A stretch of 64,000 nt of DNA, from the IMG/VR virus record IMGVR_UViG_3300042326_002445, positions 124,001-188,000 of that record. One strand, 5' to 3'. Shown here one piece after another: positions 1-64,000 of this stretch. How positions within the stretch are numbered: position 1 is the stretch's first letter; each line of letters starts with the position of its first letter. A program made the translations under genes and the position numbers. The notes beneath the pieces were generated by a model. That model made no database searches. It saw only the letters and a program-made list of their open reading frames with translations, and was not told where the DNA came from.

Positions 1-246
1 GCTGATAGTATGCATGAAGCTTTTAATATTGGTTGTGGCAAAAACTATTCTTGTAATGAATTATTAAATTATTTAACAGATAGATTTGCAGATGGAATGA
101 TTTCTGTGTCTAATAAGCCTCCAAGACCAGGAGATGTAAGAGAGACTTTAGCTAGTATAGAAAAAGCTAAACGTATTTTAGGCTATGAGCCACAAGCTGA
201 CTTCTGGAAAGGCGTAGACAACACAATAGATTGGTGGTTTTCATAA
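1..246 (+). CDS. NAD-dependent epimerase/dehydratase, C-terminal part (5'-truncated by the window edge)
   Basis: AFNIGCG...PPRPGDVRETLASIEKAKRILGYEP is the typical C-terminus of extended SDR sugar epimerases; the frame is open back to base 1. Confidence 0.85.
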   Translation, partial: ADSMHEAFNIGCGKNYSCNELLNYLTDRFADGMISVSNKPPRPGDVRETLASIEKAKRILGYEPQADFWKGVDNTIDWWFS

Positions 247-809
247 TGATATTTGTTGGCATAGATCCAGGCATTAGCGGTGGAATAGCGGCAATTAACG
301 ATAATGGTAAGTGTTTTTTTATAAAAACTACCCCATGCATAAGTATTAAAAAAAATAATAAAAAAAAATCTGACTATGATGTTGCAACTATGTCTGCATA
401 CCTCAAACAATTTGTTGGAAAAGAAGCTCATGTATGCCAGGAGCTTACCCATGCAATGCCTGGAAATGGAGGGGTTTCTATGTATCATTTTGGTAGGGGT
501 CATGGCATATGGGAGGGTATAGTCGGCGCTCTTGGCCTTTCACATATATTTTGCACTCCTCAAAAGTGGAAAGATATGTATCCAGAGCTGTATCAAGAAA
601 AATTGACAAAAGAACAAAGAGCCTTGATGTCTGCGTCTCAAATATCTTCATGGAAACGTAAACAAAAAGCAGAAGCTAAGAAAAAGGGAATAGAGCTAGC
701 CAAAAAATTATTTCCTGAAATAGCTTCAGAGATAACCCAAGTAAAACATGATGGCATGGCAGAAGCCTTGCTGATGGCTAATTGGCTAAGGAGAAATTAT
801 GGCAAATGA
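246..809 (+). CDS. ruvC: RuvC-like Holliday junction resolvase (phage type)
   Basis: IFVGIDPG (catalytic Asp), CQE, GGVSMYHFG, TPQKWK, HDGMAEALL. ATG at 246 overlaps the upstream TAA (TAATG). Confidence 0.85.
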   Translation: MIFVGIDPGISGGIAAINDNGKCFFIKTTPCISIKKNNKKKSDYDVATMSAYLKQFVGKEAHVCQELTHAMPGNGGVSMYHFGRGHGIWEGIVGALGLSHIFCTPQKWKDMYPELYQEKLTKEQRALMSASQISSWKRKQKAEAKKKGIELAKKLFPEIASEITQVKHDGMAEALLMANWLRRNYGK

Positions 810-1263
810 ATTTTTAGAACCCAAAGCATTTTCAATTGATGAAAGTGGGTTGGAAAATATGCTTATGAATATAGGTAGAGGTGGTCCAGCTCAGCAAGTT
901 AAGGCTGTTTCTCAAGATCGAGATACAAGTAACAAGCAAAGCTTTAAAGACTTAGAGAAATTAAACAATATAATATCAGAGTTACCAGAAGAAAAGAAAA
1001 TAAAATGTATTAGTTTATTAGAAAAATATGCAATTAAGTTTAATATGACTATAGTATGCAATTATACTTCTAATATATCTGAAGAAAAGTGCCAAATAGG
1101 TTCCAAAGAAAACGAGATATTATATAATAATTTTTCGATTCAAGGTCAATGGAGCGGTTTGGAAGTAATAATAATGGGAGATGAAGGTAGGCCCATTGTC
1201 GCCAAAAGTAGAGGCCAAGAGTGGGATAATATTTCAAAACATTTTAAGATAGTTGAATTATGA
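799..1263 (+). CDS. hypothetical protein
   Basis: 154-aa ORF overlapping both neighbours; no recognised motif. Confidence 0.7.
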   Translation: MANEFLEPKAFSIDESGLENMLMNIGRGGPAQQVKAVSQDRDTSNKQSFKDLEKLNNIISELPEEKKIKCISLLEKYAIKFNMTIVCNYTSNISEEKCQIGSKENEILYNNFSIQGQWSGLEVIIMGDEGRPIVAKSRGQEWDNISKHFKIVEL

Positions 1264-1559
1264 TTTATTATTTAGATGATTTTATGACAAAACTGGTAAG
1301 GGCTCATAATTGTGTCAATACTGACCAAAAAAAAGCTATTGATATAATTAAATCTGTTATTCAAGAATTTAAGCCAGAAGACGAAAAAGTATTATATTTA
1401 CTAAAATCATCTTGTGAAGTCGGCCTAGATAGTCCAAAAAAATTCCAATCTTACATTAAAGAGTGTATGGATTTGGTGCATAAAAATCATGAAATTATGA
1501 TAGAATCTTATAAATCTAATAAAAAATCAAATGGAAGACAGAGCTCTAAGAACAATTAA
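1260..1559 (+). CDS. hypothetical protein
   Basis: 99-aa ORF with ATGA overlap to the upstream gene. Confidence 0.7.
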   Translation: MIYYLDDFMTKLVRAHNCVNTDQKKAIDIIKSVIQEFKPEDEKVLYLLKSSCEVGLDSPKKFQSYIKECMDLVHKNHEIMIESYKSNKKSNGRQSSKNN

Positions 1560-2160
1560 TTCTATTAGTAAGCAAAAAGCTGATGCAGTTATTATAAAAA
1601 GTAATTGCAAGCTTTGCAATAGCGCATTCAGGCAGGACGCAGAAGAACTGTATGGACATGAGAAAAATCTGACTGCCGTGCATAGGCTCTTGAAGTCAAA
1701 TAATGAAGATATTTCTATTCCTTCAATTAGGTCACATATGATTAATCATTTTATTGATGTCAATAGGCACGAAAAAATGAGAGAATATGTTGAAGATCTT
1801 TCAAAGTGGAAAGAGGTATCTGCATCAAAAGCAGAAAGATTGCAAACTTATTTGTCTATATTAGAAAAAAGAATATTTCAGATTGCTAGTGCTGTTGAGG
1901 ATAGAACAGATCCTGAAAGCATGAAGCAGACTGAAGTCTTGAATAAGCTTATAGATCAGGCAAATACTATACAACTAGCTCTTACTGAAGAATCTGAACG
2001 GATTGAACCAGCTAGAATAGTAATAAAGAAATTACAAGAAATTATTGAAATAAGGGTAAGAAGTAGTAAAAGTCCAGAATTAAAAAATATTCTCATAGAT
2101 TTGGTTTCCGATTTACAGGGCAATATAGGAGGTTTATTAGAAAATGGAAAACATGAATAA
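1531..2160 (+). CDS. hypothetical protein with N-terminal CxxC...HxxxH putative Zn/HTH module (possibly terminase small subunit-like)
   Basis: CKLC...LTAVHRLL...SIPSIRSHMINH followed by a helical/coiled-coil region. The function is inferred only. Confidence 0.55.
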   Translation: MEDRALRTINSISKQKADAVIIKSNCKLCNSAFRQDAEELYGHEKNLTAVHRLLKSNNEDISIPSIRSHMINHFIDVNRHEKMREYVEDLSKWKEVSASKAERLQTYLSILEKRIFQIASAVEDRTDPESMKQTEVLNKLIDQANTIQLALTEESERIEPARIVIKKLQEIIEIRVRSSKSPELKNILIDLVSDLQGNIGGLLENGKHE

Positions 2161-2341
2161 TCAAAAAATTAATTTACTTAAAAAGATAGCAGAGTTAAAG
2201 CAATCTATTGGCAATAACAAGCCTGCTTCGGGTCCCACAAATCCCCCAAAGCAGCAAAATCCAGCTGATCAAAAAACCAATAATAACAATAATAATGGTT
2301 CAAGGGGTTGCGGTGCATGTTCTCGTAAAAAGAATTCATGA
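2144..2341 (+). CDS. small low-complexity protein with C-terminal GCGACSR motif
   Basis: 65 aa, P/Q/N-rich, ends RGCGACSRKKNS; its stop overlaps the next ATG. Confidence 0.6.
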   Translation: MENMNNQKINLLKKIAELKQSIGNNKPASGPTNPPKQQNPADQKTNNNNNNGSRGCGACSRKKNS

Positions 2342-3234
2342 TAGAAGATATAATAAATGCTTTTAATTTAAAGCGAGATATTTTTGTATCACCAGACGAT
2401 GCTGCCTCAATAATAGAGGCAGTAAGTCTGTTCATTGATAATAATAATGTTAGGGATAATAGAATCGCCCGTTTGCCAGACTTGCTAGCAAATGGAGATC
2501 CTATGGGTGAATATGCTTATGTGCCATTGAGTATATTGGATGTGTCAATATCATTAGCCTTAGACCAAAAATTTTATGGTCAAACCGTATTTGGATCTAC
2601 TCTTTCAAAAATCTCTATGCTTTCCAATACGGACATGGTTTTGTGCAAAATAAATCGCAAAGACTTGCAACAAAAAGATTTTGGAACTGTTTGTTTAATA
2701 CCAAACGGTATCCCAAATTTTAGAGCTAGATGTGAAGGAATAGTGGTAATGAACGATCATCCTCTGGAAGAAATGACAAGATTCACTAAAAGTAAAAATT
2801 TTAATATTGAAATTCTCACTATGAGAGATGAAGAAAAATGGAGATATCATAAATTTACTTTTGCAAGTCAGGGTAGTAATTTGGTTTATCATGACAAAAA
2901 TATAATGTCAGCTCTTAAAAAATATGCGTCAAATGTAAAAGAAAATTTTGACTTACTTTCTAAAGATCCTATTAAGATTGCAAAATCACTTATTTCTGTA
3001 GATGTCAGCAAGGATGGTTTGCATGAGTTGCTTCGCTATATGTCTGGCGGCAATAAAATAGTTCATGTTGGCTCTAAGGTGGTCGCGAAGCCAACAAATT
3101 TAATGAAAAGCAAATCGGTAGGAACTGTAGTAGGTAAATCTGCAAATATAATCAATGTTAAATGGGATGCAGGTTCTATGAAGTATAATTTAGATGATCC
3201 AAAAACATATTTTTTAATAGAGTTTGTTGACTAA
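2338..3234 (+). CDS. hypothetical protein
   Basis: 298-aa ORF coupled on both sides (ATGA and TAATG overlaps). Confidence 0.75.
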   Translation: MIEDIINAFNLKRDIFVSPDDAASIIEAVSLFIDNNNVRDNRIARLPDLLANGDPMGEYAYVPLSILDVSISLALDQKFYGQTVFGSTLSKISMLSNTDMVLCKINRKDLQQKDFGTVCLIPNGIPNFRARCEGIVVMNDHPLEEMTRFTKSKNFNIEILTMRDEEKWRYHKFTFASQGSNLVYHDKNIMSALKKYASNVKENFDLLSKDPIKIAKSLISVDVSKDGLHELLRYMSGGNKIVHVGSKVVAKPTNLMKSKSVGTVVGKSANIINVKWDAGSMKYNLDDPKTYFLIEFVD

Positions 3235-6200
3235 TGAATAAATCATATAACGCATACGATACTGTAGCAATAGGCATTAGCCAGAACAAGGCTAAACTTT
3301 ATAGTCAAAAATTATTAAAAAATGGAGATGTGATTGAAATAGGAACTTCTTTTTCAAGCTGTGAAAAAGTTGTATTAGACATTAAGTCTCTGACAAATTC
3401 AAAATATGCGTATGAGAATAATTCAACAAAAGAAAATGTATTGTATTTGTTAAACGAAGAAAATCCATTTGATGTAATTATTCCGTATAACAATGCTCCA
3501 AAAAACGCATTACAAATCAAAGGTCATATATCTTATAACAGAAGTAAAAACATTGTAGAAATTAATACTGGATCTATCTTCAATAATGGTTTTTTTAAAT
3601 TTAATTTAAAATTGAATTTTACTTCTGGGGGCATTACAAGAGGTAAAATTATAAAGCAAAAGCCAATTATTGAAATTGCTCCTACTAAAGTTGCTGAAAA
3701 AATGTTTGATGGATTAAACGTCAGAATTGATAAAAAAGGCAATAAAGATGATGCTTTGGTTATTGACGAATTTAAAAGGTTTTCTCAAAACAGACTTGTT
3801 AATTTTAATTTACAAGATAATTATTTTGGATGTGAAAGATATAATGTTTTGTATGTTGGTTCCGGTGAATTTGTATTTGATGATGAAGTTAATCTAAAAA
3901 ATGTTATTATAAAAAATAAGGCTACAGTTTCTGTGCCAGCTGGATTCCCATTAATATCCATTGTGGATAGAGCGGAAAGTCCAGTATTAGAAAATGGATT
4001 ATTTTACAAGAAAAGTAGCCCACAACTTGACAGCTCTATAGTTCACAAGCAATACTTTGACGCAAATGGCATAGCATTTTATGACCAAGTGATTACTCGT
4101 GGGCTTAAATCTTCATCTGGAGGTGGAGGAAGAAACCATCCTCTTGTTCACGTAAGAGATATATTTAATTCTGTTGGCCATTACGATGATATCCCAATTC
4201 TACATTTTAGAAGAGAATATGCAGAAAAGGAAAGTGGAACAAACGGGAAAGCTCCATATCACTTTTATTTTTGTCCAAAGTTTGTCAAACCAAGTGATTC
4301 CTTAGCAAAACCTATTGATATTAAAATAAAGTCTTCTGCTATTAATAATGTAGAATTTTATTTTTCAATCAGCGAAAGATCATTAAATAAAATATCTTTA
4401 AATAGTAAAACTGTTGTTTATTCGAATATGGGCAATAAGTTTTATTATGGTAAATTAAATTTAGATATAACTGATGCATATAAGAACGCTAATTTTTCAT
4501 TTGGTAAATCTAAAGTATTTTATTCAGATACACAATCTACAGATCCACTAAACGAACCAACTTATGGTTTAACAATAATGGATGTATTAGATGCGTTGAA
4601 AAAGAATTTGTCTGGCAATGTCAATATATTGTCAACAAATGGCACTTCTGATGGCACTCAAAATGGATTTATTCCTACTTTTTCTGAAATTGGTATTTTT
4701 TCTGCCAATCCAAATGAGCCAATTATTGAATTTTTAGAAGGTAGAGATTTTATGGGTTGCGCCATGATGCCAGCGGCAAGACTATGGAATGGTAATAAGG
4801 ATAATTCTTATTTGACTGCCTCTTCCGAAGAAGCCGAGAGTATTGTTTTATCAAAAGGTTCAAGGTCTGGCTCTATTTACACTAGAGGTCTTGCGCATAC
4901 TGTGGATTTAGAAAACTATGTTGGACTAGCTCCTTTGTGCAGAGCGTTCACTACCGCATTTGTACGTGGTGAAATAAAATCATTTCAAGAACATGTTGCA
5001 GATGATGACTTTAAACCCATAGAAGATGGCGGCAAGGGCTATAATAGATTTTATAAATATAATACTATAAAGAAAAGCATTGAAGTTATGGCGTTTGGCG
5101 ACAACTATTTTAATGCAATTTTAAATTTACCTATTTATGAATCAGAGAATATGCAGGTTGGAGGACCTGCTACAAAGTCTGCTCATTTTGGCAAGTTAAG
5201 AAAACTTGTTGGAGCATCACAGATAGGTGTAGCATTTGACTTTTTGGGAAAAACTTACAAAGATCAAAACGGTTTTTTTGAAACTACTCCAGCTTATATG
5301 ATTTCGCATTTAGGTTTTGGAGAACCTAGTTCTGTGCTTTCGGAGAATCTTGTAAAAAAGTTATCTGATTTTTCTGGTGGATCAAATTTCATATCACTCC
5401 ATTACAAGCATAATAAGATGTTTCCAGGAACGATGTCTCACCGTTCTTACGAGTATGTCCCTAATCCAAAGAGGTATGGCATAAATATTTATGGTGAGGA
5501 CAGTAAGAATTTATATAATGGGGGTATATTTTCTTCTCTCTACACCACATCTGGTCTTGGTTGCCATTTTAACATAGATAATACTGCAGCTAATAAAGAA
5601 GCATCATATTATTCTTTGTCTTTAGATCCATTTATATTTGACAATAATGCTCTTTTGTGCTATGAAGGTGGCTCGGAACAAGAAACTCCAAAAAGAAGGG
5701 TTCAAATTGCGCCATGCATGAATTGGATAAATAATGCACCTGAAAAGTCTAAAATTGTATGCGCTTTCTTAAGAAGAGAAATGCTTGATTGGGCAAAAGA
5801 TAGAGGTTGGTCTGTTGGAAAAACTTTAAGTTTTAGTTTTTACTCTTATAAGAGAGATCAAAATTCAAATGGAATCATTTCTCTAACTGGAAGCGGTGAT
5901 AAAGAAGTATTTTCTTATTTAAATTACGATGTTTCTACTAAAGAAATAGCTTATGCAGACAATTTAGGTACAAGTAAATTTATTGGCAATACTCTACAGT
6001 CATTTATTGATGCGCACACAGGTACTTTTGATGGACTTTTAGAGATAGAGGCAAAGCCAGTTATCAGGGCAACTGATGTTATGCCTTATGAGGATTTCGT
6101 ATTTAATACTGCAATAACTAATATTGGCGGAAAAAGACCAGTAGTAGAGATAATTTCTGAAGAGCCTTATTATTATCCGTATGCTTCAAATCCATATAGT

Positions 6201-9044
6201 CCTGTTCAAGGTATGGAACTGAATAGTGGTTTGTATTCTGAAAATATTGGCACTTTTGAAATGTGGTCAAATCCCTATAGCTCTAATAGTCCATATTACT
6301 ACGAGCCATATTACCACGAGCCATATTACCACGAGCCATATTACTACGAGCCATATGTCAACCCTTACACACCTCCTCAGGAAGTAGCAAAAACGGGTTT
6401 ATTGATGGTGTACAAAAATACGGTTATTCCAAGGATGCAGTCTGGATTCAATTTGCAAATAGACATGATACAAAACAATAAGTATCCTAGGTCTTATAAG
6501 TTTTATTTAAATAACCCAAAATATAATTCAATAGATGATTTAGTCGATGACGTAAATAGCAGATTACTGGAATTCGGGATTGTAGCTAAATCCCTAGTTC
6601 AAAATCCAAAAGCATATTCTACTCGTAGGCTTGTTGAAAAAGAACCTGCAAAAATAGTAGAAGCAAATTACATATTCAAGAAAGTATATCCATTTATTGA
6701 ATCCAGTCAGCTAGATATTGTTTCTGAAAATATAGAACCAAATCCATATATAGAATCTTTGGAAGAAAACCCATATTCAAGTTTGTTTGAGTCTAATGTC
6801 AATGTTATTGGTACATCAGAGGCCTCCGCTACTGAATCGCTTGTTGGAAATTATTCTTTTGATCCTTATACTCAACAATATTCGGACGCATATACAAGCC
6901 CATACGAATATCCTACAGAGAGTAAAAGATTTGTTGCAGAATCTCTTTCTAGATTGCCTAAAGTTAATCCGTCTATTTTACAATCTGAAATTAATGCAGT
7001 CACATTTGAAAGAGTGAGAGTTTCAGAGTCAAGTAATGAAACTATTGGTATATATTATGACACGTATGACTCACAGCATGATCAGCCAGATGTCTTGAAC
7101 GTGTCTTTTGTTTCTAAGTCTACCAATTATAGTTCTGCAAAAAATGAACAAGTATTTGGTGGAAGACCAAGAAATGTAATAGGCGTTTCGGATATGGAGA
7201 ATATTTCATCGCCAGTATTATCTAGTTCTTTTGATGATGAAAATAGGTTTATAGAATCAAGTGAATTGATTTCTCAAGACAATCAAGACAATTATAGTAA
7301 AAATAACTATACTCAAAAATTAATGATGCTTCCTTCAAACATGATTGCGCTTGAGGTTTCCTACGGTGGATATATAGCAAATGGGATAATTAGAACAAAT
7401 CCGGCTCCAAATACATATTTTGCAAATTATCAGCAAACTGGTATTGGAGATGTTCAGTTTAGAACTGTTGACGCAGACTTTGCGTTAGTGATTGTAAGAG
7501 TTGCATATAGTGATGGAAGATACGGTCCTAATAATTCTGCTTCTAATGATTTTGCATCTATGATAACTGCTACTGTTAACTACAATTCTCCAGTTGATCC
7601 AGCATATGTAGTTGGAGAATTCGCTCCTGGAGATACTGTAGAAAATGTTGAATTTATAAATTCTGAGGGAGATTCAGAGAGTTATTTAGTATTTCCAGTG
7701 ATGTTAAAAATCCCACTTAAATCAACAGTAAGTTACGTTAGCATAAATATGTCTAGCACTGGTCTTTCAACTTCTGTAAAAATTATAGATGCTCCATCAG
7801 AGATAAACAACTTTGGATTTTTGGCAATAAATAAAAATAATCCAAATTATGATATGAAAGTATCCAAAGATGGCAAGACTTTTGGTTTGGTTTTAGATAA
7901 TTATGGTTTTTGGGACATCCTTATAGCTCCTGAGGGTATTTTGGAAACTTCTGATGCTGGAGAATTTACCTTTAATGGAAGGGGTTATTCTCGCACAGTC
8001 ATAGACACAGATGATAGATTTGTTGCTGGTATAGGCAACCCAATTATTAGTGATGTTGATAATGACATTACCGGGTTTGACAAATCGATGATACCAGAGC
8101 CAATAAGAAATAGCATTACTCTTATCCCTGTTCCTGGATATCAGCAAGTGTGGGTCCTCAGAATAGACCCAGCAGTAAAAACGTATTTGGTTAATAGACG
8201 TAGGGCGGCTGGTGGAGCAAGTCAAGACGGATGCTATGTAGATATCCCCGTATACTTTCAGGCTAATATCACCGAATCTTCTGGCACTTGCAACATAAGG
8301 ATATTTAATAACGTTGGATGTGTTTTTGATTACAATTTCTGTGATTTTTTCTGGAATCTTGGATCTCCCCTTCAGCCACCATCCGCTTTTGTTATACAGG
8401 ATTCAATAGAAGTGAATTTTATAGAGTATATCAATTGCGATTCAGTGGCAAGGAATATTGAGGAAGATGGTCTGCAGAAGATTGAAATTGTAAGCTATTT
8501 TATGCTTAACATTAATAAAATACCCATGCTAGATAACGGCAACGCTTTACTTCTTATAAAAGCTGACACTGCTGAAACTCAAGTAAGAGATATATTTACT
8601 CCAGATATTGACACAATTGGCAAGCTAAGCACCCCAACTGCCGTGAACCAAGAAAGACCTTGGGAGTTTGACTGCAGCTTTGTCCCTGGTATAGATAGGA
8701 TAAATAAGACAATTTTATACACAAATCCACAAAATTATTTAGATTACACTATTAATAGTGGTGAAATAGCACGAGGAATAAATAGTCTTAGTAGATTTAT
8801 GCTTGTGCAGCCAAAAACTAGATTTCCTTTAGTTGATGAATTTGGCATGAGCTCTGCTACAGAAAAAGTCGTAGCAAGCATAGGATTCGTATTTAAAGAC
8901 TGGAAGCCATCTGCCACAGATTTTTGGCAGGATAGAATGATATTTGGAATAAAATTTGTAATTCCAACTGGGCAAACACAGCCTAATTTATTGCAAAAAT
9001 TTTCGATAAGATTCTTATATAATGAAGATAGACGTTTATTATGA
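3234..9044 (+). CDS. giant protein, probable virion structural component (1936 aa)
   Basis: Long open frame with no signal peptide, a Tyr/Pro-rich central repeat region, and translational coupling to two further giant ORFs. The structural role is inferred. Confidence 0.7.
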   Translation: MNKSYNAYDTVAIGISQNKAKLYSQKLLKNGDVIEIGTSFSSCEKVVLDIKSLTNSKYAYENNSTKENVLYLLNEENPFDVIIPYNNAPKNALQIKGHISYNRSKNIVEINTGSIFNNGFFKFNLKLNFTSGGITRGKIIKQKPIIEIAPTKVAEKMFDGLNVRIDKKGNKDDALVIDEFKRFSQNRLVNFNLQDNYFGCERYNVLYVGSGEFVFDDEVNLKNVIIKNKATVSVPAGFPLISIVDRAESPVLENGLFYKKSSPQLDSSIVHKQYFDANGIAFYDQVITRGLKSSSGGGGRNHPLVHVRDIFNSVGHYDDIPILHFRREYAEKESGTNGKAPYHFYFCPKFVKPSDSLAKPIDIKIKSSAINNVEFYFSISERSLNKISLNSKTVVYSNMGNKFYYGKLNLDITDAYKNANFSFGKSKVFYSDTQSTDPLNEPTYGLTIMDVLDALKKNLSGNVNILSTNGTSDGTQNGFIPTFSEIGIFSANPNEPIIEFLEGRDFMGCAMMPAARLWNGNKDNSYLTASSEEAESIVLSKGSRSGSIYTRGLAHTVDLENYVGLAPLCRAFTTAFVRGEIKSFQEHVADDDFKPIEDGGKGYNRFYKYNTIKKSIEVMAFGDNYFNAILNLPIYESENMQVGGPATKSAHFGKLRKLVGASQIGVAFDFLGKTYKDQNGFFETTPAYMISHLGFGEPSSVLSENLVKKLSDFSGGSNFISLHYKHNKMFPGTMSHRSYEYVPNPKRYGINIYGEDSKNLYNGGIFSSLYTTSGLGCHFNIDNTAANKEASYYSLSLDPFIFDNNALLCYEGGSEQETPKRRVQIAPCMNWINNAPEKSKIVCAFLRREMLDWAKDRGWSVGKTLSFSFYSYKRDQNSNGIISLTGSGDKEVFSYLNYDVSTKEIAYADNLGTSKFIGNTLQSFIDAHTGTFDGLLEIEAKPVIRATDVMPYEDFVFNTAITNIGGKRPVVEIISEEPYYYPYASNPYSPVQGMELNSGLYSENIGTFEMWSNPYSSNSPYYYEPYYHEPYYHEPYYYEPYVNPYTPPQEVAKTGLLMVYKNTVIPRMQSGFNLQIDMIQNNKYPRSYKFYLNNPKYNSIDDLVDDVNSRLLEFGIVAKSLVQNPKAYSTRRLVEKEPAKIVEANYIFKKVYPFIESSQLDIVSENIEPNPYIESLEENPYSSLFESNVNVIGTSEASATESLVGNYSFDPYTQQYSDAYTSPYEYPTESKRFVAESLSRLPKVNPSILQSEINAVTFERVRVSESSNETIGIYYDTYDSQHDQPDVLNVSFVSKSTNYSSAKNEQVFGGRPRNVIGVSDMENISSPVLSSSFDDENRFIESSELISQDNQDNYSKNNYTQKLMMLPSNMIALEVSYGGYIANGIIRTNPAPNTYFANYQQTGIGDVQFRTVDADFALVIVRVAYSDGRYGPNNSASNDFASMITATVNYNSPVDPAYVVGEFAPGDTVENVEFINSEGDSESYLVFPVMLKIPLKSTVSYVSINMSSTGLSTSVKIIDAPSEINNFGFLAINKNNPNYDMKVSKDGKTFGLVLDNYGFWDILIAPEGILETSDAGEFTFNGRGYSRTVIDTDDRFVAGIGNPIISDVDNDITGFDKSMIPEPIRNSITLIPVPGYQQVWVLRIDPAVKTYLVNRRRAAGGASQDGCYVDIPVYFQANITESSGTCNIRIFNNVGCVFDYNFCDFFWNLGSPLQPPSAFVIQDSIEVNFIEYINCDSVARNIEEDGLQKIEIVSYFMLNINKIPMLDNGNALLLIKADTAETQVRDIFTPDIDTIGKLSTPTAVNQERPWEFDCSFVPGIDRINKTILYTNPQNYLDYTINSGEIARGINSLSRFMLVQPKTRFPLVDEFGMSSATEKVVASIGFVFKDWKPSATDFWQDRMIFGIKFVIPTGQTQPNLLQKFSIRFLYNEDRRLL
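6291..6356 (+). repeat. 15-bp coding tandem repeat CCATATTAC(T/C)ACGAG x4.4 encoding PYY(Y/H)E
   Basis: Units at 6291, 6306, 6321 and 6336, with a partial unit at 6351. Confidence 0.95.
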
Positions 9045-12000
9045 TAAAAATTAGAAAAATCATATACTGGCATTTTGCTATTTACGCTGGAGATGCTGAG
9101 ACTATAAATCCAGAATCTCTGCCGAATGATTCTATATCCACTCTTGATATGGGATTGAACGTAGATAATCCCATTATAGTCAATGGATCTCCTAATGTAA
9201 GAGCGTTTTCTGCTTCTACAGGGTACGAATGGCTTATTGACATATCTGTTGCAAATGGCATCACTAGAGACTCAAATGATGATGACAAAAGAACAACCAT
9301 AAGATCAAACAATCCTAATGCATCTCCTGGTTTTGTATGGTTTGATTTAGCCGTTGTTGAATTAAAAGCAGTTCTTGGCAATCCAATTGTGGTTGATACT
9401 CTTGAGCAACTTAGTCTTGTCAAAGATGATAATAATGATGGCGCTAGAGTTCAAGTAAAATATGTTTTGTTTGGAGCGCACAAAGAAGGGGAGACTGGAG
9501 CTCAACTAAGAAACGAGCCAAATGCTTTTTTTGATGCAACTAATATACCAAATGAAGTTAGTTCTGAGGGAGATCAAACTCATCAGCAGCTTGTTGATGC
9601 TATGTCTTCAAAAACTTTTGTAGACGAAGATGGTGTTCCAAATAGTTTTTTCATAAATATTAAATATCAAGAAGAAGTAACCAAAATAGGATGTTGCAAT
9701 ATAGATGTGTCAGAGAGTTCTTCTAGTTCTTCTGAAGAGTCTAGTTCTAGTTCTTCTGAAGAGTCTAGTTCGTCAAGTAGTAGTTCAAGTACTTTAGAAT
9801 CTTGCTCTTCTGGGCTTACGCTTAGGAGTCAGCCGTCCATACATAATGATAGAAGAAGAATATGGGCCGTAAGACAAACTGCTGATGTTAATATTAGCAA
9901 TAACGCTATTTATGAAGGTAATTTTTTCTTAGGTTCTGGTCAAGTAGTAAGAAAAAATTACATAGCATCAGAACTAGTGTATGCTGATGTTGAAGATGTT
10001 TTAAATGGAGAAAAATCATGGAATGAAATAAATTGGCAGCATGCTGGTTATATATCTTTCCGTGAAAATAAGCCATACGCAATGGCTTTGCATAAAGATC
10101 CAATTTTTAATAAAAGTGATTTGTCTCACAGTGATGGCAATCTATGCACTTATCATGCATATGATAACAATTTTGACTTACCTGTATCTATACAGTCTAT
10201 ATCATGGGACACTCGTGGCTATTTGTGGGCTTTATGTAGTGGCGGAGCAAAAGACTCAACGCCTGTTACTTCAAATGTTGTTAATGGAATTGAGAGCACA
10301 GAAGGCGTATACGGGCTTATCCCTGGTGGTTGGAAAAAATATCCAGCTGATATGCTATACTTTGGTGGCTCTAACACTGGTACTTCTAGCGAATATGAAG
10401 ATTTAAACTCTTCAAGTCTAACGGGTGAAATATTTTCTATGAGTTGGGGTTGTGATAGAGATAAGAAAAATGAATTTTTATCAATTATAGATTCAGATCT
10501 GAATATCAGTATACGTAAAAATAAAAATTCTAATATTAATTTTCCAGAAGATGACAATATCATAGGTGATGATGGCACATTGTTAAAAGCATCTAGCATA
10601 TATTCTGGCATAGAAAAAATATGTATTATAGAACTTGACACTAAGCTTCCATATCTTCTATCATACAATTCTGTAGATAGTGATTTAAAAAACGCAATTG
10701 ATATTGAAAGATCAAATAATACACAATACTCATATATGTCTTGTGGAATAGATTTTATAGTTGGGATTACATCAAGTAGTCAAGTAAAAATATTTGTCAA
10801 CAGATCTGGAAGTGAAATTCCAAGCCAGGATGATGCTGATGATTTGCAAGAATTTATAAATGATGATATATCTAATGGATATAGTGTTAAAAAATTAGTA
10901 TGTGGAGATAGTTTTTTTGCCGTCTATTTATCCTCCAGCTCTGGAGCATCAAAGTTGTATGCAAGAGGATATATTAATGGGGTAAGTATATGGGATGGTT
11001 CTGACTATGATTCTAGCTTCATAAAATATTCATCTTGGGATTTGAGTGAAACCAAGCCAATATTAGACATAGACGCATTTGGCAGTTATCTTATTGTTGT
11101 TTATTCAGAAGGGCTAAGTTCTTCTTCTAATAAGTCAGTTTATTACACAGTATCTACGGTTCTTAGCGACTTGCCAATACACAACACCAGTTCGGCATCT
11201 AGCTCTAATACAGTTGATTTCATAGATTATGAGTTTTTAAATCAATTAAGAAAAATTTATTTAGACAATACTAGTAATGTAATTGATGAATGGGCAAACT
11301 TGACCACAAGAACAAGTTTGATTTCTTCTAAAGGATTATTAGGTTATAACACTGATATTTATAGCAACAATTTAAGTGGAAAAATAAATATATTTGAAAA
11401 TTCAGAGTATTTGACGCATCCTTACTTTGCTCAATCTCAAAATATTGAAAGTAGAATGCAAGTTGATTCTGGAATGTTTGGATATGATGTAAGTTCTTTT
11501 GTTTGGCAAAATGAAAGTTATTTAGCAATTTCTGCTCCAACTGAAGGTTCTTTGTTGGGTGCCAATAATGGAGGAATTCTTGGACAGCAAAACGGCCAGC
11601 ATGGTAGAGGTGCAATATACATATTTAAAAGATATGATAAGGGATTTAAAGTTATACAAAAGATCCAGCATCCAGATGCTAACGCCATAGCTTTTGGAAA
11701 ACAAATTTGTTTGTTTGCAACCAAAGATGCTTCCGATACTAGCGTAATGTCTTTAGTCTGTTCCTACAGAGGAAACACTTCTGACTATACAAGAATTTAT
11801 TATTGGAATGATGTAGATCAGTTGTTTGAATGGTCTGAATTGTCTGATGGGTTAATGACGGTGGGCGGATTAAATTTAGACCCATCAACAACAGATGTTT
11901 CTATATTTGAGATAAAAAGAATAAGTGATATTAGCATTTCCATAAGCTGTTTTACAAACAATAATAAAACAGGTTATGCACAATTTATTAATACATCTAA

Positions 12001-15000
12001 TAATATTACTTTAATAAATCAGTGTTCTGGTTCTTATGTAAAATTAAGTAGTTTTAACAATTTATCTTTTGGTGCACGTTTTGGATTATCTTGTGTTTAC
12101 GAACCTACCGTTGGAGGCGTTACCGTAGCTGTTGGTTATCCAACATTTAATTCTGCATATCTTTCTTCATCAATAATATCTTTTATTGATTCTGTGGAAG
12201 AAGATTCATTAGAAATCAAGCCACCAGATAATGCCCTAATACAGCAAGGAAACGGAGCGGTAATGCTCTTTTACTTAAATGGAGCACTCACTTCTTTCGA
12301 ATCAGACGTAAATGGTCCATTGTATAAGATTATTGAAGGAAGTAATTTTAATCCAAACGTATCTACTAAGCCTTATTTTGGTTATGACATTGATGCAGAT
12401 TATAAGCATATAGTCATTTCTTCTCCATATGATACTGGATATAGTGCTGTTGGCGAGTCCAGTAATATACAAGAAGGAGGCTCAGTAAGAGTATTTGAAT
12501 TTAATCAGCCTTCTGCTCTTGGCGAAAGAGATGTTTTTGATGCATCTCAAAGTATAATTAACTTAAACTCCTTGTCTCAGTTCAATGTTCCGCAGCAAGT
12601 CTATCAGCTTGGCGGTGGCGCTTATTCTTTGCAGTGGCAGAAAAAGAAGTTTGGTAAGTTTGTAAAATTAATTAGTAATAAAATTTTAATAAGTGCTTGT
12701 GATGACGATCTTGTCATAGGTCCATCTGCTCAGAGTGGGTCTTATGGCAACGTATTCATGTTGGATAAAAATAAAAGTGGCACCTGGTCTTTTACTGGCT
12801 GCTATTATGACGCACACAAGGGGGACAGATTTGGACATAAGATAGAAGTTCTGTCAAGTTCTCCATCTAATGACCAAAACGATTTTATAGCCTTTATATC
12901 AGCTCCTGGAAACATGACATCAGCGAAGGCATTAAATGGCTTCTCTCAAAACGCTGTTGTAGGCAATACTGATTATAGATACGGCGCAGGAATAGTAAAG
13001 TCTGTAGTGGTATCTGGCAGTAAGGCTCTTGGAATTCTTCCGTCTAGAATACCTAGTGTGCTTGTTAATCAAGATGATAATGTTTCAGCTGAATATTTTA
13101 TAAAGTCTTCCGCTCTTGGATTAAAGCATGTTGCACATGATATTTCTTCAAGTGTTGCAAATTCAAGATATGTTTGGAAATATTATCCAGCAAGATTGCT
13201 TGAAAAATCTGCCATAAAGACTTCTATTAATGAAAATTCTATACCATCTTTCAAATTAGGAAAGTTTATTAAAGACCCTGTTTTCGCTGAGGCGGAAGAT
13301 TTTGCTTCTACATATAGCGATATAGGTGCATTTACTTTGTCAAATACTGCTTCAAATGTTTCTGACATAAGTATCGCAAATCTTTCATTATATGATAAAG
13401 AAAATCTTAACATAAGAGTTATGGAAATGCATCCAAGACCATATAGAACAGTTGATGCATCCATGAGTTCTCCTGATCAAGAAGACAGTGCAGCTGCTAA
13501 CTTACCTCAGCAAATTAGATCTGATTATTTCGATTTCGCTACTCCAACTTTTAATGAACTGAATGATAATGTCTACTTGTACGCTCCTATTATAAGTCCG
13601 CAGTCTGACAGATGGAGGGGTAGCATTGATAATACAAATTCTTTTGCCATAGCGCCTGTTAGAGCTAATAGATGGATAGTTCCTATATCGAAGATTAGCA
13701 ATGACAATTATTCTATATTTATAGATGGTATTGCAGTATGGAATCCAACATCTGCCAGTGTTGAATATAATATATCTGGTGGATATTATTTTAATTCTTC
13801 TCCTTTTATTAGATCTTCAACTTCTCCGCATACAGACGTTACTGGAAACCCGCTTATTAAACCATACAATGGAACTATTAACTCTGGCTTCTGGTGGTCT
13901 ACAAGAAATTACATATCTCCAGGATGTGTCCAGTTAGTGGACTCCTCAACAGAGGGCCACATGGTTGTGTGGCCGAATTTTAATCTGCCGCAGGGTACTT
14001 CTTCTGCAAATACTAACTGGGGAGCAAGCATAACAAGTTTTAGTGGTACTGAAAATTTTTATCTTGGAAAATTGTCTATAAAACCTGGCGCTTTGTCATC
14101 TGACAAAACTGGAGTAGATGCTTGCAAAATTGATAAGGGATATTTTTGGGGATTAAAGCTAGCTGATGGTTCATATAACGTATTTATAAATGCTTATAAT
14201 ACTTCAACATCTGTAACTGGTCATAGATTGCATCAAACTTCAAAATATTTAACCTGGAGTGGTTGTACTGTTGCAGAAGACAGAAATACTAATAGTACTG
14301 AATATTCTTCTGTGTATACAGGGTATATGCCATCATATGAATCTTATGACTTTAATCTTGGTCATATATTAAGTTATCCACCAATTAATTTTAGATGTTC
14401 TACAGGTAATACCAGACCGTATAATCAAACTCTAGGGGGTGCTAGCACTATTGATGCGATTAAGCTTGCTCCTAATGGTTCTACTCATGCATTGTATTTA
14501 AATGCAGTTGGCTGGAATAACACACTTATGAATGTTGGTGTTAAAGATATAATCATACATGGCCACTATAACTATCATGGATTCCAAAAATCAAACAATA
14601 CTGGAGACACCAATCAAATTTCCACAATAGCAGACAGAAGATCTCAGATAGTAACTTTTGTTTCAGGCTATGGTTCAAAAATTTATTCTATTAATGGCAA
14701 CAACAATGGCCCATCTTATTTTGCTCCATCAATTAAATTTACTTGCATTTTAGATCAAAGGTTATCTTCATACAAATCTTGGAAAAATAATTTTGGTGGT
14801 TTAGCGGACTGGAACACGAGTGGTAATCCTTATTCTGCTTGGGGAAAAGTTGCAAAGAATCCATCCCATTTTGCCAACAGCTTTACAAATAATCCGTCTT
14901 GGGTAACTAATTCTTATCCAAATTCATTTAACGCTAGAGTAGCTCCAACAGACACCATGTATATGGTTGATCTTTTTTGGGACTATGATCCCGACAGTAA

Positions 15001-18000
15001 TACTCCAAGTCCATCTCAAATAAGAGCAGCCATTTTCAGTAGTAATTTTGAAGGCAATTTTACTGACGTTTATGACAATATGCTGTTGCCTAAAAAGACA
15101 GAGCGTGGTTTAGCTCAGTCTGATTTTAATCTCTTCCCTATAAGAGCGTATCCTTTAAACAGAAATCAGCTTACTCATTTATCATGTACGGTCTGTCCTC
15201 AAGTGCTCCATATTGGAGAGGCTGTTTTTTTTACCGGTGCGAGAGATCCTCAAAATGATAGCGCTACTGCATATGATGATAGTAGAAGTGCATACTTTAG
15301 TGCTTCTCAGAATTTAAGTTCAAGCACATGCAGTAATGCATTAAGGGTTGAATATAACACAAGTTACATTAATATAGTGTCTTGCAAAACATTTACTGAC
15401 GGAATCGGTTTAGTTGTCGGATCAAATACGAATGAAAGTGGAGTTCATTTAAGTAGTTTTATTGGCTCTAGTGGCTTAGGTAGCAGCTGGTGCAGTAGCT
15501 CAAGTTCTAGTTATATAAATAACTTTTCTTATAAATATAAAACCATATTATATCCATCAATAACTTCTATTGATCACTTCAGACCATCTGCTGCTGGCTT
15601 TAGCTATTGGGATAATACCGGTACTTCAACAAATACTTCATTGGCTACCGTTGGAGCGCTTTACAATGGCGGCGGTCCTTCTTTGCTACAGTGGTATTCG
15701 CATTTTGCTTCTGTTTTTACACCCAACGGAGTAAGCGGTCCAGAATCAAACGGGACCATTGGGGAATATGCTCCAACATACTACACGTTACAGGGTTCTT
15801 ACAACTTGCCATACTTATACAATGCCTCCAATGGAAATTCAATAAGTTTCTGGTCGCGTTATAGGTACAACAACACTAACGCACAAACTTTGCTAGACAA
15901 ATTCCCTGCCACTCTGAATGGTTTAGTCGGAAACTATTTTGCTACTAATCCTGTATATCCAAAGCTTGGAAAACACTCTTCATTTAAGTATCCCTACAAG
16001 ACTAATATGCTCACAGGTCGTGGGCGAAATGTGCAAGTATCTGTTCTTGGAGCTGAATTAAGAAGTATAAGTAGAGATGAAATTGTTTATCAAAATGAAT
16101 TTATATATAGAAAGCTTTCTTATCATAGACAGAATTCTTCTGGAACAGTAAATGAAAGTGGAGCAGAATTCTCTCCAGTACATTCTATTGATACTGTTGG
16201 AAGTGTGAATGCTAGTGCATCTAATTTAGGAAGTTATGTAAATAATCAAAACACTAATGGGGACACTTGGTCTAATGATGCTACAAATATAGTCTCACTT
16301 AATATTAGCAACAGATTGAGTCCAGAGGACAATTCTAATCTTTCTAAATCACACATTAGAGAAGAATATCAAACTGATATTGCTACTAACACTGTTAATG
16401 GTGATCAAATTAGCAAACAATATCGAAGATTTTCTTTGTTTGATAGAGTAAGCCCAAAAGACTTTTTCAATAACCCTGAAACGCTTGTTTGTCTACCAAC
16501 TTTTGGAATGCCTGATTTGCTAGATTTCGCTGTAACCGTCAATAGTTTTACACATATTTTTGGTCTCGTCAATACTTTTAGCGATATGCCATCTGGCGAT
16601 TATCCAGACTCTGGAAATGTTGGAGCTGTTGGATTCACAGGCAATTTAACTACTAATGATAAAAACAATTTAGGATATAACGTAGACGCAGGAAAACAAT
16701 CTGCTTTTTGGAAAGCAATTAAAAATGGACTAGCTCACGTTATCGACGTAAACTCTTCTGTTATTTCCACCAGTCAGGGTCAAAGAATTCTTACAGTTAC
16801 GATACTTGCCTCTTTAAACGGCAATACTTGGAGTGCTAACAGTCCATCAAAACATAGTTTTGGATGGAAGAATAATATTTCCACGCAGAATATATTTGGC
16901 GGTGGATTAATATGTGCAGTAATAACTGCAAAACTTGATATAAATGGCGAAGTAAGTTCGGTTAAATCAACTTTTGCCAATTCCGAAGCTACTTTATCTG
17001 GTTCTATTAAGAGAAGCACGGTAGGTACTGGCCCTCAAGTTTTGCCAGAGACTTCTTGGTGTAGAATGGGCATATGGCTGCAGCCACTTCTTGGAACTAG
17101 AAAAATTTCCAAAGATAACTCTCCACACTATTGGCCAGGAAATTTTCCATGGAGTGCTTCTAGCGACATAAAGTATTTAGGAGTTAATCCAGGAGATCAG
17201 GCAACAAGCTCCACAAACTACTTCCATACATCTCCAGGCATGATAAAAGTCCCAATCAATAGATCTTATATGATCAAGCTTGGCAAGCATATAATGCTTA
17301 AGTACAATTCAGGCTCTGGTAGTGAAAAGTATTTTGCCGTCATAGGTCCATGCGTGTATAGAATAGAAAACGATGAATTAGATAAGGGACCTCTTTGGTG
17401 GGCAAACCAAAATAAATCTTCATGTTTTAAAATGCCTCAATACGTTTGGGACTCACGACCTATAGTTTTCCAAAAATTTGGATTATCATTTACTGACATG
17501 AGTACGATTAACTCAGCTAATGCTCTATTTGCATTCTCTGCGTATAGTGGTGAAGCGCAGCGCATGGTTCAATCATTTTTTAGAAATGATTCTTACACGC
17601 AAGATTTTGGTGCGAATTTAGTCTCAGAATTTGCAGCTTACGGCACCCTTAACGGCGGTGGAGGATCTCAATTTCCGCCTAACGAGCAATGGTTTGACTA
17701 CAACAGCGAAACTGAAGGATTCCGTATCCCAGTCGGTGTTGGTGCTGTAAATAATTCAGTTGCTATACTTGGAGAAGGAGTAGGCTTTAATGTTTCTGAG
17801 GGCAGTAAGATCCATGCGTTTGTTTTCTGGAGAAATGCTTTTTACAAAATTGAGCCCTCTGCTTCTGCAACTTCAAAAAAGCCTAAAATAACACAAATTC
17901 CAATAATCGCTACTTATCAAGATGCAGATGGTAATCCTGATAGCATAGCTACACAACTAGAGTCTGCTTACTCTTTACACAGATTGAACGGGTTCTTTAA

Positions 18001-20884
18001 TGGTAATGATAGATTTGTTATTACTGGAAATAGTGGAAATGATAGTAGTGGCGCATTTACTTATGTATTTAAGTTTAAATCAAATGGACAACAGGACGCT
18101 GACTTCTTTACTGGTCCGGGCATGGTCTATGAGTCAAAAATAAATGATATGGCAGTTACAGGAATAAACGACCTGTGCAACCAGTCATTTAAGTATCAAG
18201 TTTGGATGAGCAACGATGCAAGTATTATAGCGATAGGTAATCATAGATGGGATGCTCAGGCAGATGAGGTAAGTCCAAACGGCGAACCTCTTCCAGCTTT
18301 GTTCTACATAGATTTGTATAAAAAGCAAGTAACAGGATCTAGTGTCTCATATACTAAATTGCTAGAGCAAGGTCTGTCTCCTTCTTCTACAAGTAATGGT
18401 GCGCCAGTTGACGTATTTTGTTCTGCTATTTGGGGTGTAGCTAATGGCTCTAACAATTCTTTATATGATATATATGTGTGTTCTGGCATAGATCCAGATA
18501 CTGACTATTTAGATTATTTAGATTCAAATACCGCTAATTATAATGCTTCAAATTTTGAAAGACGTTTAGGCAGAGTGACTGTTTTCACTGCTTCAATTCC
18601 TTCCGGCAATGGAGCTGTAAAAAGAACAATAGAGCTAAGCGATATCGTACCTCCCACAGATCCTACTTTTAGTGAAAATAATAAATCATTTGCTAATTTG
18701 AATTTCTGGACTATGACGCCAGTAAGCGCAAAGAACGGTAGTTGTGGTTTAATGTTCTACAACAATACACTTGTTGCTTCTTCTTTGGGTCACCTTATGA
18801 AGATGAGTCCATCTAATTCTCAAGGCTCTGGTTGGAATCTTGATAGTATTGTTGGAGGATCTCCAGTTCCTAATGTGTCAGTCAAAAGAGTTTTAACTCC
18901 TTATTCCCAATACGGGTATGTTGGAAATACAAATAATACTAACAATATAACTTATGCAGATAATTCTGATATCTCAGTCATGTCTACGGTATCAGTACCA
19001 ACAGTAAACGCTTCTGCTTCTCCTGGATTTAATAAATTAGCATCCAAGATAGCATTTATTGAACTTTCAATTGACAACAATCCATATAGAAAAATATTTT
19101 CTATATCTAACTATACATCGTTGGTTGTTGGGAATGCTGATGTATCTCAAGTTGGCGTATTTGACGTAAATGAAGATATGAGTAGTAGTATTTGTTATCC
19201 AGCATATTCTGCTCTAAGTGCAAAAAGATTTGGCTACACATCTGGTCAGCCAAATCCAGAAACTCAAATATATAACCCAAGTATAAAGTCTTGGATTTAT
19301 GCATATGATTTGTCAAGCAGTCTTGGAGACGGAGAGTTGCAATATTCTGGATACGAATATACTTCAGATAACGAAGCTCATATTTTAGTAAAGCCACCTG
19401 TTCCAGATATAGAAAAGAAGCAGTTTTATTTTGGAGGCAATGAATTCTTGCCACTAGACGGGAATAATGTTTACCGTGATTATCACAATCAAATAGATCA
19501 GATAAAAGGCACTCTGATGCAGATGGACTGGAATGACGTTTCCGGCATCTTGTGGTGGGGAACTAATGACATATATGTGATGAGATCATACAAATATGAT
19601 CAGCACTATTCTCCATCTACTTCTGATATATTGTTGGAAAATTATGCAGCAAACAAGACTTATTATAAGAGTTTATCTTTGGGTATTCAAAGTGTTAACA
19701 AAAATGCTATGGTAAAATTCTCCATGCCAAATAATAGTAACCAATTAGTGGCAAATCCGGCTTGTGGAGACAACGATTATATTGGAACTAGTGGGTGCGG
19801 ATTGACAGGACCAAAAGTCATTACTGTTTCTGCAGTAACAAATTATGGCACTTTTGATTTAATGCATCAAAATTTTACATCTATAATACCGTTATTAAGA
19901 TCTAGAGAAAAACTTGGATTACAACGTTGTGTAGTTGTTTTAAATGACTTTACTGATCATATGAATGAACAAATATACAGAGATTCAGGATTTGGTTTTA
20001 ATAATGTAATTCCATTCTACAATTATTCTGCATCTAAATTTTCAAATCCATATAGAGATTACGCATTAGACATGTTTATAGATGATTCTATGAGTTTACT
20101 TTATAGTAAATCTGCATTGCAAATTAATCAGGGTGGTTTTTCTATGCCTAATATTAGTATACCAAGATGTGAAGGTAATATAGTTTTTGCTAGAAAATCA
20201 GTGTATGGATTATATAATACAAAATGGAATTATTTGATCAAGGATTTCGCTGGGTGCTTTGATCCAAACCATGGATGCATATATAATGGTGATAGAATGC
20301 TTTTGATTAAGCTGTCTTACATATATGAAGATTCAGTGTCTGCATCACATCCAGAGGCAGAATGGTATTTTGCTCCTGTTCTGACGACTATTTCTAATGC
20401 AGACGTGCCTGATTACAAGCCATCAATGGGAGCTTGTGTTTGTTCAGGTGAAATGCGGAACGCTAGTCGCAAAGTGTCTAAGTGGAAAATGAATGGGTCT
20501 TCAGGAGGAAATGATAAGAATTTATTAGATATAATAACTGTAGGAATTGGGGATACTTCTCCGGCACCTATTAGGAATAAAATAAATACTTCTTCTAGTG
20601 AAAATTCATCAGTCAAAGATTTAGTATTGTGTGGAAAAATTAGTTCAAACTTTATTAACTATGCGCTAAATAAAACTGGTTCTGCAAACATATCTGAATT
20701 AATGACAAAGATTAAAAACAGTTTATATGACGTAATTGAAGGACAAAAGTTCATGGATCCTGCAGGATGCATACATATAGTCGATACAGATTCATCAGAT
20801 CAAATGGATAATGTCAAAGAAGAATTTATGAGAAAGTTTATGAATACATTTAATGGATTTTACCATATCATAAGAGGCGCATAA
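9041..20884 (+). CDS. giant protein (3947 aa) with RCC1-like and FG-GAP/integrin-like beta-propeller repeats; probable tail fibre/adhesin
   Basis: RCC1-like MSCGIDFIVGI and KLVCGDSFFAVY (about 10736-11107). FG...ISAP...G.G.VY-type repeats (about 11468-13000). Ser/Glu linker at about 9715-9790. Asn/Ser/Gly-rich beta composition. Confidence 0.7.
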   Translation: MIKIRKIIYWHFAIYAGDAETINPESLPNDSISTLDMGLNVDNPIIVNGSPNVRAFSASTGYEWLIDISVANGITRDSNDDDKRTTIRSNNPNASPGFVWFDLAVVELKAVLGNPIVVDTLEQLSLVKDDNNDGARVQVKYVLFGAHKEGETGAQLRNEPNAFFDATNIPNEVSSEGDQTHQQLVDAMSSKTFVDEDGVPNSFFINIKYQEEVTKIGCCNIDVSESSSSSSEESSSSSSEESSSSSSSSSTLESCSSGLTLRSQPSIHNDRRRIWAVRQTADVNISNNAIYEGNFFLGSGQVVRKNYIASELVYADVEDVLNGEKSWNEINWQHAGYISFRENKPYAMALHKDPIFNKSDLSHSDGNLCTYHAYDNNFDLPVSIQSISWDTRGYLWALCSGGAKDSTPVTSNVVNGIESTEGVYGLIPGGWKKYPADMLYFGGSNTGTSSEYEDLNSSSLTGEIFSMSWGCDRDKKNEFLSIIDSDLNISIRKNKNSNINFPEDDNIIGDDGTLLKASSIYSGIEKICIIELDTKLPYLLSYNSVDSDLKNAIDIERSNNTQYSYMSCGIDFIVGITSSSQVKIFVNRSGSEIPSQDDADDLQEFINDDISNGYSVKKLVCGDSFFAVYLSSSSGASKLYARGYINGVSIWDGSDYDSSFIKYSSWDLSETKPILDIDAFGSYLIVVYSEGLSSSSNKSVYYTVSTVLSDLPIHNTSSASSSNTVDFIDYEFLNQLRKIYLDNTSNVIDEWANLTTRTSLISSKGLLGYNTDIYSNNLSGKINIFENSEYLTHPYFAQSQNIESRMQVDSGMFGYDVSSFVWQNESYLAISAPTEGSLLGANNGGILGQQNGQHGRGAIYIFKRYDKGFKVIQKIQHPDANAIAFGKQICLFATKDASDTSVMSLVCSYRGNTSDYTRIYYWNDVDQLFEWSELSDGLMTVGGLNLDPSTTDVSIFEIKRISDISISISCFTNNNKTGYAQFINTSNNITLINQCSGSYVKLSSFNNLSFGARFGLSCVYEPTVGGVTVAVGYPTFNSAYLSSSIISFIDSVEEDSLEIKPPDNALIQQGNGAVMLFYLNGALTSFESDVNGPLYKIIEGSNFNPNVSTKPYFGYDIDADYKHIVISSPYDTGYSAVGESSNIQEGGSVRVFEFNQPSALGERDVFDASQSIINLNSLSQFNVPQQVYQLGGGAYSLQWQKKKFGKFVKLISNKILISACDDDLVIGPSAQSGSYGNVFMLDKNKSGTWSFTGCYYDAHKGDRFGHKIEVLSSSPSNDQNDFIAFISAPGNMTSAKALNGFSQNAVVGNTDYRYGAGIVKSVVVSGSKALGILPSRIPSVLVNQDDNVSAEYFIKSSALGLKHVAHDISSSVANSRYVWKYYPARLLEKSAIKTSINENSIPSFKLGKFIKDPVFAEAEDFASTYSDIGAFTLSNTASNVSDISIANLSLYDKENLNIRVMEMHPRPYRTVDASMSSPDQEDSAAANLPQQIRSDYFDFATPTFNELNDNVYLYAPIISPQSDRWRGSIDNTNSFAIAPVRANRWIVPISKISNDNYSIFIDGIAVWNPTSASVEYNISGGYYFNSSPFIRSSTSPHTDVTGNPLIKPYNGTINSGFWWSTRNYISPGCVQLVDSSTEGHMVVWPNFNLPQGTSSANTNWGASITSFSGTENFYLGKLSIKPGALSSDKTGVDACKIDKGYFWGLKLADGSYNVFINAYNTSTSVTGHRLHQTSKYLTWSGCTVAEDRNTNSTEYSSVYTGYMPSYESYDFNLGHILSYPPINFRCSTGNTRPYNQTLGGASTIDAIKLAPNGSTHALYLNAVGWNNTLMNVGVKDIIIHGHYNYHGFQKSNNTGDTNQISTIADRRSQIVTFVSGYGSKIYSINGNNNGPSYFAPSIKFTCILDQRLSSYKSWKNNFGGLADWNTSGNPYSAWGKVAKNPSHFANSFTNNPSWVTNSYPNSFNARVAPTDTMYMVDLFWDYDPDSNTPSPSQIRAAIFSSNFEGNFTDVYDNMLLPKKTERGLAQSDFNLFPIRAYPLNRNQLTHLSCTVCPQVLHIGEAVFFTGARDPQNDSATAYDDSRSAYFSASQNLSSSTCSNALRVEYNTSYINIVSCKTFTDGIGLVVGSNTNESGVHLSSFIGSSGLGSSWCSSSSSSYINNFSYKYKTILYPSITSIDHFRPSAAGFSYWDNTGTSTNTSLATVGALYNGGGPSLLQWYSHFASVFTPNGVSGPESNGTIGEYAPTYYTLQGSYNLPYLYNASNGNSISFWSRYRYNNTNAQTLLDKFPATLNGLVGNYFATNPVYPKLGKHSSFKYPYKTNMLTGRGRNVQVSVLGAELRSISRDEIVYQNEFIYRKLSYHRQNSSGTVNESGAEFSPVHSIDTVGSVNASASNLGSYVNNQNTNGDTWSNDATNIVSLNISNRLSPEDNSNLSKSHIREEYQTDIATNTVNGDQISKQYRRFSLFDRVSPKDFFNNPETLVCLPTFGMPDLLDFAVTVNSFTHIFGLVNTFSDMPSGDYPDSGNVGAVGFTGNLTTNDKNNLGYNVDAGKQSAFWKAIKNGLAHVIDVNSSVISTSQGQRILTVTILASLNGNTWSANSPSKHSFGWKNNISTQNIFGGGLICAVITAKLDINGEVSSVKSTFANSEATLSGSIKRSTVGTGPQVLPETSWCRMGIWLQPLLGTRKISKDNSPHYWPGNFPWSASSDIKYLGVNPGDQATSSTNYFHTSPGMIKVPINRSYMIKLGKHIMLKYNSGSGSEKYFAVIGPCVYRIENDELDKGPLWWANQNKSSCFKMPQYVWDSRPIVFQKFGLSFTDMSTINSANALFAFSAYSGEAQRMVQSFFRNDSYTQDFGANLVSEFAAYGTLNGGGGSQFPPNEQWFDYNSETEGFRIPVGVGAVNNSVAILGEGVGFNVSEGSKIHAFVFWRNAFYKIEPSASATSKKPKITQIPIIATYQDADGNPDSIATQLESAYSLHRLNGFFNGNDRFVITGNSGNDSSGAFTYVFKFKSNGQQDADFFTGPGMVYESKINDMAVTGINDLCNQSFKYQVWMSNDASIIAIGNHRWDAQADEVSPNGEPLPALFYIDLYKKQVTGSSVSYTKLLEQGLSPSSTSNGAPVDVFCSAIWGVANGSNNSLYDIYVCSGIDPDTDYLDYLDSNTANYNASNFERRLGRVTVFTASIPSGNGAVKRTIELSDIVPPTDPTFSENNKSFANLNFWTMTPVSAKNGSCGLMFYNNTLVASSLGHLMKMSPSNSQGSGWNLDSIVGGSPVPNVSVKRVLTPYSQYGYVGNTNNTNNITYADNSDISVMSTVSVPTVNASASPGFNKLASKIAFIELSIDNNPYRKIFSISNYTSLVVGNADVSQVGVFDVNEDMSSSICYPAYSALSAKRFGYTSGQPNPETQIYNPSIKSWIYAYDLSSSLGDGELQYSGYEYTSDNEAHILVKPPVPDIEKKQFYFGGNEFLPLDGNNVYRDYHNQIDQIKGTLMQMDWNDVSGILWWGTNDIYVMRSYKYDQHYSPSTSDILLENYAANKTYYKSLSLGIQSVNKNAMVKFSMPNNSNQLVANPACGDNDYIGTSGCGLTGPKVITVSAVTNYGTFDLMHQNFTSIIPLLRSREKLGLQRCVVVLNDFTDHMNEQIYRDSGFGFNNVIPFYNYSASKFSNPYRDYALDMFIDDSMSLLYSKSALQINQGGFSMPNISIPRCEGNIVFARKSVYGLYNTKWNYLIKDFAGCFDPNHGCIYNGDRMLLIKLSYIYEDSVSASHPEAEWYFAPVLTTISNADVPDYKPSMGACVCSGEMRNASRKVSKWKMNGSSGGNDKNLLDIITVGIGDTSPAPIRNKINTSSSENSSVKDLVLCGKISSNFINYALNKTGSANISELMTKIKNSLYDVIEGQKFMDPAGCIHIVDTDSSDQMDNVKEEFMRKFMNTFNGFYHIIRGA
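9722..9769 (+). repeat. 24-bp direct repeat x2 (TCTAGTTCTTCTGAAGAGTCTAGT) in a Ser/Glu linker
   Basis: Exact copies at 9722-9745 and 9746-9769. Confidence 0.95.
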
Positions 20885-23800
20885 TGATTAGAAACCCATT
20901 TGAAACTACACAGTATGCGTCTAATTTTTTAAAAGAAAATATTATACTAGATTCTTCTGGAATTGGATTAACTGGCATAGACGTTTTAATGCAATTTCTT
21001 GTTAATCAGACAAGGATACGTCAAGAGGCAATCAGGATAGGTTATATTTCTAATAATCCTGCTAAAATAGACGGCGAAGATTACAGTCAAATAAGTTTGC
21101 TAGGACTTTCCTTTGATACGCCTCAGGGAATATATGATACTTCTCTGCTGATTGTAAATGCTGTTAAGCAAATGTTTGCTGGGCATCCATCTGGTTTGTA
21201 TGAAAAAGTTGCATATAGACCATCAATTATACAGTATCAAAATCCAGATGACGAAGTTTACGTATTGAGGGCAGGTGGATTTTTTCATAAAATAGGTGAC
21301 CCAAGTTCTGAAGCAACTACAATTGGAGACGATTATTTTGAGTATTTTGATGAAATTGTTGATGGAGATTATTTGACAAGTGATGATATTGATCGATTTA
21401 ATAATCCTCCATCTTTCGATAATCCATCAAGCCCTTACGCAACTCTTAATGAATATTTAAAGGATCAAGTTAAATGGGTTAACAGTGCTATTTCAGTTCT
21501 AAATAAATTAAAATTTATAAATAATAAACTTGTATTTACTTATCCATTTGCCGACATTGCATTTGGCACAGGATGTTCTTTTACTAAAACAATTAGTTCA
21601 ACAACAGCTCCAGACTCTAACGGCAAGCCAGTTGAAATAATACTAGACATGTCAGAGGTCGTGGGCTCCTGTATAGAAAGCGGCACTGATTCTTATGGTT
21701 ATATATGCATAAGATGGAGGAGCATGGGGAACGGCTCAAGATTTGTCATCATGCCTACACTGGGCTCAAATGCTCAGCAAACAGAATTTTTGAGAAAACC
21801 TTTGTGGGGCGCAGCTGTAGTCACTCCTTCGTCTGACCAACCATATGTTCACAGTAGTTCTCAAGGTCAAGGCTATTTAAGTTCTTCAAATTTTATTGAA
21901 TACGCTTCTTCTGATGAAATATTAAAAACATGGGATCCAGAAAGCGGAAATGTTTATGATCGTCCTGTAAGTCCAATTTTGAGATCAGGATGTATGAACG
22001 CTCCATGTTGCACCACAAACAATAATACAAATAAGCCTCCGTTCAGAGAGGGTGGAAATGATGCTAATTCTGATTTTGCCTGTATCTTAATAGATAAAGC
22101 ACTTTTTTCTACAGGTACAGGTTCTGAATGGGATAACAAAATTAGAATAGTTATTTTTTCTGGCTGTCAAAGTACGGGTGAAAATACTTCTTGGGAACTT
22201 GAGTTAAACTGTTTAGCATGCAACAACTGCAACAGCGATCTTTCTATTTGTGGCGGCGTTGCTTCTTCTAGCTCTAGTTCTGAAAACTTTAATTTTGGCG
22301 TATTTGTACTTGATGATCAGAATAAAATTGGTAAAATAGATCTTATTACTGGCAACCTGTCTGGAAGAATATTAAGAATAAAAAATGATGAAGGTAACAC
22401 TTTAGATGATCAAATACATGATATTGATTTTGACGATGAAGGAAATCTTTATGGTCTTGGAACTTCTGGCATTTTATATTTGATAAATAAAATAAATGGA
22501 CATGCAGATATTGTCGGAGACTCTGGACTAAGGAATACGAGCGGTCTTGGTTTTGGTAAAGATGGAAAATTATACACGGTTAATAATTCGACTTTATGTT
22601 CTTTAAATACTATAAATGGCGGTAGTACGTCAATAGGAAATATCGGTTACACTGGGAACGGAGATATATGTAGTGCTAAGTCTGGCACAAACAGATTGCT
22701 GGTGTCTGCCAAAAATGGTAACTCTAATATATTATTAGAAGTTGCAATAGGAACAAGCGGCGTTACTTCATCAGTAAAACTTTCTGTTGTTCCTAGAGTT
22801 TTTGGTTTGGCGAGAGAGCGGGGATCTTCTACCCCTCAACCTGTAGCGATTGCTGATCAAAAAATATATGCCTTTAATAGATGGGACACGGGCAATGCTT
22901 CAATGGTGGCTATATGTGATTTTTCACAATCTGGCTTATGTTGTGGCGTAGGAGCTGCATATTGGGATGGAGACTTTGAAGACGATAACGCTTTTAGGCT
23001 AACAGCAGAAGATTGTTCTGTCATACCAGTATGGTTAATATGTGAGCCTACAGCGAGTGGACAGCCCGTAAAGCTTGTAAAGATAGATGTAAAAACTGGT
23101 AATATTTTATCTCAAATAGATGTAGGTGGAAGCTACTCTGGTAGTATACCTATGGATATAGCGGTAAACGACACAGGAGAAATTTACATCAACGACAGCG
23201 ACAGGCTGTATCGCGTTGATCCTAATACGGGTATTGCTACAATAGTAGGCAATATAACATTCTCCACTCCGCAATACGCACCAATATTATCTGGTTTATC
23301 TTTTAGTAAAGACAATGTTTTGTACGGTTTTGCCGCCGATGGATATTTCCCGCCAGGCCCTCAGGCCTTAGAGAAATTTCCATTATTTACAATTGACACT
23401 CAGACTGCAGTTGCTTCTGTAGCCTGTGACGATTTTGGAATTGGCTGCAGTGGTGATGCTGCCGTATGGACAAATGATCTTTTAGAAAATTACTTTTTTA
23501 TTATAGGCTCTGGAGAGGTAAATGATCAAATTTATATTTCAAGATATGATTCAGCTGACCAAGAATGCATTGGTGAGTTAATTACTACTTCTGATGAATT
23601 TACATACGGAAATAAAGTTTGGGCAATTACAAATGCAAAAGACGGATTTTTATATGTAATTGTTGGTGAATCTAATAATAAAATTATTAAAATTGACCCA
23701 AATACTTATAGTTGGATTGATACTGGATTGAATGTTCAAAATATAGGAGTTGCTCACGGGGCTGCTTGGGCTCCTAATGATTTAGTGTGTGTAGGTGTAG

Positions 23801-26800
23801 ATGGAAATTCTTCTTCAAGTTCTTCAAGTTCTTCAAGTGACAATAATGATCCATGTGTTTGTTTGACATCTTCTTCAAGCAGTTCATCATCTAGTTCATC
23901 ATCTAGTTCATCATCTAGTTCATCATCTAGTTCATCATCTAGTTCATCATCTAGTTCATCATCTAGTTCTAGCTCAAGTAGTGCATGTCCAGATTGCGAT
24001 AACATCCCCTCTATAATATTAGATAGAGAAGATTGGGCTAATGGAATAGTCAATTGTAGCAAGGTTGGATTCCCATCTGATGCAGTACTAAAAATAAAAT
24101 GGTTCAAAACTTGTGCTACATGCTGTGATTGCCCGCAAGAAAATCAATTTTCTATAGAATGTGACATAGAAATTAGCATATGGGATATTGATTGCATTTC
24201 TTGGGTGGATTTTTGGCAGTGGCTTATTACAAGTGGTCAAGCTCAACTTGTGATATGTAGCGTTGACGGCGGTTCTTGTAAATTTTATTGGAGAGCAGAA
24301 TTTACAAGAGACGCAGATTTGCCTTCTATATTTTACTGGGATTTTTCACAAAGATTCCAAGATTTTTTCCCTGATTATCCCGTAGATTGCTCATGCCCGA
24401 TATGTGATCCAAGTCCAAATTGCTGCACTTCAACATGCTTTGGATTGGGGACCATGATTAAGATGGCAGATGGTAGTGAAAAAAGGATAGAAGACATTAA
24501 AGAAGGAGACATACTCTTATCAGCTTACTTTAACGAATTTGGTATAGAGAGAAATCCAACTCTTGAGCAAATAAATAGCGGATGGACATTAAGTGATTCT
24601 CAATATATAAAATTTGCAGAAACAAGAGTTAAAAAGATTAGGATTGGTTCTGAATCTTCTATATACAAGTTTTCAGATTATTTGAAACTTACTTTTGAGC
24701 ACCCAGTGTTGATCATGGATGTTGATGGAGTTTTAAAGTTTAGAAGTGCAGTATACATGCAAGATAATGTATATGGGTACAACATAGATTTGGAAATGAC
24801 ACCGATGTCACATCCAAGTGTAATAAACAAAAAATCAATTACAATTAATATTACAACTGAGCCATTCCATTGCATATTCGCAGGAGGCATGCTAGTTCAT
24901 ACGGGTTCATCTAATAACTATACTAACACGATAGGATTTGGCGAAATAGGTGTTAGCATAAATACTAGCCTTTATAAGGATTTAATAAATCCAGCAACTT
25001 CTACTATAGAGAATGGCTCTACAAATATTGGGTTAATTTCAGATGGACTTGGAACCAACAATCCTACTACTGGCAGCCCCCTAGATGGGAATGAAGTGGT
25101 TGTTGCAGATAATCCATTCGTATGTCAATTTGCATGCAGGTGCTCAAGTGGAAATTGTAACACTGTTAAGTTTGTAAGTTCATGGCAATTAGGCAATCCA
25201 ATTGCTCTATGTGCAAATCCTACATCTTGTTGTTCGGATGGTCAATGCGCAAGAGGAGACGCAGATTGTAAAGATTCTTCAGATAATGTAGTACTTATAG
25301 AAAGAACTATAGTTGCTAGAGACTGCAATGATGCTTGTAGAAAATGTGCTAACATGGCCACTCAAGATCTTACTTTTGTGGGGAGCCCAGCAAATGAGTG
25401 CTTTAACGCTTCTTTGCTGTGCGGCGCAGGCAGCTCTTCATCTTCAGTTATTTCTTCATCTTCTAGCAGTAGTTCTCAAATTACTGGAGATGAGGTAGTG
25501 CTTTGGATAAATCCGCCTATGAAAGCTGTAGACAATGGCAGTGGAAGCATGATAGTTCAAGGCGAGTATACCGCTCATCTTTTAAGTAACGGTAACGATG
25601 GCACATTATTTGCTCAACAATTCCAAGTTCCTGTTAATTGCGAATGGAGAGTATATAAGTTTAGAATGTGGGGCGGAAGTGAATATTTCAACGAGAGTAC
25701 TGGCGGATCAGATGGAAATCAATTAAGCAGCAACATAGCTTCTATCAGAATTAACATATTCAAATTGCAGCAATCAACAGGTACTTGGGAAATATATTCA
25801 AGCGCCACTGGATATTTGAAGATTTCAAGTTCTCTAATACTGAATGATCAGGGCAGTACTTTTACTACTCCGAATCCATCAAAGAATTTTCAAATTGATA
25901 TGAATTTTGACCCCAGCGTATCTACAACTCTTAATCAGGGATCTTATCTTTTAGCTATTGGCGGAGTGCGTATGGTTACAAGCTCATTTTTGCCAAAGTT
26001 AATTTGGACAAATGGTCAAATTCCTGGAGGCAAGTATAAAACAGATAATTTTAATTGGGGATCTTTTAATGAGGAATCAGGTGGAGGTAGTTTATCTGGT
26101 GCTATAATTGGCATACGTAGTCCTACATGTGTTGTAAGTTCATCATCTAGTTCATCATCTAGTTCTAGCAGCAGTAGTTCAAGTTCTGGGTGTGTTGTTT
26201 GGACTGGTCCTGGCTGCCCGGACATGGATGGTGACGGGTTTGTTGGTGGTTCAGACCTTGCAGTATATTTCAGTGCTTCTGCAGATTATAACCCGATTGC
26301 TGACTTAAATGGAGATGGCGTTGTTGACGGATTGGATCTTGGTATTCTTCAATCATATTGGGGTTCGTGCGTCGAATGTCCTAATTGGAACGGTAGCAGT
26401 AGTTCAAGCAGTAGTTCAAGCAGTTCTAGCTTCTCATGCGTTCAGTCATTTGGACAATGGTTAAATACAACTGGGACTCAGGCATATTCTAGCATTATAG
26501 ATTTAAATGGATTTGATATCCAATCAGATTCCAGCGGTGAATATATAGATATTTGTATTGAATATGTGACAGGTTCAGAAGCTGCTGATAGGATAATGAT
26601 AGTAGCCACAAGAGATGACGAATTGTCTACAGATGCTGTCCTTAAGAATGGTGATTTAGACTATGAGCATTATGGAAGAAGACTTCTCTATGAAAATGGT
26701 CAATTATCTGGTTTTTCTCATCCAGATCATCCCATCTTTGCATACGAAGGCAGCCAATTTACTCTACCTAGTAGGTCAATATTGTTTGATAGTGGATGTG

Positions 26801-28899
26801 TTGCTACTGGGGCTACTTCTTCTGTTATCACAACGATAAGAGTAAGACAATTTTCTGTTGCATTTGATCCGGTAGATCCTATGTACAAAAAACTAAGATT
26901 AGTAGTATTTGGAGTATGTAGCTCGGATTTAGACCCAGATAGTATAACAAATTGGTGGGTAGATTTAGGATGTGATATTCTCAATTGTAATGTTACATCT
27001 TCTAGCTCTTCATCGTCCTCAAGCAGCTCGTCTTCGTCTTCAAGTGCATCTTCTTCATCTTCTTCAGGATGCACTAGAATATGGTCTAATCCAGGATGTC
27101 CAGATTTAAACAACGACGGATTTATTAATGGTAATGATTTTGGCTTTTTCTTGGGTATTATGTTCGGACCAGTAGATTATAATAACATTGTTTCTATTGC
27201 AGCCGATTTAGATGGGGATGGAAACATTAGTGGAGCTGACATGGGTCTCTTTCAAGGACTTACCTATGGATGCATAAAGTGTCCAAATTTCGATTGGTCT
27301 GCTAGTTCATCATCTAGTTCATCATCTAGTTCATCATCTAGTTCTAGCAGTTCATCATCTAGTTCTAGCAGTTCATCATCTAGTTCATCCATTCCATCCG
27401 GTCCTCCACTCAAAATTTATGGATCTAATAAATTTGGAAGATTTATTTCTGATGCTAAGAATGATAGAAATGTAGTAGACATTATATATATAGGTCAAGA
27501 TTCAAGATTTTGGGTTTCTGGATTAAATAGAGGCTTTAATTCTCTTGGAACAAAATCTTATGGGTCTCCATTTATGCCAGCTACTACATCAAACTCATAC
27601 GATATTGCACAAAATGTAACTACTTTATCAAATGACTGGGAGCCAGGATTTTTTCGTAGATTTAGTGAAACTGGAGCTATACTCCAGAAAGGTAGTGCTG
27701 TTTTCCCTGATGAAGGCATATATGAATCGTTACATAATTCTGTTAAGCCATATGGAAAGGGAATTGAGTGGGGATTTGCGCCAGAAATAGTAGAAGAATT
27801 TTATGTAGAATATTCTTCTGGTATATATGCGGCAAACACTGAACCTTCTATCGGTATTCCGCTAGATGATAATTCTGTATTGGAATACATGGTCATTAGA
27901 GTTGCTAATTTCACTGGTTCTTACACTCTTTCTGTATCTTCATACGATGGAGAAAATATATTTGTTAGCTCCCCGTTTGCTGGCGATTCACTTTCTACCT
28001 CAGAATGGGTAGTAGACAAAGTTGAGTTCCTTTACTCGTACAATGTTCATGGCGTATCTGGTCTTAAATTCTCATTCTTGGGCTCTATGAGAGACGGGCC
28101 TCGATCAGGAATAAGCGGAGATTTTGCAGTAGGACTGCACAGTTTGCATAGAAAAGGCATAGGAGGATTGGCTATTACTCCATTCCATACCTATGAAGGA
28201 GCAACTCTTGAATCAATACGGTCAGATTTTAACAAAGCTGAAGTGATTTTTACGCTTCAAACATATTTAAAAGTAATAAATCAAAGATCAGTTTCTGCTT
28301 ACAACTCTTTAGATGTCACTGTTGGTAGTCCAGGTAGAATGGTTTTCTTCATACAGGCAAATTCAAATTCTGAATCTACTCTTTTAGAGGATATTCAGGA
28401 CATAAAAGACCAAATTACGGCAGTATGTCTTAGCCTTGGCTTTGATGAGGAAAACTTTACTTTCTGTGTAATGATTCCAGCGGCTGTAAGTGAATTTGAT
28501 GAAGAATTAGTCAGTCAGCGTCAAACAATCGCTGATGCTATTATAGAGGATCAAACCTCTGTAGGCAATACTGTTTTTGTTAACATCCCTGCAATATTCT
28601 CTTACAGAGAAATGATTGATAATGGCTGGGCGACTGTCTCTGAACTTGCTCCTAGTAGTTTTACCGGAGGTCAATGCTGCGATGTTTTCGAGTATTGTGT
28701 AAGGTGGTCCGATTCAGACCCTACATTGTGCTTAGATTTTCGCAGACGCTGGACGTGCTGGGATTGTGATGGCCCTGGCCCAACTCTTGTGTGTGGCGTA
28801 ATTGAGGCCGGAGGGCCAGGCACAGGAGGTAGTTCTTCTTCCACTTCAGAAGGAGAAAGTAGCAGCTCTTCAAGTAATGAAAAGTTCCCATTTATTTAA
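20884..28899 (+). CDS. giant modular protein (2671 aa): Cys-bounded modules, two propeller regions, Hint domain, two dockerin/EF-hand-like modules and about 9 poly-Ser linkers
   Basis: Motifs read from the translation: DIDFDDEGNLYG / DIAVNDTGEIY; CFGLGTMIKMADG...TFEHP...GMLVHT; DLNGDGVVDGLDLG. Confidence 0.8.
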   Translation: MIRNPFETTQYASNFLKENIILDSSGIGLTGIDVLMQFLVNQTRIRQEAIRIGYISNNPAKIDGEDYSQISLLGLSFDTPQGIYDTSLLIVNAVKQMFAGHPSGLYEKVAYRPSIIQYQNPDDEVYVLRAGGFFHKIGDPSSEATTIGDDYFEYFDEIVDGDYLTSDDIDRFNNPPSFDNPSSPYATLNEYLKDQVKWVNSAISVLNKLKFINNKLVFTYPFADIAFGTGCSFTKTISSTTAPDSNGKPVEIILDMSEVVGSCIESGTDSYGYICIRWRSMGNGSRFVIMPTLGSNAQQTEFLRKPLWGAAVVTPSSDQPYVHSSSQGQGYLSSSNFIEYASSDEILKTWDPESGNVYDRPVSPILRSGCMNAPCCTTNNNTNKPPFREGGNDANSDFACILIDKALFSTGTGSEWDNKIRIVIFSGCQSTGENTSWELELNCLACNNCNSDLSICGGVASSSSSSENFNFGVFVLDDQNKIGKIDLITGNLSGRILRIKNDEGNTLDDQIHDIDFDDEGNLYGLGTSGILYLINKINGHADIVGDSGLRNTSGLGFGKDGKLYTVNNSTLCSLNTINGGSTSIGNIGYTGNGDICSAKSGTNRLLVSAKNGNSNILLEVAIGTSGVTSSVKLSVVPRVFGLARERGSSTPQPVAIADQKIYAFNRWDTGNASMVAICDFSQSGLCCGVGAAYWDGDFEDDNAFRLTAEDCSVIPVWLICEPTASGQPVKLVKIDVKTGNILSQIDVGGSYSGSIPMDIAVNDTGEIYINDSDRLYRVDPNTGIATIVGNITFSTPQYAPILSGLSFSKDNVLYGFAADGYFPPGPQALEKFPLFTIDTQTAVASVACDDFGIGCSGDAAVWTNDLLENYFFIIGSGEVNDQIYISRYDSADQECIGELITTSDEFTYGNKVWAITNAKDGFLYVIVGESNNKIIKIDPNTYSWIDTGLNVQNIGVAHGAAWAPNDLVCVGVDGNSSSSSSSSSSDNNDPCVCLTSSSSSSSSSSSSSSSSSSSSSSSSSSSSSSSSSSSSSSACPDCDNIPSIILDREDWANGIVNCSKVGFPSDAVLKIKWFKTCATCCDCPQENQFSIECDIEISIWDIDCISWVDFWQWLITSGQAQLVICSVDGGSCKFYWRAEFTRDADLPSIFYWDFSQRFQDFFPDYPVDCSCPICDPSPNCCTSTCFGLGTMIKMADGSEKRIEDIKEGDILLSAYFNEFGIERNPTLEQINSGWTLSDSQYIKFAETRVKKIRIGSESSIYKFSDYLKLTFEHPVLIMDVDGVLKFRSAVYMQDNVYGYNIDLEMTPMSHPSVINKKSITINITTEPFHCIFAGGMLVHTGSSNNYTNTIGFGEIGVSINTSLYKDLINPATSTIENGSTNIGLISDGLGTNNPTTGSPLDGNEVVVADNPFVCQFACRCSSGNCNTVKFVSSWQLGNPIALCANPTSCCSDGQCARGDADCKDSSDNVVLIERTIVARDCNDACRKCANMATQDLTFVGSPANECFNASLLCGAGSSSSSVISSSSSSSSQITGDEVVLWINPPMKAVDNGSGSMIVQGEYTAHLLSNGNDGTLFAQQFQVPVNCEWRVYKFRMWGGSEYFNESTGGSDGNQLSSNIASIRINIFKLQQSTGTWEIYSSATGYLKISSSLILNDQGSTFTTPNPSKNFQIDMNFDPSVSTTLNQGSYLLAIGGVRMVTSSFLPKLIWTNGQIPGGKYKTDNFNWGSFNEESGGGSLSGAIIGIRSPTCVVSSSSSSSSSSSSSSSSSGCVVWTGPGCPDMDGDGFVGGSDLAVYFSASADYNPIADLNGDGVVDGLDLGILQSYWGSCVECPNWNGSSSSSSSSSSSSFSCVQSFGQWLNTTGTQAYSSIIDLNGFDIQSDSSGEYIDICIEYVTGSEAADRIMIVATRDDELSTDAVLKNGDLDYEHYGRRLLYENGQLSGFSHPDHPIFAYEGSQFTLPSRSILFDSGCVATGATSSVITTIRVRQFSVAFDPVDPMYKKLRLVVFGVCSSDLDPDSITNWWVDLGCDILNCNVTSSSSSSSSSSSSSSSSASSSSSSGCTRIWSNPGCPDLNNDGFINGNDFGFFLGIMFGPVDYNNIVSIAADLDGDGNISGADMGLFQGLTYGCIKCPNFDWSASSSSSSSSSSSSSSSSSSSSSSSSSSSSSIPSGPPLKIYGSNKFGRFISDAKNDRNVVDIIYIGQDSRFWVSGLNRGFNSLGTKSYGSPFMPATTSNSYDIAQNVTTLSNDWEPGFFRRFSETGAILQKGSAVFPDEGIYESLHNSVKPYGKGIEWGFAPEIVEEFYVEYSSGIYAANTEPSIGIPLDDNSVLEYMVIRVANFTGSYTLSVSSYDGENIFVSSPFAGDSLSTSEWVVDKVEFLYSYNVHGVSGLKFSFLGSMRDGPRSGISGDFAVGLHSLHRKGIGGLAITPFHTYEGATLESIRSDFNKAEVIFTLQTYLKVINQRSVSAYNSLDVTVGSPGRMVFFIQANSNSESTLLEDIQDIKDQITAVCLSLGFDEENFTFCVMIPAAVSEFDEELVSQRQTIADAIIEDQTSVGNTVFVNIPAIFSYREMIDNGWATVSELAPSSFTGGQCCDVFEYCVRWSDSDPTLCLDFRRRWTCWDCDGPGPTLVCGVIEAGGPGTGGSSSSTSEGESSSSSSNEKFPFI
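23881..23964 (+). repeat. 12-bp tandem repeat AGTTCATCATCT x7 encoding poly-Ser
   Basis: Seven exact units; the same 12-mer recurs at 26137-26160 (x2) and 27304-27381 (x5, interrupted by AGTTCTAGC). Confidence 0.95.
24436..24903 (+). other. Hint (intein-like/Hedgehog-type) domain within the 2671-aa protein, 156 aa
   Basis: Block A CFGLGTMIKMADGSEKRIEDIKEGD, block B LTFEHP, C-terminal FHCIFAGGMLVHT. No homing endonuclease and no terminal Asn. Confidence 0.85.
26215..26370 (+). other. dockerin type I / EF-hand-like Ca-binding module 1
   Basis: CPDMDGDGFVGGSDL...ADLNGDGVVDGLDLGILQSYWGSC contains paired DxxxDGxxxxxD loops. Confidence 0.8.
27097..27273 (+). other. dockerin type I / EF-hand-like Ca-binding module 2
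   Basis: CPDLNNDGFINGNDF...ADLDGDGNISGADMGLFQGLTYGC. Confidence 0.8.
27304..27381 (+). repeat. poly-Ser tract built from AGTTCATCATCT and AGTTCTAGC units
   Basis: Three 12-mers, a 9-mer, a 12-mer, a 9-mer and a 12-mer. Confidence 0.9.
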
Positions 28900-28975
28900 A
28901 CAAATAAAAAGGAATAATATTTTCATAAATATATAAATGATTGTGGTTTATGTTTTATTGCAAGGAGTTTAATAA

Positions 28976-29350
28976 ATGCCACCAAAAGAAGATAAAGAAA
29001 TCAATTCAGATAATGACTCTATGAATAAATTGAATTTTATCTCCAACATAGGTCAAACATTTTGGACTGTAATAGTTGGCGCTGGCGTGTTCTTTGCAAC
29101 TATGTATTCTACTCAGTCAGTTGTTAATACAAGAATATCTTATATTGAGGAAGAGATTCGCAGCTTACAGCAAAATGATAAAAAAATGACAGACGATCTT
29201 CAAGCACTAAGTACGAAGCAAAATACTCTTCTTATGGACATTTCAAACAGGCTAAGAGATATGGAAGTGAAGCTCACAGAGCTACAGATAAGAGTTTTAT
29301 ATGCGCTTGAAAAAGAAGGCGTTAAAAAACTTCCAGAAAATACAAAATAA
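28976..29350 (+). CDS. membrane-anchored coiled-coil protein (holin-like topology, unproven)
   Basis: SD AAGGAG upstream; hydrophobic stretch TFWTVIVGAGVFFATMY followed by a heptad coiled coil. Confidence 0.65.
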   Translation: MPPKEDKEINSDNDSMNKLNFISNIGQTFWTVIVGAGVFFATMYSTQSVVNTRISYIEEEIRSLQQNDKKMTDDLQALSTKQNTLLMDISNRLRDMEVKLTELQIRVLYALEKEGVKKLPENTK

Positions 29351-30568
29351 TTATTTTAAATCGCTTAGATTATATATCTTACTTTCGTTCGGTATGCATA
29401 TTTTGTAGTCTTCTATAAGAACCCAGTGCCAAAGTCTGGGTTTTTTATATTCTGCATAATCTCCGTATCCATCAGTTAAAACTATAATTGCGTCATATTT
29501 TTTAATTTTATTATTTACATAATCGCTAATACATCTAAATGAAGTTCCGCCATATCCTAATAAAGTTTTACTTTTTTTGTTTATTTCATAAACTTTTACG
29601 TCAAAGTTATATAAAAATACGTTAAATTTATCTTTTGGAAAAGCCATTGCGGAAGACATAAAAGCTGAGCTCCAGTTTAAACATGAGCCGCTTGTATCCA
29701 TAAAAATATGAATGTTTCTTTTAGCTATTGTATCACACAGCGATTCATTATTTGGAAGTGCATAGTCTGATTGCCAGTCTCTTCTTCTAGGTTGCTCAAA
29801 CCAGCTTTCAACCTGAGAGTTTTGGTTTTCAAATCTTTTTACTATTTTATTTAAAACATTTTGCCAATTTGTGTTTTTTAGATCTTCTTCTTCGTTAAAG
29901 TTTAATGCTTTTTCTATGTTTCCAGGTTCTGTCCCTGGAATTGAATATTTTTGTTTAATTTTTTTTATTAGTTTTTGCAGATCTTTTAGATCTACTCCGT
30001 TCTTTTTCAGCCAATCAGTAATTTTTTTTAGTTGTTCATCCCCTAAATTACTAATTTTTTCTAACCATTCGTGGTCTATTCCATTAGCAAATTTGTTAAT
30101 ATCTATATTGGAATTTATAATATTTTTGTAATAATATTCAAAACATCTTCCGCTTTGCAGAGAAGCGTCAATTTTTTCCAAATAAACAGCGTTTTGTAAA
30201 ACTGGGCAATTGGAAGGATGAAAATCAAATTCATTCTTAAGTATCTCGTTTACGCATATATCCATGCATACATTTTCAATTTTAACGACTTGAGGTTTGC
30301 TTGAAAATCTTTTTCCATGATTTAATATGATATGAAGAAGTTCATGAGATACTATTGCAGCTTTTTCATAAATAGATAATGGTTCCCAAAAATATGGATT
30401 GTAAGCTATATGAAGTGGAGCCCTAGACCTGGTGCTGAAATTTACACAAGCAGTAGGTATGTCATTATTTTCTAAGAAATCAAAACACATTACAAGATTG
30501 CTCAAAATCTTGCTCTTCTTTGCTAAAACATTGCATATTTCTGTTTTTTCAAAATTGTTTTGCATCAT
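29351..30568 (-). CDS. metallopeptidase-like (HExxH) plus vWA domain protein (DUF2201-type MoxR partner)
   Basis: VSHELLHIIL; MIDAS motif FMDTSGS, GGTSF, LTDG. Confidence 0.85.
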   Translation of the reverse strand: MMQNNFEKTEICNVLAKKSKILSNLVMCFDFLENNDIPTACVNFSTRSRAPLHIAYNPYFWEPLSIYEKAAIVSHELLHIILNHGKRFSSKPQVVKIENVCMDICVNEILKNEFDFHPSNCPVLQNAVYLEKIDASLQSGRCFEYYYKNIINSNIDINKFANGIDHEWLEKISNLGDEQLKKITDWLKKNGVDLKDLQKLIKKIKQKYSIPGTEPGNIEKALNFNEEEDLKNTNWQNVLNKIVKRFENQNSQVESWFEQPRRRDWQSDYALPNNESLCDTIAKRNIHIFMDTSGSCLNWSSAFMSSAMAFPKDKFNVFLYNFDVKVYEINKKSKTLLGYGGTSFRCISDYVNNKIKKYDAIIVLTDGYGDYAEYKKPRLWHWVLIEDYKICIPNESKIYNLSDLK

Positions 30569-30570
30569 GA

Positions 30571-32193
30571 TTATTTAATGAAAGAATAAACTTGAGCTCT
30601 TTCATTCAACTTGATATTATGAGCATACCCGTACTTTTCAACATCAGGAAGTATCAGATACTTGTATATGTTTTGAAATTCTCCCGTAACCAATTCCTCT
30701 CCAGCGATTCTAGACCATCCTAATTCAAACATAGAGTCTTTTGACATATTTGCTGATGTGTGCAAATGATAACTAATCATTTGTGCTGCTTTTTCAGCCA
30801 CATTGATCATGGATGGATCTTTTTCAATAGAATTTCTAATTCTTTTATTTTTAAGACTAGATTCCAGAACAATAAGCATATCTTTTGCTTCATCTATCTC
30901 TATTGGCTCATAAGATTTATCAAAAGATATATTGCCCCAATCAGACCATCTGGAAACCGTCCTGACATTTGGATGTTTATTCATCCACTCGTCAACCCTA
31001 TAATTGATATGCTCATACCTTTTTGCACACTGATACTGGAATTCTTTGCTTGTCATTTCTTTATTGGAAATGATTTTATATCCAGGCACGCATACTTTTA
31101 TAATACTTTCTGCCCAATTCGATGCAGCTTTATTGTTGTTTATTGCAGTGATGTTAGCCATGCAAGATATGATTTTCTTTTGAATTTCATCCGGGCGCTT
31201 TGGATCTTTGTGCGCATGGCTTGCAGTATTTTTAAATGATGTATTATCTTCATACAGCTCTTCAATTCTTTTTTCTGCCCAAATTCTTATATTTTCATAT
31301 TGAATAAAAGAAGAAGCTAACTGTTCTTCGTTCATAAATTCAACGCATGTTTGTATTACATTTTCATTAGTTGTTTTGCTTACAGTATTCATTACTGAAT
31401 CAAAATCGTTGAGAAGACTTTTAATTTTATTAAAGTCTTTTTTCAGCACAGCTTGTGAGATTATGCTTTTTAGTGTTATAGAATTAATGGAATCTTTAAA
31501 TTCTTGTATGTCGATTGACTCTGGGAGAACGTCTTCTGGGTCTCCGCCTTCTTGCATTACGTCAATAGCATATTCAACTCTTCTTGGAGATATCTTATCT
31601 TTTTCTTTTTTCTCTAAAGAGTTGTACCATTCTGCAATGTTTTGTGCTTTTTCATTTCCATACTTTTGCGAAAAGAAGTCAATGCAAATTGTATCTTTAA
31701 TTTTATATTGCAGATGGAATCGATCCATTTGTGCTGGGTCTACTTTTTCAACATCATAAGTATCCATGGAATCCTCTGGGTTGATCGCCGCCCAAACACA
31801 CTGCAAATTGGGGAATTTGATGCCATTTACTGACTTAAATTGTATAAGCTCCATAACTGCGTTTCTAACTCTTTTTTGAGATCTATTAAACTCATCAAAG
31901 AAAAGAACTTTTATCACCTCTGGATTGATGTATTCTGGTTTCACTAATTTTATAACAGTTTCCCCATTTTTTTCTGACATTTTTGGAATACCCAAAAAGT
32001 CTATCCATGGGTCCATGGTTGCAGCGCTAAAAGAAACATATTCTGATTGAGGTTTAAGACCGTTATGAGCAATAACGTCATGTATTATCGATGTCTTACC
32101 AACACCGTGTTTGCCTTCAATAATGACATTTAAGCCGTTTTTGAGAGCAAATTGTAACTTGTTAAAAAGATCTTTTGATTCAATTTGTTTCAT
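30571..32193 (-). CDS. MoxR-type AAA+ ATPase
   Basis: Walker A GKHGVGKT, Walker B FFDEFNR, AAINP, DPAQMDRF, and ISPRRVE (sensor II). Confidence 0.9.
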   Translation of the reverse strand: MKQIESKDLFNKLQFALKNGLNVIIEGKHGVGKTSIIHDVIAHNGLKPQSEYVSFSAATMDPWIDFLGIPKMSEKNGETVIKLVKPEYINPEVIKVLFFDEFNRSQKRVRNAVMELIQFKSVNGIKFPNLQCVWAAINPEDSMDTYDVEKVDPAQMDRFHLQYKIKDTICIDFFSQKYGNEKAQNIAEWYNSLEKKEKDKISPRRVEYAIDVMQEGGDPEDVLPESIDIQEFKDSINSITLKSIISQAVLKKDFNKIKSLLNDFDSVMNTVSKTTNENVIQTCVEFMNEEQLASSFIQYENIRIWAEKRIEELYEDNTSFKNTASHAHKDPKRPDEIQKKIISCMANITAINNNKAASNWAESIIKVCVPGYKIISNKEMTSKEFQYQCAKRYEHINYRVDEWMNKHPNVRTVSRWSDWGNISFDKSYEPIEIDEAKDMLIVLESSLKNKRIRNSIEKDPSMINVAEKAAQMISYHLHTSANMSKDSMFELGWSRIAGEELVTGEFQNIYKYLILPDVEKYGYAHNIKLNERAQVYSFIK

Positions 32194-32242
32194 AGGTGAT
32201 TTTTATCCTTCTTAGTAATAATATCCGTATTGGAGGACGATT

Positions 32243-32833
32243 ATGTCAAATATCTTTAGAATTGATCAATTTAAAAATTTTGATGCTCCCGTTGGTTCAG
32301 TAAAAATCATTGGGCCAGCTGCCTCTAGATCTATCCCAGTGAAAAAAACTGGTTATTCTATAAGATTAATGGATCTACTTCAGGCAATAGCATCTCAGCT
32401 GAAAGGTGCTTTTGCGGAAGCAAAGGTTCATACTATAGACACAAGCCCCATAGCTGATTCTAAAGTTCTTGGTTTGGCTAAAATTGACATACATGGAGAC
32501 GCTCATGGCTATGTTGATAGAGAATCTGGTAAAATTTATGTAGATGTTGAGAAGATAGTGAATCATGTAATGAATGGCATGTTTCCACCGAATGTTCAGC
32601 TTCCAAATGAGGGAGCATCTTTGGACCCTGATTTAAAAAAGTCTATAGCAAAAAAAGTTTATGAAGCGATAGCAAAACAGGTGGCAGATACAGTGGCTCA
32701 CGAAACTCATCATAAAAAAAGAACCATATTAGACATAAGAGAGGGCAAGCCGGTTGACTACAATCCAGAATCGGAAGCTGAATCAGCTGGAAAACAATTT
32801 GGACAAAGTTTTTCAGCACCTTCTCAGTTTTGA
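32243..32833 (+). CDS. hypothetical protein with HExxH zincin-like motif
   Basis: VAHETHH...ESEAE; SD GGAGG upstream. Confidence 0.6.
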   Translation: MSNIFRIDQFKNFDAPVGSVKIIGPAASRSIPVKKTGYSIRLMDLLQAIASQLKGAFAEAKVHTIDTSPIADSKVLGLAKIDIHGDAHGYVDRESGKIYVDVEKIVNHVMNGMFPPNVQLPNEGASLDPDLKKSIAKKVYEAIAKQVADTVAHETHHKKRTILDIREGKPVDYNPESEAESAGKQFGQSFSAPSQF

Positions 32834-32867
32834 TATCAGCTGACATCCACTCGGGATACTGTATTGT

Positions 32868-33416
32868 GTGTCCGAAGAAAACTTTGAAGCCTTACAAGAA
32901 AAAATAAGAAACTTTTCTAAGTACAGAGTTGCTTCAGAAAGAATATCTTGGCATAGATACTTTTTTGATCTTTGTTATCTTGTTTCTTCAAGATCTCCAG
33001 ATGCTCAGACTAGGCATGGTGCGGTAATCGTAGATAAAGAAAACAGAATTGTATCTACAGGGTACAACGGGTTCCCTTCAAATGGACCAGATGAAATTTT
33101 GCCAAATGTACGCCCAGAAAAGTATCCATACATAGTCCACGCAGAGATGAACGCGCTCCTTTCTGCTCGTTGCGATGTGCGTGGCTACTCGGTGTACATC
33201 ACTGGACTACCGTGTAGAAGTTGTCTTTTGCACCTGTTGGGAGCAGGAATCTCAAAAATCTTTGCTGGTTCTAGAACTTTTCAAGAAGATTCTGAATCCA
33301 TGATCGCAAAGGCAGTTCTGTGCGAGCTTTACGGAGTGTCAGTATACACTCAAGACAGTCAAGATCTAGATAAAATCGTGCCCTGGGACCACAAAAAGTG
33401 GCTTGAGGGTACTTGA
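32868..33416 (+). CDS. dCMP deaminase
   Basis: RHGAVIV...STGYNG...HAEMNA...PCRSC; GTG start. Confidence 0.9.
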   Translation: MSEENFEALQEKIRNFSKYRVASERISWHRYFFDLCYLVSSRSPDAQTRHGAVIVDKENRIVSTGYNGFPSNGPDEILPNVRPEKYPYIVHAEMNALLSARCDVRGYSVYITGLPCRSCLLHLLGAGISKIFAGSRTFQEDSESMIAKAVLCELYGVSVYTQDSQDLDKIVPWDHKKWLEGT

Positions 33417-33441
33417 CTTTAGCGGCACTATACAGTACAAT
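33413..33441 (+). promoter_or_regulatory. sigma70-type promoter TTGACT-N17-TACAAT upstream of the sigma factor gene
   Basis: -35 at 33413-33418, -10 at 33436-33441, 17-nt spacer; SD AAGGAGG at 33461. Confidence 0.75.
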
Positions 33442-33471
33442 GGTGTTTCGCCCCATCCACAAGGAGGATAT

Positions 33472-34317
33472 ATGGGTTCTGATAACGATAGGAAGTCGTT
33501 CTTGATTGAAAAAATGAAAAAAGACATCTCTACCATCAATACCTCTATTTTGTCCACCGAGGAGATGGTTGCTAGCTACGGAAGGCTTGTTGAGCGCACT
33601 TCGGATTCTTTGGTAAACCACAATACTTTAGATGTTTCTAACGTCAAGTGGTTCAGCGAAGAAGAAGAGAAAGAATTTTTCTCTCTGTACGGCAGTGTTC
33701 GGGCTGATTTTATCCAGAGTCAGCATCTTATTGATCCAGATAAGATGTTGGAAGATGTAATGCGTGTCCGTACAATCTTAATTTATCAGCACATGCCTAT
33801 GGTTCAAGCTTGGGTCAGCAAGCAGAAGAGGAATAGAAGTACAAATAGGCATCTTCTTACGATTGAAGACAAGCAAAGCGAAGGTCTGCGTGTTTTGGTC
33901 AATTGCATTGATAGATTTGACTGCAGCAAGCAGGCTAAGTTTCTTGGATATTTGTTCAGGGCTCTTGATAACATTATTCTGAAGGATGTACGTGACAATA
34001 AGAAAAGGCAAAAAGACCTTGAGATGGACCTCGTGGACGTTTCTTGTGTCAAGGAAGTTGCTCCCACCCTCTCTCCAGCACTTGTCGAGGTGAAGGATAT
34101 TTGGGATGGCTGCAATGGGGAAAACAACACCGCTTCTTTCCTTACTGATTTTGAGCGCTCTATCATTGTCCATGAGTTTGGAATGGAATTTGAGGATCTG
34201 TTACAGGACGAAAGGGCAAAATCTTTGAATATTAACTTGGCTACTTTTAGAAAGAAGCGCAAGAATGCTATTCAGAAGATCAAAGAAGCAATCTTTTCCC
34301 GTCTTAATCTCGACTAG
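33472..34317 (+). CDS. phage-encoded sigma70-family RNA polymerase sigma factor
   Basis: Region-2-like EDKQSEGLRVLVNCIDRFDCSKQAKFLGY and region-4-like LTDFERSIIVHEFG...AKSLNINLATFRKKRKNAIQKIK. Start reassigned to ATG 33472 behind AAGGAGG. Confidence 0.8.
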   Translation: MGSDNDRKSFLIEKMKKDISTINTSILSTEEMVASYGRLVERTSDSLVNHNTLDVSNVKWFSEEEEKEFFSLYGSVRADFIQSQHLIDPDKMLEDVMRVRTILIYQHMPMVQAWVSKQKRNRSTNRHLLTIEDKQSEGLRVLVNCIDRFDCSKQAKFLGYLFRALDNIILKDVRDNKKRQKDLEMDLVDVSCVKEVAPTLSPALVEVKDIWDGCNGENNTASFLTDFERSIIVHEFGMEFEDLLQDERAKSLNINLATFRKKRKNAIQKIKEAIFSRLNLD

Positions 34318-34765
34318 AGAGCAAGATCCTTATTACTTTAAAAGCAGTGATGTTCATGGATTAGGTGCTTTTGTAAAAAGGCATGTGAAACAAGATGAAA
34401 AAATAGGCAACTTTCTTCATCTGAAAAAGGATGAAAATTTAGGAAAAATTAACAGATTTGTTAGGGACGAACTGTGCCGGTTTATGAATCACAGAGAGAA
34501 CCCAAACGTCATTCTTGTAATCAATCCAAGTTTTGGATTAGAGGCTAAAGCTATACATAGATTACAAAAAGATGAGGAACTTTTTATCAATTATCAAGAT
34601 GCCTTTGATACATTGATGCAAAATTTCTTCCCTTTTATAATTGATGTTCCCGTTTTGATTAGGACAAAAGAGTTAAAAAACTACGGCAGTCCCATTAAGT
34701 CTGATGGTCTGCTAGACGAAATAAAGAAGATAAAAGATGGCTACTGGAGAAACATTCAGATTTAA
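34265..34765 (+). CDS. SET-domain protein (putative lysine methyltransferase)
   Basis: SDVHGLGAF, RFMNHRENPN, EELFINY. The start is uncertain because it overlaps the sigma gene. Confidence 0.8.
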   Translation: MLFRRSKKQSFPVLISTREQDPYYFKSSDVHGLGAFVKRHVKQDEKIGNFLHLKKDENLGKINRFVRDELCRFMNHRENPNVILVINPSFGLEAKAIHRLQKDEELFINYQDAFDTLMQNFFPFIIDVPVLIRTKELKNYGSPIKSDGLLDEIKKIKDGYWRNIQI

Positions 34766-35993
34766 AGACGTTATTTTTGATTGCAAGTTAGACTTAGTAA
34801 GTAAAAAAATTGTTTTTGTTTTATCAAAAATAGACAGCTACAAATACGCTTCAGTTGATATTCGTCTACACATTCCTAAAAGAAGTGTAGAAGATTGCGT
34901 TTCTGCAAATATCGATAGTTTAAGAATTTGCTATAGCAGAAATCCTACAGGCATATGCTTTTTGGTGAATGGCAATATTGTTAGAAGTCCTCACTCGATA
35001 GACAAGATAGTAACTTCTTTAAGTTTGTCTCTTGCAAACTGCTTTAAAGATATAAGTAATTATGAAAGTTTTAGAGAATTTTCACTGTCTTCAAGTCTTG
35101 TAGAAAAAAGATTTACAGACAGGATGACAAAGTGGTTTCATATTTGGTGTTCTAAAAAAATTAAGGAAAAGATATATAACTTTGTAGTTAAAAGCTGCAA
35201 TAGTTTATTGGGTTATTGCAATTTGGATGATTTAGAAAGGCAAAGATTTTTTACAAGCGCTTTTTCTGCTAGCAATTGGGATAATCTAATGTCTTCAGAA
35301 ACTATGGAGCTTGTTCATCATGTGAACATGCCATGTTCTGATGATTTTAAAAAGAATTTTGCATTACCAGTAAGCAGAAAATGTCTACTTGATGCTTGCT
35401 ATATAGATGGTCGTCTAATATTTAGGAAAAAAATTATTAGTAAATCTGAAAATTTTCATATAGCGTTAGGCGAAAAAGATGATCGTCATATGCTTGCTGA
35501 TTGCTATCAATATTATGATAACTGGAAATCTTATATGGTGATGAGTGATAATGAAAAGGACTTAGGCTTTATTGAACGCTGTATGCCTTTTATGAGAGAA
35601 AATTTTTCATATTGTTATATCAACCATTTTCAGTATGTACATCCTATGTCTAAAATAGACAGCCAGGCTGATTTCAGGACTGCACTATCTATCAGTTCTG
35701 CAATTGGAGACTTTTATCTTCGTTCACCATCATGCATAGATATTGTAGAACTGAGAGAAAAATTTAGACACATTTACGAGCAGTACTTGCTTGACAAAAG
35801 TGGAATGGTGTGTAAGATACACGATACCTACTTGGCACGAAACGTGTTTAGCGGTACCGTACAAGACATGAAAAAATCTCTCCCTGTCTATTCTGCTGCT
35901 TGGTCAAATTATCTGGAAGAAGAAATTTTCTTGAAGGATAAGCCTAAGAAAAACAGTATCAATATTTTAGATGAAGAGATGGAAATTTTCTGA
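34737..35993 (+). CDS. hypothetical protein
   Basis: 418-aa ORF; no motif recognised. Confidence 0.7.
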   Translation: MATGETFRFKDVIFDCKLDLVSKKIVFVLSKIDSYKYASVDIRLHIPKRSVEDCVSANIDSLRICYSRNPTGICFLVNGNIVRSPHSIDKIVTSLSLSLANCFKDISNYESFREFSLSSSLVEKRFTDRMTKWFHIWCSKKIKEKIYNFVVKSCNSLLGYCNLDDLERQRFFTSAFSASNWDNLMSSETMELVHHVNMPCSDDFKKNFALPVSRKCLLDACYIDGRLIFRKKIISKSENFHIALGEKDDRHMLADCYQYYDNWKSYMVMSDNEKDLGFIERCMPFMRENFSYCYINHFQYVHPMSKIDSQADFRTALSISSAIGDFYLRSPSCIDIVELREKFRHIYEQYLLDKSGMVCKIHDTYLARNVFSGTVQDMKKSLPVYSAAWSNYLEEEIFLKDKPKKNSINILDEEMEIF

Positions 35994-36033
35994 TCTTCTT
36001 CAAAAAACAAAACACATAAGCTATCTTACTCAA

Positions 36034-36924
36034 ATGAGAGTTTCGTCATATGCTCTTGCATCGCTGACAGCTCTCATTTTTTCATTTGGAGTTTCTTGTT
36101 CATCTGAATATACTTGCCACGATGCATGGAGCGAACAGGCAGGCAGTCGAAGAATTGTGGACTTGTCCGTTGCCATGCATCGTGGCGAGACGGTTTCTTT
36201 GAAAATTGATATCTACTTTGAAGTTGTAGTCTGTGAAATTAGAGACATTGATAAAAAGCTTATATTGTCAAGTCTTGATCCTGATTTGATTGACAAAGAG
36301 ATTGATCTATTGAGATCTTCTTTTGCTCCAATGAATGTTGATTTTTTTGTAAATGAAGTTCACCCATTAGTCGAAAAGATTTGCGTCAATAATGCATCAG
36401 ATATTGAAAAAGTGCTTTCTGAAAAAATCACTGAAGTAATGAATAGGGACGATGAAGCTTCTTGCGATCAGAAAGCAATGAATAATAAAAGATCTTGTAG
36501 TATTTTCTTCCAATTTTCGATTGGAAAAAATTACGCAGGCTTGAGCAAGATGCCCTATTGGGAAAATTGTCGTGGCATCCGAATCTGTGGGCCATCTATC
36601 CATGACTACTTGCTTGCACATGAAATGGGACATTATTTTGGCCTTCAACATACCTTCATGGAAGGAGGAGATAACATCCCAGACACTCCAAATGGACCCA
36701 TTCTTGAATCAAACATTGGAACATTAGAGGATCCTAACTTTCACAATATTATGACTTATTCTCCCAATGGGGTAGAAAGACATTTTACAAAAGATCAAAT
36801 GGAATATATGAGAAAATGCATCCTTGGATTCAGGTATGATGAAATGTACATGTACATTGACACAAATTGGAAAAATAAAAAAGTGTCTGAAATGGTAGAA
36901 GATGCAATCTTTAATATTAAGTAA
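36034..36924 (+). CDS. M43/pappalysin-like zinc metalloprotease, possibly exported or a lipoprotein
   Basis: AHEMGHYFGLQHTF, Met-turn NIMTYS, FTKDQ. From ATG 36034 the N-terminus is hydrophobic and ends ...FGVSC. Confidence 0.8.
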   Translation: MRVSSYALASLTALIFSFGVSCSSEYTCHDAWSEQAGSRRIVDLSVAMHRGETVSLKIDIYFEVVVCEIRDIDKKLILSSLDPDLIDKEIDLLRSSFAPMNVDFFVNEVHPLVEKICVNNASDIEKVLSEKITEVMNRDDEASCDQKAMNNKRSCSIFFQFSIGKNYAGLSKMPYWENCRGIRICGPSIHDYLLAHEMGHYFGLQHTFMEGGDNIPDTPNGPILESNIGTLEDPNFHNIMTYSPNGVERHFTKDQMEYMRKCILGFRYDEMYMYIDTNWKNKKVSEMVEDAIFNIK

Positions 36925-37609
36925 CAATAGGCTTTGTCTTTGCAATAAACTCTATGCACGTATCCATGATAGATTTATGGTTTTCTTTGCTAAGACAAAA
37001 TGCTCTTGAAGAGCTTGCAAACATACCAGCATTTTTAGTATCCATAAACATTATGATTTGATTGTTGTTTTTTTGAGAAGAATTTATAAGCGCTTTGATG
37101 TACTCCTGTGTTTCTGACTCGTTGAGTCCACGGCAGCAATTATCAATTAGCAAGCAGCAATTTTGTATGGTAGAATCATGCAGGTCTGCAAGAGGTATTG
37201 CAGCGCTTGTTGCTATCTCTCCAAAATAAAGGTCTTGATCAACCACATTGTGTCTTTCTCCTGGGTAGTACAATATGGCATTTTTAATAACTTTTTCTAT
37301 AGATATCTTAGATTGAATGGCAATTTTATTGGTTAATTTGGATGGCAAGCCAAAAGATATTGGTTGCATATCATAAAAATTGCCCTCTACACTTATGTGT
37401 CTATCCAGTGTTGATTTTAAAATGCCATTTTCCCCATGGAACAGATTCATCTGCCATGCGTCGGACAGTAATTTTGATAAATAAGTTTTACCTGAATTGT
37501 GATCTCCATAAATAGCAAATTCGTTATATGGATTTCCGTCTGGTTTACTTAAATTTATGAATATATTTTTACCGTCTCGGTCTTTAAATTCAATTTTACT
37601 TATCTTCAT
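36917..37609 (-). CDS. P-loop NTPase (ABC/SMC-like, degenerate)
   Basis: Walker A GDHNSGKT after a beta strand; Walker B-like LLIDN. Confidence 0.6.
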   Translation of the reverse strand: MKISKIEFKDRDGKNIFINLSKPDGNPYNEFAIYGDHNSGKTYLSKLLSDAWQMNLFHGENGILKSTLDRHISVEGNFYDMQPISFGLPSKLTNKIAIQSKISIEKVIKNAILYYPGERHNVVDQDLYFGEIATSAAIPLADLHDSTIQNCCLLIDNCCRGLNESETQEYIKALINSSQKNNNQIIMFMDTKNAGMFASSSRAFCLSKENHKSIMDTCIEFIAKTKPIVT

Positions 37610-37985
37610 GGACTATGTGATTGCTTGGAACTACAACAACCATCTTTTTGAGGCTGTGTGGTTCTTTTGTCGTCACAATTCTTGTTTTCATTCCACTATC
37701 ATCTTGCTTTTGAGAAACACCGTCAACAATGTTTCCACAAAAGTTCATCTTAACTCTGTTTAAGATGTCTTCTTTTTTATTTTGTACTTTGAAAACTTTT
37801 CTTATATTTGCTGGAAAGATGTTATGGCTTTTTTCACTCTTGTCTTTGATTACAAGTATGTAGCCTTTAGTAGGGCTTGGGGCTATAGCTTGAAAGATTC
37901 CGGTCACAAAGTTGCCAAGTTCTGTTAAACCAGATATGTGCTTGTCTTTAAAGCCGTTTTCCAAACCTTTAAGGTACCAATTCAT
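37596..37985 (-). CDS. hypothetical protein with MNWY N-terminus
   Basis: 129-aa ORF starting MNWYLKG. Confidence 0.7.
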   Translation of the reverse strand: MNWYLKGLENGFKDKHISGLTELGNFVTGIFQAIAPSPTKGYILVIKDKSEKSHNIFPANIRKVFKVQNKKEDILNRVKMNFCGNIVDGVSQKQDDSGMKTRIVTTKEPHSLKKMVVVVPSNHIVHEDK

Positions 37986-38045
37986 GATTAATCATTCTTT
38001 CTATATTTTGTCGGATATGAGTGTCCTCATGGATATATATACAAG

Positions 38046-38543
38046 ATGGAAGAATTTTTTCCTATGAAAAAAAGACTGACTGAAATTGCCGTAAATTTAA
38101 TGAACGCGCATTTTTCATCCATGATCCAAATGGATGGGCAGAAAAAGCATTGCAGCGCTATAGTCTACGACGGAGATGTCATAGCTGTTGGCTTTAACAG
38201 ATACAGAACAAGTCAAATAGCATTTGAGTTTGGATATCAGTATGGCGAATATCACGCAGAACTGGACGCCTTAATCCAAGTGCATCACTTTATTAGAGAT
38301 TTGGAGTACGATAAACTTTCTCTTGTTAACTTTAGGATTAACAGGTTTGCCAATATAGGCATTTCTAGGCCATGCTGTAAGTGCATGAAATGGGCAGATG
38401 GAGTATTCGGAACAATGGTATATACAGATGCTCATGGAGGTTTGGTTATGGAAAATAAAATGTCAAAAGAGCATTCTGTAATTCTCGATTCAGTTCAGTT
38501 GAGAAGAGAGCTTGGATGGAAGGATGGTGTATGTCATGCTTAA
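38046..38543 (+). CDS. cytidine/deoxycytidylate deaminase-fold protein (second deaminase)
   Basis: HCSAIV...AVGFN...HAELDAL...RPCCKCM. Confidence 0.8.
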   Translation: MEEFFPMKKRLTEIAVNLMNAHFSSMIQMDGQKKHCSAIVYDGDVIAVGFNRYRTSQIAFEFGYQYGEYHAELDALIQVHHFIRDLEYDKLSLVNFRINRFANIGISRPCCKCMKWADGVFGTMVYTDAHGGLVMENKMSKEHSVILDSVQLRRELGWKDGVCHA

Positions 38544-39324
38544 GGAAAGAAAAAACAAATACGCATCTATGGTGTTTTCTCGTTCTGGGATTTGCAGCGA
38601 TTTTGTCTCATGCTTCTCCAATAAAGAAAGCAATATTCTTTTGGCGTGCAGTGGTGGCCCAGATAGCGCTGCTATGATGGGAATTTCGAGAGTTTTACTT
38701 AATAGAGGCCTTGTTAAAAAGGTTGAGGTCGTTCATGTAAACCACAACCTTAGAGAAGAGGCTTTGAATGATGCTGAGATGTGCGAGTCTCAAGCAGACA
38801 TGTTTGATTTGCCATTTTTTTACTATGATATTTATCCTGGGCTTTTTGAAAAAAACACATATGAAGCTGGTAGAGAATTAAGATACCAGATCCTTCAGCA
38901 CCATGCCCTCAAACATCATAGCGATGTGATCATGACGGCGCATCATGCAGACGACATTGCCGAAACCGTTATGATGCATTTGGCAAGAGGATGTGGCATC
39001 AACGGTCTTTGTGGTGTCAGAGAAAGAAACTCTTCATTTGGACATGTTGATGTTGTAAGACCACTACTTAAGGTCAGAAAGAAAAAATTAGAAGAATTGT
39101 GCAATAAGGCTAATGTCCCTTATTGTATTGATAAATCTAACTTCAATACAGAAAAGTCAAGAGCATATGTTAGGCACTCTGTAATTCCAGTTCTTGAAAA
39201 ATTAAACCCAGCTTTTGTTGAACATGTTGTTAAAACAGCAATGTTCATGCAAGACATTGTCGAGAAAGAATCATATGGGAAAAACAATAGAACCAAAAAG
39301 CATACTTCCAGTATTGACGGCTAA
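38536..39324 (+). CDS. tilS: tRNA(Ile)-lysidine synthetase, catalytic domain only
   Basis: PP-loop SGGPDS, HVNHNLR, RELRY, TAHHADDIAET, RPLL, DKSN, R.YVRH.VIP. About 262 aa, with no C-terminal tRNA-binding domains. Confidence 0.9.
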   Translation: MLKERKNKYASMVFSRSGICSDFVSCFSNKESNILLACSGGPDSAAMMGISRVLLNRGLVKKVEVVHVNHNLREEALNDAEMCESQADMFDLPFFYYDIYPGLFEKNTYEAGRELRYQILQHHALKHHSDVIMTAHHADDIAETVMMHLARGCGINGLCGVRERNSSFGHVDVVRPLLKVRKKKLEELCNKANVPYCIDKSNFNTEKSRAYVRHSVIPVLEKLNPAFVEHVVKTAMFMQDIVEKESYGKNNRTKKHTSSIDG

Positions 39325-39337
39325 TCAGGAGCAGATT

Positions 39338-40387
39338 ATGCATAATAAATTTGAGCCAGATGTAAAACTTGATTTTTGTGATGTACTAATTTTGCCAAAA
39401 TCTACTTCTGTAAGTAGCAGAAAAGAAGTCAATCTTGAAGTTCCATTGAACTTCAGAAAAGCCGGTTTTTCTTTACCATGCGTTCCTGTGTGTGCATCCA
39501 ATATGGACGGAGTGGGAACCATTTCGATGGGCAACAAGTTGGCATCATACAAAATGATAACAACTTTAACAAAGTATACAACAGCTGGCGTTTTTGAGAA
39601 AGAAGACTATAAAAAATCAGATTACGTTTTTGGAACGTTTGGGTTAGATGATTACAGCAAATCTCTTATCCTCAACGAAAATATAGAAAATTACTTTTCT
39701 ACTATTTGCCTTGATGTCGCAAATGGTTATATGGGCAAATTTTTAGATTTTGTTAGTCTCGTTAGGGAGCGTTGGCCGCACATTGGTATACTCGCTGGCA
39801 ATGTTGTCACCCCAGAGGGAGTTATCGATACCGCTCGTGCTGGTGCTGACTTTGTCAAAGTTGGCATAGGAAGTGGCTCAGTGTGCACAACACGGCGCGT
39901 TGCTGGCATAGGTTATCCTCAACTTTCAGCTCTTTTAGATTGTCGGATTGCTGCTGAGGAAAGTGAATGCGGCATAGTTAGTGACGGCGGATGTGTTCAT
40001 CCAGGGGACGTGTCTAAGGCTTTTGCCGCTGGCGCTGAGATCGTTCTGCTTGGTGGGATGCTCGCTGGTCATGACGAGGGCGCAGACGATGCAGTGGTCA
40101 TTGACGATGGAGAAAAGAGAAGATTTATTTTCTCAGGATCTTCTTCTTCACGTGCTTTAAAAAAGATAGGAAATAATTCTAAGTACAGAACTTCGGAAGG
40201 AAGAGTTGTGCTTATGGAAGCTAAGGGTTCAGTTGAAGAAACTGTAAATCACATTTTGGGAGGCTTGCGTTCAACTTGTTCTTACACAAACTGTTTTGAT
40301 CTTAAAGATTTGTATATGAATTCGAAATTCATTCGTGTCAATAGACAACTTAATGAGTACTTCGAACATCACACAATAGGTGTTTAA
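39338..40387 (+). CDS. guaC: GMP reductase
   Basis: [62 protein letters not shown] lies 6 nt before ATG 39338, giving 349 aa. Confidence 0.92.
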
Positions 40388-40487
40388 AGTGTCTACCTGT
40401 TTTGTGGTCACTCGTCTTACGCAAGGGATATATATAGGTGTGAAGCGTACTTTGTATGTCGCCTAAATTATCAAAAGGAGAAAAGAT

Positions 40488-40835
40488 ATGGAAGAAAGAG
40501 AAAAAGTAACGAATGGCGACATTGAGTTTGCCATGTTTTTAGCTGATAGTGAAGACGTAAAAGAGCAGAAAAAAGAATTTCTTTTGCCAGGAAACATCTT
40601 TAAGATTTATGTTGAAACTTCTTATAACGATGATGAAGAGGGAGAAGAATTAGAAATCATTTACAATGTTTACACATGTGTAGATGGCATGTATTTTCCA
40701 ATTGGCGTTTTCAAGAGTAAAAAAGAAGCTTTAAAATTTGCAAGAAATTCATGCATTCAGCTCGAGAAGACGTTAAAGCAGAGAATGATTGATTGTGTCT
40801 CCAATCCCCCAAAGAAGGAAAAAGACTATGAATAA
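40488..40835 (+). CDS. acidic hypothetical protein
   Basis: SD AAAAGGAG; 115 aa, D/E-rich. Confidence 0.7.
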   Translation: MEEREKVTNGDIEFAMFLADSEDVKEQKKEFLLPGNIFKIYVETSYNDDEEGEELEIIYNVYTCVDGMYFPIGVFKSKKEALKFARNSCIQLEKTLKQRMIDCVSNPPKKEKDYE

Positions 40836-40992
40836 GACCGGAAGAAGAATGCTTAAAGTTAAGAAGAAGCGTAAGGAAAGAATCAAGGCAAAGCGCCAGC
40901 AGGCAATTACGCAGGCTCAGATGGAGAAAGAAGCAAGATCGCGTCGCCGCAAGGGGCTGACCAGTCAGTCTGGCAAGTCTGCGACAGGATGA
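40828..40992 (+). CDS. small very basic protein (54 aa)
   Basis: MNKTGRRMLKVKKKRKERIKAKRQQ...; the ATG overlaps the previous gene end and has AAGGAA upstream. Confidence 0.6.
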   Translation: MNKTGRRMLKVKKKRKERIKAKRQQAITQAQMEKEARSRRRKGLTSQSGKSATG

Positions 40993-41441
40993 ATAGCTGA
41001 TTGTGGTATAAACCATGCTTTTGGCCTCTCGTTATATGTCTTCATCTCATGAGCATATCTCTCTGAGCCTTTAAGCCAGCCAGCAATCCTGTATTTACAG
41101 CCGCTCCCGACTACAAGAACATATATCTTGTGGTCGGGATCGTCTTTTCTAAGTATTAAATCAAAATGATCTTCTCTTGCGGTTCTTACTTCGTATTTTT
41201 TAACGTCTGGAGATGACTTAAAAGTATTAGCTGTAAGCTTATCCTCAACGCCCAAAAACTTTTTAAAAGCGACTTCTCCTCTAGCTCCTAAAAGATGATA
41301 ATCTAAGTTTTTTAAACTAGAAGCACCGTGCTTATCGTGGAGCCCAAGTTCTTTAACTCCTTCCATTCTTTTTTCAGCTATCTGACAAGCTTCTTGTAGG
41401 TCTTTTAGGTTCAAAACTACAGTATTTTCTTCTTTACCCAC
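40965..41441 (-). CDS. hypothetical phage protein, possible PD-(D/E)xK-like fold
   Basis: GARGEVAF...PDVKKYEVRT; GTG start with AGGAG SD. Confidence 0.55.
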   Translation of the reverse strand: MGKEENTVVLNLKDLQEACQIAEKRMEGVKELGLHDKHGASSLKNLDYHLLGARGEVAFKKFLGVEDKLTANTFKSSPDVKKYEVRTAREDHFDLILRKDDPDHKIYVLVVGSGCKYRIAGWLKGSERYAHEMKTYNERPKAWFIPQSAIHPVADLPD

Positions 41442-41469
41442 TTGACACTCCTATCGTACACGCTATGAT
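41442..41469 (+). promoter_or_regulatory. sigma70-type promoter TTGACA-N16-TATGAT, predicted leaderless transcript
   Basis: -35 at 41442-41447, -10 at 41464-41469; ATG at 41476 with no SD. Confidence 0.7.
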
Positions 41470-41475
41470 ACTGGC

Positions 41476-41709
41476 ATGAATCAGCTAGAGTCAATGCGTA
41501 AGATGTTATCGACAAAGTCTCAGGTCTGGGTGCGCTACAATCCAAAAGGAAGGGCTCCCCATCAGTCTAGGGCTAGGCTGCTTGAGCTACATGATTCTTA
41601 TGCTTTGGTAAAACCAATCAAGCACGGAGGTCGTGTAGAAAAAGTGCCACTAAATACGATAAAGCTATGGCATAGTATGAATAATAAAATGAACAGTTTA
41701 AATGCGTAG
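41476..41709 (+). CDS. hypothetical protein
   Basis: 77-aa ORF directly behind the promoter. Confidence 0.65.
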   Translation: MNQLESMRKMLSTKSQVWVRYNPKGRAPHQSRARLLELHDSYALVKPIKHGGRVEKVPLNTIKLWHSMNNKMNSLNA

Positions 41710-42571
41710 AAACAAGCCTTGGATATTTTTAAACAAATCAGCTAAGTTATCTAACTCAAATTTTGAGTTAGGTTTTTGGCAAACTAATTTCATACAATTT
41801 ACCCATATCTGTTTAGTTGATGAATCAACAGATAGCTTTAGCGAAAATAACATTCATACAAGCATAGCAAGATTAGTTAATTCTAAAGATGCGAGTATGT
41901 TTAATTTTTTATGCTCCTTTCATTTTGGTGAATCTAAATTTCCACAAAATTCTTTTGAATTTTTTAAAATTAAAGATATTAAAAGAATTTGCGTTATAGT
42001 GAGTGACAAAATAAATGAAAGTCTTTACAGAGAAATATTGCTTGGGTTTTTTGACTTTATATTAGTTGATGAAGTAAGTGATCATTTTGGCGTAACTAAT
42101 GTTATAAGAAACATTAATCCATTCGTAAAAATTTTTGTGTATAAGAATTCAAGTTTAGATTTATTAGATCCAGTAAATAATAATTATAATATTATTGTGA
42201 ATAGTTCATCAAAAAATGATGTAGTTTTAAAGAATCAAATTAAACAACTTAATCTGAATGGGATTGAATGCGGTATAGAATGTTTAGAAAACTATCCAGT
42301 ACACAAATCTTCAAATGGATGGATAGTCCTCCCGCAAATGAGAGACAATAATGAGATTATAAGAAAATCAATTATTTTATATTCAAGTGGAGAAAAAGTG
42401 TTCGTTCCACAAGAAATATTTGATAATTTTCACTACGGGATACCTTATAAATCTTTTAGAGAGATAAATGATTTGTCGATATATAATAAGTCAGATGACA
42501 AATGTGTTTTTGAATGTATTGCGCCATCAGATTTTGTAATAAAAATACTTTCTATTATTCATGGGAGTTAG
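41702..42571 (+). CDS. hypothetical protein
   Basis: 289-aa ORF overlapping its neighbours. Confidence 0.65.
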   Translation: MRRNKPWIFLNKSAKLSNSNFELGFWQTNFIQFTHICLVDESTDSFSENNIHTSIARLVNSKDASMFNFLCSFHFGESKFPQNSFEFFKIKDIKRICVIVSDKINESLYREILLGFFDFILVDEVSDHFGVTNVIRNINPFVKIFVYKNSSLDLLDPVNNNYNIIVNSSSKNDVVLKNQIKQLNLNGIECGIECLENYPVHKSSNGWIVLPQMRDNNEIIRKSIILYSSGEKVFVPQEIFDNFHYGIPYKSFREINDLSIYNKSDDKCVFECIAPSDFVIKILSIIHGS

Positions 42572-43454
42572 TATGAGAGAGATAATTTGGTCAGTTTGTA
42601 GTGGAGACTCATGTTTGGCATTGCAGGGCTTTGTGCGTTCTTTAAGAGCTGCTGGTAATCAAAATGAATTTGTAGTATGGTCAGATTTTGAAATTGCAGG
42701 AGCTACAAGCATTCCAATCGATCAATCAATCAAGCTTGACTTTTTTGGAATGTGGAAGTTTGAATACCTTTCAAAACTTCACTCAATGCATCCAGATGCT
42801 CTTTTAGCATATTTTGGTCCTAATCATTATATGGTTTACAATTTTACTAACTCTTTGAGTGAGTTGATGGGCGATGAACATTGTTTATCATTCTTAGAAT
42901 CTAATTTGATGGGCGACAACTTGCAAAGACAAGAGTGGAATGAAATAAATGTTCTTCAATTTTCTGACGCTGTAAGAAGCTTTGGCAATCTTTCTAATGA
43001 TTGTTACAATCTAAACGCAAACCATTTTATGGTTCGTCCAAATTTTGTAAATGACTTTTACTCTATGACTAAGCTTGCTTCTGATCACTTAAGAAAAAGA
43101 AATATGAAAGTAAATGATGAACTTGTTCTTTCTGTCATAATGAATACAAATATGCAAGATAAAAATAAGTATTTAATTTCAAATAATTCAGATACATACG
43201 GGATAGATGTGACTGGAGTGTTTACAGATAAACTTCCAGACGGCACAGCATGGACATCGGAAGACTATTTTACTGGAGTAAAGTCTCAGGTCAATCCTAA
43301 ACTTATATTCTGCCCTTTTAATAAGCACAATATAAAAAATATAGGTAGACAGCATCTTGGCAAGAGAATATCTAATATTGCTACTGGTCAGCCCGTAAAT
43401 AAGGGCTGCGGAGCATGTCAGCGCTCAAAGCCTCCAGTCAAAGAGGTGCAGTGA
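42561..43454 (+). CDS. GT-A-like protein lacking a clear DxD, with C-terminal GCGACQR motif
   Basis: IIWSVCSGD...FVRSLRAAG...FVVWSD...KFEYL resembles nucleotide-diphospho-sugar transferase N-termini; YFGPN occupies the DxD position. Confidence 0.5.
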   Translation: MGVSMREIIWSVCSGDSCLALQGFVRSLRAAGNQNEFVVWSDFEIAGATSIPIDQSIKLDFFGMWKFEYLSKLHSMHPDALLAYFGPNHYMVYNFTNSLSELMGDEHCLSFLESNLMGDNLQRQEWNEINVLQFSDAVRSFGNLSNDCYNLNANHFMVRPNFVNDFYSMTKLASDHLRKRNMKVNDELVLSVIMNTNMQDKNKYLISNNSDTYGIDVTGVFTDKLPDGTAWTSEDYFTGVKSQVNPKLIFCPFNKHNIKNIGRQHLGKRISNIATGQPVNKGCGACQRSKPPVKEVQ

Positions 43455-43494
43455 TAAGAAAATTGGTATTATCTTGTAATAGGAGAATGACTAT

Positions 43495-43854
43495 ATGCTT
43501 ATTAAAAGTTTTCTTACAATACAAAACCAATTAAGAATTTTACACTGGCAAACAACTTCATATGCCCAGCACAAGGCCCTTGGGTCTGCTTACGAAGACC
43601 TAGATGAACTTGTAGACGACTTTATTGAGATATTTGCTGGTGGCGATAGGTCTATCTTGGAGGTAGGATCTTTTGAGTGTAAGTGTCACTCAATTGATTC
43701 CATATCTCCCTTAGACTTTATGAGTAGTGTAGAGAAGTTTGTTTCTGAAAGTCTTTCTGACGCTATCCCAGAGCATCGTTCCGATCTTCACAACATTAAA
43801 GATGAGATGCTGGCTGTGGTTAACAAAACTAAGTATTTGCTCAATTTAAAATAA
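43495..43854 (+). CDS. ferritin/Dps-like four-helix protein (DUF5856-type, common in phages)
   Basis: QLRILHWQT.SYAQHKALG..YEDLDELVDDFIE...NIKDEML..VNKTKYLL; SD AGGAG. Confidence 0.8.
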   Translation: MLIKSFLTIQNQLRILHWQTTSYAQHKALGSAYEDLDELVDDFIEIFAGGDRSILEVGSFECKCHSIDSISPLDFMSSVEKFVSESLSDAIPEHRSDLHNIKDEMLAVVNKTKYLLNLK

Positions 43855-43952
43855 TTTATGTGCATAGAACGAGAAAACAACGAAAATTTACCAAGAGATT
43901 TTGCTATTCCGGTCATTGACAGCCACTCTTCGGATATAGATATAGAAGACTA

Positions 43953-44039
43953 GGACAGATGTCCGAGTGGTTGAAGGAGCAGCATTGGAAATGCTGTTTA
44001 CGGGAAACCGTAACGTGGGTTCGAATCCCACTCTGTCCG
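43953..44039 (+). tRNA. tRNA-Ser(GGA), CCA not encoded
   Basis: Acceptor GGACAGA/TCTGTCC, anticodon arm CAGCA-TTGGAAA-TGCTG, long variable arm, T-arm GTGGG-TTCGAAT-CCCAC, discriminator G. Confidence 0.95.
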
Positions 44040-44052
44040 CTATGGAGTTTCT

Positions 44053-44256
44053 ATGACCAGGAAAAGTACGATTTCTGCTTTATCAAAACTGGAAGTTCAT
44101 TTGGTTGATAAAAGTGACTATCAAATTAATTCCGATGAACTTTATTTTTTGCCCATTCCAGATGAAATTATTAATAATTTAAAATGGAATGATGGAGATG
44201 AATTGAAAATGTCTATCAAAGATGGTAAAATTATATTAGTTAAAAATAAGGTATAA
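44053..44256 (+). CDS. small protein with AbrB/MazE-like DNA-binding motif
   Basis: FLPIPDEIINNLKWNDGDELKM...GKIIL. Confidence 0.65.
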   Translation: MTRKSTISALSKLEVHLVDKSDYQINSDELYFLPIPDEIINNLKWNDGDELKMSIKDGKIILVKNKV

Positions 44257-44280
44257 GTCTGCTGCTATAGAATTAATAGT

Positions 44281-44607
44281 ATGCGCAGGATTTTTAGTTT
44301 AATAAAAGATTTTGTAAAAACAGCATCAACGTCTCATTCTGTTTCTAGATTCCAATCAGCAGTTTTAAAATCTGGCAAATCTAGTTCCTCAAGAAAAAGC
44401 TTAGAGGTTAAGCTGCACTACAAGCGCTCATCTGAATTAGTGTCAGTAGACGTTGACGAATATACGAAGTCTGGGCATAAACATCGCAAGTATGAACTAG
44501 AAAACATATCGCCAAGCAATTTTTCTAGATTAGAAAAAATGATATCAAAAGGCCAATGGGGAATGTTTTTTGCGGTAGTTAACAAACACAGGGTTAAAGA
44601 AGACTAA
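44281..44607 (+). CDS. hypothetical protein
   Basis: 108-aa ORF, N-terminus MRRIFSLIKDFVKTAS; convergent overlap with the helicase stop. Confidence 0.65.
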   Translation: MRRIFSLIKDFVKTASTSHSVSRFQSAVLKSGKSSSSRKSLEVKLHYKRSSELVSVDVDEYTKSGHKHRKYELENISPSNFSRLEKMISKGQWGMFFAVVNKHRVKED

Positions 44608-47114
44608 ATCTCAGCAAATGCATCTGGACTAGTTCCCCTTGACAAGTTTCTTATGCCGGAAAGATGCTTAATGGCGTCCCATTTTTCTTTTCTTATTCTT
44701 GCTAGCTGTTCTTTAGCATCAGTAGAAGTAGATTCTGCTGCTTTCTTTTCTGCTTCCGATAGTGTTTGAATCTTTTCAGCTATTTTCTTCTTTTCTTGTA
44801 GTAAGTTATAGAATTTTCTGTCTAGAGTGTTATCCGCAATCATATATGTCACATTGATTGATTTTCTTGAGCTTATTCTATAAAATCTTCCAAGAGACTG
44901 GTCGTCATCGCTTGGAGACCAATCAAAGTCATTGACAATTACGTCTGTAAGTATATTCGGAAAGTCTAATCCAGTTCCGCCTGCATCTATGCTTATTACT
45001 ATTGCCATATATTGTGAGGTAGGGTTTTTAAATTCGTTGATTAGATTCTGTCTTTCTGTTCTGTTCTGTCCACCGTATATGGCTGCTACTTGCTTATTCT
45101 GTCCAGGATACATAGCATCTAAATCTAGCTTCAAAAGTCTTTGTATCTCTTTTAAAGAATCTGCGTGAGCTGTAAATATACCAACTTTATTACCTCTTTC
45201 CATGATAGAAATTGCATAAGCCACAGTATTTGGTACTTTGCTCATTGCAATTTTCTCTCTTATCTTACTCATTTCTTGAGCAGATGGTCTTTCTCTATTC
45301 CTAACACCCTGCATGATTTCATCAATTTCGTCTGAAGAAAGAGAAATAGGACTTTCATTTACAGTCATTTCTGGTATGTTTGGATTAACTTCTTTTTTAC
45401 TTCTTCTTATATATATTCCCTGATCTGTTAATAAGTCTCTGATCATATCAGCTTTTTGCATTTTCTCTTCTTCATCATCTGAAGACTCAAACCTTCTTTT
45501 GAATTCTCCGTATTCCATGTTGCCTAGTCCATGATTTACTGCCTGTAGCTGATTAAGAAGATCTCTTGGCTTGTTTGCCACGATTGTTGCAGAAGCTCCC
45601 CATACAAACGGTATATATTTAGTAACTTCTTGAACGTTAAATGTTCTGTGACTGTTTCTATGCTTTAGGAAACCGTTCAGGTTTTTATCTTCTGGGTTCC
45701 CATTTTTAACCATGTGTATTTCGTCCAATATGCATACGGTAAATTTCTTTTGTTTTGCATAATTTATTAAAGTTTCCGTTACAATTTCTCTTAATGGTTT
45801 TTTTGATCCGTCTGGACTGGAGAAAAGTGAATCTTCTTCAAAAAGCTGATATGGTAACACAGTCCATCGTGATGGTGCTTGCCAATTTTCAGATATGTCA
45901 GCATCGCTAGCTCCAGTAATTTTTTGTATTTCTACTACAAGTTGTGGCACAACTGCATTTTTTGTTATAATCAAGCAGCCAGGTCCGCTTGTTTTCATTC
46001 TTATATCTGCTGCGACTATGCATTGAATCGTTTTTCCTACACCAACCTCATCTCCTAAAAGTGCACTTTGTCTGGAGTAAAGAAACTGTATCCCTTTTAC
46101 TTGAGCAGGAAAAAACTTTTTATCTTCTTCTGGGATATTCAAATTTCTAAAAAACATGTTCTCGTACTGAGATATTAAATCTGTAAATTCTTTATTTGTT
46201 TTAAATCCATCTAGCTGTCCATCTACTCTAGTCTTTTTGATCTTTTTGCTTCTAATCAATTCATCAATGAGAGCACCCATTGCAGCTGTATTAAAATCAT
46301 TTTTCTCAAGCATTTTTTGTAAATTTTTTAATTCTCTGAAGTCGCATCTTAAATAATATATTGTTCTCATACTTGTATTTATTTGCGCAACTTTGTATTG
46401 AGTATCTATGTTGTTTGCAGTGTCTGCTTTCTTGGGAAATAAAAATGTTATAACATCATCCATTTGTTTTGAAACGACAGAAGGGTCTCTGCTCCCCTGA
46501 TTGACGGTGATTTTTAATAACCAATTTGGATTATCCGAAATTTCTGCCAACACCATTGGATTAACGTAGCCTTCTTTATCTTCTGGTGAGCCATTAAGCA
46601 CAGGAGTTAATGGAGATGTTTCAAATCTGCTTGCTGCAAGAGCTTCCACAAATTGTCTCATTAGATTTTTAGTAACACTAGATATAACATATGTTGTGTC
46701 GCCAACTGGAGCAACTTTATTTTGGAATATTCTTTTTACTATACTGTAAAATATGGCGCTAAATTTGTCAGTATTTGTTCTCCTGTCTTGTGTTTTTATA
46801 GTAAGATCGCCAAATTTATCAAAAGATACAACTTTTATCATAGTATCTTCATTATTTCTTACAGATTGAGGCACGTCAAATACAGTTGTGTCATGAGCAT
46901 TTATACTTAATTCTGTTAGTATGTTTTCTATTGCCATTTTATATTGAAAATTAGACTGCATTGTCTTTCTAGACCCAAAAGACATTGTCATAATGAGAGG
47001 TATCTTTGCAGACGAAGCTTTATGGGCAAATCTACAAAATTCATTAGGAGTAATACCTATAAGGGTTACAAAAAGATTTCCTAATCTGTCGATATTAAAT
47101 GTGTAAGTGCTCAT
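44604..47114 (-). CDS. SNF2-family (SF2) helicase/ATPase with a long N-terminal extension
   Basis: LLGDEVGVGKT, LDEIH, SAT, DAGGTGLDF, QSLGRFYR. Confidence 0.9.
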   Translation of the reverse strand: MSTYTFNIDRLGNLFVTLIGITPNEFCRFAHKASSAKIPLIMTMSFGSRKTMQSNFQYKMAIENILTELSINAHDTTVFDVPQSVRNNEDTMIKVVSFDKFGDLTIKTQDRRTNTDKFSAIFYSIVKRIFQNKVAPVGDTTYVISSVTKNLMRQFVEALAASRFETSPLTPVLNGSPEDKEGYVNPMVLAEISDNPNWLLKITVNQGSRDPSVVSKQMDDVITFLFPKKADTANNIDTQYKVAQINTSMRTIYYLRCDFRELKNLQKMLEKNDFNTAAMGALIDELIRSKKIKKTRVDGQLDGFKTNKEFTDLISQYENMFFRNLNIPEEDKKFFPAQVKGIQFLYSRQSALLGDEVGVGKTIQCIVAADIRMKTSGPGCLIITKNAVVPQLVVEIQKITGASDADISENWQAPSRWTVLPYQLFEEDSLFSSPDGSKKPLREIVTETLINYAKQKKFTVCILDEIHMVKNGNPEDKNLNGFLKHRNSHRTFNVQEVTKYIPFVWGASATIVANKPRDLLNQLQAVNHGLGNMEYGEFKRRFESSDDEEEKMQKADMIRDLLTDQGIYIRRSKKEVNPNIPEMTVNESPISLSSDEIDEIMQGVRNRERPSAQEMSKIREKIAMSKVPNTVAYAISIMERGNKVGIFTAHADSLKEIQRLLKLDLDAMYPGQNKQVAAIYGGQNRTERQNLINEFKNPTSQYMAIVISIDAGGTGLDFPNILTDVIVNDFDWSPSDDDQSLGRFYRISSRKSINVTYMIADNTLDRKFYNLLQEKKKIAEKIQTLSEAEKKAAESTSTDAKEQLARIRKEKWDAIKHLSGIRNLSRGTSPDAFAEI

Positions 47115-47143
47115 TATTTATATTTTTCGAGGACTTTTGGTCC

Positions 47144-47902
47144 ATGACCTCCATGTTTACTCTTTTAACAGCAAGTTATAATAATATTTCGTATCTTGAG
47201 CAGTGGATGCACAGTGTTTTATCTCAAGATTATAGACCTTTACGTGTTTCTTTCGTTGATGATTGCAGCAATGATGGGACTGACGTGAATTTTCATAAAT
47301 ATGCACAAAAATTAGCAAATCAAGACATACAAGTAGAATACGTAAAAAATAGCAAAAGACTTTTTTATGGAAATTGTCTAAAGATCGCTTATGACATGTC
47401 AAAGGGAGATTTTTTTGGCTGTTTAGACGCAGATGATGGCTTAACCTCAGACGCCGTCTCTTCCGTAATGGAACAATATTTAAAATATCCGCATATTGGT
47501 TACGTGTATACTCAGTTTAAAATGTGCGACATCAATCTTAATCCTACGAAAAGAGGTTTTAGTTCATGTCCACCTATGGGTAGCAGTCTTTTAAATGAGG
47601 GCAAAAGGAATAAACATTGTTATAGTCATTTTAGAACTTTTTCTAATAGGGTAGAAAGATTGGAAAAAATATGGGCAAAAGATATGAGGTGCGCTGTTGA
47701 TAAATACATGGGATATCGTCTTGAGGAGCTCGCAGACGGCCTGTTTCTCGACAAAGAGTGTTATCTGTGGAGGACTGGCAGAAAAGACTCCATAGGACAT
47801 ACAGAGCCATCTAGGGCTCAGTGGACAAAGGTTATGATTGAAGCCCGTAAGAGACGCACTATGTGGAAATTAAGTCCAAGACCAATCATTCATATAAAAT
47901 GA
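47144..47902 (+). CDS. GT2 glycosyltransferase
   Basis: TLLTASYNN...VDDCSNDGT...GCLDADD. Confidence 0.9.
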   Translation: MTSMFTLLTASYNNISYLEQWMHSVLSQDYRPLRVSFVDDCSNDGTDVNFHKYAQKLANQDIQVEYVKNSKRLFYGNCLKIAYDMSKGDFFGCLDADDGLTSDAVSSVMEQYLKYPHIGYVYTQFKMCDINLNPTKRGFSSCPPMGSSLLNEGKRNKHCYSHFRTFSNRVERLEKIWAKDMRCAVDKYMGYRLEELADGLFLDKECYLWRTGRKDSIGHTEPSRAQWTKVMIEARKRRTMWKLSPRPIIHIK

Positions 47903-50259
47903 AAATATCTGTTGTCACTACACTTTTTAATTATAAATCATACATTGTAGACTGCATAAAAAGTGTAGTGACGCAAGATTTTTATGATTTAGAAATGATT
48001 GTTGTAGATGACGGATCAACTGACGGGGGTCCAGAGTGTGTTGAAAGAAAATTTGCAGAAGACTCAAGAGTAAAGCTGGTCCGTTTAAACAAAAATTATG
48101 GCTATTCAGTTGCCAAAAATGTTGGGATATCCATGTCTTCTGGAAGCTTTATATGCATGCTTGATGCAGACGACATGCTTATGCCCAGTTCGCTTTCAAA
48201 AAGATATAATAAGATTCTAGAAGGTTTCGACTTAGTGCATGGATGGGCTTACAACTTTCATAAAAATAAACGTTGGGAAAATGATTTAAGAAAAAAATGG
48301 ATTGAAAATAAAAAACCAGTGTTTCAATGGAAGAATATCCACCCACAATGCGTTCTTCTTAAAAAAGATTTGCATAATTCTATAGGCTTGTATGATGAAG
48401 ATCTAAAATGCAAGAGTGACAGAGAAATGTGGGCTAGAATATTTAACCACGGGTTTAAAATTGGTTTTATAGATGAACCTGTTGCTCTTTATAGGCAACA
48501 TCCATCTCAGATGCATAAAAGCCCGTGGAAAATAAAGAATAATAAGCGTTTAGCAAGCGAGCTTTTGAGTCTTGTCGAAATAAGAAAGAGCGATATATCA
48601 GAATGCCAAATGCTATCTAATTATAATTGGAAAGATAAAATATTGAGCAAGCAAAAGTTAAATAATTCAGAAGCTGAGCCGATGGCTAGGGAAAATCCAG
48701 CATTGTTGTATGGAGAAGATTTTTTTTCTAAAAGAACTTCTAACAAGCATGATTGGGGCCTTGAGATGGGAAAGTATTTGTCAATGAAGTTGAATCTTTC
48801 GTCTGTTATAGATTGGGGATGTGGTATTGGATCTTTAATTTCTGGTGCAAAATTACAAGGTGTGGAAAAATTGCTTGGAGTAGAGGTTGGTTATGATGCG
48901 GCAAAGCCATATCTTGTTGAAAACGTAAAAGATAATATTGTGTACGGAAATGCTGCGCACAAATGCGATTTCGGCAAATTTGACGCAGCAGTATCTATAG
49001 AGGTAGCCGAACACTTATTGCCAGAACAGGCTGATGTTTTTTGTGATAATTTAGCTAATAGCTCTTCAAGAATTATTGTTATTACTGCTGCAAGACCAGG
49101 ACAAGAAGGTGTTTATCATTTTAATTGTCAACCAAAAGAATATTGGATAAATAAGATACAAAAGCTTGGATTCACATACAGGCAAGATTTGTCGGATAAG
49201 ATATCAAAGGGATGGAGAGAAAATGTCCCTGGGATTCCTTCGTATCTCACTCAAAATGTTATGGTATTTAAAATAGATTCTAAATGTCCAGATGATATAA
49301 AAAAAAAGAACATACATATAGGCAAATCAGCTGACATTATTAAAGTTAGTTTTGATCTTCCAGATAATGACTCTAGTGGCAAGCATAAATTTTTTCAAAG
49401 AGTAAGAGAGAATCTTCACTTTTTTAACTGCAAACCAGTTGGTTCTGCTGAAAAATCAGATATACATTTTTATATAAATAATCCAAGTAAAAAGTCTGTA
49501 GTTAACATTAAAAGATTAGATGGCGTATATTTTGATGGGACAAATAGTACAAAAGTAAAAAATTCTGGCATACTTAATTCTATGAAAATTGCAGATGGAA
49601 TAGTATTTCAAAGTCAATACTGTAAGGATTACGGTTGTAAAATACTTAATTTTAATTCGCATAAACCTAATGCGGTTATATACAACGGTTGTGACCCGAG
49701 TGAATTTACGGTTGCTCCAAAAGAAATTGGATGTCCATATTTCTTAGCTTTATGTAAATGGCGTCGTCACAAAAGACTACGGGAATCTGTTGATGGCTTT
49801 ATAAAAGCTAATATTGATGGTGTTAAACTTGTTGTGTGTGGACCCCCAGACTACAGAGTTGACCATCCTGGAGTTATATATGCTGGAGATTTGAACAGAT
49901 CTGATTTAGCACGGTATATCGCTGGATGTATTGGTACAGTGCACCTTGCATGGATAGATTGGTGTCCCAATTCTGTTGTAGAAAGCATAGTCGCTGGAAA
50001 ACAGGTAATACATACTAATTCTGGCGGAACATCAGAAATAGTAAAAAATAGGGGATATATGGTTTCTGATACTGTTTGGCATGGAGAGCAGGCGAGTCCT
50101 AAGAATCCACCGCAAATCAATTTAGACGAAATCGCATTGGCATACATAAAGAGTTATCGCAATCCAATAATAAATTTTAATTATAATGATTTATTGATAT
50201 CTAATTCAGTAAAGCAGTATATAGAATTTGGAATTTCCGTACTCAGGAGTAAAAAGTGA
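47899..50259 (+). CDS. three-domain fusion: GT2 + class I SAM methyltransferase + GT4 (GT-B)
   Basis: N: VVDDGSTD...MLDADD. Middle: VIDWGCGIG...SIEVAEHL. C: VIYNGCD...WCPNSVVESIVAGK.VIHTNSGGTSE. ATGA overlap at 47899. Confidence 0.85.
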   Translation: MKISVVTTLFNYKSYIVDCIKSVVTQDFYDLEMIVVDDGSTDGGPECVERKFAEDSRVKLVRLNKNYGYSVAKNVGISMSSGSFICMLDADDMLMPSSLSKRYNKILEGFDLVHGWAYNFHKNKRWENDLRKKWIENKKPVFQWKNIHPQCVLLKKDLHNSIGLYDEDLKCKSDREMWARIFNHGFKIGFIDEPVALYRQHPSQMHKSPWKIKNNKRLASELLSLVEIRKSDISECQMLSNYNWKDKILSKQKLNNSEAEPMARENPALLYGEDFFSKRTSNKHDWGLEMGKYLSMKLNLSSVIDWGCGIGSLISGAKLQGVEKLLGVEVGYDAAKPYLVENVKDNIVYGNAAHKCDFGKFDAAVSIEVAEHLLPEQADVFCDNLANSSSRIIVITAARPGQEGVYHFNCQPKEYWINKIQKLGFTYRQDLSDKISKGWRENVPGIPSYLTQNVMVFKIDSKCPDDIKKKNIHIGKSADIIKVSFDLPDNDSSGKHKFFQRVRENLHFFNCKPVGSAEKSDIHFYINNPSKKSVVNIKRLDGVYFDGTNSTKVKNSGILNSMKIADGIVFQSQYCKDYGCKILNFNSHKPNAVIYNGCDPSEFTVAPKEIGCPYFLALCKWRRHKRLRESVDGFIKANIDGVKLVVCGPPDYRVDHPGVIYAGDLNRSDLARYIAGCIGTVHLAWIDWCPNSVVESIVAGKQVIHTNSGGTSEIVKNRGYMVSDTVWHGEQASPKNPPQINLDEIALAYIKSYRNPIINFNYNDLLISNSVKQYIEFGISVLRSKK

Positions 50260-51197
50260 TTAGTCATGTGATATTGCATTATAACAGACCTTGGCTTCTC
50301 AAAGCTCATATAGATTTAATTAGACATTTTTGTCCGTCTGTTTCTGAAATAATAATAGCTGATGATGGATCTGACAGTAGAGTTATTAACTATATAAGCA
50401 AGATAGGAGCAAATGATGTCTATGTGCAAAAGAATCACTTGCATGAATGGGACAAAAGTTCTGCTTCTAATACTCTCATTAATAGTATTAAAAGATGCAA
50501 AAATAAATATATAAGTTTTTCCGAAGACGATTTTTTTGTTTGCCCAAGCGGGATAGATGACAGCTCTTTTTACAATAACGGAGAGTATCCCAGTGGAAAG
50601 ATTTCAGGTGGTTGCGATCCGTTAGAAGATTGTCTATTTCTTTTCAAGAATCAAAGAGCAATCATAATTCAGCCTTCCAGAGATGCAAATGGATGGAAAG
50701 GAGTTCCATGTACTGGAAAAACCAGGGCAAATAAGTCTACTTGGTGCCAAATTGATCACGAAAAGAAGAAAAGATTTTATTATAGTAATTGGCCTTGGGT
50801 TATGCAGTATCAAGTGGCAAAGCACTTAGATATTCCAAGAGATTCTGGCATGTGGAGAGTCGAAAGTCATTTAAATAAGTGGATGACTAAGAATTTTGGA
50901 AATGGTAATTGGAATTGGTGTGCTCAAAAAAGAATGTTCATTCACGTTGGTCTGCCTTTTTCTAAAAAAGATATGAGATATTCAGATAATACTGAAAAGT
51001 CTATGATTAGAAATGAGCAGTCAAAAGCATTTGCCGACTCTATAGGTCATAAGCAAAATTTTGAAAATATTAATGATTTTAATAATATTTTTTTAGAAAA
51101 ATGGCTTGAAAAGAAAAGCGAAATTTTAGTCCAATCTCTTTCAGAAAATGGCATAAAGAACACTTTTGAAAGGTTCGCAACCGAGGTTATGTCGTGA
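50256..51197 (+). CDS. GT2-like glycosyltransferase
   Basis: ILHYNRP...IADDGSD...FSEDD; GTG start. Confidence 0.7.
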   Translation: MISHVILHYNRPWLLKAHIDLIRHFCPSVSEIIIADDGSDSRVINYISKIGANDVYVQKNHLHEWDKSSASNTLINSIKRCKNKYISFSEDDFFVCPSGIDDSSFYNNGEYPSGKISGGCDPLEDCLFLFKNQRAIIIQPSRDANGWKGVPCTGKTRANKSTWCQIDHEKKKRFYYSNWPWVMQYQVAKHLDIPRDSGMWRVESHLNKWMTKNFGNGNWNWCAQKRMFIHVGLPFSKKDMRYSDNTEKSMIRNEQSKAFADSIGHKQNFENINDFNNIFLEKWLEKKSEILVQSLSENGIKNTFERFATEVMS

Positions 51198-52093
51198 AGA
51201 TAGATTATATTGTTTTACATTGGAATAGGCCTTATTTTGCAGAAATTAATGTAAAATTGGCAAAGCTTTATTTCCCTTTCATTAGAAATTTTATACTTCT
51301 TGACGATGGCTCAGAACCAAATTGTATTGAAATTTTAAAGAAAGAATTTACTGAAGTAATAACGAGTAAAAATAATAAAAATGAGTGGAAAAACGGCAGT
51401 GTTGGTTATTTGTTGGAAAATTTTTTTACACAATCAGATGCGGACTTTATAATATTTACAGAAGATGATTTTTTACCGTGTTTGAATTATTTTGATGATT
51501 CAGAAACAGAAAACACTCTAATATCTCCTGATGTCCTGTTTAAACAGTGTGTGGTTGCAGAGAATTTAGAAACACATATACACAACATAGGCAGTCCTTT
51601 TTTCTATTTAAATTTAGGAAAATCTAATTATGGATGGAAGTCTTTAGACGCATACGAGTACAATGATAATTTTTTAAGAGTAATTCCGCATAAAGAAAAA
51701 AGAATTTATAGCAATTGGCCTTGGATAATGGGTAAAAATGTGTTTAAAAAAGCTATGAAAAATTTGAAAGATGCACCCATTTGGCAAATAGAAAATATAA
51801 TTGACGGTAACATGAAAAAAATATCTAGAGTTAAGCCTTTGTGTGTAAAGCAAAAAATGTTTATACATGCTGGCTTCATATGCACAACGAGAAAAGACGC
51901 ATTTTCTCAAATAGGCAAATTTAATAAAAATAGACTCACTAGTGCTAGTAACTTTACTGGAGAGTCTCAGACTAGTCTAGATGCTTTGCGTAGTGAATAT
52001 TTATCTAAATATTTTTCTGGAAAAAGAATAAGCATGGAAGATCTTTTTACAAAAGGACTTCATCATGCTTTGAAAAATTTTATCACTTCATAG
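51194..52093 (+). CDS. GT2-like glycosyltransferase, paralog of the upstream gene
   Basis: VLHWNRP...LLDDGSE...FTEDD; shares YSNWPW and MFIH.G with the upstream ORF. Confidence 0.7.
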   Translation: MKIDYIVLHWNRPYFAEINVKLAKLYFPFIRNFILLDDGSEPNCIEILKKEFTEVITSKNNKNEWKNGSVGYLLENFFTQSDADFIIFTEDDFLPCLNYFDDSETENTLISPDVLFKQCVVAENLETHIHNIGSPFFYLNLGKSNYGWKSLDAYEYNDNFLRVIPHKEKRIYSNWPWIMGKNVFKKAMKNLKDAPIWQIENIIDGNMKKISRVKPLCVKQKMFIHAGFICTTRKDAFSQIGKFNKNRLTSASNFTGESQTSLDALRSEYLSKYFSGKRISMEDLFTKGLHHALKNFITS

Positions 52094-52484
52094 TAACTTC
52101 TGAGACAATACCGGCTAATGGAATTGGCTGACTGATTGGCTGCCATCCAGATAGCATATTACTGTCTTTGGGCTTAGCGCCTATCTCAGCGTTTGTTGCT
52201 ACAGTCACGTGAGGCTTTCTGCCGTCTTTAACATCGTATCCTTTTACTCCAACTGCTATCACCTTTTCATCTTTTGCCCATTCAGTGGCAGTCAAATTTA
52301 TAATTTGCCCAATTTCTTTTTTGTTTTTTGCTGGTCCCATATTTATGGTCATATGATGTGCATAAATCTTCCAGCCTTTTGGGATAAACGTACTCATTCT
52401 TTCAACCAAAATTTGATGACTTGCTTGGTCTAGAATGATGCCCGTATATGATATGTTTTGATTAGCTTTTTTATACCAATTCAT
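52083..52484 (-). CDS. 2H phosphoesterase (tRNA-ligase phosphodiesterase-like) with MNWYKKA N-terminus
   Basis: Two HxT motifs (HHMTI, PHVTV); SYTGIILD...GAKPKDSN. Confidence 0.75.
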   Translation of the reverse strand: MNWYKKANQNISYTGIILDQASHQILVERMSTFIPKGWKIYAHHMTINMGPAKNKKEIGQIINLTATEWAKDEKVIAVGVKGYDVKDGRKPHVTVATNAEIGAKPKDSNMLSGWQPISQPIPLAGIVSEVTMK

Positions 52485-52562
52485 AATGTATAATTTTATT
52501 TTCCTATATGGATCATTCTTTCCTTTCTTATTGTCTCGAAGGATACGATATATTTAGAGTAG

Positions 52563-52633
52563 TGCCCCGTGATGTAACGGTAGCATCGGAGCCTTTGAAG
52601 CTTTTTGTCTTGGTTCGAATCCAAGCGGGGCAG
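52563..52633 (+). tRNA. tRNA-Gln(TTG), CCA not encoded
   Basis: Acceptor TGCCCCG/CGGGGCA, anticodon arm GGAGC-CTTTGAA-GCTTT (two G-U pairs), T-arm CTTGG-TTCGAAT-CCAAG. Confidence 0.92.
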
Positions 52634-52638
52634 TTTTT

Positions 52639-53034
52639 ATGAATAAAAGCGATATTTCAAAAGTAGAATTTATTTTTCCAAAATTAATTCAAATATGGGA
52701 AAAAGCACCAGAGTCAAGGCCTGCATCTATGTCTGGCGTCAGATGTGCTCATGACCTATGGGATTGGTGTGATGAAAGACTAATGGATTTTGATGATCTT
52801 GAAACATATTTGAGTATGTTTATAATTGAAAAATTATCTAAATTTTTTGCTTTGTCTATTACCATTAAAAATGGAACTCAAGAAATAAAAAATGTAGATG
52901 AAAATATATCTGTTTCTGGTTTCAGCATTATTTCATCTCTATCTGAAATGATAAAAATTTCTGAGAATATGAATGAATTAAAGAATAGTTCTGTTGAGAC
53001 TATTCGAAAGACAGTTCTTAAGGCTGCTCGCTAA
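52639..53034 (+). CDS. hypothetical protein
   Basis: 131-aa ORF. Confidence 0.65.
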   Translation: MNKSDISKVEFIFPKLIQIWEKAPESRPASMSGVRCAHDLWDWCDERLMDFDDLETYLSMFIIEKLSKFFALSITIKNGTQEIKNVDENISVSGFSIISSLSEMIKISENMNELKNSSVETIRKTVLKAAR

Positions 53035-53304
53035 TTATCGTAGCTTTAATACATAGACGCACATTTCAGCTCTTTTGCTGAATAATTCTATACTTTTTTT
53101 AATTTCTATACAATTAAGGTTTTCTATAAAATCTTTATTTTTAAGAGTATCGTCTATTAGCAAATTAAATTCTTTTACAGTTTTATCTTCTAAGTCTTGT
53201 TTTAAAGCTTCTTTCCATAAAGAAATATCCCAACCAAATATTTTGTTTACACCTAAAGCCTTGAGGGTGTCTAGGTTGTTCGATAAATGATTAGGTTCGC
53301 ACAT
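53035..53304 (-). CDS. hypothetical protein
   Basis: 89-aa ORF filling the gap between + strand genes. Confidence 0.55.
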   Translation of the reverse strand: MCEPNHLSNNLDTLKALGVNKIFGWDISLWKEALKQDLEDKTVKEFNLLIDDTLKNKDFIENLNCIEIKKSIELFSKRAEMCVYVLKLR

Positions 53305-53929
53305 GATTATGGAAAAACACCTACAGTTTAATTCAGAAAAATTTAATAAATTCTTTTCTTCTCCTTTTGATTTTTCAAAACAAATTTCTCTTGAAAAGTA
53401 TTTGATTACCTCATTAGGTCATGATTTTGTTACAGAAGAAGAAAGATGTAAAGTGCTTTTAAAAACTTCATTTACAAAAAACGAAGCTATGGGGTATGCA
53501 AGCTATAGTGGCGGTCACCCTTCTCGAAAGTTTATAACAAAACTTATGCAGATAATGAGATCGTTAGACACGGAAATTATCTTGTTTTGGATGAACTGCT
53601 TGCAGTCTGACGAATATCACAGAGCATTTTTGCAAAAGTGTTGGCGAGCAAGTGGGTGTAAGCTAAGCGAAAATTGGCAGACAAGAGCATTTCGCATTTG
53701 GGATTTTGTAAAAGTTAATAAATTTGTCGCAACCAATGCTGTCATAATATTGCCTGATAAAAAGTCTTGTGAAGACCATAAAGACCTTGACGGAGCTATG
53801 AATAATTTTGGAATGGCTGGATCAAATTTTTTTGTAAGAAAAAATAGGTATAGTTTACCTTCTTTTTGTATGTGTTTAAACATTGATGTTTTGAATGAAT
53901 GTATCATAGACATGAAAGACGGGATATAA
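53303..53929 (+). CDS. hypothetical protein
   Basis: 208-aa ORF. Confidence 0.65.
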   Translation: MIMEKHLQFNSEKFNKFFSSPFDFSKQISLEKYLITSLGHDFVTEEERCKVLLKTSFTKNEAMGYASYSGGHPSRKFITKLMQIMRSLDTEIILFWMNCLQSDEYHRAFLQKCWRASGCKLSENWQTRAFRIWDFVKVNKFVATNAVIILPDKKSCEDHKDLDGAMNNFGMAGSNFFVRKNRYSLPSFCMCLNIDVLNECIIDMKDGI

Positions 53930-53935
53930 TACAGT

Positions 53936-54529
53936 ATGAGCAATCAGAAAAAATCAAAGTCAAAAATTTCACAAAAGTCTAATAGCGTAAAAAATTTTAA
54001 TAACTACCATTCTCATATGTGGAAAACTTATGCATCTAATGTTTCGACTGGGAGTATTAATTCTTACCCATATAAGTGGGAAGACAAGTCGTTTGAGCCA
54101 GAAATTATTGATTTAGGCTTCGAAGGATGGACTTTTTCTCTTACGCACAATGTTACTCAGACAAAGATTGAGGGAATAAAACATTTTGAAGCTAGTGGAA
54201 TATCTATTGTTATTGCAGCTTCAATTTTAGATAGTAGCAAAAATGATTGGTATAAAGTTTTTGTGTCCCTCAATACAGCAACTCCAAATGATTCAAATAT
54301 AATTAATCAAGATGAAAATAATATAGATATAAAAGTTTCAATCAAGTCTAATGATGATGACTACAAAAATTGGTTTAAAAACTGGTCAATTAACCAAGAC
54401 GGCATGTGCTTATCTTTTTCTTCAAAAGACAACATGTCTGTAATTGAAGAAATGTCTATAATAGGAAATATTATAGAAAAAATTAAGGGGAGACTAATCC
54501 TTGAAAAACTTTCGCAAAACAAATCTTAA
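53936..54529 (+). CDS. hypothetical protein, predicted leaderless
   Basis: 197 aa; TATAAT at 53925-53930 lies 5 nt before the ATG. Confidence 0.65.
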   Translation: MSNQKKSKSKISQKSNSVKNFNNYHSHMWKTYASNVSTGSINSYPYKWEDKSFEPEIIDLGFEGWTFSLTHNVTQTKIEGIKHFEASGISIVIAASILDSSKNDWYKVFVSLNTATPNDSNIINQDENNIDIKVSIKSNDDDYKNWFKNWSINQDGMCLSFSSKDNMSVIEEMSIIGNIIEKIKGRLILEKLSQNKS

Positions 54530-54650
54530 AAACAATCAAGTACAAATCGATAAATGTGCTTTTAAGATATGGCTTAGTGGTTTTGTTGTAGGCGTGATAC
54601 TAACTTTTTCTTTTGTTAGTTTGGTTATGGTGCTTAATGCTTGGCATTAA
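54501..54650 (+). CDS. small membrane protein (49 aa), not in the ORF track
   Basis: SD AAGGGGAG then TTG start; MKNFRKTNLKNNQVQIDKCAFKIWLSGFVVGVILTFSFVSLVMVLNAWH; basic N-terminus plus one TM helix; fills the gap exactly. Confidence 0.6.
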   Translation: MKNFRKTNLKNNQVQIDKCAFKIWLSGFVVGVILTFSFVSLVMVLNAWH

Positions 54651-55025
54651 TTAGAAAGCTATTTGACGCATTTGCTCAAGTAAAGCTTTGCCTGATGTAA
54701 GCAATTCTATGTTTACATTTTTTTCTTTTGCTTTTGTCGCATTTTTTGGGTCTTTTACATATTCTATTGCTTCTTGAAATACATTTTTTAAAGCTATTAG
54801 TGCGTCGTTGTTATTAGACTGTTCTGCTTCTTCTATAAAACAATGCCAAGTGTTGTTGTGAGTTAATCCTCTAGGACCTGTATTACCACCTTGTATGTTT
54901 TTTATTGGGTTTACTTTAATAAAATTTTTATTAAGTATATCTACTAGGTCTTTACATTCTTGAGCTAGAACTGTAGACTGATTTTGTGAAATTTTATTAA
55001 AATGTTTGGTAACTATTTTAAGCAT
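54651..55025 (-). CDS. hypothetical protein
   Basis: 124-aa ORF, N-terminus MLKIVTKHFNKISQ. Confidence 0.65.
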   Translation of the reverse strand: MLKIVTKHFNKISQNQSTVLAQECKDLVDILNKNFIKVNPIKNIQGGNTGPRGLTHNNTWHCFIEEAEQSNNNDALIALKNVFQEAIEYVKDPKNATKAKEKNVNIELLTSGKALLEQMRQIAF

Positions 55026-55043
55026 ATTGGTAATTACCGTTAT

Positions 55044-55661
55044 TTATCTTATATTCCTATAGTCTTTAAATGTGTTTTCTATATCAGAATGATCTGCTCT
55101 TTGCCAAGCGAGGTGAGGCCTAAAGCCATAACACGGCATCTTTTTCTGCAAAAATGCTAAATGCAAATCTGCTGGCTTAGTAAATATCACGTTTTCACTA
55201 AAACGTTCCATAATCATTTCTAAGGCTGTTCTTTTGATGGCGTAGCAATGGGTCGTGTATGTCTTTCTAAGGCGATGTACGTGCCTGTTTATCATCATTA
55301 TTGGATTATGTCTATGACTTCCACCTAGATAAAGCATTTGCCAATCTTTTGGCACCATAGGATAGTATTCCTGAAATCTTTTACCTACATTTCTATCGAA
55401 TTCTACGTCATCTTCCATAATAAGTGCTGTTTTTATTGTCTTGTCTGCCAGTATCATCTCAAACACTTTTCTATGAGACATGCAGCAGCCAGCAGCTCCT
55501 GGTTTTAGTTCACCTATATTTGTCAGAGTGTGACCGTCAACTGCGTCTACAAAATGAACGTCTAATTGCAATTCTGAGAAGATTTGTGAGCATCTTTCTC
55601 TACGATCTGTTCGCCTCTGCAGATTAATGCAGTAAATTTTATTAAAATCTCTTAGTAACAT
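55044..55661 (-). CDS. GT25-family glycosyltransferase
   Basis: KIYCINLQRRTDRR, FVDAVDG, GCCMSH, IMEDDV, WQMLYLGG, TTHCYAI. Confidence 0.85.
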   Translation of the reverse strand: MLLRDFNKIYCINLQRRTDRRERCSQIFSELQLDVHFVDAVDGHTLTNIGELKPGAAGCCMSHRKVFEMILADKTIKTALIMEDDVEFDRNVGKRFQEYYPMVPKDWQMLYLGGSHRHNPIMMINRHVHRLRKTYTTHCYAIKRTALEMIMERFSENVIFTKPADLHLAFLQKKMPCYGFRPHLAWQRADHSDIENTFKDYRNIR

Positions 55662-55695
55662 ATATGATGTTTTGTCGAAAAAATATAACAATACT

Positions 55696-56439
55696 ATGGC
55701 TAAATATTTAATTAATTATGCAGCAACTGGAACAAATTGGGCACAAAACAATCCTAATGGTGGCTATTTTAATGCGCAAAAATTAAATAGCAAAACTGGA
55801 TTAGAAGTCGCTGGATTTGATCATGTTATAAATTACGGGATCCATTCTTTATCAGAAGATTTTAAAAAAACGCATTCTAAGCATTTTCAATATACTAGAG
55901 GCGCTGGATATTGGGTATGGAAGCCTCAAGTAATAATAGACGCTCTAAGTAAAATAAAAAATGATGACATACTCATGTATTCTGATTCTGGATGTCATTT
56001 TATACACTCAATGAACCCAATTTTTGAGAAAATGGAAAATACATCTAAAAAATGCTTATGTTTTAATTTAGCTCAAAAAGAACATGAGTGGACAAAAAGA
56101 GATTGTTTCATTGCCATGGAGTGCGATCAGCCTGATATTGTTTACGGCAAACAAATTATGAGTACATTTTTCTTATGCAAAAAAAATGACTTTTCTACTT
56201 TCATTGCAAATGAATGGCAAAGATGGATAAGTGATTTCCATATGGTTGCAGACGAATTCGTATCTCCTAGTGTATCTCCTAATTATCCAGAATTTAAAGA
56301 ACACAGGCATGATCAGTCAATTTTTAGTCTATTATGCAAAAAACACAGAATTGATTTTATGGAAGACATTACAGAATGGGGCGATCCATCAGAAAGAAAA
56401 ACTCCACAAATTGTTTCTCATACTAGGAAAAGAGATTGA
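55696..56439 (+). CDS. glycosyltransferase-like protein
   Basis: RGAGYWVWKP...LMYSDSG...EHRHDQSIFS, a GT-A-like pattern. Confidence 0.6.
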   Translation: MAKYLINYAATGTNWAQNNPNGGYFNAQKLNSKTGLEVAGFDHVINYGIHSLSEDFKKTHSKHFQYTRGAGYWVWKPQVIIDALSKIKNDDILMYSDSGCHFIHSMNPIFEKMENTSKKCLCFNLAQKEHEWTKRDCFIAMECDQPDIVYGKQIMSTFFLCKKNDFSTFIANEWQRWISDFHMVADEFVSPSVSPNYPEFKEHRHDQSIFSLLCKKHRIDFMEDITEWGDPSERKTPQIVSHTRKRD

Positions 56440-57207
56440 ATGAAAATAGATAAAGTAATACACGCATGTGATGATAAAGATTTTTATCTTGACTTTTGGC
56501 CTATAGTATCAAAAATATGGCGTCTCAAATTTAATGTAGAACCAATATTGTTGCATTTTGGCAACAAAAATCCAACACAAGAGTTTGGCACAGTCATTAA
56601 GATGCCAATAATAAAAGATGTGCCTGTAAATACATTGTGCCAAATATCTAGGTATTGGATACCATCTACAGATCTGAGTGCGACTTGGATGACCTCTGAT
56701 ATAGACATGATTCCAATATCAAGGCATTATTTTACTGGTTGGTTAAATGATGTACCAAATGACAAATGGGTGCATCTGAATTCTGACAAGGGAGAGTCTC
56801 ATCCGTATATAGTTTATCTATGTTGCTATAATGTAGCAAAAGGGCAAACATTTAAAGACATATTAGAACTGCCTGATAGTTTTGAGGATTTTGTAAATTT
56901 AGGATTTTGGAAAGAAAATACTCATAATTATACTCCTCATGGACTATCCGGTTCTCTTCCCCATTGGGGCGCTGATGAAATGTGGTCAAGTAGAAAGCTA
57001 AATCAATACTCAGACCAATCAAGAATAGTAAGAAAATTTAGAGATTGTGGACCTCATGAATGTCACAGAATAGATCGCATTAACTGGGGATGGAATGATT
57101 CTGGTGTTACTTCAGAAGACTACTATGACTGTCATGCTGCGCGCCCTTATGAAAAGCACAAGGGCTCTATAGATAGACTTGTGGAGCTAATACTTAAAAA
57201 TGTTTGA
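56440..57207 (+). CDS. glycosyltransferase-like protein
   Basis: YLDFWPIVSKIW...MTSDIDMIP (DxD)...RIDR...DCH. Confidence 0.55.
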   Translation: MKIDKVIHACDDKDFYLDFWPIVSKIWRLKFNVEPILLHFGNKNPTQEFGTVIKMPIIKDVPVNTLCQISRYWIPSTDLSATWMTSDIDMIPISRHYFTGWLNDVPNDKWVHLNSDKGESHPYIVYLCCYNVAKGQTFKDILELPDSFEDFVNLGFWKENTHNYTPHGLSGSLPHWGADEMWSSRKLNQYSDQSRIVRKFRDCGPHECHRIDRINWGWNDSGVTSEDYYDCHAARPYEKHKGSIDRLVELILKNV

Positions 57208-57949
57208 CTTCGATTTAAAGTATGAAGACTTTGTATGGGGAGATAAGTTTTCCCAACTATCTAATATAAAATTTTTAAAGATAGATGACGCTTTTAGTTT
57301 TATACAAAGCAATACATCTGATGTCAATATAGTAAGTCACAACGGAGACTACCCGATAGATGGTAAGTTTGAAAATTATCAAAACAATTTTCCAAGATGG
57401 TATGGACAAAATATTGTTACTGGTTGCAATAAGTTTAAGCCTATTCCCATAGGATTGGAAAATGATTATGTTGCTAACTCTGTTGAAAAAAAGCATATGC
57501 TTTTAAATTTATCTAATTCTTCCAAGTCTGTGCGGCCTAATAAAATGCTATATATCAATCATAATATTGGCACTAACTCTCATGAAAGGCAAGCTCCATA
57601 CAATATTTTCAGCAACAGCAGCTGGTGTACTGTTGAGCACTCTGGCGGCTTTTCTTATCAGAGTATTTATTATTCAAAAATACTAGACCATACTTTTATG
57701 CTTAGTCCGCCCGGCAATGGTATAGATTGTCACAGAACTTGGGAGATATTATATTTAAGAAGAATTCCTGTTCTTAAAAAAGTTGGTAGATTGCAAGAGC
57801 TGTATTCAGAACTTCCAGTCGTTTTTATTGATGCTTATGATCAGTTAAATGAATCTTTTTTAAGACAAGAGTTAAACTCATTAAGTAATAAGACTTTTAA
57901 TTTTGAAAAATTAAAGTTCTCTTATTGGAAAAGTTTGGTGCAATCGTGA
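57200..57949 (+). CDS. exostosin/GT47-like glycosyltransferase
   Basis: FMLSPPGNGIDCHRTWEILYLRRIPV. Confidence 0.7.
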   Translation: MFDFDLKYEDFVWGDKFSQLSNIKFLKIDDAFSFIQSNTSDVNIVSHNGDYPIDGKFENYQNNFPRWYGQNIVTGCNKFKPIPIGLENDYVANSVEKKHMLLNLSNSSKSVRPNKMLYINHNIGTNSHERQAPYNIFSNSSWCTVEHSGGFSYQSIYYSKILDHTFMLSPPGNGIDCHRTWEILYLRRIPVLKKVGRLQELYSELPVVFIDAYDQLNESFLRQELNSLSNKTFNFEKLKFSYWKSLVQS

Positions 57950-58572
57950 TCAACATTAACAATTTTAGTGAATTAAAAATTAATTTTTTGATGAATAATG
58001 GTGATCCTGGATTCCATGGGGATGTAAGAATGATCGAAACTATGGATGACATAATTAAAAAATGCGATCATTTTATAGAGACTGGTACTAGATACGGTAA
58101 CACTCTTTTCTTTGTATCTAGAAATTACAACATTAAATGTTGGTCATGCGAAATAGGAGACATGACGCCGCAAAGCGTTTATAATCACGATAATGTTTAT
58201 TTTCAACAAATTAAGTCTCCTGATTTTTTATATTTTTTAGAAAAAAAGCACTCACATATATGCGAAAAAACTTGTGTTTTTTATCTTGATGCTCATAGTG
58301 ATACAGAATCAGTCTGGGAAGAAGAGCTTGCATTTATATTAAAGAATTTTAGTAAATTTTATATTGTTATAGATGATTTCAATATTATGAATGATAGTTT
58401 TTCTCATAATGGTTATAGTTTAAGCGTAGCAAAATCAATAATAAAAAATAGAGCTAAAATATATGTACCAGATTACAGAGAACAAACATCTGAGTTTCAT
58501 TCTCTTACGGGATGGATTTTGATAACCAACATAGATGAATCGTTCAGAAACGTAAAGGAGCTATATGAGTAG
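57925..58572 (+). CDS. putative SAM-dependent methyltransferase
   Basis: FIETGTRYGNT...FYLDAH...IVIDD. Confidence 0.65.
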   Translation: MEKFGAIVININNFSELKINFLMNNGDPGFHGDVRMIETMDDIIKKCDHFIETGTRYGNTLFFVSRNYNIKCWSCEIGDMTPQSVYNHDNVYFQQIKSPDFLYFLEKKHSHICEKTCVFYLDAHSDTESVWEEELAFILKNFSKFYIVIDDFNIMNDSFSHNGYSLSVAKSIIKNRAKIYVPDYREQTSEFHSLTGWILITNIDESFRNVKELYE

Positions 58573-59146
58573 ACAATTAGGAAAAAAAGAAACTTTTGAT
58601 TTTTGGTTTAATAACAGAGAGTTTGACGAACATGATCAGTTTGGCAGCAAATACTATGTTAATGAGTTTTACAGCAGAATAGTTTCAAAGCTAGACATAC
58701 CTAAGAGTGGATTCATCGTAGTAGCTGGAACAAATAGAGCTGTTTCTTTTGAAATTTTGTGTGATATATTTGGAAAAGATAGGTGCATAGGGTTTGATTT
58801 GTATAATCCTAATGGTCACGAAAGAGTTGTAATAAAAGATTGCATGCTTTTGTCTAAAGAAGACGACATTCCCATAGCATTTGCGCACAACGATGTTGGA
58901 AGTCTTTCTCATACTCCAGATGTAAAAATACACGCCCACAAATGGTTAACTAAAAATATTGTACCTGGTGGTTACGTTATGGGGAACAATAACTTGAATA
59001 GAGCAAAATTTAAATTTGAAGAATTTATGAAAGAAAACGGTTTTGAAAATACTAATTTTTGTGAATTAGACAGCAGCAAATTTGACCTTTCTTCTTTTCC
59101 AATAGAGAGAATAGAGGGGTATATGCTTTCGAGAAAGAATTTTTAA
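58565..59146 (+). CDS. putative methyltransferase-fold protein
   Basis: IVVAGTN...CIGFDL...FAHNDVG...IVPGGYV. Confidence 0.5.
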   Translation: MSRQLGKKETFDFWFNNREFDEHDQFGSKYYVNEFYSRIVSKLDIPKSGFIVVAGTNRAVSFEILCDIFGKDRCIGFDLYNPNGHERVVIKDCMLLSKEDDIPIAFAHNDVGSLSHTPDVKIHAHKWLTKNIVPGGYVMGNNNLNRAKFKFEEFMKENGFENTNFCELDSSKFDLSSFPIERIEGYMLSRKNF

Positions 59147-59147
59147 C

Positions 59148-59777
59148 ATGAATGCCATAAACTTTGATAAGTCTATTATGCAGCTTGTTTCTTATCCAAG
59201 AACCGGTAGTCACTATGTTCGCATAGTAATAGAAGACATTACAAAAAGGCCTTGTGCTCCTACTTCTTTTTTGGGTTTTGATAAATTTGAACCATGGGGG
59301 TTTCACCTGCATGACAGAATTGTGGGAAATGGAGATGAGGGCATAACTTCTGGATTTGATAAAGTAATATACTTATATAGGAATCCAGTAGATACCATTT
59401 ATTCACACATAAAATATCAGAATGAGAGCGATTGGAGATCAATAGCAGAAGAGTATAAAAATCATCTCATGAGATGGCTTTACAATAATCACGATTGTAA
59501 AAAAATGATTTTTGTTAATTATGACATATTGCTAGATAAGCCGATAAAAGAATTTAAAAGAATTTTAGAATTTATGGATTTCTCAGTCAATGATGATGAT
59601 TTGCAAAAATCTATAAGCAGAACAACAATATCTAGAGTTAGGGCATTAACGGAAAAGTTAGATAATAAAGTAGTAAGTCAAGATCATTTTAATGGTCAGT
59701 ACTTAATCGATAAGTCAATTTTTATTTCAGAAAATTCAGAAGAAATAAATAAAATGTTTCAAGGCATTTATAAATAA
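59148..59777 (+). CDS. sulfotransferase-domain protein
   Basis: 5'-PSB-like LVSYPRTGSH, 3'-PB-like YRNPVDTIYS, VNYDILL. Confidence 0.75.
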   Translation: MNAINFDKSIMQLVSYPRTGSHYVRIVIEDITKRPCAPTSFLGFDKFEPWGFHLHDRIVGNGDEGITSGFDKVIYLYRNPVDTIYSHIKYQNESDWRSIAEEYKNHLMRWLYNNHDCKKMIFVNYDILLDKPIKEFKRILEFMDFSVNDDDLQKSISRTTISRVRALTEKLDNKVVSQDHFNGQYLIDKSIFISENSEEINKMFQGIYK

Positions 59778-60743
59778 ATGAAAATATATAAAAAAATAAA
59801 CTTTATTGACTACAATATATCTCATGCGGAAACATGGAAACACGCTAGTATAATGTGCGGTTGCAGAGTTCCTAAAGATTTGATGCACAATTATTATACA
59901 CCTCCAAATAATATATGGTTAAAAAAATGTAATAATTTTTTTGAAGATGAAGTAAATTCTGGAATATCTGTATTCACAGACCATGCAATTGTGGAAGTGA
60001 ATAAATACAGATCGCAACATAAAGTTGCTTTAATTTTAGAACCCCCAATTGAGGCAAGGGGTATTTATGAAAAAGCCGTCAGTCTTCAGAATAAATTTGA
60101 GATTATATTTACTTTTCGAAAAAAATTAATAGAAAAAAATCCTGAAAAATTCAAATTCATGCCAGCTGATTTTGTTACATTAGAAGATGATGCGCATAAA
60201 ATTCATACAAAAAATAAACTGATCTCTATGATATATTCTGGTATGAGAGGTCACAATAGAGATCTTAGGCATCAGGTTGGTAATATTTTGAGCGACAAAA
60301 TTACATTATTTGGTGGAGGTAGTCCAAGCGGAGATGTGCCTTTAAAATCTGATACTTTAAAAGACTATATGTTTTCTGTAGTAATAGAAAATTCAAAACC
60401 TTTTGACTACTATTTTACTGAAAAAATATTAGATTGTTTCATAACAGGTAATATCCCTATATATAATGGCTCTCCATCAATAGGAGATTTTTTTGACAAA
60501 AGGGGATTTCTCACATGGTCGTCTATAGACGAACTTGCAAATATTATTGATTCTATTTCAGAAGATAAATATTATGAAATGCTGCCTTATGTAAAAATAA
60601 ATTATGAATTAGCAAAAAAGTACGTTAGTGCTGATGACGTAATGAGTGATTTAATTTATGAAGCACTTCACAATAAAACGATAAATACTATGGAAAGATT
60701 TATATACAAAAATTGGAGTAATAATGAAAATAATCAATTATGA
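59778..60743 (+). CDS. GT10 (alpha-1,3/4-fucosyltransferase)-like protein
   Basis: DYMFSVVIENS...YFTEKILDCFITGNIPIY.G. Confidence 0.75.
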   Translation: MKIYKKINFIDYNISHAETWKHASIMCGCRVPKDLMHNYYTPPNNIWLKKCNNFFEDEVNSGISVFTDHAIVEVNKYRSQHKVALILEPPIEARGIYEKAVSLQNKFEIIFTFRKKLIEKNPEKFKFMPADFVTLEDDAHKIHTKNKLISMIYSGMRGHNRDLRHQVGNILSDKITLFGGGSPSGDVPLKSDTLKDYMFSVVIENSKPFDYYFTEKILDCFITGNIPIYNGSPSIGDFFDKRGFLTWSSIDELANIIDSISEDKYYEMLPYVKINYELAKKYVSADDVMSDLIYEALHNKTINTMERFIYKNWSNNENNQL

Positions 60744-61428
60744 TACAAGCAAGTATGGATTTAGAGACTTAGTTCAATCAATATATGATGTTGATTTGTC
60801 TAATCTTGATACAGTTGATGCAAAAAAGAATTTAACTTTAGGTAATGATACAAAAACTTCACTACATAAAGAGTTTTATAAAAAAATAGATGCTGGTTGG
60901 CCAGAATTTATGAACTTATATACTTCTTTTGTATCAGAAGTTGTGCACCCTATGTTTGAGGATGACGTTCTTGTTTATCAAAAAACTCCAGGCATAAGGT
61001 TTTGCAGACCTGGAGCTAAGGCGGTATATAAGTGGCACTCAGATGGAGATGCTGACCATAAGCACCCTCTTGGAGAAGTGAATGTGTTTTTGCCTTTGAA
61101 CAAATGCTTCGACACAAATTCTGTATGGTTTGAGACTATACCTGGCATGGGAGATTGGCGTCCACTAGAAATGGATTATGGTCAATTGTTTATAGGTTAT
61201 TGGAATCAGTGCAGGCATGGAAACAAAGAAAATTCTACGGGAAAAACGAGAGTCAGTTTTGATTTTAGAGTTATTCCAGGTTTTGCTTACGATGAAAATT
61301 GTACATTGCAGAGTTGCACAACTAAGCAAAAATTTGTTATTGGAAGTTATTATGAAAAGATAAAAAGAGATCCGACACCATCTATGTATGACCCAGTGGA
61401 AAATGCAAAACTAGGAGCAGCATGCTAG
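60724..61428 (+). CDS. StrG-like / Fe(II)-2OG dioxygenase-fold protein
   Basis: YQKTPGIRF, WHSDG (HxD), NVFLPL, HGN...TRVSFDFR. Confidence 0.65.
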   Translation: MKIINYDTSKYGFRDLVQSIYDVDLSNLDTVDAKKNLTLGNDTKTSLHKEFYKKIDAGWPEFMNLYTSFVSEVVHPMFEDDVLVYQKTPGIRFCRPGAKAVYKWHSDGDADHKHPLGEVNVFLPLNKCFDTNSVWFETIPGMGDWRPLEMDYGQLFIGYWNQCRHGNKENSTGKTRVSFDFRVIPGFAYDENCTLQSCTTKQKFVIGSYYEKIKRDPTPSMYDPVENAKLGAAC

Positions 61429-62087
61429 ACCCAAATCAGTACGAAGCCAGTCTTCTCAAGCATATGATGAATCGGTATGATTTGAATGATCCATGGGAAG
61501 TCGTTGATACTTTTGAAAATATTATTGCTAGTTACTCTGGAAGTAAATATGCAGTATCAGTTGACAATTGTACTGATGCCATGTTTTTGTGTCTTAAGTA
61601 TTTAAAGGCTGATGGAGTGATTGAAATACCCAAAAGAACATATGTATCTGTTCCATGTACAATTATAAATGCTGGCTGCAAAGTTAAATTTATTGATATA
61701 GCGTGGAGTGGAGCCTACAAGCTTAATCCTTACAATGTTTACGATTCAGCAACAAGAATGAAAAGAAACATGTACGTAGAAGACTCTTATTATTGTTTGT
61801 CTTTTCATAGGAGAAAGCATATACCGATAGGCAAAGGCGGAATGATATTGACTAATAATAAAGATGCCTATGAATGGTTTAAGGTTGTCAGATACGAGGG
61901 AAGACACATGGACAGGTTATACAAAGATGATCATTTTGATCAAATTGGATGGAATATGTATATGACTCCAGAACAGGCGGCAAAGGGCATATATTTATTC
62001 GATAAACATGTAGTCGATGACAACCCAGATTTAGAAACTTCTGGTATACATAAGGACCTATCAGAATATTCCATTTTCACAGCTTGA
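61422..62087 (+). CDS. DegT/DnrJ/EryC1/StrS PLP aminotransferase, short form
   Basis: FENIIASYSGSKYAVSVDNCT, YDSA, SFHRRK, GGMILTN; only 221 aa. Confidence 0.8.
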   Translation: MLDPNQYEASLLKHMMNRYDLNDPWEVVDTFENIIASYSGSKYAVSVDNCTDAMFLCLKYLKADGVIEIPKRTYVSVPCTIINAGCKVKFIDIAWSGAYKLNPYNVYDSATRMKRNMYVEDSYYCLSFHRRKHIPIGKGGMILTNNKDAYEWFKVVRYEGRHMDRLYKDDHFDQIGWNMYMTPEQAAKGIYLFDKHVVDDNPDLETSGIHKDLSEYSIFTA

Positions 62088-62095
62088 GGTTTAAT

Positions 62096-62845
62096 ATGTT
62101 CTCTAAAAAAGATGTAATTAAAAAAATATTGTTGACTTGTAGTTCAGCAAAGGAAGGTCATGTTCCAAGTGCGCTTTCTATATTGGATATTTTATATGTT
62201 GTATATAGAGACTACGTATCCTTAGAAAAAGGAAGATTTGTACTATCAAAAGGTCATGCATCAATAGGGCTTTACGCAATTCTTGATTATTTTAGCATGC
62301 TTGAGGAGCCTATTGAAAACTTTTGTAAGTTTGATTCAAAACTTGGAGGACATCCATCTTGCAGACTTAATCATGTTGAATGCTCGACTGGATCATTAGG
62401 GCATGGTATGCCATTCGCTCTTGGAATGGCAATGAGTGAGAAAATCAAAGGTTCTGATAAAAAAGTTTTTACTATTATTGGAGATGGGGAATCGAACGAA
62501 GGGACTATATGGGAAACAGCCCTTCTTGCTAGCCATCATAAAGTAAATAATTTCTGTTGCATATTAGATCATAATCATTCTACCGACAGGGCTCTTGATA
62601 TAGGCAACATGATTCAAAAATTTAAATCCTTTGGTTGGATGTGCAGTAAAGTGAACGGTCATGATTTGACAAACTTATCTAAAGTTCTTAAGAAATCAGA
62701 TCCTGAAAAGCCGCACTTCATACTCGCTCATACGGTAAAAGGAAAAGGCATTAAATGCATGGAGAACAATCCAGAATGGCATCATAAGTCTCCAAGTCAA
62801 ATAGATTGTGATAACATGATTAAGGAATTATATGAAAGCGTCTAA
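62096..62845 (+). CDS. transketolase N-terminal (TPP-binding) subunit
   Basis: GHVPSALS, FVLSKGHAS, STGSLGHG, GDGESNEG..WE, TVKGKG. Confidence 0.9.
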   Translation: MFSKKDVIKKILLTCSSAKEGHVPSALSILDILYVVYRDYVSLEKGRFVLSKGHASIGLYAILDYFSMLEEPIENFCKFDSKLGGHPSCRLNHVECSTGSLGHGMPFALGMAMSEKIKGSDKKVFTIIGDGESNEGTIWETALLASHHKVNNFCCILDHNHSTDRALDIGNMIQKFKSFGWMCSKVNGHDLTNLSKVLKKSDPEKPHFILAHTVKGKGIKCMENNPEWHHKSPSQIDCDNMIKELYESV

Positions 62846-63677
62846 GAGTTTAATTATTAATACTAGAGAATATGGCATGTTTTCTAGTCTTCTGCAAATT
62901 ATAGATAATTTAAAGTTTTGCGAGCTTAATAATATGAAGCCAATATTAAATATTGGTGATAAATTTTTGTATCGCGATGGTCCAGAAAACCCTTGGAGTC
63001 ATTATTTTAAGCCTATCAATGACGGAGTCGCAGAGGGAGAAGTTTACGAAGTTTCTCAGTTAACAAAAACAGCTAACTTCTTTCTAGAAAATTATGTGAT
63101 GACTCAGCCATCCATTCATGACTATAGGCTAAAATTGTGGAATATGATTGCAGACAGAGACGATCTTCTGGCTCATCGCCAGGACATAAAAGCAATGCTT
63201 GATAAGTACGTTAAGCCATTGCCTGCAATTACAGATGAAGTAAAGAAATTTGCCAAAAAACATTTTAAGAAAGATAGTGTTCTCTCAGTTCACATCAGAA
63301 GTACGGATTATAAGTTTGTGAATCTTCCCTTGCTTATAGATAGAATCAAAAAGATTCAGCAGCAAAACAATTACGACAAGATATTTGTAGCTTCAGATAG
63401 CTTAGAGGCTATTATGGGTATATACAACGCATTTCCTAATGTTTGTTACTATGAAACTAATTTAAGGTGCGAAAAAATTGATTCGCCCAAGCCCCTGTGC
63501 CACATTGTATTTGGTCAAGACAAAATAAGGCATGGGAGAGACGCTATTGTAGAGTGCCTACTACTTTCTAAGGGTAAAGAAATAGTGTGTATTAATTCTA
63601 ACGTTGCTGGAATGGCTTGCTATCTAAATCCAGAAATGAAAATACATTTAATGCAAAGACAAGTGCATGGGGGATGA
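62832..63677 (+). CDS. NodZ/O-fucosyltransferase-like (GT-B) protein
   Basis: SVHIRSTD, IFVASDS, AIVECLLLS...SN. Confidence 0.7.
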   Translation: MKASKSLIINTREYGMFSSLLQIIDNLKFCELNNMKPILNIGDKFLYRDGPENPWSHYFKPINDGVAEGEVYEVSQLTKTANFFLENYVMTQPSIHDYRLKLWNMIADRDDLLAHRQDIKAMLDKYVKPLPAITDEVKKFAKKHFKKDSVLSVHIRSTDYKFVNLPLLIDRIKKIQQQNNYDKIFVASDSLEAIMGIYNAFPNVCYYETNLRCEKIDSPKPLCHIVFGQDKIRHGRDAIVECLLLSKGKEIVCINSNVAGMACYLNPEMKIHLMQRQVHGG

Positions 63678-63687
63678 TAAATTGGAA

Positions 63688-64000
63688 ATGAGTCAAATTG
63701 TAAGTATTTCAGAATCTATAAGAAAAAAATTTCCCACTAGATGGGAGTGTCAAACTCCAAGAGAATTTTTTTACATGTATCATTTAATAGATGAGTGCAA
63801 CAATATTGATGGAGCTTTTGCAGAAATAGGTGCTTATCAGGGTTTTACAAGTGAATTTATTTTCTTAATTAAGAAAAAAGAAAAACGTTTTTTTGTCTGT
63901 GATACGTTTACTGGCTTGCGAGACGTTGGAGAGCATGACCGTTATTTAGATATACCTAATGGTGGTTTAAGTGTTGGAGTTGAAGAATTCTGCAACATGA
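63688..64000 (+). CDS. TylF/MycF-like O-methyltransferase, 3'-truncated by the window edge; not in the ORF track
   Basis: Hand translation: MSQIVS...IDGAFAEIGAYQG...FFVCDTFTGL..., open to the end of the window. Confidence 0.7.
   Translation, partial: MSQIVSISESIRKKFPTRWECQTPREFFYMYHLIDECNNIDGAFAEIGAYQGFTSEFIFLIKKKEKRFFVCDTFTGLRDVGEHDRYLDIPNGGLSVGVEEFCNM

Follow-up and report, generated by a model that had tools for sequence, protein, structure and literature searches.

Virus-encoded enzymes glycosylate the fibrils of Megavirinae (PMC10117803, PMC9614988) and the capsid and tail tube of mycobacteriophages (Freeman 2023, as cited in PMC12619734). Secreted bacterial carbohydrases have pure poly-Ser linkers of up to ~110 residues, and these runs are described just as linkers (PMC2386152, PMC3124978). 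The locus considered here encodes giant proteins with poly-Ser linkers as well as a large set of glycan genes. The window, i.e., the 64-kb stretch of DNA that was analysed, is part of a 223,646-b IMG/VR contig of a lake-water phage whose true genome size is probably ~370–400 kb.

Giant proteins and their serine tracts

Thirteen giant genes fill 45% of the 224-kb contig, a genome-wide array that a preliminary description of this DNA had missed. Serine runs of the type found in the 2671-aa protein P0001 occur in 6 of the 13 giants, P0001 among them, and the residues in tracts of at least 6 Ser add up to 425 across the giants. Three giants abut in the window (Table 1). The first of them, P0003, has no Pfam or PHROG match and no family, and no PHROG match was obtained for the mid-size ORFs between giants.

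The preliminary description had counted about nine poly-Ser tracts of up to about 38 residues in P0001, separating Cys-bounded modules, and a further tract in the 3947-aa P0002. These claims are borne out. P0001 has ten runs of at least 6 Ser (6 to 38 residues), located at aa 461 (length 6), 976 (10), 996 (38), 1524 (8), 1752 (17), 1838 (12), 2039 (16), 2056 (6), 2141 (29) and 2659 (6); P0002 carries S6-EE-S6-EE-S9 at aa 226–250 (nt 9716–9790) and S6 at aa 2152. Cysteines flank most P0001 runs, with a Cys within 12 residues of all seven tracts of at least 8 Ser. Across all giants, a Cys is found near the tract in 12 of 17 cases (random expectation 28%) and on both sides in 6 of 17 (random 3%).

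At a serine content of ~15% the 38-residue run cannot have arisen by chance. In the tract DNA, tandem units of 9 or 12 nt combine TCN and AGY codons, for example (AGT TCA TCA TCT)n, and this mixing of codon boxes inside 12-nt units, which we count in favour of the model proposed below, suggests selection for serine at the protein level. Together with a second tRNA-Ser (ACT) at genome position 206032–206123, the tRNA-Ser set of the phage covers TCT/TCC and AGT. L006, assembled independently from another sample, contains P0001 letter-identical, tract lengths included. Unitigs from four lake runs match the P0001 modules at 100% identity and break at every Ser tract, the S10/S38 linker included, so that tract lengths cannot be confirmed from unitigs. 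Among the runs listed as containing the P0001 gene there is no RNA run.

Table 1. Features of the window (nucleotide positions refer to the 64-kb stretch).
Feature	Residues	Position	Strand	Remarks
PseB/CapD-like epimerase/dehydratase, 3' end (320 aa)		1..246	+	Polysacc_synt_2, Epimerase, GDP_Man_Dehyd
P0003, giant ORF, 1936 aa		3234..9044	+	First of three abutting giants
P0002, giant ORF, 3947 aa		9041..20884	+	Ser/Glu tract near N-terminus
P0001, giant ORF, 2671 aa		20884..28899	+	Modules strung on poly-Ser linkers
P0001 N-terminal domain	1-460	20884..22263	+	55% identity to relatives' orthologues (L049 included)
Beta-propeller-like module	467-975	22282..23808	+	DUF4394 E 1e-6
P0001 longest linker	976-1033	23809..23982	+	S10, short Cys-containing spacer, S38
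Hint domain	1185-1340	24436..24903	+	Profile and residue evidence
Dockerin-like module 1	1769-1837	26188..26394	+	Dockerin_1; Cys-clasped; between S17 and S12
Dockerin-like module 2	2062-2140	27067..27303	+	Dockerin_1 E 7e-9, above cut-off
P0001 C-terminal domain	2170-2660	27391..28863	+	30% identity in orthologue (alignment)
DUF2201 metallopeptidase-like + MoxR-type AAA ATPase		29351..32193	-	Just downstream of P0001
tRNA-Ser, anticodon GGA (reads TCC/TCT)		43953..44040	+	ARAGORN
GT2 glycosyltransferase		47099..47902	+	Glycos_transf_2 E 4e-19
GT2 + methyltransferase-like + GT1 fusion, 798 aa		47863..50259	+	Pfam
Two paralogous GT2-like ORFs, 313 and 299 aa (50256, 51194)		50256..52093	+	Glycos_transf_2 E 6e-4, 0.05
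GT25 glycosyltransferase		55044..55691	-	Glyco_transf_25 E 3e-18
Sulfotransferase		59148..59777	+	Sulfotransfer_1 E 2e-10
GT10 fucosyltransferase-like		59778..60743	+	Glyco_transf_10 E 4e-6, above cut-off
Carbohydrate-cluster 2OG-Fe(II) oxygenase-like ORF + short DegT aminotransferase (61422)		60724..62087	+	Profiles
Transketolase N-terminal (ThDP-binding) subunit		62084..62845	+	Transketolase_N E 3e-29
TylF-type sugar O-methyltransferase, start		63667..64000	+	TylF, Methyltransf_24 on 213-aa product

Modules of the 2671-aa protein

Between its Ser runs P0001 carries an N-terminal domain, a beta-propeller, a Hint domain, two dockerin-like modules and a C-terminal domain. Its orthologues are P0021 and the L049 counterpart; P0022 is a shorter positional counterpart (a Hint homologue). 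The N-terminal domain is an orphan beyond these relatives, with nothing found in Pfam, PDB or a search of 5.8 billion proteins. The propeller-like module, which is missing from P0021, also matches DUF5074, DUF6923, Kelch_6 and, weakly, NHL/tachylectin, every match including DUF4394 being below the gathering score.

All 154 homologues found in the homologue search fall on the Hint region. The family profile matches bacterial intein-like domains and inteins in PDB (E down to 2.5e−16), and family members carry Intein_splicing, PT-HINT and Hint_2. The region also matches phrog_38766 (E 3e−6) and is the only part of the giants with a match to a PHROG named 'virion structural protein'. The earlier label 'self-cleaving' holds in part: the domain retains Cys1, TFEH (TxxH) and the penultimate His, but Thr replaces the terminal Asn.

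The preliminary description had missed the dockerin-like modules, of a Ca-binding type, between the Ser tracts. Module 1 is 91% identical to aa 4638–4706 of the 5596-aa giant; module 2, with weak matches to dockerins in PDB, lies between S16/S6 and S29. Altogether four giants have eleven Dockerin_1 matches (nine to eleven modules, as some overlap). The C-terminal domain may be an SGNH/Ape1-like esterase into which a beta-sandwich is inserted, a lead suggested by an Atlas feature pointing to GDSL/Ape1_N clusters (score 0.81) and by a low-confidence structure model (pLDDT 40.6) whose top Foldseek matches are Ape1 peptidoglycan O-acetylesterases (E 2e−4, TM 0.24–0.33).

The glycan toolkit

About 17 glycan genes had been described at 47144–64000. 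Profiles support 11 of the 22 ORFs, eleven ORFs are without assignment, and the 'GT47-like' and 'NodZ-like' calls have E-values of only 0.04 and 0.11. The epimerase placed at base 1 is real; the window contains the ~82 C-terminal residues of this 320-aa Polysacc_synt_2/epimerase protein (gene start at genome position 123284; Pfam matches precomputed on the identical ENA contig). The GT2 at 47099 is 91% identical in relatives L023 and L024. The 798-aa fusion matches the GT2 domains of chondroitin and heparosan synthases in PDB as well as Methyltransferase type 12, and its length is 786–798 aa in every lineage seen. The two shorter GT2-like ORFs cross-match as paralogues. The oxygenase-like ORF matches TIGR04324 (E 2e−7, below cut-off) and the aminotransferase DegT_DnrJ_EryC1 (E 4e−21). 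The pyrimidine-binding partner of the transketolase subunit (Transket_pyr) lies just beyond the window at genome position 188310, and the island extends ~15 kb past the window end, to about genome position 203000.

The whole contig carries ~36 glycan genes, including ~20 transferases (GT2, GT1/GT4, GT10 in three copies, GT11, GT25 in two copies, and Maf/sialyltransferase-like) plus O-methyl- and sulfotransferases. Predicted nucleotide-sugar synthesis covers 6-deoxyhexose/fucose-type sugars, amino sugar and nonulosonic acid. The fucosylated, sulfated and methylated glycan guessed earlier agrees with this predicted chemistry, to which amino sugar and nonulosonic acid are added. Two MptE/Maf-like ORFs (E 1e−7 and 2e−5, below the Pfam gathering score; proteins of only 250–265 aa) adjoin NeuB and a CMP-sugar synthetase, and the Cst-II-like/MptE-like transferase has a weak Cst-II match. 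This Maf-like/nonulosonic-acid cluster sits outside the window and had been missed. A 533-aa GT1 finds its best PDB match, over the generic C-terminal half only, in the Ser-Asp-repeat O-GlcNAc transferase SdgB (E 9e−5); DUF1975, the defining domain of SdgB/GtfA-type enzymes, is absent. A hydrophobic 19-mer occurs in only 7 of 168 ORFs, multi-pass proteins in none, and no toolkit gene encodes a membrane span.

We also note that GT genes bracket the upstream giant-gene block, likewise missed in the preliminary description: a GT1 gene lies directly against the start of the first giant, and 22 nt past the 3965-aa giant a GT2-GT1-GT2 series begins on the same strand.

Conservation among relatives

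The preliminary description had proposed co-occurrence of poly-Ser giants and GT islands as a check, and no counter-examples were found. Ser linkers are present in all four relatives whose counterpart giant was read, the Hint domain in three of the four, and five further lineages share a syntenic island core (helicase identity 83, 79, 53, 46 and 44%). The core is therefore a clade trait rather than a recent cassette. All co-occurrence data come from one clade, hence the co-occurrences are not independent events. The linkers recur at module boundaries, with varying length and module order: P0021 has Ser runs of 51 and 44, L049 of 42, 21 and at least 181, and P0022 of 8–11. In the most distant relative with a giant read, at 46% helicase identity, the linkers are of a Ser/Pro type, (PSSSSEIP)n, and dockerins are present as well. 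In the 369-kb relative, a 3613-aa counterpart of P0002 lies ahead of the P0001 orthologue; in the 81-kb relative the DUF2201/MoxR-type pair is likewise directly downstream of the giant.

Proposed model and alternatives

We tentatively propose, at somewhat less than even confidence, a joint model in which the giants are virion fibres or are docked to the virion, phage transferases O-glycosylate their linkers, and the Hint domain performs N-terminal cleavage. Because none of the 13 giant N-termini shows an evident signal peptide (read by eye), the giants would stay cytoplasmic until lysis. Before assembly, soluble phage transferases would use nucleotide sugars directly to O-glycosylate the Ser linkers, resembling the bacterial SdgA/B, GtfA/B and Maf enzymes and the fibril glycosylation of Megavirinae. 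Glycosylation would stiffen the floppy linkers into mucin-like rods that resist proteases, and the giants would be incorporated into the virion or attached to it as long fibres, or be docked there via their dockerin modules. An N-S acyl shift at Cys1185 would lead to cleavage on the N-terminal side only, or would hand the upstream portion over to a nucleophile; without the terminal Asn, splicing is not expected. That the giants belong to the virion as fibres is something we infer rather than observe, as the 224-kb contig showed no recognisable capsid, tail, portal or terminase gene.

The main rival, unlikely on balance but serious, is that the toolkit remodels LOS/LPS core, O-antigen or capsule intermediates of the host on host lipid carriers, e.g., to block superinfection or adsorption of progeny during a long infection, the Ser tracts being sugar-free spacers. 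GT25, GT10, GT11, NeuB and a sialyltransferase-like protein are the classical set for LOS/LPS decoration in bacteria, and the phage set (two GT25, three GT10, GT11, GT2s, NeuB, CMP-sugar synthetase and the Cst-II-like/MptE-like protein) matches it, which is why we take envelope remodelling seriously. LOS/LPS transferases are also soluble or peripheral and need no membrane span, hence the lack of membrane proteins is still compatible with a lipid-linked acceptor supplied by the host. GTs are moreover common auxiliary genes in huge phages, where they are counted as envelope-associated (bioRxiv 10.64898/2026.10.24.761521), and bacterial carbohydrases use poly-Ser linkers as spacers (PMC2386152). 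However, the contig showed no flippase, polymerase, ligase or initiating phosphoglycosyl transferase, a spacer would not need Ser runs as pure and as long as these (38, 51, at least 181), GT genes directly bracket the giant-gene block, and synteny of the island core holds down to a helicase identity of 44%, whereas host-surface cassettes are typically variable.

The giants may instead be non-virion proteins that form a dockerin-assembled, cellulosome-like lectin/enzyme complex. This complex would leave the cell at lysis or be presented by infected cells, would target cell walls or polysaccharide matrices, and could have glycosylated or unglycosylated linkers. The eleven Dockerin_1 matches in four giants, the propeller/lectin-like modules, the Ape1-like esterase lead, the lack of a nearby virion hallmark gene and the typical presence of poly-Ser linkers in secreted carbohydrases (PMC2386152) fit this idea, yet we judge it improbable: there is no cohesin on the contig and no evident signal peptide (0 of 13, by eye), the PHROG matched by the Hint region has the annotation virion structural protein, and 45% of the contig would be a costly investment in non-virion proteins. 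Less probable still is that the soluble toolkit glycosylates other virion proteins (capsid, tail tube, decoration) from the missing part of the genome, as happens in mycobacteriophages and chloroviruses, and that the Ser linkers are not acceptors. While ~45% of the genome, with all head and tail genes, lies outside the contig, and capsid and tail tube are the acceptors in the known phage cases (Freeman 2023, as cited in PMC12619734), the GT genes adjoin giants and no recognisable head or tail gene, and the giants offer 425 Ser in tracts of at least 6. Very improbable, finally, is hypermodification of phage DNA with glycans by part of the toolkit, in the manner of T-even phages and of the 5hmC glycan systems that other phages have. 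A dCMP deaminase (window 32868–33416) and a T4 gp1-type dNMP kinase (genome ~118047) are present, and phage GTs can place complex glycans on DNA (bioRxiv 10.1101/2023.12.21.572611). Against it, the contig has no thymidylate-synthase/dCMP-hydroxymethylase homologue and, in a search without positive control, no Tet/JBP dioxygenase, and ~36 genes far exceed the gene use of DNA-glycan systems. Nor are fucosyl-, sulfo- or nonulosonic-acid enzymes known to take part in DNA modification.

If the joint model of glycosylated, virion-associated giants is true, this phage would build a sugar coat on its own serine linkers.

Giant proteins with serine tracts

The window covers bases 124001-188000 of its source record, a linear IMG/VR virus of 223,646 b with an estimated completeness of 55% (CheckV). 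Giant ORFs account for 45% of this 224-kb contig (13 ORFs of 783-5596 aa, 101 kb). Ten of them form one block on the plus strand (genome 371-84881), interspersed with seven ORFs of 212-568 aa that have no PHROG match; the window holds three abutting giants of 1936, 3947 and 2671 aa (window 3234-28899). Searches of PHROGs with ten mid-size ORFs around the giants give no match, and for the three window giants the sole match is the Hint region of the 2671-aa protein, here denoted P0001. Inspected by eye, the N-termini of the giants show no signal peptide, and no LPXTG motif is found in their sequences.

Uninterrupted serine runs occur in 6 of the 13 giants and reach 29 to 41 residues in three of them (the 5596-, 2587- and 2671-aa proteins). 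The preliminary description had reported poly-Ser tracts in P0001 and in the 3947-aa protein, separating modules bounded by cysteines, and both observations are borne out: ten runs, 6 to 38 residues long, are present in P0001, the 3947-aa protein carries a further tract of the form S6-EE-S6-EE-S9, and a cysteine lies within 12 residues of all seven P0001 tracts of at least 8 Ser. Across all giants the same is true for 12 of 17 tracts, versus 28% at random. The anatomy of the giants, with their linkers and modules (see table), is both firm and unusual.

The tracts are built from tandem units of 9 or 12 nt in which TCN and AGY codons are mixed, which indicates selection for serine itself. The unit length and the mixed codon boxes likewise exclude a trinucleotide microsatellite subject to slippage, or a frame artefact. 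An assembly artefact is excluded as well: P0001 is identical to the letter in an independent assembly from another sample, and unitigs from four runs cover its modules at 100% identity, breaking at each tract as repeats do. Since assemblies break inside the tracts, such genes are probably under-recovered (cut or lost) in metagenomes, whatever their function. A scan of IMG/VR for (TCN)16 finds at least 119 stretches; most of the 80 examined are located in open frames of less than 200 aa and are microsatellite-like, and about 9 are located in ORFs of at least 230 aa. We note that TCT and AGT are among the three main tract codons, and that the phage tRNA-Ser genes cover TCT/TCC and AGT. These genes adjoin tRNA genes for Asn, Thr and Tyr; the giants are rich in Ser, Asn and Thr.

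Features of P0001 and of the surrounding genome (window and genome positions refer to the 64,000-nt stretch and the full record, respectively)
Feature	Location	Strand	Remarks
P0001 (2671 aa)	window 20884-28899	+	
Orphan N-terminal domain	P0001 aa 1-460		
Beta-propeller-like module	P0001 aa 467-975		DUF4394, DUF5074, DUF6923, Kelch
Linker	P0001 aa 976-1033		S10 and S38
Cys-rich module 1	P0001, between S38 and Hint domain		
Hint domain	P0001 aa 1185-1340		
Cys-rich module 2	P0001, after Hint domain		
Module without family match	P0001 aa 1532-1751		
Linkers and modules	P0001, after aa 1751		S17, dockerin, S12, module, S16/S6, dockerin, S29
C-terminal domain	P0001 aa 2170-2660		
MoxR-type AAA ATPase and DUF2201 metallopeptidase-like gene	window 29351-32193	-	just downstream of P0001
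Sigma-70-like factor, SET-domain protein, M43-type metallopeptidase, TilS, GMP reductase/IMPDH-family enzyme	window 33403-34765, 35971-36924, 38512-40387		between giants and glycan island
tRNA-Ser(GGA)	window 43953-44040		
Glycan island within the window	window 47099-64000		
798-aa fusion	window 47863-50259	+	GT2, methyltransferase-like, GT1
DegT ORF	window 61422-62087		221 aa
Two MptE/Maf-like ORFs, CMP-sugar synthetase, NeuB, HAD phosphatase, 533-aa GT1	genome 108708-113826		
NeuB-type synthase (PF03102) and CMP-sugar synthetase (PF02348)	genome 110215-111755		adjacent genes
tRNA-Ser(ACT)	genome 205790-206123 (tRNA region)		unusual A34 anticodon

Domains within the giants

An exhaustive HMMER search with P0001 returns 154 proteins, and every match is confined to the Hint region. 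A profile of P0001 and 35 homologues matches BIL domains and inteins in the PDB (E from 2.5e-16 to 1e-5); of these 36 members, 17 match Intein_splicing, 13 PT-HINT and 8 Hint_2. Cys1 (C1185) and the block B motif T-F-E-H are present, and the Cys as well as both His (block B and penultimate) are invariant in the alignment. The single-sequence AlphaFold2 model has a pLDDT of 30, and the assignment is therefore based on the profile searches; as a reading of the sequence we consider it solid. The terminal motif is V-H-T-G in P0001, V-H-S-G in two orthologues from relatives (P0021 and the L049 protein) and V-H-S-A in P0022, a shorter positional counterpart. Among the 150 Hint homologues listed, 55 end in H-N no more than 12 residues from the protein C-terminus. 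Since Thr or Ser takes the place of the terminal Asn in P0001 and all three counterparts, neither canonical splicing nor C-terminal cleavage is expected, and P0001 is excluded as a canonical intein, having neither the terminal Asn nor a +1 nucleophile. The domain would at most carry out an N-S acyl shift, leading to cleavage or transfer at the upstream junction without splicing; self-cleavage in P0001 is plausible to this extent.

The family Dockerin_1 has 11 matches in four giants, 5 of which pass the cut-off alone and two more together with their neighbours; all of these modules are flanked by Ser tracts. The match in P0001 (36.1 bits) is above the gathering score, and duplicated D-x-D/N-x-D-G loops are visible. 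P0001 and the 5596-aa protein share one Ser-dockerin cassette at 91% identity. In the present assembly the 1776-aa giant carries three cassettes in tandem (genome 15085-15621), versus two in the ENA assembly, a difference of 198 nt that corresponds either to copy-number variation in the population or to assembly collapse. For the first dockerin module of P0001 (window 26160-26424), three of four lake runs contain a unitig with seven substitutions, which stems either from the paralogue within the 5596-aa gene or from a variant strain. No match to Cohesin (PF00963) is found at E <= 1 on the contig, which covers about 55% of the genome.

The C-terminal domain of P0001 has no match in Pfam, and scans of IMG/VR for its relatives recover the same phage only. 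Profiles of the N- and C-terminal domains do not match any PDB sequence; a word-indexed homologue search with residues 1-460 and 2170-2671 likewise returns nothing, probably as Ser words swamped the candidates. Atlas features of the domain point to an Ape1-type SGNH esterase (0.81). Its AlphaFold2 model from a two-row alignment (pLDDT 40.6) matches Ape1 in Foldseek (E 2e-4, TM 0.24-0.33), and a block-I-like motif I-G-(Q/D)-(D/E)-S can be discerned by eye. The Atlas and Foldseek clues, both weak but concordant, hint, as a lead only, at an Ape1-type SGNH esterase with an inserted beta-sandwich. As to the giants being secreted carbohydrate-active enzymes, the esterase and lectin clues are weak and signal peptides are not seen.

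Genes for glycan synthesis

The part of the glycan island inside the window contains 22 ORFs, 11 of which have profile support. The roughly 17 glycan genes counted there previously are therefore not verified inside the window, and the calls 'GT47-like' and 'NodZ-like' reach only E = 0.04-0.11. The island continues past the window end to approximately genome 203000, with Transket_pyr, three epimerase/dehydratases, two more GT10, a GT11, a second GT25, three more GT2 and two FkbM-type methyltransferases. Overall, about 36 profile-supported glycan genes are found on the contig, many of them beyond the window. A GT1 gene abuts the first giant, a GT2-GT1-GT2 series (genome 84904-87471) starts 22 nt past the last giant of the block, and a gene for a PseB-like dehydratase extends into base 1 of the window.

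Matches of the two MptE-like ORFs to PF01973 (E 1e-7 and 2e-5) score 32.2 and 24.9 bits versus a cut-off of 34.6, and both ORFs are far shorter than Maf. Within the PDB, the 533-aa GT1 matches SdgB best, though weakly and over residues 255-350 only, in the generic nucleotide-binding half; DUF1975 (PF09318) has no match at E <= 1 on the contig. The 798-aa fusion has a length of 786-798 aa in every lineage seen and is reminiscent of A064R, a multi-domain transferase-methyltransferase of chlorovirus PBCV-1. The DegT aminotransferase ORF is shorter than its family (about 360 aa), and its match to the family falls into two parts, which may reflect truncation or a split with a neighbouring ORF. Hydrophobic 19-mers occur in 7 of the 168 ORFs of the contig, none of them multi-pass, and the approximately 36 glycan genes have no membrane span. 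Accordingly, neither a flippase, a polymerase or a ligase nor an initiating phosphoglycosyl transferase is encoded on the contig. The phage does encode its own soluble transferases together with sugar pathways, as expected of a virion-glycosylation system of the Megavirinae, chlorovirus or mycobacteriophage type.

Phage genome and relatives

Its gene content marks the virus as a huge phage, with genes for replication and repair (DnaB, primase, split PolIII alpha, clamp loader, RecA, UvrD, SNF2 helicase) as well as a sigma-70-like factor, IF3, CsrA, TilS, dCMP deaminase, a T4 gp1-type dNMP kinase and seven tRNAs. The ORFs are read with translation table 11, without need for an alternative genetic code. 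The 369,758-b contig of a relative (JGI 3300071641, Ga0620605_0000062; helicase identity 53%) fits a true genome size near 370-400 kb. No capsid, portal, terminase, sheath or tube genes are recognised on the 224-kb contig; the head and tail genes are probably located on the unseen part of the genome. An independent ENA assembly (230,189 b) stops about 130 b from the right end of the contig and reaches only 6.7 kb beyond its left end. It seems that both assemblies end at the same barriers, which may be repeats or regions that vary between strains.

At least 22 contigs, assembled from several lake samples of JGI and ENA, contain the same phage sequence, and more than 20 lake-water runs from 2020-2024 include it at 0.9-1.0 of the sampled words. 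Its word depth in several lake metagenomes is about 8-15x. No RNA run is listed for P0001, and a megablast search of INPHARED phages with window 29000-47000 gives zero matches. Used as a query for host prediction, the GMP reductase/IMPDH gene has a single match (36%, in a Desulfovibrionaceae MAG) that is uninformative on the host. Most genes in the interval between the giants and the island are syntenic in relatives. The MoxR/DUF2201 pair is also found directly downstream of the giant in an 81-kb relative, and the two genes may serve the giant in maturation or as chaperones.

The clade is defined here by helicase homologues. In relatives at 83% and 79% helicase identity the island is collinear. 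The 53% relative (the 369-kb contig) has the order GT25 ... 791-aa fusion-GT2, SNF2, DUF5856, IMPDH, TilS, sigma, and a 1984-aa giant that is preceded by one of 3613 aa. P0021, the protein of 1984 aa, is orthologous to P0001, with 55% identity in the N-terminal and 30% in the C-terminal domain; it contains the Hint domain of P0001, a single dockerin and two long Ser runs (51 and 44 residues), lacks the propeller and carries one module elsewhere. The orthologue in L049 (Ga0247841_10004615, locus 10001-14319) contains Ser runs of 42 and 21 residues, and the contig edge falls inside a run of at least 181 Ser. A fourth lineage encodes a 2705-aa giant and, behind it, a 999-aa Hint protein whose Ser runs comprise 8-11 residues; in the 46% relative, dockerins and (PSSSSEIP)n linkers are seen in the giant at the corresponding position (2485 aa), and the 44% relative retains the island core. 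The preliminary description had proposed to examine whether Ser-rich giants and glycosyltransferase islands co-occur in related phages. Ser linkers are present in all four relatives whose counterpart giant could be read, the Hint domain in three and the island core in five. Linkers and island core look like old traits common to the clade. The pattern leaves the proposed connection between the two standing; since the relatives are kin within one clade, it does not amount to an independent test of it.

Comparison with known systems

Glycosylation of surface fibres by virus-encoded enzymes is established for giant viruses of amoebae, with a toolkit of about 6-12 genes in Megavirinae versus about 36 in the phage. 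Like the phage, Megavirinae (Mimivirus and relatives) encode their own nucleotide-sugar pathways for rare bacterial-type sugars (PMC10117803, PMC9614988). Common to both are 4,6-dehydratases, DegT-type aminotransferases, methyltransferases, soluble transferases, a machinery conserved at the level of the clade, and long surface fibres as acceptor, the latter being a proposal in case of the phage. Megavirinae differ in their eukaryotic hosts and in fibril proteins that are not poly-Ser-linked giants; their glycans have been determined chemically, whereas the phage system is known here from its genes alone. In mycobacteriophages, cytoplasmic glycosyltransferases of the phage modify virion proteins prior to assembly (Freeman et al. 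2023, via PMC12619734). These systems comprise one to a few transferases acting on the C-termini of capsid and tail-tube subunits, without the sugar-synthesis pathways and giant proteins of the phage considered here.

Pure Ser runs of up to about 110 residues are known from the polyserine linkers (PSL) in carbohydrases of Saccharophagus degradans and Cellvibrio japonicus (Howard et al. 2004, via PMC2386152, PMC3124978). The phage giants share with these carbohydrate-active proteins the uninterrupted Ser runs between recognisable functional modules. PSL carbohydrases are of ordinary size and either Sec-secreted or lipoproteins, and PMC2386152 and PMC3124978 mention no glycosylation genes associated with them. 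The phage differs by giants of up to 5596 aa, Cys-clasped modules and, in a relative, a run of at least 181 Ser.

Serine-rich repeat proteins of Gram-positive bacteria are glycosylated by GtfA/GtfB. Similarly, the stalks of SD-repeat proteins are O-glycosylated by the GT-B enzymes SdgA/SdgB (PMC8561734). These adhesin stalks resemble the phage system in their long Ser-containing low-complexity sequence and in the SdgB likeness of one phage GT1; they undergo processive cytoplasmic O-glycosylation from UDP-sugars, comparable to what is proposed for the phage tracts. They differ in their SD or SA/ST dipeptide repeats, LPXTG anchor and dedicated export, whereas the phage tracts are pure Ser in proteins with neither LPXTG nor a long signal peptide; SdgA/B and GtfA/B also carry the DUF1975 insertion, which is absent in the phage. 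In bacteria, the Maf/pseudaminic-legionaminic set places nonulosonic acids on Ser/Thr of a cytoplasmic protein. Flagellin glycosylation islands have in common with the phage a NeuB-type synthase, CMP-sugar synthetase, PseB-like dehydratase, DegT aminotransferase and MptE/Maf-like ORFs, of which the phage has two. The phage ORFs are below the Pfam cut-off, are not accompanied by a flagellin and, at 250-265 aa, would constitute the catalytic core only.

The dockerin-like modules correspond to cellulosomal type I dockerins in their duplicated Ca-binding loops, Pfam significance and flanking linkers; they differ in being internal, closed by Cys pairs and in part tandem (three in a row), with no cohesin found. 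The Hint domain is related to BIL, pretoxin-HINT and Hedgehog-type domains by profile homology, Cys1, TxxH, the penultimate His and its position within a large modular protein of secreted type, and departs from them by the Thr or Ser in place of the terminal Asn in P0001, P0021, the L049 orthologue and P0022.

Possible roles of the glycan genes

Because the giants lack a visible signal peptide and the transferases are soluble, any sugars on the giants would have to be added in the cytoplasm from nucleotide sugars. Cytoplasmic glycosylation is also performed by GtfA/B and, on flagellin, by Maf. A precedent is provided by SdgA/B acting on Ser-Asp repeats (PMC8561734), and Megavirinae provide one for virus-encoded glycosylation from nucleotide sugars (PMC10117803, PMC9614988). 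It is quite possible, if short of probable, that the phage transferases O-glycosylate the Ser linkers, a functional link that we infer from several observations: the giant block is flanked by glycosyltransferase genes, the purity and length of the Ser runs are unusual, tRNA-Ser genes for the codons TCT/TCC and AGT are encoded by the phage itself, a Maf-like/NeuB cluster is present, and one GT1 has its (weak) best match in SdgB. Arguing against it, no transferase is directly tied to the tracts, the giants are only presumed to belong to the virion, DUF1975 is absent, and poly-Ser of bacterial carbohydrases is described solely as a linker in PMC2386152 and PMC3124978.

A further point against it is that GT25, GT10, GT11, NeuB and a sialyltransferase-like enzyme make up a set with which bacteria decorate LOS/LPS. 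The toolkit may serve to remodel glycans of the host envelope, a serious alternative that we consider somewhat less likely than linker glycosylation. That it glycosylates virion acceptors other than the giants is improbable. Glycosylation of phage DNA is most improbable, as neither a dCMP hydroxymethylase nor a Tet/JBP homologue is found on the contig. Separate from the question of the acceptor, the giants might be released rather than bound to the virion, which appears unlikely.

Should the linkers indeed be the acceptor, a huge freshwater phage clade might, tentatively, build a mucin-like coat. Poly-Ser rods of tens to hundreds of residues would be presented on giants docked through their dockerin-like modules, a phage-encoded cytoplasmic pathway would decorate the rods with fucosylated, methylated, sulfated and nonulosonic-acid O-glycans, and the Hint domain would process or ligate the fibre. 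Such a coat would be the phage counterpart of the Mimivirus fibril layer.

Significance

PSL linkers, dockerins, Hint domains and virus-encoded glycosylation are each already known. Their combination in a phage was not found in the literature searched: an array of giants that takes up 45% of a contig, modules clasped by Cys on Ser runs reaching at least 181 residues, a Hint domain without the terminal Asn, and about 36 soluble glycan genes that include a nonulosonic-acid branch. To our knowledge, glycosylation of virions by the phage's own enzymes has been established for no more than a few small sets of transferases, in actinophages. If the linker-glycosylation model holds, bacteriophages, too, would be able to carry a complete and autonomous protein-glycosylation factory, with poly-Ser named as its acceptor, and the soluble transferases would be a compact source for decoration with fucose, nonulosonic acid, sulfate and methyl groups. 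Poly-Ser linkers, for which PMC2386152 and PMC3124978 do not discuss any role other than spacing, would thereby gain a function, and there would be an explanation for the nearly half of coding capacity that some huge phages devote to giant genes.

What the first reader, a model, noticed from the sequence alone, without database searches (positions are those of the whole stretch)
26188..27300. Duplicated dockerin/EF-hand cassette resembling planctomycete (Phycisphaerae) C-terminal domains
Seen: two cassettes with the same frame, polySer-GC..W..PGCPD[x]xxDG...ADLxGDG...C(VE/IK)CPN(W/F)-polySer. Established: DxxxDGxxxxxD pairs are dockerin/EF-hand Ca-binding loops. From recall, ADLNGDGVVDGLDLG....WG.C closely resembles a module common in Phycisphaerales proteins. 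Inference: host-derived mimicry, which would suggest a Planctomycetota host and use of a dockerin-type handle to bind a host surface partner or to assemble fibre subunits.
Basis: partly seen in the sequence, partly recalled or inferred. Interest (0 to 1): 0.62.

Follow-up and report, generated by a model that had tools for sequence, protein, structure and literature searches.

The report
Planctomycete-type dockerins in a lake megaphage
Two calcium-binding "dockerin" plug modules, of the kind that lake Phycisphaerae bacteria put on their own surface proteins, sit inside a 2,671-residue protein of an uncultured giant lake phage, and together with host-like tRNA genes they point to those bacteria as the likely host.

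Summary
Window 26185-26391 and 27067-27294 encode two dockerin modules, 41% identical (E 2e-19). Each has two Ca-loop/helix repeats inside a four-Cys frame and is flanked by polySer linkers. Both lie in one 2,671-aa ORF (20884-28899).

The window belongs to a 223.6-kb, 35% GC virus record from lake water. That record carries nine dockerins in four otherwise unrelated giant ORFs.

- Of the 80 best cellular matches, 65 are Planctomycetota, mostly Phycisphaerae.
- Sister cassettes pass NCBIfam's GC-type dockerin cut-off. The two window cassettes fall just below it.
- A shape search also returns mainly Planctomycetota.

Five phage tRNA genes give independent, suggestive support for a Phycisphaerales link. 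tRNA-Ser(GGA) is up to 93% identical there, against at most 89%, 86% and 84% in the controls.

Several things are not shown:
- No recent capture: cassette GC3 is 0.28-0.35, like the phage.
- No cohesin partner was found in the phage, and few in candidate hosts.
- No binding was demonstrated.
- The phage modules are internal, whereas the bacterial ones are C-terminal.

Best reading: Ca-dependent docking handles on polySer-jointed giant phage proteins, possibly engaging whatever partner holds the host's own dockerin-bearing proteins. It is a new variant of a known kind.

The parts
20884..28899 (+). Giant ORF (2,671 aa, P0001) carrying both cassettes. It has 15% Ser, 3.1% Cys, nine polySer runs, and no signal peptide or TM helix.
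26137..26187 (+). PolySer linker (17 Ser) upstream of cassette 1
26185..26391 (+). Dockerin cassette 1 (aa 1768-1836). Ca loops are at nt 26221-26256 and 26302-26337, with Cys at cassette positions 3, 11, 62 and 65. The AF2 model has pLDDT 78.7 and two helices.
26395..26430 (+). PolySer linker downstream of cassette 1
26431..26997 (+). Intervening domain of about 190 aa (aa 1850-2038) with no family match. It is predicted mostly beta, but the model is unusable (pLDDT 37).
26998..27066 (+). PolySer linker upstream of cassette 2
27067..27294 (+). Dockerin cassette 2 (aa 2062-2137). Ca loops are at nt 27103-27138 and 27205-27240, with the same four-Cys frame. Its closest relative is the cassette of the 2,599-aa ORF (52% identity).
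27304..27390 (+). PolySer linker (29 Ser) downstream of cassette 2
27391..28899 (+). C-terminal domain of about 490 aa, unrelated to the C-terminal domains that follow the dockerins in the other three giant ORFs
43953..44040 (+). Phage tRNA-Ser(GGA). It is 91-93% identical to tRNA-Ser genes of a Phycisphaerales sublineage and differs by GC-to-AT changes, including two compensatory pairs. This is the host-link evidence.

Best explanation
The two cassettes are genuine dockerin modules. Each is a pair of Ca2+-binding F-hand loops with two helices. An inner Cys pair (before loop 1 and after the W-G) probably staples the ends together, and a second, outer Cys pair is specific to the phage. They belong to the sequence flavour that Phycisphaerales use as the C-terminal 'GC-type dockerin' domain on 50-100 proteins per genome.

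Here they are internal beads on polySer tethers. They are two of nine dockerins in four otherwise unrelated giant proteins of an uncultured lake megaphage (at least 224 kb, 35% GC). In all four proteins the dockerins are joined by polySer to a different C-terminal domain of 460-740 aa; in three they come directly before it, while in P0001 cassette 1 is separated from cassette 2 by a ~190-aa domain and the 1,777-aa protein has a fourth dockerin at its N-terminus.

The most likely mechanism is inferred, not shown. The modules would act as Ca2+-dependent protein-docking handles on virion-associated giant proteins. They would plug these proteins into the still unidentified partner that holds the host's own dockerin-bearing surface proteins, which would help the phage adsorb to lake Phycisphaerales.

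Shown: dockerin identity and fold, the planctomycete-type sequence, spread of the module within the genome, and tRNA affinity to Phycisphaerales. Inferred: Ca2+ binding, disulfide staples, virion location, the partner and the host.
For: Dockerin identity:
- Pfam Dockerin_1 scores above its gathering cut-off.
- A PDB profile search returns dockerins of cohesin-dockerin complexes first.
- The AF2 model (pLDDT 78.7) has dockerins as its top 16 Foldseek PDB hits; the best is 2y3n_B, TM 0.69/0.79.

Planctomycete type:
- 65 of the 80 best cellular loci are Planctomycetota, 42 of them labelled Phycisphaer*.
- Per-domain scores against these loci are mostly 30-50 bits, against about 19-22 bits for solved cellulosomal dockerins.
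- NF041540 dockerin_GC gives 31.0 and 30.4 bits (cut-off 29) for two sister cassettes and 26 bits for cassette 1.
- The same model gives 52-96 matches per Phycisphaerales genome.
- In the ESM Atlas shape search, 8 of 10 nearest cluster sets have Planctomycetota as the commonest phylum.

Cys staple: in 84 cellular relatives the two inner Cys co-occur (40 both, 32 neither, 12 one only; Fisher p 1.8e-11).

Modular use:
- The dockerin is the only module shared among the four dockerin-bearing proteins, and in each the dockerins are joined by polySer to an unrelated C-terminal domain.
- Cassette D1 and cassette B1, in a gene 90 kb away, are 97.4% identical over 265 nt.

Not secreted: there is no signal peptide or TM segment.

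Host link:
- tRNA-Ser(GGA) is at least 90% identical in 12 of 201 Phycisphaerales genomes, with a maximum of 93%.
- Control maxima are 86% in 301 Planctomycetota at large, 84% in 301 Pseudomonadota, 89% in 201 Acidobacteriota, and at most 82% in phage and plasmid collections.
- The Tyr/Thr/Asn/Ser cluster matches about 44 of 201 Phycisphaerales genomes at E<=1e-17, against 0 of 201 Pseudomonadota and 1 of 201 Acidobacteriota.
- Both the phage and these bacteria are from lake water.
- Freshwater Phycisphaerae have been proposed to build surface cohesin-dockerin complexes (PMC6461901).
Against: - No cohesin was found in the 55%-complete phage record. Pfam cohesin was found in only 2 of 10 candidate-host genomes, so the partner is unknown.
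- Bacterial relatives are C-terminal in 74 of 84 cases. None of the nine phage modules is.
- The window cassettes fall below the NF041540 cut-off.
- Phage GC is 35%, against 58-74% in the candidate hosts.
- Cassette GC3 shows no high-GC donor.
- The lake CL500-3 Phycisphaerae are reported as 0.4 x 0.3 um cells, which is small for a phage this large.
- The tRNA-Ser margin over Acidobacteriota is only about 4 nt in 88, and Bacteroidota, Cyanobacteriota, Actinomycetota, Verrucomicrobiota and Bacillota could not be sampled properly.
- No spacer-like match was found in the 20 kb tried.
- No capsid, tail or fibre family hit places the giant proteins in the virion.
Confidence: 0.4

Rival explanations
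1. The dockerins assemble the phage's own structures. They would bind cohesin-like or other modules in the phage's other giant proteins and build a multi-subunit fibre or coat, with no role in host recognition.
For: Nine dockerins sit in four of the twelve giant ORFs, which together make up about 44% of the record. The architecture (variable body, polySer, dockerin, polySer, variable head) resembles scaffold-assembled systems. The eight giant ORFs without dockerins have no annotation and could hide partners.
Against: Six-frame Pfam cohesin search of the record found nothing at E<=1. The only modules shared among the giants are the dockerin, one roughly 200-aa stretch and internal repeats in one ORF. 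This reading does not explain why the modules follow the Phycisphaerales flavour.
Confidence: 0.25
2. The cassettes have no specific partner. They are small, Ca2+- and Cys-stabilised structural beads that stiffen or space domains along a flexible, possibly O-glycosylated polySer chain outside the cell.
For: Many other module boundaries in P0001 also end in Cys motifs next to polySer runs. The record encodes several glycosyltransferases and nucleotide-sugar epimerases. Dockerin-like modules without cohesins are widespread, and few candidate hosts have a cohesin.
Against: Five cassettes share 23 invariant positions, and one pair in genes 90 kb apart is 97.4% identical at the DNA level. That suggests selection on a specific surface rather than on a generic spacer. 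In every solved case listed, the fold works as a binding module.
Confidence: 0.2
3. The resemblance to Phycisphaerales dockerins and tRNAs reflects old or indirect gene flow or convergence. The phage would then infect another, lower-GC lake bacterium.
For: Phage GC is 35%, against 58-74% in Phycisphaerales. There is no high-GC signature in the cassettes. The N-terminal 1,010 aa of P0001 have no match in five Phycisphaerales genomes. The named cellular relatives of the phage GMP reductase are Chlamydiota and Proteobacteria at about 46-47% identity. tRNA-Ser reaches 89% in Acidobacteriota, and several major lake phyla were not testable. The dockerin tree is unresolved.
Against: Two independent kinds of gene point to the same order: nine dockerins and five tRNAs. 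The control phyla score clearly lower on the four-tRNA cluster. The tRNA-Ser differences are GC-to-AT changes with two compensatory pairs, as expected for a host-derived gene ameliorating in an AT-rich phage. From general knowledge, some jumbo phages such as phiKZ on Pseudomonas differ from their hosts by about 30 GC points.
Confidence: 0.15

Closest known systems
NCBIfam NF041540 'GC-type dockerin domain-anchored protein' domain of Phycisphaerales
   Same: Both have two F-hand loops with the ADLNGDGVV...DLG..L..WG.C consensus and a Cys before loop 1 paired with a Cys after W-G. Two sister cassettes in the same phage pass the model's cut-off.
   Different: The bacterial domain sits at the extreme C-terminus (74 of 84) of proteins from 58-74% GC genomes. 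The phage modules are internal, flanked by polySer, and carry a second outer Cys pair plus a CPN[WF] tail that was seen in only 2-4 of 80 relatives. The two window cassettes score 26.0 and 12.6 bits, below the cut-off of 29.
Type I/II dockerins of clostridial and ruminococcal cellulosomes (Pfam PF00404; e.g. PDB 2y3n, 2vn5, 1ohz)
   Same: The fold and the duplicated Ca-loop/helix repeat are shared. They are the best sequence and structure matches among solved structures.
   Different: Per-stretch scores are lower (about 19-22 bits against 30-50 bits for planctomycete modules). The cellulosomal modules have no Cys staples and no polySer flanks, and they have a known cohesin partner. No cohesin is detectable here.
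Proposed 'planctosome' cohesin/dockerin complex of freshwater Nemodlikiaceae (CL500-3 Phycisphaerae), Andrei et al. 2019 (PMC6461901)
   Same: It occurs in the same habitat and the same bacterial class as the best dockerin and tRNA matches. It is a surface complex proposed to be held together by Ca-dependent cohesin-dockerin contacts, and would be a candidate docking site.
   Different: That model is itself hypothetical. Pfam cohesins were found in only 2 of 10 Phycisphaerales genomes tested here. A phage dockerin and a Phycisphaerales cohesin gave no verdict in the complex test.
[quoted passage not shown] 2023, as cited in bioRxiv 10.64898/2026.06.07.730766)
   Same: These are very long proteins with multiple PF00404 dockerins in a PVC-related lineage.
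   Different: They are cellular proteins that combine dockerins with TSP3 repeats. Here the carrier is a virus record with phage replication genes, and its modules are Cys-framed and polySer-flanked.
EF-hand pairs (calmodulin-like)
   Same: The 12-residue Ca-loop consensus is shared. There are weak Pfam EF-hand and calmodulin matches.
   Different: The scores are below all EF-hand cut-offs. The helix preceding each loop is missing (an F-hand only), and the structural matches are dockerins, not calmodulins (TM 0.2-0.3).

Membership tests
Dockerin (Pfam PF00404 Dockerin_1) | Score at or above the Pfam gathering cut-off (22.9 bits) | tested here: met
   The whole protein scores 36.1 bits (E 7.3e-9) and cassette 1 alone scores 30.0 bits. 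Cassette 2 alone scores 19.9 bits, below the cut-off, but aligns over profile positions 3-49. The genome-wide search gives nine matches in four ORFs.
Dockerin (Pfam PF00404 Dockerin_1) | Two tandem Ca-binding loops (D-x-[DN]-x-[DN]-G...D), each followed by a helix | tested here: met
   The loops lie at aa 1780-1791 and 1807-1818 in cassette 1, and 2074-2085 and 2108-2119 in cassette 2. The AF2 model has helices at cassette residues 22-30 and 49-57, directly after the loops.
Dockerin (Pfam PF00404 Dockerin_1) | Dockerin fold | tested here: met
   The model has pLDDT 78.7. The 16 best Foldseek PDB hits are all dockerins (best 2y3n_B, TM 0.69/0.79, probability 1.00), although E-values are weak (8e-3) for so small a domain.
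Dockerin (Pfam PF00404 Dockerin_1) | Ca2+-dependent binding to a cohesin partner | tested here: inconclusive
   There is no Pfam cohesin in the phage record. The complex prediction with a Phycisphaerales cohesin and 2 Ca gave no verdict. Real binding needs an experiment.
GC-type dockerin domain (NCBIfam NF041540) | Score at or above the curated cut-off (29 bits) | tested here: not met
   Cassette 1 scores 26.0 bits (25.7 in the genome scan) and cassette 2 scores 12.6 bits. The two cassettes of the 5,597-aa ORF elsewhere in the genome do pass, at 31.0 and 30.4 bits.
GC-type dockerin domain (NCBIfam NF041540) | Location at the extreme C-terminus of the protein (the position implied by the family's name, 'domain-anchored protein') | tested here: not met
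   74 of 84 cellular relatives end within 12 aa of the ORF end. Both window cassettes, and all nine phage modules, are internal or N-terminal.
GC-type dockerin domain (NCBIfam NF041540) | Cys before loop 1 paired with a Cys after the final W-G | tested here: met
   Cassette positions C11 and C62 are invariant in the five phage cassettes. The same two positions co-occur in cellular relatives (40 both, 32 neither, 12 one only; p 1.8e-11).
EF-hand (Pfam PF00036/PF13499) | Score at or above the gathering cut-off; helix-loop-helix with a helix entering the loop | tested here: not met
   The best EF-hand score is 19.5 bits against a cut-off of 25.4. The model shows no helix before either loop.

The most novel reading that the evidence does not exclude
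A huge freshwater phage of Phycisphaerales (CL500-3-like planctomycetes) has copied the bacterium's own surface-anchoring domain onto four giant, polySer-jointed virion proteins. It would use this 'anchor mimicry' to dock, Ca2+-dependently, onto the receptor that normally holds 50-100 host surface proteins. That receptor would be one the host cannot easily lose. This would be both a new adsorption principle and the first host-linked megaphage for this abundant, uncultured lake lineage.
Probability: 0.2. Interest if true: 0.8.

Novelty: new variant of a known kind. Interest (0 to 1): 0.6.

Why it matters
Dockerins are known as assembly plugs of bacterial surface machines. They are barely documented in phages: tblastn against 50,697 GenBank phage records found no match to this cassette, and only a handful of IMG/VR contigs carry anything similar.

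Here a planctomycete-flavoured, doubly Cys-framed version has spread through four giant proteins of a phage that recurs in at least 23 lake-water metagenome runs. If the modules engage the partner of the host's own dockerin-bearing proteins, three things follow:
- The unknown receptor of the Phycisphaerales 'GC-type dockerin' system would be identified, using the phage module as bait.
- A new way for phages to recognise cells would be shown.
- A virus would be tied to the dominant, uncultured lake planctomycetes.

Even without that, the cassette is a compact, self-contained Ca-dependent module that may be useful as a protein-docking tag.

Tried and rejected
- **Complex prediction.** Cassette 1 with the cohesin domain of a Phycisphaerales cohesin+dockerin protein (L095:1414-1884, minus strand) and 2 Ca gave no verdict (score 0.02). 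This is no evidence either way.
- **The search for homologous proteins on P0001 residues 1760-2145.** Nothing was returned, probably because polySer words swamped candidate selection. Uninformative.
- **The search of protein representatives with the five-cassette profile.** It gave 12,963 hits, but the top 150 are multi-dockerin proteins without the four-Cys frame and without taxonomy.
- **AF2 of the inter-cassette domain without an alignment.** pLDDT was 37, so the model is unusable and its fold, cohesin-like or not, is unknown.
- **Pfam and PHROG scans.** Scans of P0001 domains, the other two window giants and nine further ORFs of the giant-gene block found no capsid, tail or fibre family. 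There were only weak beta-propeller and Hint-like hits.
- **Maximum-likelihood tree of 89 dockerins.** It was essentially unresolved (67 of 86 forks open). Neither a donor nor a single origin can be claimed.
- **Spacer-like matches.** 20 kb of phage DNA against 201 Phycisphaerales genomes, and another 20 kb against five lake MAGs, matched only tRNA genes and conserved RecA/DnaE stretches at 72-88% identity. About 80% of the phage was not searched.
- **Phage relatives.** Helicase and DnaE tblastn against GenBank phages gave at most 35% identity, with mixed hosts. DnaE found no close relative in IMG/VR.
- **GMP reductase homologues.** They gave no host signal. One 'Chlamydiota' hit lies on a 2.5-kb phage-like contig.
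- **N-terminal 1,010 aa of P0001.** No match in five Phycisphaerales genomes. One whole-protein search failed on the server.
- **PurZ reading of a PHROG hit.** Rejected: NCBIfam favours PurA (293 bits against 99 for PurZ).
- **Housekeeping.** Only genetic code 11 was used. Read laying was given 2,301 letters.
Full report
**What is there.**
The finding lies inside one ORF, window 20884-28899 (+), of 2,671 aa. Cassette 1 (window 26185-26391) and cassette 2 (window 27067-27294) share 41% identity (E 2e-19). Pfam Dockerin_1 matches at E 7.3e-9, above its gathering score.

Each cassette holds two 12-residue Ca-type loops followed by a helix. The frame is G-C-x4-W-x2-PGCPD at the start and C-x2-CPN[WF] at the end. 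PolySer runs of 12-29 residues lie on both sides.

An AF2 model of cassette 1, built on a 52-sequence alignment, has pLDDT 78.7 and two helices directly after the loops. Its 16 best PDB matches are all dockerins from cohesin-dockerin complexes. A profile search of PDB sequences gives the same answer, with calmodulins far behind.

**Context.**
The window is bases 124001-188000 of a 223,646-bp IMG/VR virus record. CheckV rates it 55% complete, and its GC is about 35%.

- It encodes phage-type replication and nucleotide genes: a split DnaE-like polymerase, DnaB, a UvsX-like recombinase, clamp and clamp loader, helicases, an HNH endonuclease, a resolvase, dCMP deaminase and a sigma factor.
- It carries seven tRNA genes.
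- No capsid, terminase or tail gene was recognised among the roughly 55 ORFs scanned.
- Twelve ORFs of 1,232-5,597 aa make up about 44% of the record.
- Near-identical DNA is held by at least 23 lake-water metagenome runs.
- A second IMG/VR assembly carries the identical ORF.
- Short-read contigs from four runs cover each cassette without differences but break at the polySer runs.

**The cassette is a mobile module within this genome.**
A Pfam scan of the whole record finds nine dockerins in four giant ORFs. Five of them share the four-Cys frame and polySer flanks, with 23 invariant positions. The other four, in a 1,777-aa ORF, lack the frame.

Apart from the dockerins, the four proteins are unrelated. 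In each, the dockerins are joined by polySer to a different C-terminal domain of 460-740 aa; in P0001 cassette 1 lies one ~190-aa domain further upstream.

Cassette 1 and a cassette in the 5,597-aa ORF 90 kb away are 97.4% identical over 265 nt. That indicates recent copying or gene conversion. None of the four proteins has a signal peptide or a transmembrane segment.

**Is it planctomycete-like?**
Yes. A scan of one genome per 185,579 species with the five-cassette profile returned 80 best loci. By their record titles, 65 are Planctomycetota (42 labelled Phycisphaer*), 13 belong to other phyla and 2 are unlabelled.

There is a caveat. Three other measures agree, however:
- Per-domain scores against these loci are mostly 30-50 bits, against about 19-22 bits for solved cellulosomal dockerins.
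- NCBIfam's NF041540 'GC-type dockerin' model gives 52-96 matches per Phycisphaerales genome. It passes its cut-off on two of the phage's cassettes (31.0 and 30.4 bits against 29). Cassette 1 of the window scores 26 and cassette 2 scores 12.6.
- A shape search of the ESM Atlas gives Planctomycetota as the commonest phylum in 8 of 10 nearest cluster sets, and a feature search leans the same way.

In the bacteria the domain is terminal: 74 of 84 end within 12 aa of the ORF end. A Cys before loop 1 and a Cys after the final W-G co-occur strongly (40 both, 32 neither, 12 one only; p 1.8e-11, not corrected for relatedness). That fits a staple joining the two ends. The phage keeps this pair and adds an outer pair plus the CPN[WF] tail, which is almost absent from the relatives.

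**Was it recently taken from a host?**
This is not shown. Cassette GC3 is 0.28-0.35, against 0.20-0.25 for the genes around it. That is far from what a 58-74% GC donor would leave. A tree of 89 modules is unresolved.

**Host.**
A 20-kb DNA search against five lake Planctomycetota MAGs unexpectedly matched the phage tRNA-Ser(GGA) (window 43953-44040) at 89-93% identity. Follow-up gave these figures for tRNA-Ser(GGA):

| Sample | Result |
|---|---|
| 201 genomes of the same order (it includes a Phycisphaera sp., so Phycisphaerales) | 12 at 90% or more, 27 at 88% or more, maximum 93% |
| Even sample of 301 Planctomycetota | maximum 86% |
| 301 Pseudomonadota | maximum 84% |
| 201 Acidobacteriota | 89% in two genomes, otherwise at most 85% full length |
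| Single genomes of three other phyla | 71-79% |
| 50,697 phage records and 72,556 plasmid records | at most 82% |

The six differences from the best Phycisphaerales genes are mostly GC-to-AT changes and include two compensatory stem pairs.

The cluster of four further tRNAs (Tyr, Thr, Asn, Ser) matches about 44 of 201 Phycisphaerales genomes at E<=1e-17. The same search matches 0 of 201 Pseudomonadota and 1 of 201 Acidobacteriota.

This is a second, independent pointer to Phycisphaerales, but it has limits:
- The tRNA-Ser margin is only about four bases.
- No spacer-like match was found in the 40 kb tried.
- The GC gap of about 25-35 points is unusual.
- The small cells reported for CL500-3 (0.4 x 0.3 um; PMC6461901) count against this host.

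**Mechanism.**
Every solved relative of this fold is a Ca-dependent protein-docking module. Freshwater Phycisphaerae have been proposed to assemble a surface 'planctosome' through cohesin-dockerin contacts (PMC6461901). But Pfam cohesin is absent from the phage record and present in only 2 of 10 Phycisphaerales genomes tested, even though each has dozens of GC-type dockerins. The natural partner of this dockerin flavour is therefore unknown. The one complex prediction gave no verdict.

My best reading (confidence about 0.4) is that the cassettes are docking handles on virion-associated giant proteins, and that they engage the partner of the host's own dockerin-bearing proteins. The rival readings are assembly among the phage's own giant proteins, partner-less Ca/Cys-stabilised spacers, and a non-PVC host with old gene flow.

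**Comparison and novelty.**
The modules are dockerins: Pfam membership, loops and fold are all met. They work like, and look like, the Phycisphaerales GC-type dockerin. However, the two window cassettes miss that family's cut-off, and none of the phage modules has the family's terminal position. They are best called a phage-borne, internal, doubly Cys-framed, polySer-flanked variant.

The cassette has no match in GenBank phages. In IMG/VR the framed form occurs only in this phage, although a few other viral contigs and one reported jumbo phage carry dockerin-like modules. The verdict is a new variant of a known kind, with interest 0.6.

Noticed in passing
window 24436-24909 (P0001 aa 1185-1342): A Hint/intein-like segment. 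It starts with a Cys followed by the G-T-M-I-x-M-A-D-G motif and ends L-V-H-T-G, without the usual Asn. It gives weak Pfam Hint-family hits (E 6e-4 to 0.3) and matches PHROG 38766 'virion structural protein' (E 3e-6). It might self-cleave the giant protein at aa 1184/1185.
   Followed up: partly
window 22294-23808 (P0001 aa about 471-975): A beta-propeller-like region with sub-threshold hits to DUF4394, DUF5074, DUF6923, Kelch and tachylectin. It could be a lectin-type binding domain.
   Followed up: partly
whole record G000:C1 (e.g. 362-84878 and window 3234-28899): Twelve ORFs of 1,232-5,597 aa take up about 44% of the 223.6-kb record. Almost none has a family match. Seven of them contain long polySer runs.
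   Followed up: partly
G000:C1:60763-61027 versus window 26160-26424: A 265-nt stretch is 97.4% identical between two giant genes 90 kb apart, which suggests recent gene conversion or duplication of the cassette. Short-read contigs mix the two copies.
   Followed up: yes
window 47863-50259; L096:1626-2702; L097:8225-9826; L101:1173-2204; L102:2545-3540: There are several glycosyltransferases and two nucleotide-sugar epimerases. Together with the polySer linkers, this suggests the phage may O-glycosylate its giant proteins.
   Followed up: no
window 39215-40387 and L101:16639-17649 (minus strand; genome 204639-205649): A GMP reductase, with related copies on 244-kb and 370-kb metagenome contigs, and a short PurA-like adenylosuccinate synthase. 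PHROGs labels the latter PurZ-like, but NCBIfam favours PurA (293 bits against 99).
   Followed up: partly
genome 206032-206123 (L101:18032-18123, minus strand) and window 43953-44040: There are two phage tRNA-Ser genes. ARAGORN calls one with the unusual anticodon ACT, which reads AGT, and AGT is common in the polySer runs. The seven tRNAs serve Ser, Asn, Tyr, Thr, Gln and Val. Most of these amino acids are enriched in an AT-rich, Ser-rich proteome.
   Followed up: partly
L096:13192-16489 (genome 97192-100489): The DnaE-like DNA polymerase III alpha is split into two overlapping adjacent ORFs (450 and 650 aa). Both hit PHROG 405.
   Followed up: no
window 55672-63677: A tight run of eleven same-strand ORFs of about 190-320 aa. 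One was scanned and had no PHROG hit. They may be a paralogous family.
   Followed up: no
L095 (G002:C6:85607-88927, minus strand): A Phycisphaerales protein combines a cohesin domain with a C-terminal dockerin. It resembles the 'adaptor' of the proposed planctosome.
   Followed up: partly

What the first reader, a model, noticed from the sequence alone, without database searches (positions are those of the whole stretch)
24436..24903. Hint domain in the middle of a giant structural protein, ending His-Thr instead of His-Asn
Seen: Cys1 block (CFGLG..IKMADG), the TxxH block (TFEH) and a C-terminal ...GMLVH-T-G at residues 1185-1340 of 2671. Established: C-terminal cleavage and splicing need the terminal Asn (or Gln), while Hedgehog-type Hints do only the N-S acyl shift and N-side cleavage, sometimes transferring the N-fragment to a nucleophile. 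Inference: the protein autocleaves into an N-piece of about 1184 aa (propellers) and a C-piece of about 1487 aa (dockerins), or covalently couples the N-piece to a lipid, glycan or host surface.
Basis: partly seen in the sequence, partly recalled or inferred. Interest (0 to 1): 0.68.

Follow-up and report, generated by a model that had tools for sequence, protein, structure and literature searches.

The report
Asn-less Hint domain in phage giant
A self-processing Hint module of the bacterial intein-like kind sits mid-way in a 2671-residue protein of an uncultured lake-water giant phage; it has lost the asparagine needed to cut at its far end, so it can probably only cut off or hand over the front half, which makes it a modest new variant of a known domain.

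Summary
Window 24436-24903 encodes residues 1185-1340 of a 2671-aa ORF (20884-28899, +). It starts with Cys1185, carries T-x-x-H at 1270-1273, and ends His1339-Thr1340 followed by Gly1341.

It is a true Hint domain:
- A family profile built without it matches it at E 1e-47.
- The same family matches solved bacterial intein-like (BIL) domains at E about 1e-15.
- An AlphaFold model (pLDDT 90.7) is closest to BIL structures, then inteins and Hedgehog.

Among 127 complete relatives, Cys1 is invariant and 118 end in His-Asn. The nine exceptions (T, S, D, V) all fall in one clade of orthologous giant proteins from related huge phages. That clade keeps Cys1 and both His, and tails over 180 aa occur only in non-Asn members.

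Best reading: a BIL/Hog-like module that can do only the first step. That step is an N-S acyl shift at Thr1184-Cys1185, followed by N-side cleavage or, less likely, transfer. Splicing and C-side cleavage are excluded. Activity itself is untested.

"Structural protein" is not shown: neighbours are DNA-metabolism genes. Dockerins are confirmed. Propellers are only sub-threshold.

This is a new variant of a known kind, of moderate interest.

The parts
20884..28899 (+). ORF of 2671 aa (P0002) that carries the Hint domain. It is the last of three translationally coupled giant ORFs (1936, 3947 and 2671 aa).
20884..22257 (+). Conserved N-terminal domain (res 1-458). It marks the orthologous group.
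   Evidence: 47-53% identical to P0004 and the L013 ORF; 27-30% identical to P0013, P0035 and L014-L016. No PDB or Pfam match.
22291..23913 (+). Repeat-rich region (res ~470-1010), possibly beta-propellers.
   Evidence: Only sub-threshold Pfam hits: DUF4394, Kelch_6, DUF5074. Not folded here.
24079..24435 (+). Cys-rich segment just before the Hint (res 1066-1184). It includes the near-invariant Cys at -4 (C1181) and the -1 residue Thr1184.
24433..24438 (+). Predicted scissile or thioester-forming bond, Thr1184|Cys1185.
   Evidence: Cys1 is invariant in 127/127 complete domains. The chemistry is inferred from the Hint family (PMC4031507).
24436..24903 (+). Hint domain, res 1185-1340.
24691..24702 (+). 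Block B T-x-x-H (T1270-F-E-H1273).
   Evidence: His is invariant in A1 and present in 115/127 domains; Thr or Ser in 115/127.
24898..24906 (+). End of the domain: His1339-Thr1340, then Gly1341. Relatives have His-Asn here.
24904..25452 (+). Post-Hint Cys-rich segment (res 1341-1523).
   Evidence: It aligns weakly with post-Hint segments of clade members.
26188..26394 (+). Dockerin-like module 1 (res ~1769-1837).
   Evidence: NCBIfam dockerin_GC sub-threshold. One of the two Pfam Dockerin_1 stretches. 91% identical to a module of the 5596-aa ORF of the same genome.
27067..27297 (+). Dockerin-like module 2 (res ~2062-2138).
   Evidence: Best Pfam Dockerin_1 stretch, 2074-2120. Weak PDB dockerin hits. 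A paralogous module lies in the 2587-aa ORF.
27409..28629 (+). C-terminal domain (res 2176-2582). It is shared with the L013 orthologue, where it also lies downstream of the Hint.
   Evidence: Weak, untested lead to SGNH/GDSL esterases.
28882..28896 (+). Extreme C-terminal K-F-P-F-I motif after a poly-Ser run. A K + hydrophobic end is present in all 13 clade members whatever the tail length.
29351..32193 (-). DUF2201_N metallopeptidase-like gene and AAA_3 ATPase gene. They are syntenic markers downstream of the Hint gene.
   Evidence: The same order is seen beside P0035 (L004) and P0019 (L005).

Best explanation
Residues 1185-1340 are a bacterial-intein-like (type-A-BIL-like) Hint autoprocessing domain built into a modular giant protein of an uncultured freshwater huge phage. 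It is not a mobile intein. It keeps what the first Hint step needs: Cys1185 as nucleophile and Thr1270/His1273 of block B. It lacks what the later steps need: the terminal residue is Thr1340 instead of Asn, and +1 is Gly1341.

The most likely course is as follows. After folding, Cys1185 attacks the Thr1184 carbonyl (N-S acyl shift). The resulting thioester is resolved by water or a small thiol. The protein is then split into an N-piece (1-1184: conserved N-domain, repeat region, Cys-rich segment) and a C-piece (1185-2671). The C-piece keeps the Hint fused to the Cys-rich segment, two dockerins, the C-terminal domain and the conserved terminal K-hydrophobic motif. There is no splicing and no C-side cleavage.

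Shown: domain identity, residue pattern, clade-wide conservation and orthology. Inferred: that the acyl shift and cleavage actually happen, and when.
For: Identity of the domain:
- Leave-one-out family HMM E 1e-47.
- Family profile against solved BILs E 5e-16 and 5e-15, then inteins.
- AF2 pLDDT 90.7. Foldseek top hits are BIL2 6y75 and BIL 2lwy, then inteins and Hedgehog.
- Relatives match Pfam Hint-clan models: Hom_end_hint 30/49, Intein_splicing 29/49, PT-HINT 21/49.

BIL-like character: the +1 residue is mostly K, A or G across the family.

Functional constraint on the N-side:
- Cys1 is present in 127/127 domains, block-B His in 115/127 and penultimate His in 123/127.
- The nine non-Asn domains keep all three, with Thr or Ser at B:7. 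The 13 clade members are only 18-35% identical to this protein over domain plus flanks.

Asn loss is a lineage trait, not an error:
- All nine non-Asn domains sit in one supported clade (97/88) and need at least two replacements.
- A further orthologue, L013, ends His-Ser-Gly.
- Tails over 180 aa (191-1503 aa) occur only in non-Asn members. Asn members of the clade have tails of 28-52 aa.

Orthology: a shared N-domain and shared synteny with DUF2201_N/AAA_3.

Chemistry (PMC4031507, PMC7664689): Thr B:7 and His B:10 act at the N-terminal junction. Mutating the terminal Asn abolishes C-terminal cleavage. BILs lack the +1 nucleophile and give mainly cleavage products.
Against: There is no biochemical or proteomic evidence, and no RNA or protein data for this uncultured phage.

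By the family alignment the block-F position that is Asp or Glu in many relatives (F:4, which influences N-side reactions) is Thr1324 here and varies across the clade.

The invariant penultimate His, normally tied to Asn cyclisation, has no obvious job in an N-cleavage-only domain.

Cys1 lies in a Cys-rich stretch with a near-invariant Cys at -4. Its conservation could therefore partly reflect a disulfide or metal site rather than catalysis.

Pfam does not call the domain above threshold.
Confidence: 0.55

Rival explanations
1. The Hint is catalytically silent. It is kept as a folded structural or spacer module, perhaps a disulfide- or metal-bound knot with the flanking cysteines, and the 2671-aa protein stays in one piece.
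For: The terminal Asn is lost and the F:4-equivalent is not acidic. The surroundings are Cys-rich, with a near-invariant Cys at -4 that could pair with Cys1. Pfam scores are below threshold.
Against: Cys1, block-B His (with Thr or Ser at B:7) and the penultimate His are all kept in every non-Asn member, although clade members share only 18-35% identity with this protein. A purely structural role would not be expected to fix exactly the catalytic positions. The block-B His is not a cysteine partner.
Confidence: 0.25
2. The thioester at Thr1184 is not hydrolysed. It is passed to another nucleophile, which covalently joins the 1184-aa N-piece through its C-terminus to a lysine of another phage or host protein, or to a lipid or glycan hydroxyl. 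Hedgehog does this with cholesterol, and the Tetrahymena BUBL BIL2 does it with lysines.
For: The closest solved structure is BUBL BIL2, which forms isopeptide conjugates without ATP (PMC8616854). Hedgehog Hint uses only the first step, for cholesterol transfer (PMC7664689). Most relatives carry the Hint at the very C-terminus of fibre-like phage proteins, where it could activate the C-terminus of the mature part.
Against: No acceptor-recruiting region was recognised after the Hint: no sterol-recognition-like or adduct-recognition region. In this protein the 'leaving' part would be a 1487-aa multi-domain piece with its own conserved end, which looks like a functional product rather than a discarded catalyst. 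No data address adducts.
Confidence: 0.12
3. In the Thr/Ser sub-branch the hydroxyl at the last position (Thr1340; Ser in P0004 and L013) takes over as a nucleophile. It either accepts the N-piece as a branched ester or cuts the His1339-Thr1340 bond by an N-O shift.
For: All three members of the sub-branch have a hydroxyl residue there (T, S, S) next to the invariant His.
Against: The sister sub-branches have Val or Asp at the same place and the same architecture. Three sequences are too few. As far as I know, no such Hint chemistry has been described.
Confidence: 0.05
4. A canonical (mobile) intein that splices out and rejoins the two halves.
For: Cys1, T-x-x-H and the penultimate His are intein-like. 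Weak Pfam and NCBIfam intein hits on the first block.
Against: There is no terminal Asn, Gln or Asp, and +1 is Gly. There is no endonuclease insert (156 aa). Every orthologue found carries the Hint. Module order around it differs between orthologues: the P0002 1872-2012 module lies before the Hint in P0004 and L013. HN orthologues have only a 28-52 aa tail, so there is no interrupted host domain.
Confidence: 0.01

Closest known systems
Type A bacterial intein-like (BIL) domains / Pfam PT-HINT (e.g. Clostridium thermocellum BIL, PDB 2lwy)
   Same: Best sequence-profile and fold matches. Cys1, T-x-x-H and a block G of the ...VH type. A non-nucleophilic +1 residue. Embedded in variable, modular extracellular-type proteins rather than conserved enzymes. 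They give mainly cleavage products (PMC7664689, PMC4031507).
   Different: Type A BILs end His-Asn and can cut their C-side and occasionally splice. Here G:7 is Thr, so only the N-side step is possible. The host is a giant phage protein. P0002 itself does not reach any Pfam Hint-clan threshold.
Tetrahymena thermophila BUBL BIL2 (PDB 6y75/6tmm)
   Same: Top hit by profile (E 5e-16) and by Foldseek. A BIL that turns the N-side thioester into a useful product.
   Different: BIL2 has the terminal Asn (mutated N143A in the crystal form) and is flanked by ubiquitin-like domains, which it conjugates to lysines (PMC8616854). No ubiquitin-like flank is seen here.
Hedgehog/Hog C-terminal autoprocessing domain (PDB 1at0)
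   Same: A Hint that uses only the N-S acyl shift, has no terminal Asn, and stays attached to what follows it (PMC7664689). Same fold (rank 37).
   Different: A more distant match than BILs or inteins. Pfam Hint scores 12.9 bits against a cut-off of 29.7. No sterol-recognition region was recognised. Here block G is still intein/BIL-like with the penultimate His.
C-terminal Hint of jumbo-phage fibre-like virion proteins (phrog_38766; Erwinia phage Alexandra gp112, Dickeya phage AD1 gp108)
   Same: Same Hint family: phrog_38766 covers P0002 1180-1340 at E 3e-6. A phage-encoded, non-intein Hint attached to a modular protein.
   Different: Those are ~480-aa proteins with collagen-like repeats, in a tail-gene module. 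The Hint is at the very end and finishes His-Asn plus a ~10-aa tail. Here the Hint is internal, lacks Asn, is followed by 1331 aa, and has no tail-gene context.

Membership tests
Hint (Hedgehog/intein) superfamily | Hint fold | tested here: met
   AF2 with the family alignment gives pLDDT 90.7. Foldseek probability is 1.00 to BILs, inteins and Hedgehog, with TM up to 0.83 by target.
Hint (Hedgehog/intein) superfamily | Block A nucleophile (Cys/Ser1) and block B T-x-x-H | tested here: met
   C1185 and T1270/H1273 are present and conserved in the family.
Hint (Hedgehog/intein) superfamily | Significant sequence-profile match to known members | tested here: met
   The family profile hits PDB BILs and inteins at E 5e-16 to 1e-8. 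P0002 matches the leave-one-out profile at E 1e-47. P0002 alone is below every Pfam cut-off.
Class 1 intein | Terminal Asn (or Gln/Asp/Glu) able to cyclise | tested here: not met
   Thr1340.
Class 1 intein | Cys/Ser/Thr at +1 of the C-extein | tested here: not met
   Gly1341.
Class 1 intein | Insertion in a conserved site of a host protein, with intein-less homologues | tested here: not met
   All orthologues found carry the Hint. Module order around it differs between them, and HN orthologues have only short tails. The search for Hint-less homologues was not exhaustive.
Type A BIL / PT-HINT | Hint with Cys1 and a non-nucleophilic +1 residue, in a non-conserved modular protein | tested here: met
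   The closest solved structures are BILs.
Type A BIL / PT-HINT | C-terminal His-Asn | tested here: not met
   His-Thr here. Met in 118/127 relatives.
Type A BIL / PT-HINT | Pfam PF07591 gathering score | tested here: not met
   No PT-HINT hit for P0002. 21 of 49 relatives match at E<0.01.
Hedgehog/Hog autoprocessing domain | N-side step only: no terminal Asn, Hint followed by further sequence | tested here: met
   This is a functional resemblance only.
Hedgehog/Hog autoprocessing domain | Pfam PF01079 gathering score and a sterol/adduct-recognition region after the Hint | tested here: not met
   Hint scores 12.9 bits against 29.7. Nothing was recognised after the domain.
Any autoprocessing Hint | Demonstrated self-cleavage or thioester formation | not testable with these tools
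   Needs expression and mass spectrometry.
Dockerin type I (C-piece) | Pfam PF00404 gathering score | tested here: met
   36.1 bits against 22.9, in two stretches. No cohesin was found in the held record.

The most novel reading that the evidence does not exclude
The Asn-less Hint is a one-shot ligase. The Thr1184 thioester is passed to an amine or hydroxyl of another molecule (a virion protein, a host envelope component, or the protein's own partner). The propeller-bearing N-piece thereby becomes covalently attached without ATP. The wider family of C-terminal Hints on phage fibre-like proteins would work the same way. That would be a phage counterpart of Hedgehog cholesteroylation and BUBL conjugation.
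Probability: 0.12. Interest if true: 0.8.

Novelty: new variant of a known kind. Interest (0 to 1): 0.45.

Why it matters
Huge phages encode many giant proteins of unknown function. In this record 12 ORFs over 1200 aa make up about 44% of the DNA held. A built-in self-cutting module would mean that at least one such gene is a polyprotein giving two products, which changes how these genes should be annotated and studied.

For the Hint field, the clade is a natural experiment. Orthologous proteins end His-Asn with short tails, or end His-Thr/Ser/Val/Asp. The long C-terminal extensions (over 180 aa) occur only among the non-Asn members. Throughout, the N-side catalytic residues stay fixed. This shows how a BIL can drift towards a Hedgehog-like, N-side-only design.

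The wider family of non-intein Hints on fibre-like proteins of cultured jumbo phages (Erwinia, Dickeya, Yersinia) has, as far as my literature searches reached, never been examined experimentally. It is easy to test.

Tried and rejected
- Single-sequence AF2 of residues 1150-1400 failed (pLDDT 31). Only the alignment-based run was usable.
- tblastn of the P0002 Hint against 50,697 phage records found nothing. A relative's Hint (P0031) was needed to reach cultured phages.
- The search for homologous proteins on region 1100-1420 gave only one tandem-BIL protein, matching the first block.
- The search for related loci in viral contigs with the N-domain returned only an identical copy of the same phage.
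- The 13-row clade alignment was too divergent for the metagenome scan. A 6-row alignment worked.
- Searches of the held record for tail sheath, baseplate J and cohesin found nothing.
- PHROG scans of 10 ORFs from the first 100 kb gave only replication genes, so a virion role could not be supported.
- PDB sequence searches with the N-domain profile, the C-piece and the 3947-aa neighbour gave nothing useful.
- ESM-atlas look-ups gave only weak leads.
- The intein reading was rejected (see rivals).
- Literature searches found no paper on non-intein Hint domains in phage virion proteins.
- No other genetic code was needed.
Full report
**Setting.** The window is bases 124001-188000 of a 223,646-base IMG/VR virus record that CheckV rates 55% complete. 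The same stretch occurs in 24 lake-water metagenome runs, so this is an uncultured freshwater huge phage. GC is about 35% and table 11 reads long ORFs throughout. The finding lies in ORF 20884..28899 (+), 2671 aa (P0002). This is the last of three giant ORFs (1936, 3947 and 2671 aa) whose stops and starts overlap.

**Check of the observation.** Window 24436-24903 is residues 1185-1340. It begins CFGLG..IKMADG, holds LTFEH (Thr1270, His1273) and ends GGMLVH-T, with Gly1341 next.

Pfam and NCBIfam alone give only sub-threshold hits to the first block: Hom_end_hint 19 bits, Hint 12.9 bits, an intein-containing radical-SAM model 13.8 bits. PHROGs gives phrog_38766 ('virion structural protein') at E 3e-6. 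It covers exactly residues 1180-1340 against the C-terminal third of that profile.

**Is it a Hint domain?**
- An exhaustive phmmer search with residues 1170-1360 found 268 proteins at E<=1e-3 (best 3e-35). About fifty of the best 150 listed are matched over the whole domain in a single stretch.
- I aligned 48 of these with the query (A1). Cys1, the block-B His and the penultimate His are invariant.
- The members match Pfam Hint-clan models: Hom_end_hint 30/49, Intein_splicing 29/49, PT-HINT 21/49, Hint_2 16/49, Hint 14/49.
- A profile built from the 48 relatives without P0002 matches P0002 1178-1346 at E 1e-47, so the assignment is not circular.
- The A1 profile hits solved structures: Tetrahymena BUBL BIL2 (6y75/6tmm, E 5e-16), the Clostridium thermocellum bacterial intein-like domain (2lwy, 5e-15), then many inteins.
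- AlphaFold2 on the single sequence failed (pLDDT 31). With A1 it gave pLDDT 90.7 and pTM 0.86.
- Foldseek against the PDB ranks BIL2 and 2lwy first (TM 0.77-0.83 by target), then inteins, Hedgehog 1at0 and Vint, all at probability 1.00.

The domain is therefore a Hint, and its nearest characterised kin are BIL domains.

**How unusual is His-Thr?** Among 127 domains with both ends aligned, from 101 proteins:
- Cys1 is present in 127.
- Block-B His is present in 115, with Thr or Ser three residues before it in 115.
- The penultimate His is present in 123.
- The last residue is Asn in 118.
- The +1 residue is mostly Lys, Ala or Gly, and seldom a nucleophile. That is the BIL signature (PMC7664689, PMC4031507).

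The nine non-Asn domains are P0002 (Thr), P0004 (Ser), P0010/11/21 (Asp) and P0019/35/43/57 (Val). All nine keep Cys1, Thr/Ser-x-x-His and the penultimate His.

A maximum-likelihood tree puts them in one supported clade of 13 (97/88). The clade has three branches: a Thr/Ser pair, a four-member His-Asn group, and an Asp+Val group. Asn was therefore replaced at least twice. A metagenome scan added an orthologue, the L013 ORF of 2506 aa, whose Hint ends His-Ser-Gly.

The Thr codon is not an assembly error. A second IMG/VR contig is identical over 20 kb. Contigs of four further lake runs cover the domain without a difference. Contigs cannot exclude rare variants.

**Orthology and architecture.**
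- The first ~458 residues of P0002 are 47-53% identical to P0004 and L013, and 27-30% identical to P0013, P0035 and L014-L016.
- P0035 and P0019 lie in the same gene order as here: giant ORFs, the Hint protein, two small ORFs, then DUF2201_N and an AAA ATPase on the other strand.
- These are therefore orthologous proteins of related huge phages, built as a conserved N-domain, variable modules, the Hint, and a tail.
- The variable modules differ: a subtilase in P0019, RCC1 repeats in P0035, and sub-threshold propeller-like repeats here.
- One module, P0002 1872-2012, lies after the Hint here but before it in P0004 and L013.
- Tail length tracks the last residue. His-Asn members of the clade have tails of 28-52 aa. 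Asp members have 31 aa. Val members have 44 or about 485 aa. Thr/Ser members have 191, 1331 and 1503 aa. In the wider family most His-Asn domains are 1-17 aa from the protein's end.
- All 13 clade proteins end in Lys followed by three to five mostly hydrophobic residues, here K-F-P-F-I after a poly-Ser run. A Cys four residues before Cys1 is nearly invariant.

**What it is not.** It is not a mobile intein, for these reasons:
- There is no cyclisable terminal residue and no +1 nucleophile.
- At 156 aa there is no room for an endonuclease.
- Every orthologue found has the Hint.
- The flanks are shuffled modules rather than a split conserved domain.

**How it most likely works.** From established intein, BIL and Hedgehog chemistry (PMC4031507, PMC7664689):
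- Cys1 with Thr B:7 and His B:10 performs the N-S acyl shift.
- Transesterification needs a +1 Cys, Ser or Thr.
- C-side cleavage needs cyclisation of Asn (or Asp, Gln, Glu), and is lost when Asn is mutated.

Here only the first step is possible. I therefore propose that a thioester forms at Thr1184-Cys1185 and is resolved mainly by hydrolysis or thiolysis. This gives an N-piece of 1184 aa and a C-piece of 1487 aa that keeps the Hint at its N-terminus.

The evidence that the step is still used is evolutionary. The exact N-side catalytic residues are fixed in a clade that dropped Asn repeatedly, and whose members are only 18-35% identical to this protein over domain plus flanks. Long, multi-domain C-terminal extensions occur only where Asn is gone. 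That fits a design in which the Hint must not detach from what follows. I rate this at 0.55.

**Rivals.**
- A silent structural Hint (0.25). This is favoured by the Cys-rich setting, the -4 Cys and a non-acidic residue at the F:4-equivalent position (Thr1324 by the family alignment).
- Transfer of the N-piece to another nucleophile (0.12). The closest solved relative, BUBL BIL2, makes isopeptide conjugates (PMC8616854), and Hedgehog esterifies cholesterol. No acceptor-recruiting region is visible here.
- A role for the Thr/Ser hydroxyl itself (0.05).
- A true intein (0.01).

- The dockerins are real by Pfam (36 bits against 22.9, two stretches) and lie in the C-piece. Copies occur in two other giant ORFs of the genome, one 91% identical. 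No cohesin was found in the part of the genome held.
- 'Propellers' rest on sub-threshold hits only.
- 'Structural protein' is unproven. The flanking genes are a Holliday-junction resolvase, a DUF2201_N/AAA pair, dCMP deaminase, a sigma-factor-like gene, an SNF2 helicase and glycosyltransferases. No sheath, baseplate or other virion family was recognised in the record.
- Indirect support for a virion link comes only from the wider Hint family. In cultured jumbo phages the same kind of Hint ends ~480-aa fibre-like proteins annotated as virion structural proteins, among tail and tail-fibre genes. Erwinia phage Alexandra gp112 combines collagen-like repeats with a Hint ending His-Asn|Thr plus 10 aa. 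Dickeya phage AD1 gp108 sits in the same position among the tail genes.
- In BFVD the fold is joined to FN3, PASTA and collagen repeats in many uncultured phage proteins.

**Novelty.** Hint domains that use only the first step (Hedgehog), BILs without a +1 nucleophile, and Hint-bearing phage proteins (phrog_38766, 'Hint domain containing protein' entries) are all on record. What is new here:
- A clade of BIL-like Hints inside orthologous giant proteins of freshwater huge phages.
- Repeated replacement of the terminal Asn while block G and the N-side residues stay intact.
- Long C-terminal extensions found only in the non-Asn members.

I found no paper on non-intein Hints in phage virion proteins, but the library searched is incomplete. 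I class this as a new variant of a known kind, with interest 0.45.

**Limits.** There is no experimental evidence of cleavage. Both fold jobs went on the Hint, so the other domains are unfolded. 45% of the genome is missing. The F:4 assignment depends on the alignment. Statements about type A and type B BILs beyond the cited reviews rest on my own knowledge.

Noticed in passing
whole record G000 (window = 124001-188000); window 3234-28899: The 223.6-kb virus record has 12 ORFs longer than 1200 aa (largest 5596 aa). Together they make about 32,900 codons, roughly 44% of the record. Almost none has a Pfam or PHROG match.
   Followed up: partly
window 26188-26394 and 27067-27297; G000 46880-63670 and 63734-71497: Dockerin-like modules recur in three giant ORFs of the phage. 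One pair is 91% identical, which suggests recent duplication or conversion. No cohesin was detected in the held part of the genome.
   Followed up: partly
window 23811-23969, 26137-26165, 26395-26424, 27004-27062, 27302-27398: Poly-Ser linkers between modules are coded by tandem 12- or 21-nt units (e.g. AGTTCATCATCT). Contigs of all four lake runs break, or show 1-base gaps, inside 23871-23973, so linker length may vary or simply defeat assembly.
   Followed up: no
window 24424-24426 (Cys1181): A Cys four residues before Cys1 is nearly invariant in the 13-member clade (absent in P0004). It might form a disulfide or metal site with Cys1, that is, a possible redox or Zn gate on the acyl shift.
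   Followed up: no
window 28882-28896; ends of P0004, P0013, P0019, P0035, P0057, P0010, L013-L016: All clade proteins end in Lys plus 3-5 mostly hydrophobic residues, often after a poly-Ser run. This holds whether the tail after the Hint is 28 or 1503 aa. It looks like a conserved C-terminal tag of unknown role.
   Followed up: partly
window 27391-28818: The C-terminal domain (res ~2170-2645) gives a weak language-model lead to SGNH/GDSL esterases (score 0.82, below the reliable range). There is no Pfam or PDB sequence support.
   Followed up: partly
window 29351-32193 (- strand); L004 7105-9760; L005 12423-15065: A DUF2201_N metallopeptidase-like gene and an AAA_3 (MoxR-like) ATPase gene lie on the opposite strand just downstream of the Hint gene. 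This is conserved in at least three related phages.
   Followed up: no
L005 7521-11735 (P0019); L004 849-6410 (P0035): Orthologues carry different payloads before the Hint: a subtilase (Peptidase_S8, E 2e-34) in P0019 and RCC1 repeats in P0035. They share a conserved ~485-aa Cys-rich tail after a Hint ending His-Val.
   Followed up: partly
proteins P0003, P0005, P0027 and others: Many database hits are proteins with 5-10 tandem Hint/BIL domains (e.g. 9 in P0005, 8 in P0003). This architecture was not pursued here.
   Followed up: no
L007 5098-6540 (Erwinia phage Alexandra gp112): This cultured-phage relative combines collagen-like Gly-X-Y repeats with a C-terminal Hint ending His-Asn followed by Thr and nine more residues. 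It has a canonical +1 nucleophile and could in principle splice on a 10-aa tail.
   Followed up: no
window 24118: A single A>C difference appears in one lake run (X22), upstream of the Hint. It is the only variant seen in 1.8 kb across four runs.
   Followed up: no
window 231-809, 32868-33416, 33403-34317, 44604-47114, 47863-50259: Other recognisable genes in the window: a Holliday-junction resolvase, dCMP deaminase, a sigma-factor-like protein, an SNF2-family helicase and a GT2+GT1 fusion glycosyltransferase.
   Followed up: no
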